Shown here in pieces: positions 1 to 64,000 of a DNA stretch of 64,000 bases. The stretch spans positions 79,448-143,447 of the forward strand of contig QPMI01000629.1 of NCBI GenBank assembly GCA_004431415.1. The letters run 5' to 3'. This DNA comes from Cyanophora paradoxa CCMP329. Lineage: Eukaryota > Plantae > Glaucophyta. The notes under the pieces were generated by a model that had not been told where the DNA came from, made no database searches, and was given only the letters and a program-made list of their open reading frames with translations. Position 1 is the first letter of the stretch, and each line of letters begins with the position of its first letter. The position numbers and the translations under genes are program-made.

Positions 1-2465
1 TCATGCACCCCAGAGGCTTCAATGATTCTCGGAATTGGAATGCGGGCCACAGTTTCAGTGGGTATCGTGTACTTGCGGGCCACCCTGCTTGAGAAGGCGA
101 AAGTTGACGTTCAGGTGAGATCTCATTCTTCGCAATGCATCTCCCGGTAGGAACCCACACTCACAAATTAAAATCAAACCAGGGGACACAAAATGCGATC
201 GGATCAACGGACATCACCGGCCAAATCCGGCTGGCTCCGGACCTGACGATCAGTGCAGGCTACAGAGCATTTTCGGTCACTATTGGTATCTGGCCGTTAG
301 CAAAAACAATTGGCCTCGGTGGAAACGACTGGAGCTGGAATGTCCTCACGGCGACCTTTGGGAGCGCACCGGATGCAACGTTTTCCCTGAAAGGTGTGCA
401 TGTGCACAAAGGACTGATTTGAATTCGGCGTGCGCATGCATATGCATCAAACTAATCGAGGCGCTACCAGCCCCAACGGTTGAACAACCGGCAGCATTGC
501 CGACCGCAAGCAACCCGGGGAAAGTGACCCGTCCTCTCGATTCGTCTCCAAGTCAGAAATGGTCGGCCCCGGTCATTATCAACCTTGTACTGGACGCCGC
601 GAACAGCGCAATCATGTCGATTGTTCAGGCCAGCTCGACCAACACAACCAAGCTTCCAGAGAACGGCGTCACTTTCTTGAGTTTGCACGCTTGCGTTTGT
701 GCCATCAAAAACATTATCATATTTTGCATTTATATATCATCTGACAGATCTGGCTGGTTGGACGGCGGAGCAAATCAGCCGCATCAATTTCAACGACGAG
801 AGCACACTCACCATACCACCTGCAGCTGCAGCAAAGCGGCATCTTGCGGCGGCTGCAGCGACCACGTCTGCAGTGGCCGTCAGCGTTGACACGTCCGCTG
901 CGCTGGGCGTCGTCGGCGTGTCCGTCTTGGCACAGGATTCCAACTATCTCAAGACCGTCCTTCCCCTCGCCTTCAACATTCAGCCGGCCCCGACGCCGTC
1001 ACCGACCCCATCGCCCTCGCCCTCGCCCTCGCTCTCGCCGTCTCCGTCACCCAGCCCATCTCCCAGCAGCACGCCGACACTGAGCCCTTCGCCATCCGCA
1101 AGCCCTTCTCCCACGACCAGCCCCACGCCAACACCAGAAGCAGACGAAGCTGCAGCCGGTGTCAGCGGAAATGATAATATTAGTGGAGGCGGTGCCGACG
1201 GCAGCGGGGGCAGTGCCGATGGCAGCGGGGGCAGTGCTGGGGACGCCAACAACGGGCAGCCCACGGCTGCGGCTCCGATGCCAAGCCCCGCGGCTCAAAC
1301 TCCATCCTCGCTGCCTCTCCGAGTTCAAGTCAAGACGACGATTGTCGAGACGTATCTGTCCGTGAAAATGGACAGCCTCGAAAAATGCTTCGCCCTAACT
1401 TCTACGGAGCGGATCGCCGAGGTCAGCCTTCCCAGACAACATAAATTCACCGACAAACATTAAAATTATGTTCAGATCCAGTCGAGCATCGCTGGCCAAT
1501 TGCGCACCCAAACCTCCTGCGACAGCAGCCAGATTGAGGTATGATGCATCTGTACCTAGCACGATATCGATCGATCGTCCTAATTTTATAATGAGGTGGC
1601 TCTCAAATTTCCTTTCGTAGGTGGGGACTCCAAAGTGCACATCGTCCACTCAGCGTCGCGCAATGCGAGAGGCTGCAAGCCTCGTCATCTCTCTTCGAAT
1701 CTACGACAACCTCGCGGCCCAAGCGGGGACGTCGACGTCTTCGAGCTCAGCAAACGCAAAGTCCGTCTCGGCCATGGACATCATAACCGCTGTCCAAGCG
1801 ATGGCCGAGCCAACGGCAGCTACCCCGCTGGTTGTCGCTGGCTACCGCGTTTCGTCCGTGGCTCCCCCCACCGTCAAGGAAAACCAGATCGCGACCGTTT
1901 CTTTTTCTCCCGGCGTGCGCATACATATATATAAAAACTGTTGCATCTGAAGAAGAGTTTAAATTTACACTTCTCGGGCGCAGCAACCTGCATCCGTGGC
2001 CGTCGATTCTGCAGCTACAGCCGCAGCGGCCGCGGGTGGCTCTGATTCGGGCAGCGCTGCAGCAGGTGTCGGTTCCAGCTCAGGGTCCACGGCGCCGACT
2101 GGGTCCGGAGCGGCTGCGGCTGCTTCCAGTTCGGGAGCCGGCCAGCCATCTGCATCGAGTTCAGGCGGATCCGGATCATTCCCCGTCGCGGCCATTGGCG
2201 CAGGTCAAGTCCACTCGCGAACTTCGGAAGCAGCTGCCTTCCAATTGCTGCCGCCTGATTTTTTGCCTCGCGCGCAGTCGCTGGAGCGTTGATTGCAGTT
2301 GGGGTTGCCGTGGTTGTGGCGATCGTCATTGTCAAGCGGAAGCGGCGCGCAGCCGCTGTCGTTCATCCTGTTCAAGTTGTCGTGCATCCTGTTGTCGTTC
2401 CAGCAGCCGAATCGGTGCCGGCGGCAGCAGTTGCTCCAGCGCGCGACGCAAATGTGCACGTGTGA
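1..2465 (+). CDS. 3' part of a multi-exon host gene: Ser/Pro-repeat (SP)n stalk protein with a C-terminal transmembrane helix (type I membrane/surface protein)
   Basis: Protein-like exon blocks (699-1420 with (SP)n and GGSADG repeats; ~1650-1910; ~1985-2203) separated by short AT-richer GT..AG segments. Splicing 2204-2277 gives ..VAAIGA|VAGALIAVGVAVVVAIVIVKRKRR..ANVHV*: a hydrophobic helix plus basic stop-transfer, TGA at 2463-2465. The 5' end lies outside the window. Confidence 0.7.
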
Positions 2466-3376
2466 TTCAAAAATCAGCAGTTAACGTTGACATTATTCTA
2501 GCATTGATATATCAAGTCTGACATTGTGCACAATTTCAGCCCCGACATCATTCTGAAATCATCTTTATCCGACTGGACGTTATTCTCGCAATAATATCAA
2601 TCTGACATCAGAATATTAATATTGTTGACGTCTTAATATATGCAGTACTGCGCCCGTGCCACCACACTTGCTGCCACCCGCGCTAGCGCTGCCACGCTTG
2701 CTTCCGATCCGCCCCTGCAAAAGAGGAGCACAGCGGCAAGCCACGATCAAGCACGCGGCCAGCCAGCCAGGCGTTCCAAGTAAGGCCGAGGCGGAGCGGA
2801 GGCGCTAACGTTTAACATAAGGCCGAGGCCGGGTGGGGTTGAGCGGGGAAGAAGGCAGGGAAGCAGCAGGTCGCGGGCGTGGAGGCGGCGGGAGGTGATC
2901 ATGAGGCCGGCGGCGTCGAGGTCGCGGGCGGAGAGGCCATGGCCAGGGCCGGCGATCGCGAGGCCGGGGGATAGGAGGCCGCGGGCATGGTTCCGGGCGC
3001 AGCAGCCGCGGCCGCAGGCGGAGTCATGCTGGGACTGGAGGGCGGAGCAGCACGTGTACGAAGAGTCCAGTGACACACGTTTGAATCACACTCGGGGTCA
3101 TATTTACTTTCCATAGTCTTCACTCTTCGCAGAGGTGTTTGAGTTTCTTCGTGCGCGATGTACGCCTGGGACCCCGGCGGCCGTATTCCGATCCGCCAAT
3201 TACCCCCCCACCCCCCCACCCCTCCCCCTCTCCACTCCCCCTAGCCTTTCTCCCTCCCCCCGCCCCAGGTCTTAGGCATCCGGATGATCCGCGGCGAAAA
3301 GCAATGATCCGGATGATCCGCGACGATGTTTAATTTTTATATATATATATATATATTGGCCCCCCCCCCCAAATTT

Positions 3377-6300
3377 TCAGGCGAAGCCTCTTTCAGGCGA
3401 AGCCTCTTTCTCAAACCCAAAAACCAACGAGCCAAATTCCTTTTTTAACCTTTTTTTCCACTCGAGATCCCCCCTGCTAAATAATTTCCATGTCGCACCT
3501 CCTCGAGGACGAATTATTAATTCTGCCTCGACACGGACGCGATTGCCGCAAATAACACACCTACTCTAACCCCCACAGACCTCTCTAGATCCATTTTTAG
3601 CGTCCTGGCTCCCCTAAGACGACCGCTCTCCCGTGGGCGTCGCGCGAAAATCGAATTCCCCTCTGGATCAATTCCGGTACTTAACCTCCGACAAATGCAA
3701 TCCGAATCAGAAGGTGGGACCCGGTCCCGCCCGGTCCCGCGACGGAACGCGCCAGGAACACCCCAGAGCGATACAAAATGACGCGCGAGCGCGAGCGCAT
3801 CGCCGCAAGCTCGATTTCGGGCGCCCTCGACGCTCCAGTGCGACGAGTCGGCCGAAAATTTGATCCGGCCGGTTCCGGCCGGTCCCGCGACGCGCACGAT
3901 CGAGGTGTACTGGCGCGCATAGACATAGCAGGGCCTGCGCACCCCCGAAATCCGCTTTTCGGAGGCCGAACAGCGCAGGAAGGCTCCCGGCAGCAAAAAT
4001 TCGATCCTGCACGGCCCCGGACATCTTTCCGCGCGTCCACGCCGCGGCGCATGCGCGGACCGATAGCATAAGCATTTAAGATGTAGAAGAAGCATTCCGC
4101 ACGCTTTGCAGATGCGCCGGGCCGCGAGGACCCAGCCGACCCCGAAAATTCGATCCTTCACTGACCTGCACGTCTTTCCGCGCGCCCTCGCATCCTCACG
4201 CATGAGAATCGCTACAATATTCATTTTAGATTTTATCAAAGCCTTCCACAAGCTTCGAAGACGCGAAAGAGCACCAGAACCCAGCCGGCGGCAAAAATTC
4301 GATCCTGCACGGGCCCGGACATCTTTCCGCGCGCCCACGCCGCGGCGCATGCGCGGAACAATAGCATAAGCATTTGAGATGTAGACAAAGCATTCCGCAC
4401 GCTTTACAGATGTGCCGGGCCGCGAGGACCCAGCCGACCCAGAAAATTCGATCCTCTTCAGACCTGAACAACTTTCCGCACGCCCTCGCACCCTCGCGCA
4501 TGCGCATCGCTACAATATTCATCTAAGATCTTTTAAAAGCCTTTCGCAAGCTCTGCGGACGCGACAGGGCGCGGCAATCCAGCCGACGCAAAAATTCGAT
4601 CCTGGCCACGCCTGCACATCTTTCCGCGCGCCCTCGCCTCCGCAGCCCTGCACATCGATGCTATATGCGTTCGAGATTCTGTTTAAGCGATTCGCAAGCT
4701 CTGTGCATGCGCCTGGCCGCGAGAACCTCGCCCCTCCCGGCCGCGGGCCTCCTTCCCAACAATATTATATAATTAATCTCCTCTCAATCTGCTCCACCCT
4801 TTATTTCCTCAGTACATTAATATTCCTCTAGCCGGCCAGCCCTAGCTGGACTGGCCGTCAGCCAGCCAGCTTCCACCCAGAAAGCTGTTCGCGATCGGCC
4901 AGGCCGCTGGCCAGTCGCTGAGTGCCCTATATATATAGCCTAGTAGGCCTACTGTAACAGCCGCGAGGGCGTCCGCGAGGCTTCGCCGTACTTAGTGCTC
5001 CGCAGGAGCACGGATCTTGTCTCAAACCCAAAAACCGCCGATATAAATTCCTTTTTTTACCTTTTTTTCCACTCAAGATCCCCCCTGCTAAATAATTTCC
5101 GCGTCGCACTCCCTCGAGGACGAATTATTAATTCTGCCTCGACACGGACGCGATTGCTGCTGGTAACACAGCTCCCCGAACCCCCACAGACCTCTCTAGA
5201 TCCATTTTTAACGTCGTGGCTCCCCTAAGACGACCGCTCGCCCGTGGGCGTCGCGCGAAAATCGAATTTCCCTCTGGATCAATTCCGGTACTTAACCTTC
5301 AGGCGAAGCCTCTTTCAGGCGAAGCCTCTTTCTCAAACCCAAAAAGAAACGTGCCAAATTCCTTTCTTATCCTTTTTTTCCACTCGAGATCCCCCCTACT
5401 AAATAATTTCCATGTCGCACCTCCTCGAGGACGAATTATTAATTCTGCCTCGACACGGACGTGACCTGGTGGAGACAACACAGCTCCCCGAACCTCTACA
5501 AACCTCTCTAGATCCATTTTTAGCGCCCTGGCTCCCCTAACACGACCGCTCTCCCGTGGGCGTCGCGCGAATTTCGAATTTCCCTCTGGATCAATTCCGG
5601 TACTTAACCTCCGACAAATGCAGTCCGAGTCAGAAGGTGGGACCCGGTCCCGCCCGGTCCCGCGACGAAATCGCGCCAGGGGCGCCCCAGAACGATACCG
5701 AATGACGCGCGAGGGCGAGCGCATCGCCGCAAGCTCGAATTCGGGCGCCCTCGACGCTCCAGTGCGAAGAGTCGGCCGAAAATTTGATCAAGCCGGTCCC
5801 GCCCGGTCCCGCGACGCGCGCAATCGATGCGTACTGGCGGACAAAGACATAGCAGGGCCTGCGCACCCCCGAAATCCGCTTTTCAGAGCCGGAACAGCGC
5901 AGGAAGGTGCCGGACGGCAAAAATTTGATCCTGCACGGGCCCGGACATCTTTCCGCGCGCCCACGCCGCGGCGCATGCGCGGGACAATAGCATAAGCGTT
6001 TGAGATGTAGAAGAAGACTTCCGCACGGTCTCTAAATGCACCAGGCCGCGAGGACCCAGCCGACCCCGAAAATTCGATCCTGTACGGACCCGAACATCTT
6101 TCCGCGCGCCCTCGCATTCTCGCGCATGCGCATCGCTACAATATTCATTTGAGATTTTATCAAAGCCTTCCACAAGCTTCGAAGACGCGAAAGAGCACGA
6201 GAACCCAGCCGATGGCAAAAATTCGATCCTGCACGGACCCGGACATCTTTCCGCGCACCCACGCCGCGGCGTATGCGCGGAACAATAGCATAAGCATTTG

Positions 6301-8570
6301 AGATGTAGAGCAAGCGTTTCGCACGCTTTACAGATGTGCCGGGCCGCGAGGACCCAGCCGACCCCGAAAATTCGATCCTGGACGGACCTGAACATCTTTC
6401 CGCACGCCCTCGCATCCTCACGCATGCGCATCGCTACAATATTCATCTAAGATCTTTTAAAAGCCTTTCGCAAGCTCTGCGGACACGACAGGGCGCGGCA
6501 ATCCAGCCGACGCAAAAATTCGATCCTGGCCACGCCTGCACATCTTTAATTTCCGCGCGCCCTCGCCTCCGCAGCCCTGCACATCGATGCTATATGCGTT
6601 CGAGATTCTGTTTAAGCGATTCGCAAGCTCTGTGCATGCGCCTGGCCGCGAGAACCTCGTCCCTCCCGGGCCTCCTTCCCAACAATATTATATAATTAAT
6701 CTCCTCTCAATCTGCTCCATGGCCATTGGCCACCCTTTATTTCCTCAGTACGTATACATTAATATTCCTCTAGCCGGCCAGCCCTAGCTGGACTGGCCGT
6801 CAGCCAGCCAGCTTCCAGCCAGAAAGCTGTTCGCGATCGGCCAGGCCGCTGGCCAGTCGCTGAGTGCCCTATAGGCCTACTGTAACAGCCGCGAGGGCGT
6901 CCGCGAGGCTTCGCCGTACTTAGTGCTCCGCAGGAGCACGGATCTTGTCTCAAACCCAAAAACCGCCGATATAAATTCCTTTTTTAACCTTTTTTTCCAC
7001 TCGAGATCCCCCCTGCTAAATAATTTCCGTATCGCACTCCCTCGAGGCAGAATTATTAATTCTCCCTCGACACGGACGCGATTGCTGGTAGTCACACAGC
7101 CACCCGAACCCCCACACACCTCTCTAGATCCATTTTTAGCGTCCCGGCTCCCCTAAGACGACCGCTCGCCCGTGGGCGTCGCGCGAATTCTTTTTTTTAT
7201 TTCCCTCTGGATCAATTCCGGTACTTAACCTCCGACAAACGCAGTCCGAGTCAGAAGGTGGGACCCGGTCCCGCCCGGTCCCGCGACGAAATCGCGCCAG
7301 GGACGCCCCAGAACGATACAGAATGACGCGCGAGGGCGAGCGCATCACCGCAAGGTCGATTTCGGGCGCCGTCGACGCTCCAGTGCGAAGAGTCGGCCGA
7401 AATTTTGATCCGGCCGGTTCCGGCCGGTCCCGCGACGCGCGCAATCGATGCGTACTGGCGCGCATAGACATAGCAGGGCCTGCGCACCCCCGAAATCCGC
7501 TTTTCGGAGGCCGAACAGTGCAGGAAGCTTTAAGGTACCGGACATCAAACATTCGATCCTGCACAGGCCCGGACATCTTTCCGCGCGCCCACGCCGCGGC
7601 GCATGCGCGGAGCAACAGGATAAGCATTTGACATGTAGAAGAAGACTTCCGCACGGTTTGCAGATGCGCCGGGCCGCGAGGACCCAGCCGACCCCGAAAA
7701 TTCGATCCTCCACGGACCTGCACATCTTAAGCTTTCCGCGCGCCCTCGCATCCTCGCGCATGCGCATCGCTACAATATGCATTTGAGATTCTATCGAAGC
7801 CTTCCACAAGCTTCGAAGACGCGAAAGTGCACGAGAACCCAGCCGACGGCAAAAATTCGATCCTGCACGGACCCGGACATCTTTCCGCGCGCCCACGCTG
7901 CGGCGCATGCGCGGAACAATAGCATAAGCATCTGAGATGTAGATCAAGCGTTTCGCAAGCTTTACAGATGTGCCGGGCCGCGAGGACCCAGCCGACCCCG
8001 AATTCGCGAAAATTCGATCCTCGTCAGACCTGAACAACTTTCCGCGCGCCCTCGCATCCTCGCGTGTGTGCATCCCCACAATAGTAATTTGAGATCTTTG
8101 TTAAGCTTTTCGCGACCCCCGAGGACGCGACACGGCGCGAGAATCCAACCGACCCTGAAAATTCGATCCTGCATGGACCTGCACACCGGTACCTTTCCGC
8201 GCGCCCTCACCTCCGCAGCCCTGCACATCGATGCTATATGCGTTCGAAATTCTGTTTAAGCGATTCGCAATCTCTGTGCATGCGCATGCGCCTGGCCGCG
8301 AGAACCTCGCCCCTCCCGGGCCTCCTTCCCAACAATATTATATAATTAATCTCCTCTCAATCTGCTCCACCCTTTATTTCCTCAGTACATTAATATTCCT
8401 CTAGCCAGCCAGCGCTAGCTGGACTGGCCGTCAGCCAGCCAGCTTCCAGCCAGAAACCTGTTCGCAATCGGCCAGACCGCTGGCCAGTCACTGAGTGCCC
8501 TACTAAGTATAGGCCTACTGTGACAGCCGCGAGGGCGTCCGCGAGGCTTCGCCGTACTTAGTGCTCCGCG
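3377..8570. repeat. Complex tandem block A-B-A-A-B-A-B (A ~280 bp, B ~1.3 kb); B is built of ~148-bp subunits carrying AAAATTCGATCC
   Basis: A (CTCAAACCCAAAAA...GGTACTTAACC) at ~3410, 5020, 5332, 6948. B starts TCCGACAAA at ~3687, 5610, 7231. AAAATTCGATCC recurs at ~3996, 4145, 4294, 4443, 4591. The block begins just after a (TA)n/poly-C tract. Confidence 0.9.
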
Positions 8571-8606
8571 AGGCTTCCCACTGGGCCAGGTGCCCGTCCG
8601 AATTTA

Positions 8607-8724
8607 TCCTGAGGGCACCTACCCGGCAACCCTCCCCTCAACGCTGCCCCCACCGTCCCCACACCGTGCCCTATCGGTGCCCGCTCGGTGATTGGTCGGT
8701 GTCGCCTACTTCCCTCTCATATAT
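8607..8724 (+). repeat. Left copy of a ~118-bp direct repeat (partner 11679-11797)
   Basis: TCCTGAGGGCACCTACCCGGCAACCCTCCCCTCAACG...GTCGCCTACTTCCC(C)TCTCATATAT is near-identical at both positions. Confidence 0.9.
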
Positions 8725-9542
8725 TGGTCGGTGTCCCCTACTTCCCCCGGTGTCGGTGTGAGGGGCCTGTGTAAATTGAAACAAGGAAATCGAATATTTT
8801 TTTCGTTGCAACTAGCCCGGCGAAGGTGGGAACCATGTCATCCGGTACCCGGTCTAGAGCGCGATGGCCGGCGAGGCCAGCGCCGCGCCGGAGGCGCCCG
8901 GCAAGCAGCGCGGAAGGGTTGATAAGCATGCGGCACGACCTAGGGCACCCCGCGGCTCGAATCGGAGCACGAATCACATGCAGGCGATCATCGGATGCGG
9001 GACAAGCTTGGTGCGCAGAATCCCTCTCTACCGTTCGGCCCAGACGCTCAGCATAGGTAGAGAACATCATATAACACCCGTACGCGCAAGACGGGAAGAT
9101 CAGTAGAGAGGGATTTCATCAGCGAGGCTGCCGACGGGGACTATAGCTAGAATCTGATTGGGACAGCCGCGCTGCGAACGGCCCCGCCTGCATAGCAGCA
9201 CGGCTATAGCTAAGGTTTCCAGCCTATCCGCACGCCTAGAGCCCGCCGCGCGGGGCTCCTTCGGTCCCTTCCTCGGGAGAGCGCCGTTGAAACAGGAACC
9301 ACGCACCCGCCGTCTTTCGCAGCCTTAGAGCGCTGCGAGGGGTCTTCTATTCGCACGTACATCACAACGCGCACGCTAGAAGCCCCGCGCGCAGGCCCCT
9401 CGCGCGTGCCGCCAACATTTCAAAGAGATTTGATCCGGTTTCTCCCTTGTGCAGATGCTAAGCGGGGCATCGTTCGCGGCCCCGAGGCCGCCTCGAGCGG
9501 CGTGGACGCTGCCGACGCCCTTCCCGACCCAGGCATGCCGCC

Positions 9543-10794
9543 GTGCCGCCGTGCCCCGTCGCCCGTGCCGCGAAAGTGACCCGCGCACCTCAGGGACAGG
9601 GCAGAGTGAGGATTCCGAGAACAGGGATCCACAGCAGTCTGCGGAGGGGAGCCCCGCGAGCAAGCGGCGGCGGTGGAGCGTCGCGGCGCCGGGAGGGGCG
9701 CTCGAGCTCGCGGCCGCCGCGGCCGCCGCCTCGCCCGCCCGCCGCAGCTGCAGCCCGTCCCGGGAGCCGTCCTCGTCCGCTCGCCCGACCGCCGCGTGCT
9801 GGGGACCTGCAGCCGACAGCCGAGCAGCAGCTGCAGCTGACTCTGCTGCCGATGCCGCCGCCGCGCCAGCCGCCGTCGACGCCGTCGATGGCTCCGCCGC
9901 CGCCGCCGCGCCGCACCTCGATGCCCGACCCGGCGCAGCTGCAGCTGATGGTCGTCGAGCCGACGCCGATGCACGTCGATCCGCAGCCGCCGATGGCCCT
10001 CATGCCGCCGCCGCCGCGCCGCAGCGGCAAGCAGAAGCAGACCCTCCTGAAGGGCCCGTACGAGGCCCTAGGGCGAGTCCCGCCCGACGACCTGAAGAAG
10101 GATGGGCTACACATCTTCAAGCGCGGACACCAGACGCACCTGCAGCGGGCGCAGGACGAGAAGGCCGCGAAGAAGTCCAAACAGGCGAAGGAGGACGGCG
10201 TCTGCTTCGTCGGGAAGATCTCAGCGCGCGCATCGGAAGAGTTCGAGGAGGCAAGGAAGGTGCGGACCCGGGCTCGTCGCGAAGCACGCCCGCCCTGTCC
10301 GCGCTCACGCCCGCCCCGCGCAGGTCTACGGGGAGGTGAACAACGTCGAGATAACGAGAAAGGAGTACGCGGAGATCCAAACCTCGATGTTCGCGAATCT
10401 CATCATGGAGTTCGGGAAGCTCAAGGAGACGAACACCCAGCTGAGGCATGAGAATGCGGAGCTGCGGGGGCACCGCCAGGCGCCCCAGCTGCCCGCGCCC
10501 CCGCCCACCCGCGCCCACGGCGCCCACGGCTCGGCGACGCCGCCGTCGAGTCTCTGCCCGTCGCCCGATCCGCCACGGCTGCCGCTCCGCCCCTGCCCCG
10601 GTGCCGGCCGACGCTTCGCCCTCCGCCTCCACCCCGCCAGCTCCGCCTCCTCCAGCGCCGCCACCGCCGCCGGCTCCGCCTCCTCCAGCGCCGCCGCCGC
10701 CGCCGCCGCCGGCTCCGCCTCCTCCAGCGCCGCCTCCGCCCCGCCCGCCGCACCACTTCGGGCCGCCGCCCCATCCGCCGTGAGCGCGCGGTAG
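9543..10794 (+). CDS. Hypothetical protein with Pro/Gln-rich N-terminus, basic region and coiled coil; at least one intron (10260-10323); start uncertain
   Basis: ..KISARASEEFEEARK|gt..cag|VYGEVNNVEITRKEYAEIQTSMFANLIMEFGKLKETNTQLRHENAELRG joins in frame across a canonical GT-AG intron, with GC3-biased codons. Confidence 0.55.
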
Positions 10795-11678
10795 AGGAGC
10801 GCTGCTGCAGGAAGCGCGTTTCCCTTGCCATTCTGCGCGTAGCGAAGCGCCCCCATCATGCTGGGGGTCTGGAAAGGCTTCTGCGTCGTCAACGCCGCGC
10901 TGAAAGGCAACTTCGCGACGATTCCGCAGCCCATGTGCTTGTAGGACTTCTTTCCAAATAACACTGAAGAGCGCGAGCGCAGGAACGTCAGAAAGATGAG
11001 CGCAAGAACGTGGGCGCCGAAGCGGGCGACAGCGCCGACGGACCCGGCGGCGCCCGGGCACTCCCACGCACCGTCTTCGTGTCTAAACGCCATGTCGAGG
11101 TCCTCCATCGTGCTTGCTGCCAGGATCGTGCTTGCTGCCGGGCTGCCGCTTTGCTTGCGGGGGGGGTGCGATGTTGGCGGCCTGGGCGTGCGCCGGCGGG
11201 CCGCCCGCGCCTTCCGACCGATCTAGAGGCATGCTGATGGGTTCCGACCGCCTCGAGAAGCGCGCAGCGGCTTCGAAAGAGCCCGCCCGCACACGGCGTG
11301 GTGAGCAGCGACGCTCCGCCGCTTTCGTAGCGAGGGCCACCCGCCGCACTAGCTGTAGCCGGCTATAAGTGGCTGCAAGAGCATACTGAGCAACTTTGCC
11401 AGCGACAAGACTCCGGCCGGCCGGCTGTGTGACGCGTCCGGGCGCGCCGAAGGTGCGGTCGGCGGCGCGGGCCCCGGGGAGCTAGCTAGAGCGCCTAGCT
11501 GCCTGCCTAGTCCTACTGGTGTGCGCTCTGGGCTCTTCTGTCGTGCCGGTGCTCAAGTTCGGCGGTGCTCCGGCTGTTCGCGGTACTCCCCCCTAGACAT
11601 CTGGATGACGATTGCGTGCGCCGATTTCGCTGCACGATATTTATATTCGATTTCCTTAAATCCCCCCATAGGGGCCCC

Positions 11679-11797
11679 TCCTGAGGGCACCTACCCGGCA
11701 ACCCTCCCCTCAACGCTGCCCCCACCGTCCCCGCACCGTGCCCTATCGGTGCCCGCTCGGTGATTGGTCGGTGTCGCCTACTTCCCCTCTCATATAT
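11679..11797 (+). repeat. Right copy of the ~118-bp direct repeat
   Basis: Near-identical to 8607-8724. Confidence 0.9.
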
Positions 11798-12239
11798 CAT
11801 ACGCATATATCTTAAGCTTCTACCGGGCTCGACCACTAGCGCACGCTCGCTCCTGTCACCGGCTATCGGTGCCCAATCGGTGCCCTGTCCGTGTCGCGTG
11901 CGTGCCCTTAGGAAGGAATCCTCCCCCCAGATCCAAACCCGGGTCTTCGGCTCACGAACCAAGAATCCTAACCGCTGCGTTAAAATTGCCAGCGAAATCG
12001 GAAGTTCTCAAGCGGGTATTTATATGGTGGCACCCTGGAAAAATTTCAGTCCGCCCCGCGATGCAACGCGGCGCCCCAGCGAGCACTGCGAGCAACGCGG
12101 CGCATGCTAGATATCGCTAATATACCGCTGGAAAGGTCGAATTCAAGCTCGCAGTCGATCACCCCGAATTCGAAATTTTGGGATCACCATATGCATCGAT
12201 CAAATTTTCGGTTGTTAGCCCCACGTAAACGGACAGCCG

Positions 12240-12983
12240 ATGCCCTCCCTGCCCCGGCAGTGGCCGGCACCCAAGCGCCCACGCCCTGTGCCCTCTCCCC
12301 CTTCCGCCCCCGCGCCCGCCCCGCCCACACCTACGGCGAAACGAAAGGCAACCGGACGCAAGAAGCGTATGACTAAAAAAGCGCGAACAGCGCCAATACC
12401 CGCGGGGCAGCCCCCCATCACGTCCCTCCTCGCGCCCGGCGTGTACAAACCCCTCATGGCGTCGCAAGCAGCCGGCCCGCCCCTCCCTCCCCCGCCCCAG
12501 CCGCCCACGCTAGAGGCTGCCCCTCGTCCCCCTCCGGCCTTTCCCCCGGGTCTCACCGGCCCCCATGTAACAGACCTCCCGCTGGCCTCGGCCACTCCTA
12601 TGGCTTCGGCCACTCCTAGGGCCTCGGCCCCCCCACCGGCCTCGGCCACCTCCTCGGCTTCGGCCACTCCCCTGGCTTCGGCCAACCCTATGGCTCCGGC
12701 CACCCCCCTGGCTCCGGCCAACCCCCCCACTCCTCCTGACCCCTCCCGACCCCTCGCAACCCACCTCGCCTCCGCACTCCCAGCCCTCTGCGCTACCTGT
12801 CACTGTTCGCGCTCCCTCCACTCTGTTGTACCGGCTCCCCTCCCCACCCTACCCCGCATCCGCTGCCCCTCCCCTGCTGCCGCCTCCGCCCACTCCCTCT
12901 CCTTCCTCATATCCTCCTCCTACCACCTCCTTCACCTCGACACCACAGGGCACGGACTAATCTGGGCCCTGGGGCGCAGGTGA
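12240..12983 (+). CDS. Possible Pro/Ala-rich ORF with a basic NLS-like patch and 18-bp ASATP(L/M) repeats
   Basis: KRKATGRKKRMTKKAR; GGCTTCGGCCACTCCC-type 18-mers at ~12585-12725. Low complexity, no recognisable domain. Confidence 0.25.
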   Translation: MPSLPRQWPAPKRPRPVPSPPSAPAPAPPTPTAKRKATGRKKRMTKKARTAPIPAGQPPITSLLAPGVYKPLMASQAAGPPLPPPPQPPTLEAAPRPPPAFPPGLTGPHVTDLPLASATPMASATPRASAPPPASATSSASATPLASANPMAPATPLAPANPPTPPDPSRPLATHLASALPALCATCHCSRSLHSVVPAPLPTLPRIRCPSPAAASAHSLSFLISSSYHLLHLDTTGHGLIWALGRR

Positions 12984-13271
12984 GGAGGAGGGAGGAGGCG
13001 GAGAGAGGAGGAGGGGGGTGGCAGAGTGGCAGCAAGGGAGGGCGGAGGACTGCGAGACATTTGCCACCCAGACTCCAAGCTGGTTAAAAAAGGATATACC
13101 TGAGACTTCTGCACAGAACTAAGGCATTGTAAAGCGCACTACAGGCTCCAACATCCAGAATAAAATAGCAGTTCCATGCAGGGGCCTAATTTTGAAGTCT
13201 CGTCAAAATGCCCCCTCGAGCACCCTCCCCCCTCCCACTTCCGGGTACCCTGGTGAGAACGAGGGGTGGGG

Positions 13272-14960
13272 ACGGACCGGCCGCTCCTAGGGCCGCGTGG
13301 CGGGTTCCGGGTACGGCGCATGTACCCCCCGCTCTGGGCCTGCAGGCGGGCGAAGATCTCTCAAAGTCGAGCGAGAATTCGAAGGGAGCGAGGCGAGGGC
13401 GGACCGGCCGCTCCTAGGGCCGCGTGGCGGGTTCCGGGTACGGCGCATGTACCCCCCGCTCTGGGCCTGCAGGCGGGCGGGCAAAGATCTCTCAAAGTCG
13501 AGCGAGGAGGGAGCGGGGTGAGGCCGTACGCGTACGCCTACTGCCGCGGTTGCGATTGCGATCGAAAACGTGTAACGTCACCAGTGAATTTGCCCTGAGC
13601 CTCGGCGGCCTGCGCCGCGGCGCGCGAGCTTCAAGCCACGCGCTTGCAATCAGCTATGAGCGGTGCCATGGCCGATAAAGCAAAAATACACGCACGCGTA
13701 CACGTGCTGTATTCGCGTTACAGGAATCTTACACCTTGTCTCGGCACATCTACAGGGGGCCGCGGGCCGGTCAATCGCAGGTGGAGGCTGGTCGATCGAA
13801 ATCAGAGCTTGGGGAGACGGCGAATCGACCGGTACCCGTTCCTAGAGGAAATTGGCGGGCTCCGGGTACGGGACCTGTAACCCGTGGGCGCTTTGGTATC
13901 GGGCGCTGGGCTTCGGCGGCGGCGGGAGGGGGCGGGGAGAGGAGGGGGTACGGACGGGGGGGCGGGCATTGCCGCTCAAGGCCCGCCTGGTCGATTCCGG
14001 CTACGGCGCCTGTACCCCTTGTCGTCGACGGGTCTGCGCGCTCTCGGTGAGAAGAGGGAGTTGGCAAAAGCGTGAGGGGGTGGGGAAAGGAGGGGGTAAG
14101 GGCGAACCGAGCCTCGCCGCTTAAGGCCCGCCTGGTCGATTCCGGCCACGGGGCCTGTACCCGAGTTTGATTCTCGTTGGGAGAAAAGAGGCCAGCAGAT
14201 GACAGTCGAGGCGTGGCGGCGGAGGAAGGGAGAAGGCAGTGTGTGAGAGAGAGGGGTACACAAACCGTGCCCGGAATCGACCACGCCGCCTAGAGCACGA
14301 GCTGCGCATGCGAGTTGATTGAGCGGTCCGGGCCGCCGAGTGAGAGGCGGGCGGAGAGCGCGAGAAGAGGGCGAGAGAGGGGTACACAAACCGTGCCCGG
14401 AATCGACCAGGCCGCCCCTAACGCAGGTCGACGTCAGCGGCTTAAGGAGACGGCAAATCGACCCGCGGCCGCTCTGAACTTCGAGCAAAGTGGCGGGTTC
14501 CGTACGGGACCTGTACCCCGCGTTTTGGCGCAGGAGGAGGCCGGTCGATCGAAATCAGAGCTTGGGGAGACGGCAAAAATAGATTTACTGAAATCGACCT
14601 GGCCCACTCTAAGCGAACTTTGCGTACGCCCACGGCGCCGCGCGCGGCATGCAAATGCGCGGCTGCCGCAGTGCAGCGCTATAGCAGGCCGGAGGCCGGA
14701 GATCTAGTTCAGACCTCGCCTCGCTCCCTCCTCGCTCGACCTTGAGTGATCTTTGCCCGCCCGCAGGCCAGAGCGGGGGGTACATGCGCCGTACCCGGAA
14801 CCCGCCACGCGGCCCTAGGAGCGGCCGGTCCGCCCTCGCCTCGCTCCCTTCTCGCTCGACCTTGAGTGATCTTGATTTAGCTTCGCCCGCCCGCAGGCCC
14901 AGAGCCGGGGGTACATGCGCCGTACCCGGAACCCGCCACGCGGCCCTAGAAGCGGCCGGC
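13272..14960. mobile_element. Inverted-repeat-bounded non-coding (MITE/foldback-like) unit: two ~129-bp tandem units on the left, two inverted units on the right
   Basis: GGACCGGCCGCTCCTAGGGCCGCGTGGCGGGTTCCGGGTACGGCGCATGTACCCC at ~13274 and ~13402; reverse complements at ~14760-14832 and ~14890-14958. The interior has satellite-like GGTCGATTCCGG / CCGGAATCGACC motifs in both orientations. Confidence 0.6.
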
Positions 14961-15069
14961 GGGGCATTCGCGTGCCAGCACGGGCGGCGAGCGAGCACGT
15001 GCTGCGCTGCTAGGGGCGCTCTCCACCTCGGGAACCTCTGGGTAGCCGTTAGAGAGGGGGTGCGAGTCA

Positions 15070-18000
15070 GTGATAGATGAGGCGAGCGGCGGGGGGCAGG
15101 GGAAGCAAGGGCACGGACGGAAAGAGCCTGGCCGCTTATGGCCCGCCTGGTCGATTCCGGCAACGGCGCCTGTACCCCTTCGACGGCTGCGGGGCTTAAG
15201 CCTGCGGGCTCTCAGTGAGACGAGACGCGGGGGGAGGGGTGCGGGTCGCGGGTAGGGGAAGGTACGACGGACCGAGGCTCGCTGCTTATGGCCCGCCTGG
15301 TCGATTCCGGCAACGGCGCCTGTACCCCCTCGGCGGCGCCCCTGCTGCGAGCCAGGCTGCGAGACGGACAGAACGCCGAGTGAGCGAGGACGGGGCGCGC
15401 GAGGGGGCGCGAGGGGGGTACACGGACCGTTGCCGGAATCGACCAAGATGCCCCTAGTGCGAGCTAGGGGCGAGGGGCGCGGGTCAGGATAGGGGAGGGT
15501 ACGGACGGAAAGAGCCTGGCCGCTTATGGCCCGCCTGGTCGATTCCGGCAACGGCGCCTGTACCCCTTCGACGGCTGCGGGGCTTAAGCCTGCGGGCTCT
15601 CAGTGAGACGAGACGCGGGGGGAGGGGTGCAGGTCGCGGGTAGGGGAGGGTACGACGGACCGAGGCTCGCTGCTTATGGCCCGCCTGGTCGATTCCGGCA
15701 ACGGCGCCTGTACCCCCTCGGCCGCGCCCCTGCTGCGAGCCAGCTGCTGCGAGCCGTACGGGCCGTCGAGTGAGCGAGGGCGGGGCGCGCGAGGGCCGGG
15801 GACGCGAGGGGGGTACACGGACCGTTGCCGGAATCGACCAAGACGCCCCTACTGCGAGCCAGCTGCTGCGAGACGGACAGGCCGCCGATTGAGCGAGGGC
15901 GGGGCGCGCGAGGGCCGGGGACGCGAGGGGGGTACACGGACCGTTGCCGGAATCGACCAAGACGCCCCTACTGCGGGCTAGCGCTGCGAGACGACCGGCC
16001 GCCGAGTGAGCGAGGGCGGGGCGCGCGAGGGGGCGCGAGGGGGGTACACGGACCGTTGCCGGAATCGACCAAGACGCCCCTACTGCGAGCCAGCTGCTGC
16101 GAGACGGACAGGCCGTCGAGTGAGCGAGGGCGGGGCGCGCGAGGGCCGGGGACGCGAGGGGGGTACACGGACCGTTGCCGGAATCGACCAAGACGCCCCT
16201 ACTGCGAGCCAGCTGCTGCGAGACGGACAGGACGCCGAGTGAGCGAGGGCGGGGCGCGCGAGGGCGCGCGAGGGGGGTACACGGACCGTTGCCGGAATCG
16301 ACCAAGACGCCTTTACTGCGAGCTTCGGGGGGCCGAGCCGCTGAATGAGGGTGGCCCTTCCCGCGCTGCTGCGGGGCCGTGAGCGTGCCGGCGCAGGCAC
16401 CGAGCGAGCGCGGGCGGCGCTGCGGGGGGCGCGCACAAGCTCGGGGTTCAAAGGAAGGGTGCAGCGGAAGGCGTTGCAGAACCCGCCCAAAATTCGAAGC
16501 GCCGAGGGGAGCACGAGTCAGTGCTCACGGCGGACGGCTTGGCCGCGGGCGGGGTGCATAGTGGGCGCCACAGCTCGAACTTCGCGCCAGAGAGCTCGTC
16601 TGGCCGATACCGACCACGGCGCCTGTACTCCTCGACGGGCCTGACTCAGTGACGGAGCTCTCGATTAGATGAGGCGAGCGGCGCGGGGCAGGGGAAGCAA
16701 GGGTACGGACGGAAAGAGCCTGGCCGCTTATGGCCCGCTTGGTCGATTCCGGCAACGGCGCCTGTACCCCCTCGACGGCTGCAGGGCTTAATTATAAGCC
16801 TGCGGGCTCTCGGCCGCGGTGTAACGAGACGCGGGGGGAGGGGTGCAGATCGGGATAAGGGAGGGTACGACGGACCGAGGCTCGCTGCTTATGGCCCGCC
16901 TGGTCGATTCCGGCAACGGCGCCTGTACCCCCTCGGCGGCGCCCCTGCTGCGAGCCAGCTGCTACGAGCCGTACGGGCCGTCGAGTGAGCGAGGGCGGAG
17001 CGCGCGAGGGCCGGGGGCGCGAGAGGGGTACACGGACCGTTGCCGGAATCGACCAAGACGCCCCTACTGCGGGCTAGCGCTGCGAGGCGAGACGACCGGC
17101 CGCCGAGTGAGCGAGGCGGGGCGCGCGAGGGCCGGGGACGCGAGGGGTACACGGACCGTTGCCGGAATCGACCAAGACGCCCCTACTGCGAGCCAGCTGC
17201 TGCGAGACGGACAGGCCGTCGAGTGAGCGAGGGCGGGGCGCGCGAGGGCCGGGGGCGCGAGGGGGGTACACGGACCGTTGCCGGAATCGACCAAGACGCC
17301 CCTACTGCGAGCCAGCTGCTGCGAGACGGACAGGCCGTCGAGTGAGCGAGGGCGGGGCGCGCGAGGGCCGGGGGCGCGAGGGGGGTACACGGACCGTTGC
17401 CGGAATCGACCAAGACGCCTTTACTGCGAGCTTCGGGGGGCCGAGCCGCTGAATGAGGGTGGCCCTTCCCGCGCTGCTGCGGGGCCGTGAGCGTGCCGGC
17501 GCAGGCACCGAGCGAGCGCGGGCGGCGCTGCGGGGGGCGCGCACAAGCTCGGGGTTCAAAGGAAGGGGTGCAGCGGAAGGCGTTGCAGAACCCGCCCAAA
17601 ATTCGAAGCGCCGAGGGGAGCACGAGTCAGTGCTCACGGCGGACGGCTTGGCCGCGGGCGGGGTGCATAGTGGGCGCCACAGCTCGAACTTCGCGCCAGA
17701 GAGCTCGTCTGGCCGATACCGACCACGGCGCCTGTACTCCTCGACGGGCCTGACTCAGTGACGGAGCTCTCGATTAGATGAGGCGAGCGGCGCGGGGCAG
17801 GGGAAGCAAGGGTACGGACGGAAAGAGCCTGGCCGCTTATGGCCCGCTTGGTCGATTCCGGCAACGGCGCCTGTACCCCCTCGACGGCTGCAGGGCTTAA
17901 TTATAAGCCTGCGGGCTCTCGGCCGCGGTGTAACGAGACGCGGGGGGAGGGGTGCAGATCGGGATAAGGGAGGGTACGACGGACCGAGGCTCGCTGCTTA

Positions 18001-21000
18001 TGGCCCGCCTGGTCGATTCCGGCAACGGCGCCTGTACCCCCTCGGCGGCGCCCCTGCTGCGAGCCAGCTGCTACGAGCCGTACGGGCCGTCGAGTGAGCG
18101 AGGGCGGAGCGCGCGAGGGCCGGGGGCGCGAGAGGGGTACACGGACCGTTGCCGGAATCGACCAAGACGCCCCTACTGCGGGCTAGCGCTGCGAGGCGAG
18201 ACGACCGGCCGCCGAGTGAGCGAGGGCGGGGCGCGCGAGGGCCGGGGACGCGAGGGGGTACACGGACCGTTGCCGGAATCGACCAAGACGCCCCTACTGC
18301 GAGCCAGCTGCTGCGAGACGGACAGGCCGTCGAGTGAGCGAGGGCGGGGCGCGCGAGGGCCGGGGCGCGAGGGGGGTACACGGACCGTTGCCGGAATCGA
18401 CCAAGACGCCCCTACTGCGAGCCAGCTGCTGCGAGACGGACAGGCCGCCGAGTGAGCGAGGGCGGGGCGCGCGAGGGCCGGGGGCGCGAGGGGGGTACAC
18501 GGACCGTTGCCGGAATCGACCAAGACGCCCCTACTGCGAGCTTCGGGGGCCGAGCCGCTGAATGAGGGTGGCCCTTCCCGCGCTGCTGCGGGGCCGTGAG
18601 CGTGCCGGCGCAGGCACCGAGCGAGCGCGGCGGCGCTGCGGGGGGCGCGCACAAGCTCGGGGTTCAAAGGAAGGGGTGCAGCGGAAGGCGTTGCAGAACC
18701 CGCCCAAAATTCGAAGCGCCGAGGGAGCACGAGTCAGTGCTCACGGCGGACGGCTTGGCCGCGGGCGGGGTGCATAGTGGGCGCCACAGCTCGAACTTCG
18801 CGCCAGAGAGCTCGTCTGGCCGATACCGACCACGGCGCCTGTACTCCTCGACGGGCCTGACTCAGTGACGGAGCTCTCGATTAGATGAGGCGAGCGGCGC
18901 GGGCAGGGGAAGCAAGGGTACGGACGGAAAGAGCCTGGCCGCTTATGGCCCGCTTGGTCGATTCCGGCAACGGCGCCTGTACCCCCTCGACGGCTGCAGG
19001 GCTTAATTATAAGCCTGCGGGCTCTCGGCCGCGGTGTAACGAGACGCGGGGGGAGGGGTGCAGATCGGGATAAGGGAGGGTACGACGGACTGAGGCTCGC
19101 TGCTTATGGCCCGCCTGGTCGATTCCGGCAACGGCGCCTGTACCCCCTCGGCGGCGCCCCTGCTGCGAGCCAGCTGCTACGAGCCGTACGGGCCGTCGAG
19201 TGAGCGAGGGCGGAGCGCGCGAGGGCCGGGGGCGCGAGAGGGGTACACGGACCGTTGCCGGAATCGACCAAGACGCCCCTACTGCGGGCTAGCGCTGCGA
19301 GGCGAGACGACCGGCCGCCGAGTGAGCGAGGGCGGGGCGCGCGAGGGCCGGGGACGCGAGGGGGTACACGGACCGTTGCCGGAATCGACCAAGACGCCCC
19401 TACTGCGAGCCAGCTGCTGCGAGACGGACAGGCCGTCGAGTGAGCGAGGGCGGGGCGCGCGAGGGCCGGGGGCGCGAGGGGGGTACACGGACCGTTGCCG
19501 GAATCGACCAAGACGCCCCTACTGCGAGCCAGCTGCTGCGAGACGGACAGGCCGTCGAGTGAGCGAGGGCGGGGCGCGCGAGGGCCGGGGGCGCGAGGGG
19601 GGTACACGGACCGTTGCCGGAATCGACCAAGACGCCTTTACTGCGAGCTTCGGGGGCCGAGCCGCTGAATGAGGGTGGCCCTTCCCGCGCTGCTGCGGGG
19701 CCGTGAGCGTGCCGGCGCAGGCACCGAGCGAGCGCGGGCGGCGCTGCGGGGGGCGCGCACAAGCTCGGGGTTCAAAGGAAGGGGTGCAGCGGAAGGCGTT
19801 GCAGAACCCGCCCAAAATTCGAAGCGCCGAGGGGAGCACGAGTCAGTGCTCACGGCGGACGGCTTGGCCGCGGGCGGGGTGCATAGTGGGCGCCACAGCT
19901 CGAACTTCGCGCCAGAGAGCTCGTCTGGCCGATACCGACCACGGCGCCTGTACTCCTCGACGGGCCTGACTCAGTGACGGAGCTCTCGATTAGATGAGGC
20001 GAGCGGCGCGGGGCAGGGGAAGCAAGGGTACGGACGGAAAGAGCCTGGCCGCTTATGGCCCGCCTGGTCGATTCCGGCAACGGCGCCTGTACCCCTTCGA
20101 CGGCTGCGGGGCTTAAGCCTGCGGGCTCTCAGTGAGACGAGACGCGGGGGGAGGGGTGCAGGTCGCGGGTAGGGGAGGGTACGACGGACCGAGGCTCGCT
20201 GCTTATGGCCCGCCTGGTCGATTCCGGCAACGGCGCCTGTACCCCCTCGGCCGCGCCCCTGCTGCGAGCCAGCTGCTGCGAGCCGTACGGGCCGTCGAGT
20301 GAGCGAGGGCGGGGCGCGCGAGGGCCGGGGACGCGAGGGGGGTACACGGACCGTTGCCGGAATCGACCAAGACGCCCCTACTGCGAGCCAGCTGCTGCGA
20401 GACGGACAGGCCGCCGATTGAGCGAGGGCGGGGCGCGCGAGGGCCGGGGACGCGAGGGGGGTACACGGACCGTTGCCGGAATCGACCAAGACGCCCCTAC
20501 TGCGGGCTAGCGCTGCGAGACGACCGGCCGCCGAGTGAGCGAGGGCGGGGCGCGCGAGGGGGCGCGAGGGGGGTACACGGACCGTTGCCGGAATCGACCA
20601 AGACGCCCCTACTGCGAGCCAGCTGCTGCGAGACGGACAGGCCGCCGAGTGAGCGAGGGCGGGGCGCGCGAGGGCGCGCGAGGGGGGTACACGGACCGTT
20701 GCCGGAATCGACCAAGACGCCTTTACTGCGAGCTTCGGGGGGCCGAGCCGCTGAATGAGGGTGGCCCTTCCCGCGCTGCTGCGGGGCCGTGAGCGTGCCG
20801 GCGCAGGCACCGAGCGAGCGCGGGCGGCGCTGCGGGGGCGCGCACAAGCTCGGGGTTCAAAGGAAGGGTGCAGCGGAAGGCGTTGCAGAACCCGCCCAAA
20901 ATTCGAAGCGCCGAGGGGAGCACGAGTCAGTGCTCACGGCGGACGGCTTGGCCGCGGGCGGGGTGCATAGTGGGCGCCACAGCTCGAACTTCGCGCCAGA

Positions 21001-22950
21001 GAGCTCGTCTGGCCGATACCGACCACGGCGCCTGTACTCCTCGACGGGCCTGACTCAGTGACGGAGCTCTCGATTAGATGAGGCGAGCGGCGCGGGCAGG
21101 GGAAGCAAGGGTACGGACGGAAAGAGCCTGGCCGCTTATGGCCCGCTTGGTCGATTCCGGCAACGGCGCCTGTACCCCCTCGACGGCTGCAGGGCTTAAT
21201 TATAAGCCTGCGGGCTCTCGGCCGCGGTGTAACGAGACGCGGGGAGGGGTGCAGATCGGGATAAGGGAGGGTACGACGGACCGAGGCTCGCTGCTTATGG
21301 CCCGCCTGGTCGATTCCGGCAACGGCGCCTGTACCCCTCGGCGGCGCCCCTGCTGCGAGCCAGCTGCTACGAGCCGTACGGGCCGTCGAGTGAGCGAGGG
21401 CGGAGCGCGCGAGGGCCGGGGCGCGAGAGGGGTACACGGACCGTTGCCGGAATCGACCAAGACGCCCCTACTGCGGGCTAGCGCTGCGAGGCGAGACGAC
21501 CGGCCGCCGAGTGAGCGAGGGCGGGGCGCGCGAGGGCCGGGGACGCGAGGGGGTACACGGACCGTTGCCGGAATCGACCAAGACGCCCCTACTGCGAGCC
21601 AGCTGCTGCGAGACGGACAGGCCGTCGAGTGAGCGAGGGCGGGGCGCGCGAGGGCCGGGGGCGCGAGGGGGGTACACGGACCGTTGCCGGAATCGACCAA
21701 GACGCCTTTACTGCGAGCTTCGGGGGCCGAGCCGCTGAATGAGGGTGGCCCTTCCCGCGCTGCTGCGGGCCGTGAGCGTGCCGGCGCAGGCACCGAGCGA
21801 GCGCGGGCGGCGCTGCGGGGGCGCGCACAAGCTCGGGGTTCAAAGGAAGGGGTGCAGCGGAAGGCGTTGCAGAACCCGCCCAAAATTCGAAGCGCCGAGG
21901 GGAGCACGAGTCAGTGCTCACGGCGGACGGCTTGGCCGCGGGCGGGGTGCATAGTGGGCGCCACAGCTCGAACTTCGCGCCAGAGAGCTCGTCTGGCCGA
22001 TACCGACCACGGCGCCTGTACTCCTCGACGGGCCTGACTCAGTGACGGAGCTCTCGATTAGATGAGGCGAGCGGCGCGGGGCAGGGGAAGCAAGGGTACG
22101 GACGGAAAGAGCCTGGCCGCTTATGGCCCGCTTGGTCGATTCCGGCAACGGCGCCTGTACCCCCTCGACGGCTGCAGGGCTTAATTATAAGCCTGCGGGC
22201 TCTCGGCCGCGGTGTAACGAGACGCGGGGGGAGGGGTGCAGATCGGGATAAGGGAGGGTACGACGGACCGAGGCTCGCTGCTTATGGCCCGCCTGGTCGA
22301 TTCCGGCAACGGCGCCTGTACCCCCTCGGCGGCGCCCCTGCTGCGAGCCAGCTGCTACGAGCCGTACGGGCCGTCGAGTGAGCGAGGGCGGAGCGCGCGA
22401 GGGCCGGGGGCGCGAGAGGGGTACACGGACCGTTGCCGGAATCGACCAAGACGCCCCTACTGCGGGCTAGCGCTGCGAGGCGAGACGACCGGCCGCCGAG
22501 TGAGCGAGGGCGGGGCGCGCGAGGGCCGGGGACGCGAGGGGGTACACGGACCGTTGCCGGAATCGACCAAGACGCCCCTACTGCGAGCCAGCTGCTGCGA
22601 GACGGACAGGCCGTCGAGTGAGCGAGGGCGGGGCGCGCGAGGGCCGGGGGCGCGAGGGGGATACACGGACCGTTGCCGGAATCGACCAAGACGCCCCTAC
22701 TGCGAGCCAGCTGCTGCGAGACGGACAGGCCGCCGAGTGAGCGAGGGCGGGGCGCGCGAGGGCCGGGGACGCGAGGGGGGTACACGGACCGTTGCCGGAA
22801 TCGACCAAGACGCCCCTACTGCGAGCCAGCTGCTGCGAGACGGACAGGCCGCCGAGTGAGCGAGAGCGGGGCGCGCGAGGGCCGGGGACGCGAGGGGGGT
22901 ACACGGACCGTTGCCGGAATCGACCAAGACGCCCCTACTGCGAGCTGCGG
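15070..22950. repeat. Hierarchical satellite: ~119-bp monomer, ~1.1-kb higher-order unit, ~4.5-kb third level
   Basis: The monomer core GGGGTACACGGACCGTTGCCGGAATCGACCAAGACGCC recurs every ~119 bp. GAGCTCTCGATTAGATGAGG is at ~16656, 17765, 18872, 19980, 21064, 22048. The variant GGCTTAAGCCTGCGGGCTCTCAGTGAG is at 15581 and ~20110. Confidence 0.95.
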
Positions 22951-24312
22951 GGTGTACAGGTCTTCGAGTGAGAGGGGGCGGACGCTGACGAGGCGCTAAG
23001 GCGGTAGAATGGACGTACCCGTAATCGACCGTGGCGCCTACACTGCGAGCTGCCTTGAGAGACCGGCCGCCGCGCGCTCTAGATCTGAGTCTGCACGCGC
23101 TGGCCATGGCGCAGCGCGTCATGCATGCATTGCACGCACGCGCAGAAGCGTGCGCATGCAGCTCTGACCCTACGCCTGTCGGGAGTCCGGAGGCTCCCGG
23201 GAATCCGGAAGCCGCCGGGAATCCCGGTCTGCGGCGCGGGATTCCCGCGCGCCTAGCGCTGCCGGGAATCCAAAAGCCTGCCACGTGCACCGGGAACCCC
23301 GAAGGCGCTGGGAATCTCGTAAGCGTGAGATATTGCTTTCCGACGGCGCGCGCCCGCGGCCGAGCAGCCGAGCTCACGCGCGCCCGAGCTCGCGCTCGAG
23401 GCGCGGGCGCGGCGGGCATCTAAGAGCGAGGGGACGGTGGTCAGCGCATGCCACAAGCTCTAATGGGATCTTATTTACCGCTTGGAGGGCCGAGGAGCCC
23501 GTTGCTGAGAGAGTCAAAGTCGATGGTGCGCCGGCACACCATCGAAACGTTGCAAACTGGCCAGGGGGGAGCGGTGGGGGGGAGGGAGTAGGGGGGGTGG
23601 AACTGGAGCCACGTTGTCGCTACAACGTGGGTCAGATCTCAAGCCTGCGATCAGAATTTGAGGAACCAGAAGTTGCGAAACTACTACTACTACTAGGCTA
23701 GCCAAGGCGGCATGTAGGCGGCCTTGTTGCAATTGCCGCATGCGCATGCGCAGTGCGCCTTAGCTATAGAGCAATTACAACTACACGTGCACGTAGCCTA
23801 GCTATAGTAGCTTCGCCTAGTAGGGTAGTATGATCGATACGCGATATATGCCATACCGGACGTACCCCCCGTGAAGTAGGGGTTAGATGAATTAATGGAC
23901 CCGCACTAACACCGCGCAAGACGTCGGGGGGGCCCCTTCTAGCCCCTGGTATTTTTAGTGCGGCATAATGACCCGGTCCTGGGACCCTCGATCACGACTT
24001 CCGGGGGAGCCCCTTCCCTAGGAGAGGGGGGAAAGACGCGAGCAAGCGAGCCGGCGACGCCGGATTCGTGCACTACGCTCCCGGCTGCGCTAGTAGCGCG
24101 CTTGCAGCCGGCAGCGGGCGAGCCGGTGCGGCGGTGGGGCGAGATCAAATCGAGAGCGACTCCTGATCACCGAATCGGTGACTCACGAGTCGCTATGGGG
24201 GGGGGGTACAGCTAGCCGTTGGCGCGGGGGCCCCGGCGGGCGCCCTTAAAGAGATCCCGGGAGCGGCTCGAGGCTCGGGGATGGCAGAGGGGCGCGCGGG
24301 AACGCCCGTGGG

Positions 24313-26397
24313 ATGTTCTCCGTGGTGACAGACACCTACGAGAGGGCCGAGTTCCAGGGGCCCTACGGGTGGACGGGCCTGGTCGTGCTCCGCACCGACG
24401 CGGGGCCGAGCGTCTGCGTACCCGAGCTCAGGCGCCTCATCGCGTTCACGGGGGGCGACGCGCGCCTCGGGGAGACCTTTGGGGTCCCGACGCGGCCGCT
24501 GCGGGATGAGAACACGATCCTCCTCCTGGAGCACCTCGCCGCCCTCCCCCGCAAGCACTACGACGCGCAGGAGCGCCCGCCGCACGTCCTCGCCCTGCGC
24601 TACGTCGAGACGGTCATAGGCAACTCGTGGGAGCGCTCGCAGGACGTGCGCATGCCCCGGGCGGCGGCGGAGCTCTATGCGGCGCTGGAGAGGAGAAAGC
24701 AGGGCACCTTGCAGCGGCTCGAGATGCAGTTGATTCGGACCGGCGGCGATCGGCTCCTGGCCGTCCGGGCGCGGCGGATCGAGACGCCGGAGCTGCAGTG
24801 GTGGATCCCGCTCGCGAGCCTCGCCGAGGCGGCGTACGGCGACTCGCGCAGCACGAACTGCGTGCGCCAGGAGATCGTGAGGAAGCACCCCGACCTCGCG
24901 GTGGGCGGGCCTCACCGGTTCGAGGCGAGCACGCGGACGGTGGGGCGCGAGCGGCTCGCCCTCCTGACCCGCACCCTCGTCCACTACGGCGGCCTGGGCG
25001 CTGACGTGGCGACGTACGGCTCCGCGCGCCGCTGGGCGTTTATCAGCGCGCTGGGTGCGAAAAGGTGCTGGCGGGGCTGCCGGACCGGGCCCCCGGGCTC
25101 GCCGCCGAGTTTAAACGAGCGCGGCTCCTCCTGGAGGGGGCCGACCCCGCGACGCTCGACTCGGCCCCGTCGCTGCCGCTCGCCCCGGCCCCGCGCGTCT
25201 CCATCTTCGGACGCAAGACCTGGCTAAAGGTGAGCGGGGCCTCGGCGAGGTGGGGGGTAGGGAGGCGGGGAAGGGGGGGGGAGGGAGGGGGGGGGTACCG
25301 ACCACGCCGCAGGACGCCGAGATCGCCAACGTCCTCTCGCTCCTGCTCCTCCGGGCGCACGCGGGGGACAAGGTCAGGGCCCTGTACCCATGCACGTCGA
25401 GATTCTCGCCTCGCTCCTCCGGCGGTACGCGCGCGCCGACGAGGCCAGGCGCGCGCGGGAGCCCTTGGCGCCGCCGAGCGCGGCGCCTGCGTGCTCTGCC
25501 CGTCAGCGTGGGCAACCTGCGGCGCGGCGGGGAGCGCACAAAGGGATGGGCCTCGGGCGCCACTGGACCCTCCTCGCCGTCGACGGGAGCGCGAAGCGCG
25601 TGGGGTACTGGGACTCGCTCGGCGCGGACCCCGAGCCGAAGCTGCAGCACGCGGCGATGGCGGCCTTTCCGCGCTTCCCGTTCGTCGTCCAGACGGGCGG
25701 CCGCCTGCAGGTGGGGACGGGTATCAGTGTGCGCGCTCGCCCGCCCCCCTCCTCCGGCCCCCTCCCCCGCGCGCCCGCGCCCCCCCTCACCTCGCCGCCG
25801 CCGCCGCCGCCGCCGCAGGCGGGCCGTGGACCCTCTGGTTCGCCGAGGTGAAGACGCAAGAGGTGCTCACGGGCTTTCCCTGGTCCGACGAGATCGAGAG
25901 CGGGTGCCTCTCGTACGTGTACCCTGGCGAGGCTATCTCGTCGGCGATCGCGGCGGAGAACGGGCGGTTCATCGCGGAGAAGCGCGAGGCGTACCGGACG
26001 ATGCTGGAGAGCGGCGTCGTCGACCAGGCCGTGGCGCTCTTCGACGAAGACTCGCTGCCGGACGCGGAGCGCGTCGTCCTCCCGCCGTCCCCGCCACGGC
26101 CGCCGCGGCGGCGGCGGCGGCCGCCGCCGCCGCCAAGTCCGTTCGAAAGGCCGGCAAGGCCGCGGCCGCGGCGGCGGCGGGGGGGCCCTCCATCACCGTC
26201 CTCTCCTCGTCCTCGTCCTCGCCGTCCTCCGAGGACGGCGGAGAGGGAGACGAGGACGGGGAAGAATCCGAGGGGCGCGCCGACGGGGACGGGGCCGACG
26301 CGCCGGCGGGGACAGAGGAGGCCCTCGCCGAAGAGGTGCACGAAGATGGGGAGCCGGGGCCGAGCGGCTCGCGCCCTACGCCCTGCGCGAGTCGGAG
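24313..26397 (+). CDS. Bro-N-like DNA-binding region + Ulp1/SENP-type (C48) cysteine protease + acidic linker; probably the N-terminal part of the recombinase gene (frameshifted; introns 25230-25312 and 25729-25818)
   Basis: Bro-N-like: WWIPLASLAEAAYGDSRSTNCVRQEIVRKH...AFISALGAK...AAEFKR. C48-like: KTWLK|DAEIAN across an intron, HWTLLAVD (His), GYWDSLG (Asp), LQVGDGYQ C|GPWTLWF (Gln; the Cys codon is split by intron 2, and one 1-bp shift in a G-run is needed). Confidence 0.75.
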
Positions 26398-28065
26398 ATG
26401 TCACGGGAGCTGAGGAACCAGCTCGCGGCGTTTCAGACGTGGCGCACCTCGGCCCTCAACCCCGACCGCCAGGGCGGCGCCGCCGAGCGCTCGACGGTCC
26501 TCGTCAACGACGTCGGCACGATCTGCCGCCTGCTGGGGTACGTCAAGGAGCGCGAACAGGTCGGGCCGCTCACGATGGACCTCTTCGCGCGCACCGATTT
26601 CGAGGAGATCTACCTCCGCTTCCTCGGCTACCTCCGCTCCGAGCGCAGGCTCGCGGCCGGCACCCTCGCGGGGTACACGCAGAGCGTGATGCAGGCCTAC
26701 GCGTTCGTTCACAGCCGAACCGCCGGGGCCGAGGCGGGGGCCGATCGAGAGGGTCCGCACGCCCGCCCGCTCCGGAACCTGAAGACGCAGTTGGAGAAGG
26801 AGAAGAAGCAGCAGCGGGGGTGGAAGAAGCGCGGACCGAACTGGGTCTCGTTCGAGGCCGTCCTCTCGGCGCGGCGCGAGGCCCTCGAGGCGTTCGAGGC
26901 GGCGCCGCTCGAGCGGGACAGGGCCCTCGCCCTCCGCGAGGCCGTGCTCATCGGGTTCCTGAGCATCACGCCGGCCCGCGTGGGGGTCGTGCGGCGCCTG
27001 CAGATCGGTCAGACGCTGCGGCGCGACGGCGGCGCGTGGGCGATCTCGCTCACCGAGATGCGGCACGAATCGGGGGAGCTGGTGTCGAAGACGGCCAAGT
27101 CGCACGGCGCGATCACGGTCCCCATCGCCAGCCCGCTCCAGGCCCCCCTCGAGACCTACGTGGAGCGCTACCGCGGCCTCCTGCTGCCCGCCGGGCGCGC
27201 CGACGAGGGCTGGCTCTTCGCCTCGAGCAACGGCACCTGCCTCTCGGAGAGCGGGTGGGCCGTCTTCGTGCGCAGGGTGATGCTCAAGTACGTGGGCCTC
27301 CCGATCACTGCGAAGACGATGCGGGCGATCATCACGACGCACGTGCGGGAGCAGGCGGCGGCGAACCTGATCGAGAACGAGACCGCGGCGGCCGTCGTCG
27401 AGGGCGTCGCCCGCCTCCTCGCCCACACGCCCCAGACGGCGACCCTGCACTACGATTACGGGGCGCGCCAGCGCTCGGCGGCGAGCGCCGTGGCGTACCT
27501 CGAGCGCCTCGCCCTCCAGCACGAGGCGCGGTCCAGGGGCTCGGCGTCGAGCCCCACGGGCCTCCCGGGCGCCTCGTCGTCGGCGCCCCCGCCGCCCCCG
27601 CCGCCGCTGCCGCCGCCGCCGCCCTCCCTCCCCTGGAGGCCCTTCCCGAGCCGCCTCCAGATCCCGACCCCGCGCAGCACCCTCCTCCTCTTCCTCCTCC
27701 TCCTCGCGATCCGCGCGCGCAGAGGGCCCGGCGCCGTCGCCCGCCGTTGCGGCGCGGCCGGCCCGCGGCGCGGCCGCCGGGGGGAAGGAGAGCGGGGCGA
27801 GGGCCGGGCCGGGGAGCGCCGGGAGCTCGGGGTCGGCCCGGGCCGCCCAGGAGAGCACCGAGACGAGTTCGGGGTCGCAAGAGGAGGAGGCGGAAGAGGA
27901 GGAGGAGGAGGAGGAGGAAGAGGAGGAGGGGAGGAGAGCGGGTCGTCCGCCGAGCGGCCCCGGAAACCGAAGCGCTTCCACTGGCAGCGCCGCCGCCTCG
28001 ACCCGGGGACCAGATGGAGCTGGACTCGCCCGGGGCGAGGGCCGCTACTGCGAGACTGCAAGCGG
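26398..28065 (+). CDS. Tyrosine recombinase / integrase (core-binding + catalytic domain) with a Pro-rich and acidic tail; further 3' exons possible after GTAAG at 28066
   Basis: Core-binding-like helices (FLGYLRSERRLAAGTLAGY). Catalytic R in ITPARVG (26977), K in SKTAK (~27088), LFASSNG, KTMR at the HxxR position (~27313-27324), LLAH (27424) and Y in TLHYDY (27451). The catalytic domain is uninterrupted. Confidence 0.88.
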
Positions 28066-29499
28066 GTAAGGAACTCCCGCCCGCGACCCCCGAGCACGCG
28101 CGCCGCGCACCCTCACCGACTGTAGATCTTCCAGACGGCCGGGGGCCCGCCAGCACGCCCGGAGCTGTTCCGGCGGGGCGAGCCGCACGCGGGAGAGGCG
28201 GGGAGGGGCGCGGGGCACGGGCGAGGGCGCGGGCGGGTGCGGGTCGCCCGCGGCCCTCCCGCCCCGTGCACGTCGCGCAGCCGGCTTCCGAGGGGCCCCG
28301 CCTCCGACCTGGCACCTTCGGTGGGTCAGCGCGAGCCCGTACCCCCGGGCAGGTCGCGGCGGCGATGGCGACGCACTCGACGGACCCGCTCCGCGGACGG
28401 TCTTTGCTCGGCTCGTCCAGACCGTGCGCCTCCCAGCGGCGAGTTCGAGTCCCGCTGGGTCGTGCTGCGGCGCTTCGGGCCTTCTGGACGCCGGGCTCCG
28501 AGGGCAGCGCGCGCGAGTGGAGGGGGTACGGGCGCTCGCGCCCGTCGACTACGACGCGAGAAACGGAGCGTGGACATCAGGACGCCCGCCGCCCGCATCT
28601 CCGACCTCCTCGGGCTCGGCTCCGGCACGCGGCGCCGTCGCCGCCGCCTCCGCGGTCCGGGGCGGGAGCCCGGGGCGAGGGAGGGGCCTTTCGGCCGCGG
28701 GCCGGCCCCGGAAGCGCCCGGGTACCTGACTCGGGGGGTCGGTTCGGGCCCCAGCGCCCCAGGCTTGCGGACGCAGCCGGCGCGGTGCGCACCATCGGAT
28801 CCGCCGTGCTCGAGAGGGGCGGGCAAAACTCCAACGGGTCCTGGGGCGAAGGTCGGCTCCGGAGGGGAGGGGGGGTACGGGTACTTTGTGCGCACCCCCA
28901 CGGCGTGCCGCACCTCGTTCGATCGGGAATGACAAGGAGAGTGCGGAGAGGCGGTCGGCGGGCCTCGGGGTGCCGGGGTCGAGGGGTAGATCGAAAAAAC
29001 TGCGCGGGGCCGGTCTCGGGACGGGATGGGCGGCAGCGCGGGGCCGGAGGGCGAGCTTAAAGCGCACCGACGGTGCTGGGCACAACCGGAGCGCCCCGAC
29101 CCGCGATCGGGCGCGGTCGGGGGATGATGGAGCCCGCCGATCCTCCGTGCCTGCCCGAACCGACGGACCGCCGCCCGCAGAGGCTCTGCGCCCCTCCCGC
29201 GCGTTCTCCGCCCCCGCGACCGGATCCAAAGCGCCAGAAGCGCGCGCCGTGGCGGAGCAGGGGCCCGCGCTGAGCGGCGGGCGGGCGGCTGCGGCGCCGC
29301 CGCGGGGCGCCTGGTCGGGGAGGCGGCTGCGACTCCTGCGAGCCATGTCAGAGCGTAGCGGGGTGGAATCGGTGCCGAAATCGCACGCGGGCACGCCTCG
29401 TCCTCGGGAACGCGTGGGGAGCAGTCGGATGGCGCGGTCGAGCGGGCTGCGACGGATCGAGGAGCACGTGGGCGCGAGGGAAGAGCGATCGGGATGGAT

Positions 29500-30059
29500 C
29501 GGGGCGCGAGGCGCCGCCGGCCGCTCGCTGTGCGCCGATCGGTGCGCTCGGGGGTTGGGGCGCCGGGAACAGCACGGTCGAAGCACTCGAATGTGGACGA
29601 GCAGGCCGGCCGCGTCCGCAGCAAACACGAATCTCGCCGCGAGAGCTCCCGGGGGTACGCGGCAGCGGGCGGGGTACAAGGGGATCGTGCTATGCCCGGT
29701 CCGCCTGTAGTGTGCGTAAAGCTTAAGGCCGACGAACCCACAAAGTACGATTGGCCGGCCGTCGAGGCACCTCGGAGCCGAGCCGTCACGAGGTCCGCGC
29801 AGCCGCACGCCCGGACGTGCTCTATCGCCCCCGATCCGCCGCGCATCGTTGAACGGTCCGCCAGGGGAGCGCCTCGACCGCCTGCGCGGCTCCGCCTCGC
29901 CGCGGCGGTTATCGTTGCGAGGTGAGCGGCGCGGGACGCGCCGTCGCGACTTTGGGAGCTCGAGACGCGACGGTCGTTGGTTGAATGTCCCGTCTTCCCG
30001 CAGGAACGGCACTCGCCCCGCCCGCGGGCGCCCCGACCCTGATCACTCGTGCTGGCCAT
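29500..30059 (-). CDS. Possible Zn-knuckle protein (3' end undefined)
   Basis: MASTSDQGRGARGRGECRSCGKTGHSTNDRR has a CxxC-x3-GH knuckle resembling those of the 55846 gene. Confidence 0.4.
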
Positions 30060-30169
30060 GGCGCGTGCGCGCGCCGCGAGCGCGCCCGTCGCCGGCCCGT
30101 CCGCCTCGCGACTCGGCTCGCGTTTGTCCCACGACCCCTCGCACTCCGTTTGCCGAGCGCCGCTGCAGA

Positions 30170-32000
30170 GGTTCTCGCGCCCGTACGCGTGCGGCGGGGC
30201 CCTGAGGGGCGCGCGGCGAGTTTCCAGCGGGGTCCAGATTTGGAGGCGGGGTACGGGACCGCCCTTCTCCTCGCCCGCCCTCGGCTTCTCACGCCCGTGC
30301 AGCGGGGCCCTGAGGGGGGCGCGGCGAATTTCCAGCGGGGGAGGGTCGGGTCTGGAGACGGGTACGGGATTCCCCTTCTCTCCCTCGCCCACGGCTTCTC
30401 ACGCCCGTGCAGCGGGGCCCTGAGGGAGGCGCGGCGAGTTTCCAGCGGGGGAGGGTCGGGTCTGGAGACGGGTACGGGACCGCCCTTCTCCTCGCTCGCC
30501 CTCGGCTTCTCACGCCCGTGCAGCGGGGCCCTGAGGGGCGCGGGGCGAGTTTCCAGCGGGGGAGGGTCGGGTCTGGAGACGGGGTACGGGATTCCCCTTC
30601 TCGCGCTCGCCCTCGGCCTCTCACGTCCGTGCAGCGGGGCCCTGAGGGGGGCCCTGCGAGTTTCCAGCGGGGAGGGTCGGGTCTGGAGACGGGGTACTGG
30701 ATTCCCCTTCTCTCGCTCGCCCTCGGCTTCTCACGCCCGTGCAGCGGGGCCCTGAGGGGCGCGCGGCGAGTTTCCAGCGGGGGAGGGTCGGGTCTGGAGA
30801 CGGGGTACGGGATTCCCCTTCTCTCGCTCGCCCTCGGCTTCTCACGTTCGTGCAGCGGGGCCCTGAGGGGGGCGCGGGGCGAGTTTCCAGCGGGGGAGGG
30901 TCGGGTCTGGGGACGGGGTACGGGATTCCCCTTCTCTCACTCGCCCTCGGCTTCTCACGTCCGTGCAGCGGGGCCTTGAGGGGCGCGGGGCGAGTTTCCA
31001 GCGGGGGAGGGGCGGGTCTGGAGACGGGTACGGGATTCCCCTTCTCTCACTCGCCCTCGGCTTCTCACGCCCGTGCAGCGGGGCCCTGAGGGGGGCGCGG
31101 CGAGTTTCCAGCGGGGGAGGGTCGGGTCTGGAGACGGGGTGCGGGATTCCCTTCTCTTTCTCGCCCTCGGCTTCTCACGTCCGTGCAGCGGGGCCCTGAG
31201 GGGCGCGGGGCGAGTTTCCAGCGGGGGAGGGTCGGGTCTGGAGACGGGGTACGGGATTCCCCTTCTCTCCCTCGCCCTCGGCTTCTCACGCCCGTGCAGC
31301 GGGGCCCTGACTGGGGCGCGGCGAGTTTCCAGCGGGGGAGGGTCGGGTCTGGGGACGGGGTACGGGACCGCCCTTCTCCTCGCTCGCCCTCGGCTTCTCA
31401 CGCCCGTGCAGCGGGGCCCTGAGGGGGGCGCGGCGAGTTTCCAGCGGGGGAGGGTCGGGTCTGGAGACGGGGTACGGGACCGCCCTTCTCCTCGCTCGCC
31501 CTCGGCTTCTCACGCCCGTGCAGCGGGGCCCTGAGGGGGGCGCGGCGAGTTTCCAGCGGGGGAGGGTCGGGTCTGGAGACGGGGTACGGGACCGCCCTTC
31601 TCTCCCTCGCCCTCGGCTTCTCACGCCCGTGCAGCGGGGCCCTGAGGGGGGCGCGGCGAGTTTCCAGCGGGGTCCGGGTCTGGAGGCGGGGTACGGGACC
31701 GCCCTTCTCCTCGCTCGCCCTCGGCTTCTCACGCCCGTGCAGCGGGGCCCTGAGGGGGGCGCGGCGAGTTTCCAGCGGGGGAGGGTCGGGTCTGGAGACG
31801 GGGTACGGGACCGCCCTTCTCCTCTCCCGCCCTCGGCTTCTCACGCCCGTGCAGCGGGGCCCTGAGGGGGGCGCGGCGAGTTTCCAGCGGGGGAGGGGCG
31901 GGTCTGGAGATGGGGTACGGGATTCCCCTTCTCTCCCTCGCCCTCGGCTTCTCACGCCCGTGCAGCGGGGCCCTGAGGGGGGCGCGGCGAGTTTCCAGCG
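30170..32000. repeat. ~111-bp tandem array, ~17 copies, containing GGCGAGTTTCCAG (rc CTGGAAACTCGCC) and GGGGTACGGG
   Basis: TCACGCCCGTGCAGCGGGGCCCTGAG recurs about every 110-112 bp from ~30290 to ~31952. Confidence 0.95.
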
Positions 32001-32009
32001 GCCTCCTCG

Positions 32010-32980
32010 TACCTTCTGGAGACTCGCCACCACACCCGGTGAGAGGGGGGAGCGCTAGAACTCTGACCGTACCCCACACCCCCTACCCGCCCCCGAGACT
32101 CGCCGCCGCCCCGAAAGAGAGCGGCGCTTAATCTCTGACCGCACCCCTAGTCGCCTCCCTCCCGCCCCCTTGGAGACTCGCCGCTGCCCCCCAGAGAGAG
32201 AGAGTGGCGCTTAATCTCTGACCGTACCCCCACTCCCTCCCCCTCCCCCCTGGAGACTCGCCGCTGCCCCCCGAAGCAAACAGCTCTATAATATTGACCG
32301 TACCCCAGCTCCCTCCCCCTCCCCCCTGGAGACTCGCCGCTGCCCCGAAAGAGAGCGGCGCTTCATCTCTGACCGTACCCCCACCTACCTCCCCCTCCCC
32401 ATTGGAGACTCGCCGCTGCCCCCCAGAGAGAGAGAGAGAGAGTGGCGCTGAATCTCTGACCGTACCCCCACCTACCTCCCCCTCCCCCCCTGGAGACTCG
32501 CCGCTGCCCCCGAAAGAGAGTGGCGCTGAATCTCTGACCGTACCCCAGCCCCTCCCCCCTCCCCCCTGGAGACTCGCCGCCGCCCCTCGAAGCAAACGGC
32601 TCTCGAATTTCGGGCGTACCCCCCACGTACCCCCTCGTTCCAACTCCCCCGGGAGACTCGCCGCCGCCCCCGAGAGGGCGACGCTAGAAGCTCGGCCGTA
32701 CCCCCAGCTACCCCCTCCCTCCCTCCCTCCCCCCCCCCTCTGGAGACTCGCCGCCGCCCCCCGAGAGAGAGCGGCGCAAAAGCTCCGAGCCGTACCCCCG
32801 GGCAGCCCCACCCCACCCCACCCCCCTGGAGACCCGCCCGACGCCCCAGAACGAGCGAGCTTCGGCGCCCCCTGGGCCATCGGCGCGGGGGCGCATGGCG
32901 CCCCTGAAACTCCTCTACCCCCCTGCCTCTTGCGGCGCGGTACCCCCCTCTCTCTCGCTTGATCGCCTTGCGGGCGCGAC
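32010..32980. repeat. ~60-bp degenerate tandem array (~13 copies) with CTGGAGACTCGCCG and CCGTACCCC, plus a unique tail
   Basis: (G)GAGACTCGCC occurs at ~32018, 32095, 32172, 32252, 32327, 32404, 32492, 32568, 32652, 32741, each accompanied by a CGTACCCC-like motif. Confidence 0.9.
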
Positions 32981-33247
32981 GTCGCGACGACGGGGTTCCC
33001 TTGGCGCGCGCAGATCCCTCGCCGAGGGCCCGCAGCCGCACCGCGCTCCGCGGCCGGGCCGTGCGCCCGCGCCCCGCCCCGCCCCGCCCCGCCCCACCCC
33101 CAGCGCCCTCCCCCTCGCCCCCTCCCCTCCCCCCGCCCCCCCCCCACCTCCGCTCCCCCTTTTCCTCCCGCTCCGTGCGATCGACTCGAATAAAAGGGAC
33201 CCGATCCGCGTTGGCCCCCGGGGGCGAGAAGAGCGGGGCGGGGCGGA

Positions 33248-35057
33248 ATGAAGGCGGGCCGGGCCGCGGACCTCCTCCCCCCCGAAGCCCCGCCGGCGGC
33301 CCCCGATGCGGCGGTCGCGGTGCTCCTCTCCGGCGACCCCCTCTTCTACGCCGCCGTCCGAGCGCGCCGCCAGAGCGCGCGGAGGCGGCTCGACGACGTG
33401 GAGCCGGAGGAGAGGACGCGCTGCCTCTACCCCTCGCTGCACCGGGCGCGCCGCACCGTACCGGCCGACCTGGCGCCCTTTTTCCGGTCCTCCGGGGCGC
33501 CGCCGCTGCTCTCCGTTTCCGCCCTGCGGCCCCGGGAGAGCGCCTCGCTCGTGCTCGCCCCGTCGGCCGAGTGGGCCGTCGTCCACAGCTACGAGACCGA
33601 CGGGTACCGCATCGTTCCCGTCCTCGCCGGCGAGCGGCCGGCGGTCGAGCCCGAGTCCGCGCCCCCCGTGCCGGGGGCGCCGAGCTGGGGGCCCGCGGCG
33701 GGGGATCCCGGCATCCTCTTCGGCCTCTGCGACGGAAGCGTCGCCCTCTACCGGCGCGGGACCTACCGCGTCGTGCCCCCGGGGGCGGCCCGCCCTACAC
33801 CACGCCGGGGCCCCTGGGGAGCGTGGGGCCGCCGCGGCCGCCATCCCCGCCCGCCGCGTGCGGCGCATAGCGGCCCTCGACGAGCGCCGGGTCGCGGTGG
33901 CGGTCGGGGGAGCGAGAGCGTGCACGTGGTGGACCTGGAGACGGGGCGCTGGGAGCCCGTCTTCCGCAACTCGCACGCCTGGCTCGTCGACATGGCGGGG
34001 ACGAGCGTGGGCGCCTCTGGCTCGAGTACACGAACACGGTGGCCGTCCGCGAGCCGGGCCCCGGCGGGGCCCTCTGCGTCCGCGCCCCTGGCCCCGCGTG
34101 GCCCCTCCCCCCGACGCCAGCCCCTGGGTCGTACACTCCCCCGGGGGTACCCGGTACTGGTGGTGGGCGGCGCGGTGCTGCCTCTGCGCGGGCGAGTCAG
34201 AGGGGCGGGACGCGCACACGACGCTGCGCGACGTCGTCTCCGTGCGCTACCTGCTCCCCGTCGGGGAGGCGAGGCTGCTCGCCGCCTGCCAGCGCAACTC
34301 GTTCGTCTGGGAGCCGCGGCGGCGCCGCGTCGCGTCCCTCGTCCCCCTGACCCCCGACGCGCCCCCCTCCTGGGCCGCGCCCGGGCGCGAGTCGTACCTG
34401 AGCGTCTCGCACTCGTCCTCGTACGTGCTGGGCCTCGCGACGGGCCCCGCCTCCTGGAGGCCGTTCAGCCCGAAGACGGGGGCGTGGTACCCCGAGGAGC
34501 CCGTCGCCGAGACGGCCGCCCGCCCCGATCTCTTCGAGACGTTTGGCGTCCCCGTGAGCACGTACGCCTACGCGAGCCGCCGCGGCTCCGTCCTCGCCCT
34601 CTACCGGCGCCCCCGCTACGATTCGGTCGCCGCCGGCCGGGGTACGAGCGCGGTCGACGTCTTCTGGCCCCAGCGGGGCCTGCGGGCGGGGCCCTACCGC
34701 GTCCCCTTTCGCGTCGAAGGCTCGGTCGCCGTGCACCGCGGCGTGCGCTTCACCCCCGACGAGCGAGCGATCGTGATCCCCAGCGCGACGGGGTACAGCA
34801 TCTTTCCCCTCCCCTACGCCCCCTCGGATCCGAATTCGAGCGCCTCGGCGGTCTCGAGCTCTAGATCTTGTTCACGATCGGCCGAGCTGGAGGGGCCGGG
34901 CGCAGAGCCTGCGGCGCCGCCGGCCGCCGCCGCCGGCACCGGCACCGACACCGGATCTAGGTCCGGATCCGGAGACGTCGACGCGATTGGCGTGCCGCAG
35001 GAGCCCGCGCGAGAAACTCTAGCTAGGCAGGCGCCGGCATGCGCAGGCTTCATCTGA
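33248..35057 (+). CDS. Intronless beta-propeller (WD40-like) protein, several 1-bp frameshifts
   Basis: Blade-like segments ILFGLCDGSVALY, RIAALDERRVAVAVG..SVHVVDLETG, VSVRYLLPVGEARLLAACQRNSFVWE, VRFTPDERAIVIPSATGYSIF. AATAAAAGGG lies ~58 bp upstream of the ATG. Confidence 0.55.
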
Positions 35058-35367
35058 TATATCGATATCGATTGAATTTCGACGACTCGGCGAGTACCGT
35101 AGTACATGCGCGCGATCGGGGCCGGACACCAACGCGATTATAAATAAAAACATCAATCATAAAACTTGCGAGCGAGCGAGCGGGTCGAATCGAAGAGGAA
35201 GGTAGGATGATAAATTTGGTCAAGGCCCGAAAGGAATTCGAAACGAACAGGCACATGCCATGATGGCCGGCAGCCTCGAACAAACAGGATCAAACAGAAA
35301 AGGAAATTCGAAACGGGACGAGGAACGCATCTAGAGCCTAGGGGGGGCGGGGAAGGACCCCCTTCTA

Positions 35368-36255
35368 ACCTTCTCGGCCCTTCTGGAAAGAGTGCTTTGA
35401 TAAATATTGCCGGCTGTCTGGTGCCCTAATTAATCTCGAGAAGTCTAACCTTCTTCCGCTCCGCGATATTCCTGCGGACGTGTGGCCTAGCGTCGAGGAC
35501 TGTCCCTGGCGGCGTCTCCAGGTGACGGATCTCCCTCCCGCTGAGAAAATTCGCAAGTACTTGGGCTTTCCGCTTGAGCCCAATCTGTCTCGATTCTGGC
35601 GTAAGAAAAATGCTGCTCTTGATATTCGTGTGCAGCAAGCGAAAACCTATCGCATGCCGATGCGCTCCGGCGTTCTCCTTGCCTGGGCGGTCTTTATTGG
35701 ATCCCTGCATTATGCTCTGTATTTGCTTGACCCCCCCGATGCCCAGTATTCTACATGGCAAGAGAAGCTTCGCTCTTTTGCCGGCGTGAGTGGGCAACTT
35801 TCGAAGTATATTTCTCCTCTGCCGTGGCATCAAGGTGGTCTCAATTGCCCTGATATTCGTGTCTTTTCTTTATCACTGAAAATGAAGTGGGTGGCCTTGT
35901 TGGCTGACCCGTCCTGTTCGGCTCCTTGGAAGGAGTACCTCTTGAGCAAACTGGACGTTCAGCTGGCGCCCTTTTCCTACGGCCCCGCCTTTATCTCGCT
36001 TCGTCTCCCACTTGGCGGTCTTGACTTGCCTCCTATTTGGAAGCAGGCTTTCTCGGAGTGGGCTCAGCGCCAGGGCGTGTGTCAACCTCGTACTTCACTC
36101 GAAGTTTTATCCCAACCTCTTTTCTTTAATCCCTTGTTCGATGCTCCGGGTGCCGAGGTTGACTGGAGTCGCTGTGCACGGTCTGGCTTGCTGCGGGTCT
36201 GCGATATCTGGGATTGTACCACCCGGCGATTCCGGACTCCACCAGCTGCCTCCAA
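35368..36255 (+). mobile_element. Non-LTR retrotransposon (L1/Tx1-like) ORF2 fragment: end of RT, thumb and downstream region; truncated at both ends
   Basis: LSGALINLEKS...KYLGFPL...GGLNCPDI...LKMKW...PLFFNPLF...GLLRVCDIW. T-rich composition differs sharply from the flanks. Confidence 0.85.
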
Positions 36256-36606
36256 AGGGGCGGGGGCCGAGGCGCGCGACGAGCTCGGATGGGGATTCGG
36301 AGGGTGGCGAGGGGTGGGCGGGGGCGGGCGGGCGGGGGGGTACGGGGGCATCGTGCGGAGCGGTGCTCATCCCACGCCACGAGTCGGATGGGGCATGTAC
36401 AGTCGAGGTTGGGCGGGGCGGCAGCTGCAGGCTTTTAGGAGGGAAAAAGGTCAAGATGGGGTGGAGGGAGAGGGGGGAGGGGGGGGAGAGAGGGGGGGGA
36501 GGGGGGCGGGGCGGGGAGGGGGAAGGGGGGAGGGGGGAGGGGAGGGGGGGAAGGGGGAGGGGAGGGGGGGGGGGGGGGGGGGGACGGGAGCACGTTCGGC
36601 GGCGGC

Positions 36607-39600
36607 TCAGACGGCGGAATCGGCGCCCGAGGGGCGCGGCGCTTGCGACGAGCTCGAGGCGCGCGCGAGGGGCGCCTGGGCGACGGCCGGGCGCTGGGCG
36701 CCGGGCTCGCCCTCGGGCGCCCCGGCGGCCTTGCGCTTCGCGCTCGAGGAGCCCGCCGCGTCGGGCGGCGCGGCGGGAGCCTCTCCGGATTCGTTGATGT
36801 GCCCGGCTTCTGCGCACGACGGCGGGGCGGGTCGGAGGGGGCCCAGAGCGCGGAGGCCGCGCGGGCGCCGCGGCGCGGACCTTGAGGAGCGGCCGCCGCC
36901 GCCTGCGTGGACGTGACCGCATCCGCGGCGGGCCGGCGGTCCGCCGCGCCGAGCTTGAAAGCGGCCTCGCACTGCTTGAGAGAGTCCGAGTGCATCTCCT
37001 TTACTGTACCCTCGCGGACCGCCTGTTCGAGCGTGCCGTAATCGATGTCGAAGGGCCTGCGCGCGCGTTTCGGCCCGATTCACGGCGGCCGTCGCGCGGA
37101 GCGGAGCGGGAGGCGCTGCGCGCACTTTTTCTTCGGGAGGATCTGCGTGAACACCTCTTCGAAGACTTGGTACGTGAAGCCCCCCGAGATGGCGTCGGAC
37201 GCGAGCTTGTTGACGTTCTCTCTCGCGCTGCACTCGGGCAGGAAAACTCTGCCCAGCGCCTCCGGCACGCCCGTTCCCCCAAGCCGCCTGAGCTCCCGGT
37301 GGTATCGATCGATGGCCTCGCGCTCCAGCTCGTTGATGAAGCTCAGGATGAACATGCGCCGCTGCTCGGCGTCGGGCGGGCGGATGTAGACGCTGCGGCA
37401 AGCCCCGGATGTCAGATCTAGAGGGCGGAATGCCGCGCGGCGGAGGCCTCGGGTTGGGGGTACGGCGCACTGCTTGGGGAACCGACGGTAGAATTTTCCC
37501 TCCAGATTCAAGGGGTAGTTTGTCGCCGCGATCAAGACGGGCCCGCCGCCCGCGGCGCCAGCCTTGCGACGTGCCCTGAGGTCACGTGCCAGCGCGGACA
37601 TACCTTTCGCGCACTGCGGGCGGGCCGCGGGCGGGGCACGGTGAGCTCTGGGGCGGGGCGCGTCGCCGATCGCGACGACCCTCGGGACGTGCACCTGATC
37701 GGAGATGTTCTTGTGAAACTTGTCCCCGTTGCCGGACGCGCCGGCCTTCGGGAAGAGCGTGTCGACTTCGCTGCGGGGCCGGGCGGGGCCGGCGCGTCGG
37801 ACGGCCGCGGGGCACGGGCGTGGCCATGGAGTGGCGCGGGCCGAAGCGCACTCGCACAGGAAGACGACGTCCGGGAAGTGCTTGAGAAAGGCGAAGAACG
37901 CCTTGACGATGTTCTCAGACTCGCCGTACTGCGCATGCGGGGCAACGTCGGCGGCGGCGCGTGGGGCCGAAGGTTCCCGGAGCGCGCACATATTTGCTGG
38001 TTTGAGTGTGGTCGTACTCCAGGAGCGCAAAGTTCAGCCTCCGCGCGAGCTCGCTCGCAAACTCCGTCTTCCCCGTCCCCTGCAGCGGCCCGGCTGGTTA
38101 GGAGCGGCGAGGGGCGAGGAAGGAAGCGACGCCGGCGGGCGCGCGCACGGGCGGGCCGTAGAGGAGAATCCCGTCCGGGGCTTTTTGGCGGAGTCGGGGA
38201 CGTGGGGTCCCGGCGCCGGCAGGATCATCGCCGAGGTATGCGTAGGCGCTCCTCAGCTCGTCGAAGAGGTCCGCCCGCCCGACTGGCGGGGCGTTCAGCG
38301 ACGGCGTCGTGTCCCGAACGCGACGGGCGCAGGGGATGCGTACCGTATTCACGTGCCGTCTGCTGCACGACGTCGGCGGACTTGAAGGCCGCGAGGATGG
38401 ACTCTCTGGCGAGCGTCCGCACATCGGCCTGCCCGATCACCTGCACCGCCTTTTCCAGCGCCGCCTCGAGTGCCGCTTCGCTAGACGCACGAAGGCGTGA
38501 GACCGCGCGGGGGCGGCGAGGGGCGCCCGCGGCTGGCGGGCGCGCGGGGCGAGGCACCTGCCACTGGGTCCCGGAGTGAAGAGCGCGCTCTCCGGGTCGA
38601 GGACGGGGAGGTCGCCGTCGAGGAGAAACTCGAGCGACTCGCCGTCGCCCTGCAGCCTCTTGTCCCCCCGTAGACGCAGCTCCACGAGGCGCTCCCGGGC
38701 CGCATCGATGAGAGCCTTGGCCTCCGCCAGCGCCCGCGCCTTTGTGCGCTTGTTCCCGTTCTCCTGTTTCCCCGCCGGGCCAGCGGCGGCCGGCGCCGCG
38801 TCCCCCGCCGAGGGGCTGGCGGCGGGCGCCGCATCCCCCGCCCCCACCGGAGGGCAGGCGGCGGGCGCCGCGTCCCCTGCCTCAGCCGCGGGGCCCGGGG
38901 CCGGCGCCGCGTCCCCTGCCTCAGCCGCGGGGCCCGGGCCCGGCGCCGCGTCCCCTGCCTCAGCCGAGGGGCCCGGGGCCGGCGCCGCGTCCCCTGCCTC
39001 AGCCGCGGGCCCGGGCCCGGCGCCGCGTCCCCTGCCTCAGCCGAGGGGCCCGGGGCCGGCGCCGCGTCCCCTGCCTCAGCCGCGGGGCCCGGCCCGGCGC
39101 CGCGTCCCCTGCCTCAGCCGAGGGCCCGGGCCGGCGCCGCGTCCCCTGCCTCAGCCGCGGGGCCCGGGCCCGGCGCCGCGTCCCTGCCTCAGCCGAGGGG
39201 CCCGGGGCCGGCGCCGCGTCCCCCGCCGAGGGCCTGGCGGCGGGGGCCGCATCCCCGCCCCCGCCGTCGCCGCAGGCGGGACAGCCGTCGCTTCGGGCGA
39301 TTCCAGCTCCCGCTTGGCGAGGGCCGCCTGCCCAAGGGAGCGGGAAGGGTCGTTGAGACGCTTGATGTGCTTTCGGGTCGTGTAGGGGCCGATCTGCCGC
39401 AGGGCAGGGAACGCACGCAGCGCCTCGCCGATGTTGCGCATCCTCCGAAGCTGCGGCGCGGGCGCGGGCGGGATTGGCGGCCGGAAAGAAGGGGAGGGGG
39501 AAGGGGGGGGGGGGACGGGAGGGGGGGGGAGGGGAGGGGGGGGGGGGGAGGGGGGGGAGGGGGGGGAGGGGGGGTTCTGCACGGGCGGACCGCGTCGGCG

Positions 39601-41351
39601 AGGTTCTTCGCGCCGGTCCGGTCCTCCTTCCGCTCCCCCGCCTCGAGGTCCTGGTCGGCCTTGCGGGAGATGGTGTTGTCGCGGAACTGCTGCACGCTAC
39701 CATTCGTCTCGAGCGTGAGCAGCTCCGCAAAGTCGAACGCGAGCTTGGGGGCCTCCGGATCGCCGGGATCCTTGAGGTTCTCCAACTTGGGGTCTCCCGG
39801 ATCAGCCTTCTCCCGCATGTTCATCTCGACGATGTTGTTGATCTTCTCGCTCTTCACCTTCTCGGCCACCTCGAACGAGAATGCGGCCTTGCGCTTCCCC
39901 TTGGAGTCGCTCGCTAGCTTTGCGCCAATCCGCCGGCCCTCGGACTCGCAGAAGAGCGCGATGTACTGCGGGACGGTGCGTATGCGCCATCAGCGTCGAT
40001 CGCGGCGGCCGGGGCGGGGCGGGCCGGGCGGGCGCGCGGTGGTGGGGACGCGGAGCGGACCTGGCATGCGATGACAAAGGCGCCGGTGCGCTCCTGCTCG
40101 GAGACTTGGAGGATGCGCTGGGTGTTCAGCATGTACGGATCGAGCTCCCTGTACCGTGACGCGACGTTCTTGATGTGCGAGATCACGTCCGTCGGAGCGT
40201 AGAGGTTCCGGGCCCCCGCGGGGCGCTCGCCGACTCTGACAAGGGTCCCCTCGCGGGGACCGAGGCCACTCCGGCGATCGCTCGGCCCCGCCCCCTCCTC
40301 GCCCGCGCCCGGCGCCGCCGCGTGCATGCCCGGCGCGGCGGCCGCGCCGGGGGCCCCATCCGGAGCCGCCGATGCCACGCTGGCGGCGACGGCGCCGGCG
40401 GCCGGAGGCGACGGGTTGGGCTGCTCATTCTTGTAGCTGTAGGCGTCCCTCCAGCCCTCGAGGAGGTTGTCGACGATCTTCTCCGCCTTTTCCGCCATGC
40501 GCTTCTTCAGGAGCTCGCTCTCGTCGCCTCCGCCGCCCGAGCTCGGCGGCTTGCCGCTCCTGGAGTTCTTCTTTTTCTTCTTCTCGCCGTCGCCGTCCTC
40601 CTCGCTGCTGCTGCTGCTGCTGCCCTCTGCGTCTTCATCCGGATCCTTGTCCGAACCGCTGGCGCTGGATTCGTTGTCATTGGACGAATTCGGAGCGCCC
40701 TTGTTTCTGATCTTGTCCTCGAGCGCTGCCTGGTTGTTCACGCCGTTGGGCGTGGACAGAGCGCGATCCTTGAACAGCTTCCACTGCGCCTCCTGCTCCT
40801 TCCTCTTCTTCTTCGGCGGCTCCGTCTTCGCCGCCTCCGCGTCGTAGCACTCCACAAACTTTGCGTGGGTGTTCTCCACCTTTTCGAGCCCCGTGCGCCG
40901 GCAGCTGCGCGCGGCGCCGAGCGGTCGGCGCGGGCCCCGACCTGGTAGCGCGGGGGCTCGTGGGGGGCGTGTGCACCATTCACCCACGGCTCTCTTGTAT
41001 TTGGCAAATTGCCTTATCGAGGAGAAGCAGAAGATACAGAGCCTGAGGCGCTTGGGGCACGTCGCCTCGCACAGCGAGACTGGGAGGATCCAGGCTTTCT
41101 TGCACCCCGTACAGATGCCGCGGCCGCGGGGGGCCTCTGCGCAGAGGCGCGCGCGCCTGTCAGGGTCCGCGCGCGGCGGCCGCGGGCGAGGCCTAGGGGC
41201 GACCGCGGAGCGCACGGGAGGCTCCAGGTTTGGGTTTCTCGGCGTCAACTTGGGGACCTTCGCGCTCGCGGGCCGCTGGCGCCTCTTTGCGCCCGGGATC
41301 CTCCGGATTCGTCCCCTCGCCGTGCTTGGCGGTCTTGCCCTCGCCGCTCAT
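36607..41351 (-). CDS. Multi-exon gene with an N-terminal Cys-rich region, charged low-complexity middle and a C-terminal classical-clade AAA+ ATPase (CDC48/Vps4/katanin-like); may be two genes
   Basis: Spliced Walker A GILLYGPP|GTGKTEFA (~38175-38060), SKY|YGESE pore loop, Walker B VVFLCDE.VD, and VLIAATNYP..FYRRF (sensor 1/Arg finger). N-terminal CTGC..CEATC..CIFC. Many short GC-rich introns. Confidence 0.75.
38785..39262. repeat. ~36-bp coding minisatellite (DAAPAPGPSAEAG-like on the minus strand)
   Basis: GGCGCCGCGTCCCCTGCCTCAGCCG(A/C)GGGGCCCGGG repeated ~12 times inside the AAA gene. Confidence 0.85.
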
Positions 41352-41647
41352 GATCGTCGAGCACCGGCCGTCGGCGCGCGCAGCCGCAGCTGCAGGCTGC
41401 AAATGCGGTGATGAGCGCTAGTACGCGTACGGCGTGGCGCACAGCGGCCGGCGGCGCGGCTACCGTAGTACCGGGGTAGGGCCGCTAGGCTAGCTATCAT
41501 AGACTAAGATTCGAATTCATAGTACTACGGTACATAGCTAGGTCACAGCCTAGGTGTGTGCACGTGTGGGCGTATCGCTAATTTTGCGGGGTAATATAAG
41601 GCTGCTTCTCATCCGCTAGCCTGAGCTAGGGAATTATGGTGGAGCCG

Positions 41648-41689
41648 GAAATTAGTGGACTGAGTCAAGATTTTCAGTCCACTAATTTC
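41648..41689. other. Perfect 16-bp hairpin with a 10-nt loop
   Basis: GAAATTAGTGGACTGA-gtcaagattt-TCAGTCCACTAATTTC. Confidence 0.9.
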
Positions 41690-43884
41690 TGGGTTGGGTA
41701 CCGGTGCTGCATCACGGCCCTGCATGCGTACGTACGTACGTACGCCCACGTATACGAACGAAATTTTGCAACAGAATTCGAAATAAAAACCTTTGCACCG
41801 CATGGGTACTGCGTATACCGCACTACGTATACCGCGTCGTGTGATCATGCCTGAGTCGGCGTGACTCTCGTGGTGACTCACTGCAGCTGGCTCACTGCCA
41901 GCTAGAGTCACTGGTGAGTCGCGTCGCGTATACGTACTACAGTATACCAGGTCACAGCTCGCGGAAAAAAGGCGCATAGGCCGGTCTAGGACTTTAATTT
42001 CTCCCAGTGAAGATTTTCTCGCGAGCTCCAGCCATTGGATGAAAAAGTTTCATTTGCGTACCCCAAACCTTCGTTCGCGCTCGTTCAACATGAAAGCTGC
42101 GCACAAAGCACTTCGTACCCACGCCTTCTTGCAGAGTCAGCGCCGCAGCGGAGAAAGCTGGTCGCCCCGCCGGCTTTCAGCAGCCTCCTTAGGTCCAGTG
42201 AGCTTCAGGGAAGCGGCGAAGGCGGCCCCAGGTGGCGGCAGTCCGCGGCGGCACTTTTGAGCGCGGAACAGGACCTGTTGACCGCCCACTCTCTTCCCAC
42301 GCATCGAAGGCAGGTTCTGTATTCACTCTGATGCACTAGGACGCGTCCCGGGCTCTGGCGGTTCCTCACCGGACTCGCAACCGCAGTGGCACCTCCTTCA
42401 CAGGCACGCCTCCACGCACGCTACGCGTATACTATGCAAGCTAACGATCATGCGGGTGCGTGTCTGCACGCGCCGCGCGCTGCCCAGCTGATGCGATGAG
42501 GTCGCTCCCCGCCGTGTGCAGTTGTCTCCCAAAGTGCCAGAGCCGGGCCTCAGCGTAAACGAGTGGATGCTACTCAAGCTACATAAGCTGTAGGCGAGCG
42601 AAGAAGGGTCGCTCAACAGCTCCAGTTCCGCGCTAATCGAAAACGCGTTTGCAGGTCTCCCTAGTCCTTGGCCGCCCGACGACGGGGGCCTCGCCCGCCG
42701 GCTGCGCATCGTCGTTTCACGATGTACAGGTGCTATACTTCCTTTCCGCTCTCTTCTGCGACCATTTCGCCGCCGCCTGATCGACCACCACCACCACCAC
42801 AGGCGCGGTCCTTCACCTCGGCGGCAGCCCTGGGCGGGAATGACACGCAGCGGCATTCCGAGGCGTACGCAAGTGTGTTTTATAGCTTCTAGAACACCCC
42901 ACGCCCCTTCCCCTTCGATGTGGCGCTCGCCCATGTCGCCCGTGTGCAAGGCACCTCGCTGTCTCTCGCCGCGCGGGCGGGGCGTGGGCGGCACTCCTTC
43001 TGGGCATGTGAGGGCGTTGTACTGCATGCATAAGGGTGGGAAAGCGCACACAACAAGACGAGCGGTGCCGGGGCGGCGAAACCGCGCCGGATGGGCGGAA
43101 GCCGCGATTCGAACAACCGGGACCGATCCAGCGGCAGTCCTGGCGCCTGGCCCGCTCTATAGCTCGGGACATACATCTAAAGCACGGTGAGAGCGTTGAC
43201 GGAAGACGCGCGCCGCAGGATGGCTTTCGAGGAGCGTTTGTCTGCGGCGGGCGGCGGCAAGCGAGCGAGAGCGTCGCATATACATCCCAAGCGCGCGGAG
43301 AGCGCGGAGGCCGAGCGCTGGAGCGAGCGGAGCGAGCTAGCCGGGCGGCAAGTTTGGGCGAACGAAGGCTTTAGCGGGGGTAGCGCTAGCTAGTTGCACG
43401 TGGCTCACGTGCGCTGAGCCAATCCGATTTGCAGGAAGCACCGGATCGCGTTTCTATTGGCCGACTCGGAATATATATATTCGGCAATTCCCTTGACTTA
43501 AAGTCTTGGTATATTTGGGGGGCCCTATATCGTGACTCAACGAGTAACACCGAACGGTCGCCCTTTTTTCCGCGAGCTGTGGGTAGTCCGAGTCCGTGCG
43601 TGACGCGACGTCGACGTCGCGACTCGCGAGTCGCGATCGACTAACATGCACATGCATGCATATGCATATGTACATATTTTAACGTTCATCCAGATTCATG
43701 ACCGTACGCCGGTCCACTCAAATTAATAATTTTTATATCCGTACGCGTGACGCGTCGATCGACTTATATAATGTTATATATATACACGTATCAATATCAT
43801 AGCGCTAGCATATCCATACGCGTACGTCGACGTCCATCGCGCAAATGAATGTGACTAAAATTAATTCAGTGTACATGTTAATTT

Positions 43885-44560
43885 TATAACTGAAACTCTA
43901 CGCCACCGCAGCGGTGCGACGTTCGTGCAAGAATCAACGCCACGTTCCACGGTTCGGGCCGCTGAATTAATCGGGCGCCGAGCATCGCGGGCGATCTGAC
44001 GCCACTCACTGAGTCAGGCTGCCTCGCGTTAAACTCGACGCCATAGAGCAGCAGCTTCCAAGTCGGCGACGCTCGTGTGTGATCCAACGCTACGGTGCGG
44101 GGCGCCAAAAGCGGCGGATCCAACGCCACTGCATTGCGTTAAACTGGACGCTACGATTCGGGCGCCGAGCATCGCGGGAGATTCAACGCCACTGCCTCGC
44201 ATTAAACTCGGCAATGATCGTGTGAAATCCAACGCTACGGACCGCCAACGGTGCGGGGCGCCAAGAGGGGAGGATTCAACGCCACTGCAATGCGACTGTA
44301 TTGCGTTAAACTGGACGCCACGGTACGGGCGCCAAGCCCCGCGGGGGATCCAATGCCACTGCTTCGCGTTAAACTTGACGCCATATTGCAGCTAGCGTTT
44401 CCCAATTGCAAGCTCAACCTCGTGTGATCATGAGATCTAACGCTACGGTGCGTGGCGTCAAGCCGCGGGGGATAAAACGCCACTGCATTGCGTTTGACTC
44501 GACGCCATATTCAATGACTGCAGCTTGGCGACGCTCGTACAAGATCCAACGCTACGCGTA
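43885..44560. repeat. Degenerate short-period array (CAACGCCACTG / GTTAAACT.GACGC motifs)
   Basis: TCCAACGC(C/T)AC and GCGTTAAACT(C/G/T)GACGC recur about 10 and 5 times respectively, at ~25-65-bp spacing. Confidence 0.65.
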
Positions 44561-45574
44561 TACGTACGTATACGCGTGCATGGTAAACGTATGCATAGCA
44601 TTGCATACCCGCCGGCGCCGGGCCGGTATACCGTACGTTGGCCGGTAGTACCGGTGCGGCCCGGGCGCCGGGCGCCGCGGGCCACGGTAACTAGAACGTT
44701 GACGTCGACGTTCACGTTGTCGCAGTTGCAATGGGGTACAGCTGGTCTCGAGGAAAAAAAACAACGACTTGCAGCAGCAGCAGCAGCCGGCGAGCCGGGC
44801 ACGGATCGACTCCCATCATCCTCGCACACCACCACGCATCCCAGCTTGCCCAGCAGCGTGTACGCGCACTCGCGGAGTAGCCCGGCCGATCGGCCAGTGT
44901 GCGATCAACGTCGAGGCGCGCCGCGGTACCGGTTTCTAGCACAGATCAAAGAGATGCCGCACGCGAGCCGCGCCACTGAGCGGTCCGTGTCGTCGGGGGA
45001 TTGTCCGAGCGTGCGCGCTCCGAGGTTCGCCCCGCCCGCTCTCGCCTCGGACAGCCGGGACAGGTCGCCGGGCACGGGCGCTCTTCTGACGCTCGGCGGA
45101 ACCTCGGGGATCACGCAGACTATCTACTGAAGCTCCGCGGGGATCCCTTGCGCCCTCGTTGACGTGTGCGTCGCCGCCGGCCTCCGGACGCGTTGGTTGA
45201 CCTGACCTCGTCGCGCAGCGCTCTCAGGAGCGTGATCGAGCACCGTGCACCAAAGTCCGCGCCTCTTGACACGCCTGGGACGCGCCGCCGCGACGGGTTC
45301 GCTCCCCGCCCGCTCCCGGCCTCGCGCTCTCGATCCCGATCGGGCGCCTCGCGCGACGCGTCGGCGGCAGGCCTCGTCGACGCGTCGCGACCCTTGGCCG
45401 CGCGCGTACGCGACGGAGCGGCGCCCCGGCGGCCCCGCAGAGCGCGCATACCGCCTGCAAGAAGTGTCCCCCGCGGCCGCACGGACTCTCTTGCATCGCG
45501 CGTACTTTCCCACCTCGCCTCTCGTACGAACCCTGACCGTCTTTGCAGCGGCGTGGCGCGACAGACGACCCGCC

Positions 45575-47010
45575 TCCCGTACCCCTGGCTACGGCGGCGG
45601 CAGCGAGGGGGGTAGAGGTGAGCGCGGGAGACTCCCCCCCCCCCAAGGGACCTGAGCCGCCCCCCTTCTTCCCGCCCGCAGATCCCGCTCCTTCTGGGGC
45701 GGCGGGGCGAGTCTCCACCGGCCCCCGTACCCCTGGCTACGGCGGCGGCGGCGGTGAGGGGGGTAGAGGTGCGCGCGGGAGACTCGCCGGCCCCCCCCCA
45801 AGGGACCTGAGCCGCCCCCCTTCTTCCCGCCCGCAGATCCCGCTCCTTCTGGGGCGGCGGGGCGAGTCTCCACCGGCCCCCGTACCCCTGGCTACGGCGG
45901 CGGCGGCGGCGAGGGGTAGAGGTGCGCGCGGGAGACTCGCCGGCCTCCCCCCAGGGACCTGAGCCGCGCCCCTTCTTCCCCGCCCGCAGATCCCGAGCCT
46001 TCTGGGGCGGCGGGGCGAGTCTCCACCTCCCCCGTACCCCTGGTTACGGCGGCGGCGGCGAGGGGGGTAGAGGTGAGCGCGGGAGACTCGCCGGCCTCCC
46101 CCGAGGGACCCTGACCCGCGCCCCGTCTTCCCGCCCGCAGATCCCGCCCCCTCTAGGGGCGGCGGGGCGAGTCTCCACCGCCCCCCGTACCCCTGGCCAC
46201 GGCGGCGGCGGCGAGGGGGTAGAGGTGCGCGCGGGAGACTCGCCGGCCTCCCCGAGGGACCCTGACCGCGCCCCGTCTTCCCGCCCGCAGATCCCGCCCC
46301 CTCTAGGGGCGGCGGGGCGAGTCTCCACCGGCCCCCGTACCCCTGGCTACGGAGGCGGCGGCGGGGGGGGGGGGGTAGAGGTGAGCGCGGGCGACTCGCC
46401 GCCCCTCCCCAGGGGACCCTGACTCGCGTCCTTCTTCCCGCCCGCAGATCCCGCTCCTTCTGGGGCGACGGGGCGAGTTTCCACCGGGCCCCGTACCCCT
46501 GGCTACGGCGGCGGCGGCGAAGGGGGGTAGAGGTGCGCGCGGGAGACTCGCCGGCCTCCCCCGAGGGGCCTGACCCGCGCCCCGTCTTCCCGCCCGCAGA
46601 TCCCGCTCCTTCTGGGGCGGCGGGGCGAGTCTCCACCGCCCCGTACCCCTGGCTACGGGCGGCGGCGGCGAGGGGGGTAGAGGTGAGCGTGGGAGACTCG
46701 CCGGCCTCCCCCCAGGGACCTGAGCCGCTGCCCCGTCTTCCCGCCCGCAGATCCCGAGCCTTCTGGGGCGGCGGGGCGAGTCTCCACTGGCCACCGTACC
46801 CCTGGCTACGGGCGGCGGCGGCAAGGGGGGTAGAGGTGAGCGCGGGAGACTCGCCGGCCTCCCCGAGGGACCTGACCCGCGCCCCTTCTTCCCGCCCGCA
46901 GATCCCGAGCCTTCTGGGGCGGCGGGGCGAGTCTCCACCGACCCCTGTACCCCCTGCCTACGGCGGCGGCGGCGAGGGGGGTAGAGGTGAGCGCGGGAGA
47001 CTCGCCCCGC
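45575..47010. repeat. ~152-bp tandem array (~9.5 copies); each unit holds an inverted pair GGAGACTCGCC ... GGCGAGTCTCC plus CGTACCCC
   Basis: CGTACCCC(T) at 45578, 45726, 45881, 46033, 46186, 46336, 46492, 46642, 46795 and a variant at ~46946. Confidence 0.95.
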
Positions 47011-47114
47011 CGCCCCCTGGGGCCCCGCCCCGCCCCGCCCCCCCCGCCCCTCCCCTCTCGGACTCATCGGCCCCTCAATTCGACAGGGCTGCGGGCGGAG
47101 CGCGGGGGGCGCGG

Positions 47115-47597
47115 CTACGCGCGCTGCGGGACGGGCGGCCAGCTGTAAGAGCCGAGGGCGAGGGAGAGGGCGTCGTAGGCGAGCCAGAAGCCCTCCTGCG
47201 GCTCCGGGGGCGCCGCGAAGAGGGCCCGCGGCGCCATGCGCTCCTGCGCGCGCCGGGACGCGTTGCGGGTCGACCGGTGGAGACCGAAGAGGCGGGCGGC
47301 GTGGGGGCAGCGGCTGGGCTTCAGCGTCGCGGCCGCGAGCTCCCGTGCGTGCTCGCCGCCCAGAAACTGCCTCAGCTCCTTGGCGCTCAGACGCGACAGC
47401 GCCCTGACCATCCCCTCCGTCTCCAGGTCGACGTGCAGCACCTGCCAGGGCGCGATCCGCTCCGCGGCGCGACGGGACGCGGCGCGGGTCGACTTGCGGA
47501 TGGCGACGATGGCGGCGACGGGGCAGCGGGTCACGGTCGCGGACGCGTCGTCCCCGGCCGCGGCGCGGGTCGCGACGCGAGCGGTGGTGCGGGGCAT
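47115..47597 (-). CDS. Hypothetical 160-aa intronless protein
   Basis: MPRTTARVAT..WQVLHVDLETEGMVRALSRLSAKELRQFLGG..FWLAYDALSLALG. TATAAAT lies ~60 bp upstream (47657-47651). Confidence 0.6.
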   Translation of the reverse strand: MPRTTARVATRAAAGDDASATVTRCPVAAIVAIRKSTRAASRRAAERIAPWQVLHVDLETEGMVRALSRLSAKELRQFLGGEHARELAAATLKPSRCPHAARLFGLHRSTRNASRRAQERMAPRALFAAPPEPQEGFWLAYDALSLALGSYSWPPVPQRA

Positions 47598-48034
47598 CTT
47601 GTTTCGATTCGAGAGAGAGAGAGAGTGGCACGAGGCCGGGCGCGCCCCCCATTTATACCCCCCGAGGGGCAGGGCTCGGCCCGAATCCGGGCACCCCCCC
47701 CTTTCCCTCCCCTCCTCTCCTCCCCCCGTACCCCCCATCCTGACCTGTTTCCCTCGCCCCCGCAGGTCCTTTCGTCTCCGCGCCTGGGGCCCCGCCCCGC
47801 CCGCCGCCCACCCCTCCACTCCCCCTCCCCACCCTTCTCGCCCAGGTACCCCCTCCTCGCCCCCTCCCCCCGCCTGGAGACTCGCCGCGCCCCCCGCAAA
47901 CGTCCCCGCCCTCACCCCCCCCCGCCACGCAGGCCGAGGCCGCGGTGGGTACACGGATACGTTGCCGCTGCAGGAGCGGGGGTACCCGCGCGGCTACCCC
48001 GGGCGCCCCGGTCCGCGCGCCCCGCCCTCTGCCC

Positions 48035-48675
48035 CTATCGACCGACGAGCTGAGCGTCCGGGCGCAGCGCCGATCGGGAGGGCGTCTCGGCGGACCGCGT
48101 GCACGGAAAGGAGAGGGAGGCGGGCGGCGGGGCCCCGAAGGACATCCAGTCGACGCTGGCGAATCGCCGCCGGAACGGTTCCGGCATGAAGCCCAGCGTC
48201 CCTCGGCCTCGGCGGCGAGCCGCGCGGCGTACCCCGGGTCCTCCCGGGCGAGGCGGGCGTGCTCGGCGGCGGCAAAGTAGGCGCCTCCGACGGGGCACGG
48301 CGCGCGGCACACGGGGCAGCTCGCCGCCCTCCAGCGGACCATGCAGCCGTAGCACATCACGTGACCGCACGCCTCGGAGACGGGCCGCGTCACCGGCTCG
48401 AGGCAGACGGGGCACTCGTCGGTCCAGCGGAGCGGCGACGGCGGCCCGGCGGCGCGGTTCTGGAAGCAGCGCCAGGCGATGCAGCAGGCGAGGCCAAAGT
48501 CGATGTGCCGCTCCCGCGCCGCCTCGTCCTCCTCGGGGTCGGCCCCGAGCGGCATCTCGATCGTCTCGAAGCGGATCCGGCCCTCGGGCGTCGTGCCCAC
48601 CGCCAGCGCGCAGCGCGAGACCCCCCTCTCCCGATCGTACTCGATGAGCCGGTGCGCGGGTACCCCCGCCTGCAT
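48035..48675 (-). CDS. C3HC4 RING-finger protein (putative E3 ligase), one frameshift near the 3' end
   Basis: ECPVCLEPVTRPVSEACGHVMCYGCMVRWRAASCPVCR. CTAAAAG lies ~53 bp upstream. Confidence 0.85.
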
Positions 48676-48870
48676 TTCTCCCCCGGGCTCAACGCTGACG
48701 GGGTACCCCCTCAGGTCGCCCTCTTTTAGGCTCGCCCCGCGGGGGGTACGCCCGAGGCGGCGCGGCGATTCCGGGCCCCCGTTTCGGCGCAGCCGTCGGA
48801 GACGCGATAAAAAGGGGACGGGGCGGGCCTGAATCCGCACACTCTTCGCCGAGCTCTGCACCCCGCGATC

Positions 48871-51800
48871 ATGCCTCCCGTCGCGTCTCCCCTCGTCGTC
48901 GCCGCCGTCGAGTCTCCCGGCGGCGCGTCGCCCCCGAAACGGGAGGCGGCGCCGGCGGGCGTCGCGCCCGGGCCCGGCCCCGCGTCGCGTCTCCACCTCC
49001 TCGGCCCCGCCCCCGTCGCAATCGGCGAGGATGGGGCGGGGGGCGTGGACGCGGCGGGCTCGGCGGGGGCGGAGCCCATGGAGGTCGACGTCGCGCCGGC
49101 CGCCGCCGCCGCCGCCGCCGCCCGGGTCCGGCTGGAGGCCCACGCCCTCGTCAAGCCGGCCGTCCGGGCCTCCCCGACCCCTTCAACCAGCGCTGGCGCC
49201 GCCGCCCCTCCGCGACCTCGTCGACGCGGCGGCGCGGCGCGCCTTCTGCCAGGCCGCCTCCACCCTCGCCGTCCGCCGCCCCGACGGCTCCCAGACCGCC
49301 TGCGTCTACGCCGGATTCCTCGACTTTGACGCCGCCGGCATCGCGCCCTCGGAGAAGAAGGGCCTCGCCGCCAGGGCCGCCCCGCTGCGCACCCTCGCCG
49401 AGCTCTTCGCCGCCGAGCCGCGCCTCCTGGAGCCGGCCGGGACCGCGTACAGGCTCGCCAAGGCGTGCGGGGCGTACCCCCCCGCGCCCGGCGAGGCGCC
49501 GCTCGAGTGCCTCGTCACCTTCAGCGGCCTCAAGGGCTTCCACGTCCTCCTCCGCCACCCGCCCTGCTCGTCCGGGCCCCGGGGCGCGCGTCAAGGCGGA
49601 CGGCCAGGTGGAGCCGGCGGCGGCCGGCGGCGGCCGGGCCTACTCCGTGGACGACCTCCTGGAGACGGCGCTCGTACCCCTGCTCCGCAGGCTGCCGGCC
49701 TCTCCGAGGAGGACGTGCTCGGCATCGTGGCGGCGATCGACAGGTCCCCGCTCAACCCCAACTGCGGCCTCCGCCTCGACGAGTACCCCACCCGCTCACG
49801 GGGCGGTACCCCGTCGCCGTCTCGGGCCCCGACCTCGACGCCCTGATCGAGCCCGACGGCGAGGCGGCGGAGCGGGTCCTCATCGCCGGCGACGGCCCCG
49901 CCCGGAGATCTCGGCCTTTCTCTCCGGCCTCTTCGCCGACCTGGAGCGGCGCGTGGGGACGGAGGAGGCCGTGGCCGCCCTCCCGGCCCTCCCCGAGGCC
50001 CGAGCGCCCCGCGCGAGGGCGGCGGCGCGAGCAGGAAGCGTCGGCGGGACGGGAGCCCGGCCCGGGGCGGCGCCGGCAGCGCGCCCGAGGCCCTGCGCCG
50101 GGCCCTGGAGCTCGCCCCGCACCATCGCGATCGGCGGGGCGCGCCCCGCAAGGTCCGACTCGTGGGGCGCTCGGAGGACGGGCGCTACGTCACGTTTCGC
50201 GTCAGCCCGCGGCGGGCAGCGGCGCCCGGTGCCACCTCGGCGTCGAGCACGACTGGCGCGGGACCCTCTGCTCGGTCTCGCAGCTCCTCCCGGGGGCGAG
50301 CATGGTGGCGTTCCGGTGCGGGGGCCAGAACCACTCGGACTGCGCCCGGCGCCCCGTCTTTGGGCGGCCCGTCTGGGACGGGGCGCGGGCGGACCCGGCC
50401 GAGGAGGCGGCGGACGACGCGGCCCTCGTGGCCCTCGGCGAGTGCCTCTCGAGCATCGCGGACGGGGCGCGCGGCGGCGGCGCCGCCCCGCCCGCCCGCA
50501 CCCTCCCGTACCCCTTCTCCGTCGTCCCCCGCACCAACGACCGCGTCTACTCTGTCGACGCGCCCTGCGCCGAGTGCGGCGGGGCGCGCGGGGGCGTGCT
50601 CGTCGACGTTCTGGCGCGCGAGGTCAAGGCGTTCCCGTGCGCCGGCTGCAAGGCGGCGAGCCCCGAGGGGCGCACCCGTCGCCTCGACCTCCTCCCCGAG
50701 CTGGGCTCGGAGCTGCGCGCCGCGGAGGACGCCGTGCAGCGCGCCCTCGTCGCGCGGGCGCTGGAGGCGAACGGGGGCCCCGGCATCGCGCTCTTCGGCG
50801 CCGCGGGCCCGAAGGGCTGGCTGGAGGCCCTCCCGCCCCTCGGCGGGCAGGCCGGGGAGCAGCTCGTCGCGATCATCGAGGTGCTGCGCCAGCGGGTCGT
50901 GGCCAAGGACTGGTCCGGCGAGCCGATCCGCCGCGGGCTCGTGCCGGAGGCGGCGCGGAAGGCGCTGGACGCGCTCCCGCTCCCCGACCTGCGCGAGCCC
51001 CTCGGGCGGCCCGCCGGCGGGGGCTTCGACTGGCGTGACATCGTCCACGACGCCAACGACCTCGGCGACCCGCGGCGCCGGTGGGTGGACAAGGAGGCGG
51101 TCGAGGGGCGCTCCGCGGGCCGGCCACGCGGCGAGGCATGCTCTTCCTCCGGGCGCAGACGGGTACGGGCAAGTCGCAGGCGATCGTCCACCTCCTCGCC
51201 GAGATGCGCAAGTCCCCCGCCGCGTACGGCCTGCCCCAGCACTTCAGGATCCTCTACGTCGTCGCGGGGCGGATCCACGACGAGCTCCTCCTGGCGGACA
51301 CGCGCTACACGGCGATCTGCGCGGTGCCGTGGACCTCGTACAAGGAGATGACGCCGGGGCAGCTGGCGCAGGCGAGCGCGCAGCTCATGTCGACCGTCGA
51401 GTCGATCCAGCGCCTCGAGGGCGCCTTCCAGGTCGTCGTCGTGGACGAGGGGGCCAAGGCGCTGGCCACGCTGGCCCTCTCGACGACGCTGGCCAAGGAG
51501 GGGCGCCACAGCGCGGCGGTCGCGCGATTCAGAAGCCTGTTCGCCCAGGCGCACCGCCTCGTCATCGCCGACGCGGACCTCTCCCAGCCCGACGTCGACT
51601 TCTACGTCGGCCTCTTCCTCGGGGCCGGCGCGGCGGCGGCGGGGGCGCGGGGGGCCCCGGAGCCCTTCGTGGTGCAGTACCTGCACCGGCTCCGCGAGCA
51701 CGCGCGGGCGGCGCTCCTCCTCCCCTGGATGTACGCCCCGCTCCTCGTCGCGGCGCACCTCCTGGCCGGCAAGCGCGTCGTCCTCTCCGCCGACGACCGC

Positions 51801-54397
51801 CGCGCCCTCTTCGCCACCCTCGCCCTCCTCCACGCCCACCCCGCCCTCCGCGCGCGGGTCGAGGCCGGCCGCCTGAGCTCGCTCTTCATCTACGCCGACG
51901 CGCCCAACGCGGAGAAGGAGAAGCTCAAGGAGAAGGCGCTCGTCGGGGCGCTCGACCTCTTCGCCTACAACTCGGCCGTACCCCAGGGCAGCGACTTTAA
52001 CGAGGGCGGCTTCGACGTCTGCATCGTGGCGATGGGCGGGCGGACGTACGACGTGAACGGGGCGGGGCAGGGCATGGCGCGCGTGCGCTCTGTCGCGGAG
52101 CCGGACGTCTTCGTGTGCGCGGGGCGCGAGCCGCGGGAGGAGGCCGCCCTGGGGCCCCTGGGGGCGACGGTCGGCGGCGTCGAGGCCGTCTACGAGCGGC
52201 GCCTCGAGGAGGAGCGCGAGATGCGGGGGCGGGTCGAGGGCGACCGCGCCCGGCTCCCCCGGGCCGACCTCGCCTTCCTCCGCATGCAGGCGGCCCGCCT
52301 CGTCGTCCTGAACTGGAGCCGGCAGCGCACCGTCCAGGCCCTCGACGCCAAGTTCGGGAGGATGGGGTACGCGCGCGGCCTGGAGCTCGTCGAGAAGGCC
52401 GAGCCGCTCCCCAAGTCCGTCGCCTCGCTCCTGAACGGCCTCGCCGCGCGCGTGCGCTCGGCGGCGATCTACGCCCCCGTGGCCGCCGCCGCCACCCTCG
52501 GGGAGGAGGACCCCCGGACGGGCGCCATCGTGGAGAGCATGCTGGCCGGGAGGGCGCCGGCGGCGCTGGGTCGGTGGCCCGTGACCGAGGCGGAGAGGCT
52601 CGCGTGCCGGAAGCGCTTCGTGCCGGCGCCCTCGCATCGACCCGCGACGTCAGCTCGCGGAGGTCGAGGCGCAGCCAAGGAAGCCGCTCCTCCGCCCCTG
52701 ATCGCCTTTGCGCCGCCGGCCCTTCTCGCGACCGACGGGCGGGGCGTCTACGGAGCACGGGGGTACGGGCTCTGGCGGGCGCGTGCAGCAGCACACGCGG
52801 AGCGCCTCGCTCTCGCCTGGCGGCCCCGGGCCCCGCGGGCCCCGGCCGGCCGCCGCGCCTGTCGTCGAGAAGCTCTCGCCTCGGCTCCTCGACTCGCGCC
52901 GGACGCCTGCCCGCGGCGGACCTCGCTCGCCTCGCGGCGGCGGTGGAGCGGGACCGGCTCTTCGAGCACGCGACCCGGCGGGACTTTGTGGTCGGGGCGG
53001 GCCTGCTCCAGCAGGCCGACCGGGCCGACGCGGCCGCGTGCAGGGCGTACCGCGCGCGCGCCCAGGAGCTCTTCGATCTGGCCAAGGAACCGACGCTGGA
53101 GGTGGCCGTGGGGAAGCACTTTCTCCGACTCCTGAAGCGGGCGGCCATCTGGGCGGGCGTACCCCTCAAGCCGGCCGTCTTCGCGGGCCCCCCGAAGCGC
53201 CGACAGGTCGGCGGGCGGCGGGTGACCCAGAGGGCGGCGTCGAGGGCGGGATTCGTGGTGGACTACCTCGCCCTCGCCTTTGTTACCTGCGCCCACGCCA
53301 AGACCGAGTACGCGTCCCGGCGGCTCTTCGAGGCGTCGAACCCGGAGCCCGAGGCGGCGGCGGCGGCGGCGGAGGAGGAGGAGGAGGGGAGGAGGAGGGC
53401 GCGGCTCCGGGCGGGGACGGCGAGGAGGGGGAGGGGCGGGCGAGGGGCGGCCGGCGGGGGGAGGAGACGGACGTGGCGGACGGCCTCGATCGGGCGAGCG
53501 AGGGCGGGGACGAGACGGCGGAGGCCGACCGGGAGGCCATCGAGGCGCTCCTCGCGGGGGCCGCCCGGGGAGCGCGCCCCCTCCCGCCCGTCACGTACCC
53601 GGAGCCGGAGGAGGGCGCGGCGCGCGCCGGTGGACCCGCCACGGGGCCCGCCTCTTCTTCTCCGCGATGAACCTGACGGCCGTCGCCATGAGCGCGATCG
53701 TCGAGCTGGGGCGGCCGCTGCCGCAGCGCAGGCCCTGCGCGAGCGCGCCGAGCTCCACCCCTCTGTCTGGTACGGGCCGGCGGCGCGGGCGCTGGCGGCG
53801 GAGCCAACGAGCTGCTCGGGCGGCTCCTGGGGATGGGGGGGGCGAGGAGGCGATCCGCGCGGCGGCGGCGCGCGTGCACGCGGCCCTGCTGGACTCGTGC
53901 GACGCGGAGGAGAGGGCGGGCGCCGAGTCCGAGGCGGAGCCGCGGGTGACGCCGGCGGCGCTCGAGGAGCTCCTCCGCGCCCTCTGCGAGCGGGCCGCCG
54001 AGGCGGAGGCGCGCTCCGCGGCGGATCCCGGCGTCGACGAGGAGGACGCGCGCTGGTTCGTGGGGCGCCTGGCCGAGGCCTGGCGCGCCGGCGCGGGACG
54101 CGCTCCGACCCCGCCAGTTTCACCAAGAAGGAGCTCAACGGGATCTTCAAGCCCAAGGACCCGACGAGCGGGGAGGAGCTCCCCGTGACGCTCCGGGGGC
54201 TCCCGAACAAGGTCGCCGTCATCAAGCCCGGCAACAGCAGCGGGTCCGGCCTCGGCCTCGTCGCCGACTGGCTCGAGAGGCGCGGGGCGCCGTCCCTCCG
54301 CATCCAGCTCGAGTGGCGCGCCCGCCCCAAGGGGAAGGAGCTCACGGGGATCGCCGTCCCCCGCGCCCTCTTTGCTCACTTCGGATTCGACAGCTAG
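48871..54397 (+). CDS. Fused AEP primase - Zn finger - UL9/origin-binding-protein-like SF2 helicase (~1800 codons, multiple 1-bp frameshifts, no introns seen)
   Basis: AEP motifs GFLDFD (~49313), TFSGLKGFHVLL (~49517) and IDRSPLNPNCGLRL (~49736). Zn region CHLGVEH..FRCGGQNHSDC and CAEC..CAGC. Helicase motifs LFLRAQTGTGKS (I), VVVVDE (II), LVIADADLS (III), LFAYNSAVPQGSDFN (V) and QGMARVR (VI) follow the herpes UL9/OBP pattern. Ends ..FAHFGFDS* at 54397. Confidence 0.85.
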
Positions 54398-54716
54398 GCA
54401 CCCCCCTCCTGTACGCGAGCACCTCTGAACGCGTGCGGCTCCCTCTTCCCTCGGTGTTCGGGGGTGGGGGGTACGGGGGGCGGGAGGGAGGGGAGGGGAG
54501 GGGGAGGGGCCCGGGCGCCCCGCCCCGTTCCGCCCTCGCAGGGCTCGCAGCCGGCCGTTCGCGCTCCAAAGGTGCGGCGTACCCCGCCCTCCCCTCCCCC
54601 CTCCCCCCGCCTCCGCTTACCCCCTCGTGACAGGGCCCGTTCGAACGAGGCCTTCGCATGCGCCCTCTCATCTGAGCGATTCCCTTTTCGGGTATTTTTC
54701 TCGCGCCCCGCCGCAC

Positions 54717-54725
54717 TATAAAAAA
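54717..54725 (+). promoter_or_regulatory. TATA box (TATAAAAAA), duplicated at ~55788
   Basis: 58 bp upstream of ATG 54775; the duplicate is 58 bp upstream of ATG 55846. Confidence 0.6.
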
Positions 54726-54774
54726 GATCGCGCCGCCCCCGAAACCTCACTCTCAAGTTTCGCAGCTTCGCAAC

Positions 54775-55472
54775 ATGAGCTCGGCCCTTTCCGTCGCGTC
54801 CTCTCTCGACATGATCGACCCGGCGCTTTTCGGTCGCGACGGCGCGCTCTTCTCCTGCGGCGCACCGGCCCCGGGCGGCCTGGACTCGGCCCGGCTCCCT
54901 CCCGTCGCGTCGATCCTCGCCGCCGCGCCCGACGCGGAGAAGGAGAAGCTCATGGAGAAGGAGCTCGTCGGGGCGCTCGACCTCTTCGCCTACAACTCGG
55001 CCGTACCCCAGGGCGGCGACTTTAATGAGGGCGGCTTCGACGTCTGCGTCGTGGCGATGGGCGGGCGGACGTACGACGTGAACGCGGAAAAGGAGAAGCC
55101 CAAGGAAAAGGAGCTCGTCGGGGCGCTCGACCTCTTCGCCTACAACTCGGCCGTACCCCAGGGCGGCGACTTTAACGAGGGCGGCTTCGACGTCTGCGTC
55201 GTGGCGATGGGCGGGCGGACGTACGACGTGAACGCGGAAAAGGAGAAGCCCAAGGAGAAGGAGCTCGTCGGGGCGCTCGACCTCTTCGCCTACAACTCGG
55301 ACGTACCCAGGGCGGCGACTTTAACGAGGGCTGCTTCGACTTCTGCATCGTGGCGATGGGCGGGCGGACGTACGACGTGAACGCGGCGGGGCAGAGCATG
55401 GCGCGCGTGCGCCGTTTCGCGGAGCCGGCCGTCCCGCGCGCCCTCTTTGCTCGCTTCGGATTCGACAGCTAG
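54775..55472 (+). pseudogene. Chimeric duplication: N-terminus of the 55846 gene + 3 x 150-bp copies of helicase motif V + helicase C-terminus
   Basis: EKEKLKEKALVGALDLFAYNSAVPQGSDFNEGGFDVCIVAMGGRTYDVN (51910-52058) is recopied at ~54931, 55081 and 55231. Region ~54354-54925 is duplicated at ~55428-55990. Confidence 0.85.
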
Positions 55473-55845
55473 GCACCCCCTCCTGTACGCGAGCACCTCT
55501 GAACGCGTGCGGCTCCTTCTTCCGTCGGTGTTCGGGGGTGGGGGTACGGGGGGCGGGAGGGGGGAGGGGGGAGGGGGAGGGGCCCGGGCGCCCCGCCCCG
55601 TTCCGCCCTCGCAGGGCTCGCAGCCGGCCGTTCGCGCTCCAAAGGTGCGGCGTACCCCGCCCTCCCTCCCCCCTCCCCCGCCTCCGCTTACCCCCTCGGG
55701 ACAGGGCCCGTTCGAACGAGGCCTTCGCATGCGCCCTCTCATCTGAGCGATTCCCTTTTCGGGTATTTTTCTCGCGCCCCGCCGCACTATAAAAAAGATC
55801 GCGCCGCCCCCGAAACCTCACTCTCAAGTTTCGCAGCTTCGCAAC

Positions 55846-56454
55846 ATGAGCTCGGCCCTTTCCGTCGCGTCCTCTCTCGACATGATCGACCCGGCGCTTT
55901 TCGGTCGCGACGGCGCGCTCTTCTCCTGCGGCGCGCCGGCCCCGGCGGCCTGGACTCGGCCGGCTCCCTCCCGTCGCGTCGATCCTCGCGCCGCCGCTCG
56001 TCGCGACCCCCTGGCTCCCTCCCGCCGCCTTTGAAGCCTGCAAGGCGCCCTCCCGTGGCCCCGCGTGGACGCGGACGCGACGGCGCCGGCGCCCGCGGGC
56101 CCTCTTCAGGATCCCCTCGCGCCCCTGCCGCCGAGCCCCGCGGCCGGCACCCCGAGCCCCGCCGCGCCCGCAGGGCCCCCCTCTGCGCTTCCCGTCGCCG
56201 TGCCGGCCCCGGCGCGGCACGTCGACCTGGGCCCGTGCGCCCCGCTCAGGCGCCGTCGCGTCGTCCGCTGTTCCGTGTGCAGGCTCACGGTACGCGCTCG
56301 CGAGGCCCGGGGCGGGCGGCGCGGCGCGGCGGGCGTCGCGCGGCGATCTGACCTTTTTCCTGCGCGCGCAGGCCACAACAAGAAGACCCACGACCGGTTT
56401 GTCCTGGGCATCGTGCCCGTGTGGAAGAAGCGGCGTCAGTGGCAGCGCAAGCGG

Positions 56455-56493
<39 letters not shown>

Positions 56494-56740
56494 CCGCGAG
56501 CTCCGCCGCCCCGCCTCGACGTCGACGGGCGGCAGGGTGATGCACTGCTGCGAGTGCGGCATGGAGGTGAGTCCACCGGAGGGCGCGTCGTGGGGGGCGA
56601 CAGGGGGAGGTGGGGGGGGGGAGGGAAAGGGGGTACGGGCCCGATCTGACCCTCGTTCTGCGCAGGGCCGCAACTCCAGGACGCACCACGGCCCGCGGAT
56701 GCACTGGCGCAAGAAGCGGGAGAGCGACTACGAATACTGA
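55846..56740 (+). CDS. Protein with two Zn-knuckle-like motifs, each split by an intron
   Basis: CSVCRLT|GHNKKTH (intron ~56290-56371) and CCECGME|GRNSRTH (intron ~56567-56665); ends RESDYEY*. Confidence 0.65.
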
Positions 56741-56813
56741 GCGCGCCGGCGTTTGCATAAAGGGGACCCGCGCCGCCTCTCCCGCAGCGGCGGCGCCCAG
56801 GGCCTGAGCGGGG

Positions 56814-57119
56814 ATGACGCTCCGCGTGGAGGGAAGGCTGCGGATCGGGCCCAGCGCGGAGGGCCCGGCGCGCGTCGAGGTGGACCTCGACGCGGACGAG
56901 ACCCTGGTGGCGACGGCGGGCGAGGAGACGCTCTGGGTCGTCGCCCGCGACCGCGTGCGCGCCCTCGACGCCCGCTGCTGCGCCTGGTCCGTCGAGTACA
57001 AGTTCTCCTCGCCCCTGAGCCGCGTGGAGGGCGCGCCCGACGGCTCCCTCGTCGTCTTCTTCGAGGGGGGCGGCCTGCGGTACCTCCCCAAGCCGACCGT
57101 GGACAGGTGGGGCCTCTGA
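56814..57119 (+). CDS. Hypothetical 101-aa beta-rich protein (partial propeller-like)
   Basis: Clean ORF with GC3 bias; CATAAAGGGG lies ~57 bp upstream. Confidence 0.55.
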   Translation: MTLRVEGRLRIGPSAEGPARVEVDLDADETLVATAGEETLWVVARDRVRALDARCCAWSVEYKFSSPLSRVEGAPDGSLVVFFEGGGLRYLPKPTVDRWGL

Positions 57120-59179
57120 ATCCCGCTGCCCGTGCGCCGCGCGCTCGGACGAACAAAGTCCTCTAGATCGAGCCTGGCCCCTCCCCCTCCCCGTCCCCGC
57201 CGGCACATGTTGGTCGAGTTTTGCTCGTTCAAGTTGTATTGGATCGCGAGGTCGCTCATATGCATTTTCAATGCAGATGCGCGGGAGGGCGCCTGGGGGG
57301 ATAGGGAGGAGGGGGGGGGGGGGGTCGGCGGCGGGGTACACGCGGATGCTGCGAGGCGAGAGGCCTCGGCCTAGGGCGGGCCCCTCGGGGTGAGCGGGCG
57401 AGTCTCCCGTGTGGAAATTCCGGAGGGTCTCTCGATCGGGGCGCGACCGGGGTCCTGGAGAGGGGCGGGCGACCGCCGTCTCCCGCCGCGCCGCCGCCCC
57501 GTGCGGCGAGCCGCGCCGCCGCCAGCCCCGCCCGCCGAACCGCGCCGCCGCCGGCCGAGCCCCAGCCCCGCCCGTCGAGCCGCGCCGACGCCCGCCACGT
57601 CCCCGCCCCGCCCGTCGAGCCGAGCTGCAGTCAGCCAAGCCCCCGCCCCGTGCAGCGATGCCCCATAGATGGGCCGCTCACCAGGCGTTCGGTGTACATG
57701 CATGGCTCAACCACCTGCGCACGCACGGGTCAACCGATGAGGCAGCCGGGGCACAGGGCACCCAAAGCGCACGAAATAAGGCCCTTGAACCCTGTGTCCC
57801 TCGGCAGCGTAAAGTCTATGCCGGCTGCGGCGCACGCGACGGCTGCGGCGCCGGCGCACGCGACGGCTGCGGTCGATCGTCGCCGGCGCGGAGCTGGACA
57901 GGCGGGAGATCTCGCGCAGCGTGCAGCTGCTCACGAGCTTCCAGGGAGCAGTATGCCACGCTCCGAGCTTCAACGTGCCTCGATTCGAGCGCCCCGAGAG
58001 CACACGCGTACGCCGCCCCAGGAGATCCAGAGGCCCGCGTAGCTGGCCGGAGTACTGCGCATGCATCGCTCAGCACCCCGGCCCATGTCGCTGAGCACGT
58101 ACAGCCACTCCTGCTCACGCACATTTCCTTCGGCATCTGAAGGGACTTGCCACCCAGACGCAGCGGCCGCCGGGAGCGGGCTGCAGGCAGAGCTGGAGCT
58201 AGCTATCGACAACGCTTGACGAAAGCTCAGCGCTAGCCCGTGCTCACGGCCGCCGCGAGAACTGCAATGTGTATCCCCATCCTCTCACCCTCCCCCCCCC
58301 CCAGAAAAAACAAAAACTCCTGCACTATTGATATCTAGATCTACCGGTATTTGAAATTGGCACCCTGGCCCCGCAGGCCGCCCCCCCACCCCCCCACCCC
58401 ACCCCTAACATCCAAAGGCTATAGCAGCCGGACTCGAGCTCGTGCAAACGACGTTGGGCTGATCGCGAGGCCGGCCGGCCGCGATTATGAAATTGCGCCC
58501 CAAATTAAATTGCGCGCGCGACTGCGGGCCCTCAAGAGGGACGAGGCGATATATATGTGTGCATTACAGCTTCATTTGGATAGCCACTGCGCCTGGCCTG
58601 TCGGTCGCGATCTCTCTCATGAGAATCACGTGCACTGTCATGCAGCGAGACGGCGCAATGATTCATTATTCAAGCATGCGCATGCGTGTATGCATGCTCG
58701 TAAAAATGCGCAATATGAATCGATCTTTTTTTAAACATGAAGCTCGCGACTCGAATTCCGGATCCGTCGACACGTGCACGGATGTGCGCGTTGAGTGCGC
58801 GCGACGTGAACATTTCCACGGCCGGCCTGGTTCGGCGAATTTTGAAACTCTCAGGCTCTACGTCGTTCAAGACAATTTAGAACGGAGAACTGACGGATAT
58901 TAATTCGAGATGCGGATATATATGTATATATATCGATCGAAATTAAATTCGACAACGTGCGAATTAAACGATATCGGTATACGTATCGATTTCGATGGAT
59001 GGCCGTCGACTGCGCGCTAAATAGCTGGATATAGAGTGCATTACGACTCTGAGCCGGCGGCGGCCTCTGTCTCGACCTGAATCGAGCACGCGCATGCGCA
59101 CGTGCCTTCGATCTTGCGGACATCGGGCCCGTTCCCGCAGGAGGGGCCGAAAATTCCGCGCCTAGCGCTGTCATCACCT

Positions 59180-59883
59180 TTAATTTCTTTGCGAGGCCCC
59201 GTTTCGTGCACGATCCTCGAGGAGCAGTTTAAACGCCTTGGCGACGGTTTCGTTCGGAAACCCGTGTGCCACCGCCCGAATCTTGATCGGTCCGCGGGCC
59301 ATCTCGAAGAGGCCGAGCCGCGCAGCTCGGCAAACTTGCGCTTGAGGTTGGACGAGCAGCCGACAAAGGCGGGGAGCTGCCTGGCGCCGCCCATGACGAA
59401 CACGACGGGCTGCTTGGGTCCGAATTTGTCCGAGAGCTCCACCGGGGCGGGCTTTGCGTTTGGGTCCCGAACGTGAACGGCCCTGTTCGGCGCCGGCGCC
59501 GAGGACGCTGCGTCGCGACCCGCGGCCGCGTCGACGTCGCCGGCCGCCTCGCCTCGCGATCCTGCCCCTCTGCCCGCGGGCGCGCGCCTGCGCCCGGAAT
59601 CGCGACGCAGGTCGACGTCGGGGCCGGGATCCGGAGGCGGCTGCGTTCGAATCCGGCGCCTCCGAGCGCGAATCGCGCTCGCGATCGCTGTCGGCCGCAG
59701 CGCCTGCACCGAAATCGATAGCGATGGGTTCGGCGCGGGAGATTTCGGAGGTGACGACGGCGCTTCCCGACATCGATCGGGATCCTGATCGATATCGTGA
59801 TCGTGGTCGGCGGCGGGGCCCGATCGCTTCGAATTCGGGCTCGACGTCGACATCCCCTCTAGCGCCTCGAGCTTCGGGGGCAT
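59180..59883 (-). CDS. Degenerate SLX1-like GIY-YIG domain protein (probably inactive; frameshifted)
   Basis: PVVFVM..PAFVGCSSNLKRKFAELRG [shift] ..RGPIKIRAVAHGFPNETVAKAF resembles SLX1-type VY.L..YVG.T....RL.QH..RPW....V.GFP....AL.FE, but the Tyr, Arg and Glu residues are substituted. Confidence 0.5.
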
Positions 59884-60299
59884 GGTGCTTCTATTTATCC
59901 GCGCCCAGGCCCTCACACTCTTGAGGGCGGCTTTGTTTCGGCCGACGTGCGCTGCGGGCGGCCCGAGGTTTACGAGTATGTATATGTGCGTATGCGGGGA
60001 GAATTCGAATCGAACTGCAGCGCTAGCTGGATCCGGATCGGGCCTGCGTCGACGTTCCGTCGACCTAGGCCTCCCGCCCGCCGTTGCCCGCGTCTCCCGC
60101 GCGGACTGCTTTATAAGCGAGCGCATGCACGGCCCGGGCCCGGGGGACCGGGCGGGGCGGGGGTGCACGTGCCGAGGCGGCGGGCGGGGTGCGTGACCCG
60201 CGAGTCGCCCTCCCTCTGGACGTTGGCCGTACCTCCTCCTCCCCTCCCGGGCCCCCCTCCGGAGACTCGCCGCCACCCCCTCTGGAGGGAGCGGCGCTC

Positions 60300-61625
60300 G
60301 CGCGTCGTCCGCAAGGCGAACGAGTGAAAGGGAGGGAGGGTGCCGCGCCGCAAGAGGCAGGGGGGTAGAAGAGTTTCCGGGCGCCATGCGCCCCGCGCCG
60401 ATGGACCAGGCCTAGGGGGCGCCGAAGCTCGTTCTGGGGCGTCGGGCGAGTCTCCAGGGGGGAGGGGGGGGCCGCCGGGGGTACGGCTCGAGCTTTCGCG
60501 CCGCTCTCTCTCGGGGGCGGCGGCGAGTTTCGAAGGGGGGGGGGGGGGAGCTTGAGGGGGGTAGCTGGGGGTACGAGCGAGATTCTAGCGCCGCCCTCTG
60601 TCGGGGGCGCGGCGAGTCTCCGGGGGGGTGAAACGAGGGGTACGTGGGGTACGGTCGAGATTCGAGAGTCGTTTGCTTCGAGGGGGTGGCGGCGAGTCTC
60701 CAGGGGGGGAGGGGGGAGGTAGGTGGGGGTACGGTCAGAGATTCAGCGCCACCCTCTTTCGGGGGCGGCGGCGAGTCTCCAGGGGGGGAGGGGGAGATAG
60801 CTCGGGGTACGGTCAGAGATTCAGCGCCACCCTCTTTCGGGGGCGGCGGCGAGTCTCCAGGGGGGGTGGGACGAGGGGCACGTGGGGGTACGGGAGAAAT
60901 TATAGAGCTGTTCGCTTCGAGGGGGTGGAGGCGAGTCTCCAGGGGGGGAGGGGGAGGTAGGTGGGGGTACGGTCAGAGATTTAGGGCGGCGCGGCTCTGG
61001 ATCTCTCTCGGGGGCGGCGGCGAGTCTCCGGGGGGGTGGGACGAAGGGTACGTGGGGGTATGGCCGAGATTATGGAGCAGTTCGCTTTGAGGGGGTGGCG
61101 GTGAGTCTCCAGAGGTAGGAGGAGGCCACCGAAACTCGCCGCGCCCCCTCAGGGACCCGTTGCACGGGCGTGAGAGCCAAGGGTGAGCGAGCTCGAGGAG
61201 AAGGCCGGTCCCGTACCCCGTCTCCCAACCTGGACCCGCTGGAAAACTCGCCACGCCCCCTCAGGGCCGGCTGCACGAGCGTGAGAAGCCGAGGGGGAGC
61301 GAGGGAAAGGCCGGTCCCGTACCGGGACCCATCTCCCAAACCTGCCCCCCGCCGCTGAAACGCGCCGCGCGCCCTCAGGGGCCGGCTGCACGAGCGTGAG
61401 AAACCGAGGGGGAGCGAGGGAAAGGTCGGTCCCGTACCCCGTCTCCCAAACCTGCCTCTGCCGCTGGAAACTCGCCACGCGCCCTCGGGGGCCGCTGCAC
61501 GGGCATGAGAAACTTTAAGCCGAGGGCGAGCGAGGGAAGGGCGGACCCGTACCCGTCTACAAACCCGCCCCTGCCGCTGGAAACTCGCCGCGCGCCCCTC
61601 AGGGCCCGCTGCACGGGCGCGAGAA
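60300..61625. repeat. Diverged inverted copy of 30170-32980 (unique tail + 60-bp array + ~4.5 copies of the 111-bp unit)
   Basis: GCCGCAAGAGGCAGGGGGGTAG..GGCGCCATGCGCCCC (60347-60394) is the reverse complement of ~32886-32936. The array junction at 61100-61155 is the reverse complement of ~31972-32030. Confidence 0.9.
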
Positions 61626-61659
61626 TTCGGAGCCGAGGCGAGCGAGGAGAAGACCACCA

Positions 61660-61885
61660 CCCCTCCCCTGGAGACTCGCCGGCTCCCCCTCTGAGAGAGC
61701 GGTTGCTCGAGATTTGATCGTACCCTCACCAACCCCCGCCCCCCGCCCCTGGGAGACTCGCCGGCTCCCCTCGGAGAGAGCGGCACTCGCGCGTCGTCCG
61801 TACCCCGCCGAATGGAAGATGAAACCCCGCCTCCCGCCCCTGGAGACTCGCCGCCGACCCCTCTGAGAGAGCGGCGCTCGGGATA
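61660..61885. repeat. Three further GGAGACTCGCC..GAGAGAGCGG units in + orientation
   Basis: GGAGACTCGCC at ~61670, 61752 and 61842. Confidence 0.75.
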
Positions 61886-62186
61886 CGCAATATATATAAG
61901 GAATGCGAGAGGTCTAGATCGCAGAGGGACCGGAGCGTGCGGCCAGAGCACCTTCAGGTGATCGCGGTCAGGGCTCAGATTTCGAAACGATATAAAGGAA
62001 CGCGCGCGCGCGCGCCTCTATCTCTGCGCACACGGATCCGGGCCGGGCGGGCACTCACGACACGATCCATAGATTGCGATCGATCGAAACTGGGTTCGCC
62101 CCAAGATTCGTGATCGCGATCGGCGGCATAAATTTCAGACCGCTTTCCACAGAGCCCTCAGTCCCCACACCGCGACGAAAACGATC

Positions 62187-63107
62187 ATGAGCAGTTGCGT
62201 CCACCCTTACGTCGCGTCCCGGGGCCGAGGGCGACGTGTGCACGTCCTGCGGCATGTGCCTCGACGCGTACGGGTCGTACGCGACGCCCCTGGGCCTCGT
62301 CTGCGACGAGCAGGGCGGCGCCGGCGTCGCGTCCTCGCACGATCGATATCTGCAACTGGGGCTGGATCTGCTACGCGATATTCCAGAGCCGGCGCCGCGC
62401 ACGTGCACGTGGCAGCCTTCCAAGTCTAGTTCTGCGCGCGCAATCCCGAGCTCGAGCGCGCACGGTACCCACGCGAATATGAATCGCACGGAGCTGGATC
62501 AGACTGTGAGGGAGACGGCAGAGCGCATGCTCCTCCCGGAGATTGTCTGGCGCGAGGCCCTGGAAACGCTCCGCGAGAAGCGCGCCGTGATCTCGGGGAG
62601 GCGGTACACATCCTCGCCCTCGCGGCCCTCTATCTGGCCGTCCAACAGCTCGATATCCTCGTGGGATACACGATTTCGAGCACGCGGCCCCTCCCGAGGC
62701 GCGCCACGAGGTCCGAAAGTACGTTCGCGTCCTCTTGGAGGCGACGCCGGCGCCGGCGCCGGCCGCGGGGCCCCCGCGGGCGATCGGCGCGAGGGCCGTC
62801 GCCTTCACACGTACGACTTGGGCGTGTCCCTCGTGGAAAGCGTCGGAAAGAATATTGGAATCGACGGTTCGATCATCTCGGCCGCCCAGAAGCGCTACAG
62901 AGAGTACTGGAGGCGGGACGAGCTCGTTCCAGGACCCCGAAGATCCTAGCGATAGGGGCGCTCGCGCTCGCGGCCAAGCTCTCCGCGCGCTTCCTGGTCC
63001 ACGCGAAAAATCGCGATTCGAGCCGGGGCCTCTCCTCGACCGCCGCGCGCGCTGCGGTCAGGGAGATGAGGGCACGGCTCGGGATAGACCTAGATCTAGA
63101 CCCGTAA
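62187..63107 (+). CDS. TFIIB-like protein (Zn ribbon + two cyclin-fold repeats), intronless, frameshifted
   Basis: SCVH...DVCTSCGMCLD ribbon. Repeat 1: AERMLLPEIVWREALETL..ISGRR..LALAALYLAVQQ. Repeat 2: VGKNIGIDGSIISAAQK..KILAIGALALAAKL. Confidence 0.65.
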
Positions 63108-64000
63108 TCAAGTGCTAGAACTCGATCGATATCCAGATCTAGCTCGAAATTGACTTTGTCATGTGAATATTTGTATACGTAGCCTGGATGATTTTCCGCA
63201 GAAACTTGAAATATCGCTAGCCATGATATCGATCATGATCATGAATTTGAATATAGATTAATATATTCATCTGGAGCAGATCCTAGCTATAGTTATGACG
63301 AGTCAGTTGAATAAACAAATCTAAAGCTCACGATGAAGACTCTGAGATGAAAACTACGATATGCATATGGCAGCGCATCTGCAGCGATCGCGATACATGT
63401 ATACCGTACAGGCATGATTATGGACAGAGGGACGCGCCTAAAAGGACGCGCCGGCCCGCGCCTCATGGCATGTACACGGTCAGCCCTCTCCGCAGAAATT
63501 CGAATCCGTGACCATCGAGGTGGACGACGCCTAGCTATAGCTCCTTGAGAGTATAGTTGAACATCGCAGGCCTATAGCTAGGTGCGCGCGCACCGGCTGC
63601 GAAATTTTCAGACGTCTCACGGGGGATTCGAAAATTCGTATTCACAGCCCAGGCCATGTCCACGCACACTCATATTGCCTAGACCATCGCAGCGCGTCGA
63701 GGTCGAGGCATGGCATCTGCAAACTCGCCCCCCAGCCGCGATCGCGATCGCGATCGCGATGAAGAGAAAGATCTAGATCCGGGTTCCGGATCCGGAGCGA
63801 GCGCGAGGGGGCGGTTGCTGCCCTCCGCCGAGCTCGGGGGGCGGGTCCAGGCCCCTTTCGACTCCCGCCCGCCAAAGTCCAACTTCCAGCGTACCTGAGC
63901 GTGGGGAGGGACCCGGCCCTCGCCTTTCGCCCCTCGTGCGGCGCGATGCCAGGTCGAGCGGGTCCCACCCCATCGTACATGCTTCCCTGCGCCGTCTCGC

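Follow-up and report, generated by a model that had tools for sequence, protein, structure and literature searches.

A likely virus-derived element of Cyanophora paradoxa pairing a UL9-type primase-helicase with a protease-tyrosine-recombinase fusion

In Cyanophora paradoxa, at least 40 kb of DNA probably make up a virus-derived element, one which would replicate in the nucleus and move into and out of chromosomes; the element is apparently multi-copy in this genome. The window analysed was the whole stretch of 64,000 nucleotides taken from contig QPMI01000629.1. With a probability of roughly 0.55, we consider the element to be a member of a C. paradoxa family of virus-derived elements which pair a UL9-type primase-helicase with a fusion of a protease and a tyrosine recombinase, lack a recognisable capsid in the 40 kb seen, and probably persist in several copies as nuclear replicons which, we propose, excise and re-integrate. 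An earlier note on this DNA had proposed a virus-like element; the presence of its own recombinase and primase-helicase, a common promoter spacing, repeat blocks and the absence of a capsid from view sustain that proposal, although several of the gene labels gained no support from any tool. No published description of the element was found in the full-text literature, a search with most subscription journals and bioRxiv supplements outside its reach.

Table 1. Features of the window. Part limits are approximate and the exon coordinates of several small genes are unrefined.
Position	Strand	Feature	Basis or remark
13200..23100		Tandem units of 1.1 kb, each with another repeated word in a mirrored array	
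24313..28720	+	Fusion gene, ~1,300 aa, predicted introns: uncharacterised N-terminal region, Ulp1/C48 protease, tyrosine recombinase (26398-27540), C2H2-like finger, C-terminal domain	Profile and cluster matches, motif alignment
28900..30059	-	Candidate frameshifted gene, Zn-knuckle-like motif at start	By eye; in the poorly covered bin of run X1
30188..32990		Mirror block A, centre ~32005: 111-bp array (word on - strand), then 76-bp array (word on + strand)	Candidate replication origin
33248..35054	+	Intronless ORF, ~600 aa after error correction	Capsid-sized
35343..36256	+	Lower-GC insertion, 914 bp	Missing in some copies
36900..41350	-	Multi-intron AAA+ ATPase (Vps4/spastin/CdvC-like), long N-terminal part	Spliced in RNA-like runs
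41645..41692		Inverted repeat of 19 bp, spacer 10 bp	Candidate recombination or hairpin site
42090..43000	+	Transcript, spliced, with 4 stretches skipped	GT..AG verified for 2
45568..47037		Block B: 151-bp array, 11-bp word in alternating orientation	
47118..47597	-	Orphan ORF, 160 aa	TAAA promoter spacing
48150..48675	-	C3HC4 RING protein	Pfam E 5.5e-8
48652..48714	+	GT..AG intron	Removed in two RNA-like runs
48871..54397	+	AEP primase, Cys-rich linker (likely Zn-binding), UL9-like SF2 helicase, long C-terminal region	~1,800 aa, no evident intron
54353..56740	+	585-bp direct duplication	Copy 1 leads to chimeric ORF, copy 2 to intron-containing Zn-knuckle gene
56814..57119	+	Orphan ORF, 101 aa	TAAA promoter spacing
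59170..59884	-	GIY-YIG/SLX1-like ORF	Motif-level, apparently degenerate
60298..61900		Mirror block C, inverted copy of block A	78-81% identical
62187..63090	+	TFIIB-like ORF: CxxC ribbon, two helical repeats	Motif-level

Genes of the element

The recombinase core matched the NCBIfam profiles XerC (E=1.4e-6, profile positions 2-267) and XerD (2.3e-4), with both scores far under the curated cut-offs, and it joined integrase clusters of the ESM Atlas at 0.97-0.98. A paralogue, P0021, matches PHROG integrases (E 4e-4). The histidine of the HxxR motif is replaced by lysine or glutamine. The protease part of the gene was detected by Pfam C48 (E=0.004), and a profile of its family reached ChlaDub2 in the PDB at 2.7e-6; the His and Asp motifs occur in 6/6 paralogues and the Gln/Cys motif in 5/6. 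The association of the recombinase with a Ulp1 domain was thus confirmed, but the Bro-N domain claimed alongside it had no match in the N-terminal region (Pfam, NCBIfam and PHROGs among the searches).

The single-chain primase and origin-binding-protein-like helicase was also borne out. A profile of the helicase family gave four matches in the PDB, all of them HSV-1 UL9 (E 3.6e-5 to 2.6e-4), and the Pfam domain Herpes_ori_bp is present in four environmental helicase matches. AEP motifs I-III align in three of six family members, and the primase is backed by a single profile match, LigD Prim-Pol, at E=0.0097 on one paralogue. In a six-frame scan of the window, the helicase provided the only contiguous Walker A motif in a coding frame, the other matches being non-coding. 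The frameshifts in this gene are largely assembly errors, as are mostly those in the genes of the element generally. The helicase core also matches NF042913, the profile of cyanobacterial CyRepA1 plasmids, which share with bacterial integrative elements and with this element a single primase-helicase initiator (E=4.7e-11, 42.3 bits against a cut-off of 200 bits, with matches in 7/14 control genomes as well). A cyanobacterial origin was rejected as unsupported in view of these controls and of a PLSDB tblastn search with no match.

The RING gene named in the earlier note has clear profile support, and a further gene, for the AAA+ ATPase, was missing from that note. Other labels fared less well. 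A TFIIB-like factor, from which the element was credited with its own transcription factor, is recognisable at motif level (the CxxC ribbon and an in-register "GR..AALY.A" motif only), with no match in Pfam, NCBIfam, PHROGs, the PDB or the protein search; against a narrow, haloarchaeal TFB profile, 493/857 scored shuffles and 52/300 blastp shuffles did equally well. For the proposed beta-propeller gene, the ORF at 33.2-35.1 kb, there is one WD40-like Atlas lead (0.89, under the recognition threshold). The SLX1-like GIY-YIG ORF had no profile match, and the Zn-knuckles were read by eye, without confirmation by a tool. Single-sequence folds were of low confidence (pLDDT 36 and 43, the latter for the TFIIB-like ORF), and the fold searches that started from them were uninformative. 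No histone H3 was recognised in the window by a scan that omits short spliced exons, and an Rfam search gave no match.

Repeats, promoter spacing and depth

Two features that had been thought to tie the genes together were confirmed. The 11-bp word GGARACTCGCC occurs 56 times, compared with 0.19 expected, each time inside 30215-61852 and in mirrored blocks, and is absent from the recombinase region. A TAAA motif at -53 to -66 precedes 9/11 gene starts as against 28/450 ATGs (binomial P ~7e-10, for hand-chosen starts and with one duplicated segment supplying two of the nine positives); this spacing is common to the recombinase, helicase and TFIIB-like genes over 38 kb.

In run X1, all 16 listed contigs of the element had depths of 151-404 (median 297), roughly 5-fold that of 14 unrelated single contigs (median 59), whereas the corresponding ratio in run X2 was only ~1.6; contig depth is not the same as copy number. 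The high-depth set of run X1 takes in the window's own recombinase allele, and its sole poorly covered bin (29404-30070, depth 19.5) is the linker between the recombinase region and block A. The limits proposed earlier (24200..63110) are not the ends of the element: high-depth contigs extend to at least 63718, the unit continues beyond the right end of the window, and its left end is undefined. Whether the tandem units at 13200..23100, whose word has GTACCCC in common with the element, belong to it is uncertain. The analysis revealed no att site, no empty chromosomal site and no circle junction.

Runs X3, X17 and X19 were taken as RNA-like from their GT..AG skips and carry no recorded RNA label. 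The spliced transcript at 42090..43000 may derive from another locus. The transcript that loses the 48652..48714 intron is antisense to the RING gene and continues into the start of the helicase gene.

Relationship to viruses and known mobile elements

Within the 40 kb seen, no capsid profile of Pfam, NCBIfam or PHROGs matched, VLTF2, VLTF3, PolB, A32 and PCNA were likewise without a match, and neither a DNA polymerase nor a packaging ATPase was found; the same holds for capsid, core replication and transcription genes of Nucleocytoviricota and Mirusviricota. The earlier statement that no capsid is present therefore stands for these 40 kb and says nothing of the DNA beyond them. Capsid genes could lie outside the window, given its open right end and undefined left end, and a divergent capsid could escape detection, since profiles barely detect even real domains here; according to PMC11296320, some capsids of polinton-like viruses (PLVs) escaped HHpred.

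It is conceivable, though unlikely, that the element is part of a larger endogenous virus replicating in the nucleus, such as a nucleocytovirus, a mirusvirus or a similar virus, with the genes for capsid and packaging situated beyond the window or carried by other segments. A parallel is SmDNAV of the proposed Ariadnavirales, which combines AEP-UL9, a TFIIB homologue (motif-level here) and an AAA+ ATPase, lacks a polymerase and depends on the nucleus (10.64898/2026.08.29.747986); the run of high depth past 63.7 kb would also suit a larger genome. SmDNAV differs, however, in being a full virus with virion genes, VLTF2/3 and PCNA, an ORC-like AAA+ protein and a YqaJ-like recombinase. The missing core genes, the low gene density and the introns argue against a larger virus, as do the scans of IMG/VR (no match for the TFIIB-like protein, the helicase or P0014) and of metagenomes (no relative), which reach close relatives only. 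The recombinase found two weak loci in IMG/VR (26% over 96 aa), and a recombinase search at similar lengths had no match.

The relatives that were found point to a family within Cyanophora. The top 11 of 16 matches of the helicase and 7/7 of the recombinase are EukProt gene models with contig names of the Cyanophora assembly (for the helicase the species is named), and six Cyanophora rows of the helicase tree stand on one side of a 100/100 branch. The nearest relatives are lineage-restricted paralogues, not the unlinked host-like orthologues that were envisaged as an objection to an element, and the window is also free of hallmark genes of known virus groups. Synteny was inferred from EukProt contig names and gene numbers. 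On tig00020553, a recombinase 92% identical to that of the window (g10514) accompanies a helicase paralogue only ~26% identical (g10527), a recurrence of the linkage which fits the swapping of modules inside one family. Two recombinases lie ten gene models apart on tig00000269. Contigs tig00000526 and tig00021440, which bear near-identical helicases, have no recombinase match, and just one of the nine helicase-bearing contigs has one.

These observations bear on a patchwork origin, in which the inverted blocks A and C (30.2-61.9 kb) delimit a helicase unit that has come to lie beside a distinct, Crypton-like recombinase element (13-29 kb) and an AAA gene captured from the host. The 11-bp word ends at 30.2 kb and another word occupies 13-23 kb; the linker is poorly covered in X1, the two genes on tig00020553 differ strongly in identity, and the AAA+ gene, rich in introns and without the TAAA spacing, shows ~2x the depth of its neighbours in X2. 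We nevertheless regard a patchwork as quite improbable, as the recombinase and TFIIB-like genes, both outside A-C, share promoter spacing and X1 depth range, and recombinase and helicase are linked again on tig00020553.

Several capsid-less systems resemble the element in part. Cryptons are compact units without a replicase of their own and with short direct repeats at their ends; like Starship/Enterprise elements, they belong to the DNA elements that a tyrosine recombinase mobilises in eukaryotes, and to our knowledge neither group has a primase-helicase or iteron blocks. The element has such a recombinase as mobilising enzyme, yet differs from Cryptons, as had been stated, in that the primase-helicase shares its high-depth unit and promoter spacing (the X1 linker being the weak point). 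Transpovirons are small, capsid-less, multi-copy DNAs dependent on mimivirus factories. The yeast 2-micron plasmid, also capsid-less and multi-copy, has a tyrosine recombinase and inverted repeats, but it has no replicase and its repeats are identical, whereas blocks A and C are ~80% alike. Flipping of the 2-micron type between these blocks was considered and rejected: their central spacers of ~17-21 bp differ, unlike recombinase cores. No strand-change joint was present among the joints listed (15 of 742 and 15 of 95). The mismatch with canonical Polintons/Mavericks was also confirmed, with neither pPolB nor an rve integrase matched in the window.

PLVs share with the element the module of recombinase and primase-helicase, integration in protist genomes including that of C. 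paradoxa, inverted repeats for which a role as origin and as substrate of recombination has been proposed, and in some cases a GIY-YIG gene (PMC10120064, PMC11296320 and PMC12220804). The element, of at least 40 kb, differs in its UL9-type SF2 helicase, its recombinase fused to Ulp1, its introns, and the lack of any detected major or minor capsid or packaging ATPase; no A32/FtsK-type ATPase was found in the window, where the coding Walker A belongs to the helicase and the split ATPase gene is Vps4/spastin-like, and no double-jelly-roll profile matched in a window that does not contain the end of the unit. The SF2_hel subset of Yaraviridae in the Mriyaviricetes likewise joins an intact AEP and a UL9/R8/pF1055L-like helicase in one fusion, lacks a DNA polymerase and is of similar size (35-45 kb), but the class is defined by five nucleocytovirus core genes including the capsid, and the accessible text makes no mention of a tyrosine recombinase (10.1101/2024.02.29.582850). 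None of the five was detected here by Pfam, at low profile sensitivity and with the end of the unit unseen.

That the element is a PLV or mriyavirus whose capsid, encoded by the 33.2-35.1 kb ORF, is too divergent to detect, with a CE-clan protease for maturation, is most improbable: the frequent pairing of recombinase and primase-helicase in PLVs, 366 PLV-type capsid matches in the C. paradoxa genome (PMC10120064 and its supplement), the capsids missed by HHpred and the AEP-UL9 of some mriyaviruses favour it, but it is opposed by the absence of a packaging-ATPase Walker A from the window, by a unit exceeding the 15-30 kb stated for such insertions, by a Ulp1-type protease fused to the recombinase and by the WD40-like lead, the sole Atlas family lead for that ORF. 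Blocks A and C, which might correspond to terminal inverted repeats, enclose 31.7 kb but leave the recombinase outside.

Proposed mode of propagation

If the element is a member of a family of nuclear replicons, as we favour, the C-terminal region of the helicase may bind the 11-bp word, and the oppositely oriented words of blocks A, B and C would serve in the manner of herpes oriS boxes or plasmid iterons. Opening of the DNA would fall to the SF2 domain and priming to the AEP domain, with elongation presumably left to host polymerases, as no polymerase gene is present. The recombinase would excise a circle and re-insert it, or resolve multimers. Host RNA polymerase II probably reads the genes in the nucleus, which is consistent with the splicing of two transcripts in RNA-like runs. 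Choice of the fixed-distance TAAA box of the intron-poor genes would be aided by the TFIIB-like protein. The Ulp1 protease, RING protein and AAA+ ATPase might counter silencing based on SUMO or ubiquitin.

To a further proposal we give somewhat less than an even chance: that the element is an integrative nuclear plasmid, comparable to the integrative plasmids of bacteria, which arose from a DNA virus by loss of the virion and represents a new class of mobile DNA in eukaryotes. Such a plasmid would use (i) one UL9-type primase-helicase, with a cognate iteron word as its target, to copy itself, and (ii) a SUMO-protease-recombinase fusion for integration and excision, with a copy number varying between cultures and with helicase-plus-iteron modules swapped within the family. 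If real, such a family would bridge the gap between Cryptons, which have only the recombinase, and polinton-like or dwarf viruses, which have the full virion, offer a cultured host for testing origin recognition by single-chain AEP-UL9 proteins, and possibly yield an episomal vector for glaucophytes. Surveys of endogenous DNA viruses of protists begin with capsid genes (PMC10120064), so that replicons without a capsid would be missed by design.

Some smaller features were also recorded. The joint 35342>36257, found in X1 and X2, marks copies without the 914-bp insertion, which had no profile match and which we take to resemble a fragment of a non-LTR retrotransposon. The chimeric ORF behind the first 585-bp copy contains a helicase segment of 150 bp three times. 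The repeat unit of block B resembles a GT..AG intron of ~67 nt joined to an exon of ~84 nt.

Genes of the element and their proposed roles

We read the element, a stretch of at least 40 kb with recombinase and primase-helicase genes whose right end lies beyond the window, as a capsid-less, virus-derived nuclear replicon (probability about 0.55). The helicase would bind mirrored sequence words and prime, host polymerases would carry out elongation, the recombinase would excise and integrate the element, and transcription would be by host polymerase II; the protease, RING and ATPase products may counter SUMO or ubiquitin control.

Principal genes of the element
Gene	Position	Strand	Evidence
Ulp1/C48 protease and tyrosine recombinase, fused	24313-28720	+	Profile matches, paralogues
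AAA+ ATPase, intron-split	36.9-41.35 kb	-	Ordered motifs; Pfam, PDB and profile matches
AEP primase and UL9-like helicase, single chain	48871-54397	+	Motif alignment; family profile vs PDB

The link between a tyrosine recombinase and a Ulp1 domain, claimed in the earlier note, was borne out by matches of the recombinase to XerC (E 1.4e-6) and in Atlas (0.97-0.98) and by a profile match of the Ulp1/C48 protease in PDB (E 2.7e-6). Full-length paralogues have 942-1346 aa, and recombinase paralogues show 57-92% identity. The first Arg, Lys and second Arg motifs are kept in the window and in all six paralogues, HxxR has Lys or Gln in place of His, and the Tyr and a second His are by-eye assignments. 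A small nested palindrome (24145-24200) lies immediately 5' of the gene; 37 of its bases are substituted in a variant contig (depth 89) of X1, one of the public runs (X2 is another) whose short-read contigs were compared with the window. A short recombinase fragment terminating an EF-hand gene model (P0024, tig00000448_g882) suggests a decayed insertion.

The single-chain primase and OBP-like helicase proposed earlier likewise held up. AEP motifs align in three helicase-family proteins (P0001, P0003, P0004), whereas P0009 and P0011 have degenerate forms of them and the shorter P0006 has none; all four PDB matches of the family profile were to HSV-1 UL9. Paralogues (core identity 26-40%) occur on at least seven other contigs, with near-identical copies on two. 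EukProt models from Cyanophora paradoxa account for the ten best helicase matches and for P0010, and a 100/100 branch of an unrooted tree divides six Cyanophora helicases from four environmental UL9-like proteins. A chimeric ORF (54775-55470), found in P0001 and P0002 too and thus not private to the window, has the helicase motif-V region in three copies of 150 bp, fused to a promoter and 5' segment that arose by duplication.

The AAA+ ATPase gene is newly recognised here. It keeps the order Walker A, Walker B, sensor-1, arginine finger and matches Pfam AAA weakly; Vps4 or spastin make up 15 of its 18 weak PDB matches, and CdvC matched with E 0.011. The RING gene named in the earlier note gave a clear profile match, while its TFIIB, Bro-N, GIY-YIG and beta-propeller assignments obtained no significant match in profile and database searches. 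The TFIIB-like ORF lines up with archaeal TFB at the first cyclin motif without a shift of register; against the profile used, a narrow one of 82 haloarchaeal sequences, its score did not exceed those of shuffles. An orphan ORF (47118-47597) has no Pfam match; we take its N-terminus to resemble a histone H3 tail.

Repeat arrays and promoter spacing

Repeat motifs had been said to tie the genes together, and the 11-bp word GGARACTCGCC indeed has 56 matches (0.19 expected), but within 30215-61852 only. In block A (30188..32990) it lies on the minus strand and then on the plus, about a centre near 32005; block C (60298..61900) is an inverted copy of block A (78-81% identical), and in block B (45568..47037) the orientation alternates. 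By comparison with UL9 biology, this mirrored layout may represent the geometry of origin-binding sites. Block B consists of 151-bp units, each with a GT..AG intron-like part (64-68 nt, one copy of the word) and an exon-like part (83-87 nt); it may represent either the repetition of an exon or an intron-resembling origin array.

Mirrored arrays at 13.2-23.1 kb are filled by another word; GTACCCC is common to both kinds of array and, counted as GGGGTAC, has 142 matches (6.8 expected), none before 13.3 kb. The 13200-23100 region is built of some eight tandem units of 1.1 kb. Every unit has an AT-rich palindrome and carries a 19-bp word that occurs in the two orientations, and the region may serve a sister helicase type as its origin array. 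Three tandem units of ~1.9 kb (3376-8573), with 149-bp sub-repeats and lower GC, have no motif in common with the element; a codon-biased, probably spliced gene (9434-10800) lies between these two left-hand arrays. Degenerate short direct repeats at 43880-44620 are unrelated to the 11-bp word.

The promoter spacing described earlier as shared was recovered as TAAA at -53 to -66, present at nine of the element's 11 gene starts (one duplication accounting for two of the nine) and, for comparison, at 28 of 450 ATGs; the AAA and GIY-like genes lack it.

Known systems and competing readings

We take the element to be a variant of the recombinase-plus-primase-helicase kind, and its standing as a new class is tentative, somewhat short of an even chance; no published description of it was found in the literature searched. 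Cryptons, unlike the element, are not known to have a replicase. PLVs share its recombinase and primase-helicase pair (PMC10120064; PMC11296320; PMC12220804), and some mriyaviruses and SmDNAV share AEP-UL9, whereas virion genes define all three and none was detected within the window.

Profile searches, of low sensitivity, and a Walker A scan found no virion genes in the window, beyond which the right end lies; the earlier statement that no capsid was seen stands for profile matches in the window and not for the sequence outside it. A fragment of a larger virus, with which the position of the right end is compatible and to which the lack of virion matches is unfavourable, is an unlikely reading, though the strongest rival.

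On one contig, recombinase (92% identical) and helicase (distant) genes lie 13 models apart, which fits module exchange. The other eight helicase-bearing contigs gave no recombinase matches, and the linker between the recombinase gene and block A (29.4-30.07 kb) has almost no X1 coverage; both points argue against this. A patchwork of two elements seems improbable. Least probable of all is a PLV, or a mriyavirus, whose capsid is too divergent to be recognised; the shared genes and low profile sensitivity would allow it, and the lack of a packaging-ATPase Walker A in the window disfavours it.

Depth, transcription and sequence quality

All 16 element contigs listed for X1 (23.4-63.7 kb) had depths of 151-404 (median 297), against a median of 59 for unrelated contigs at single-contig joints matching by ~20 bases (14 of 17 joints used, three element-to-element joints left out). 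The resulting ratio of about 5 is an indirect measure, and contig depth is not copy number. The X2 ratio was about 1.6 (eight element pieces against five of six joints, the empty-site joint left out), which may mean that the runs truly vary or that GC content biases the estimate where depth is low. In both runs some copies lack an insertion of 914 bp (35343..36256).

A GT..AG intron of the AAA gene (39966-40060) is removed in runs guessed to be RNA, as is a plus-strand intron (48652-48714) that runs antisense to RING ahead of the helicase, and this splicing points to transcription of the element in the nucleus. The spliced plus-strand RNA antisense to RING spans 48067-49085, and its intron encloses the RING start codon. 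The deepest spliced transcript in RNA-like runs (56-93), at 42090-43000, has no recognised product.

The window is eukaryotic DNA rich in GC. Short-read contigs of public runs carry many single-letter insertions relative to it, among the matches listed (12 rows out of 112 in one comparison, 12 out of 54 in the other), and most of its frameshifts are therefore assembly errors and not decay. An intron-rich, host-like gene at 1-2520 has a Ser/Pro-rich end and a likely transmembrane segment.
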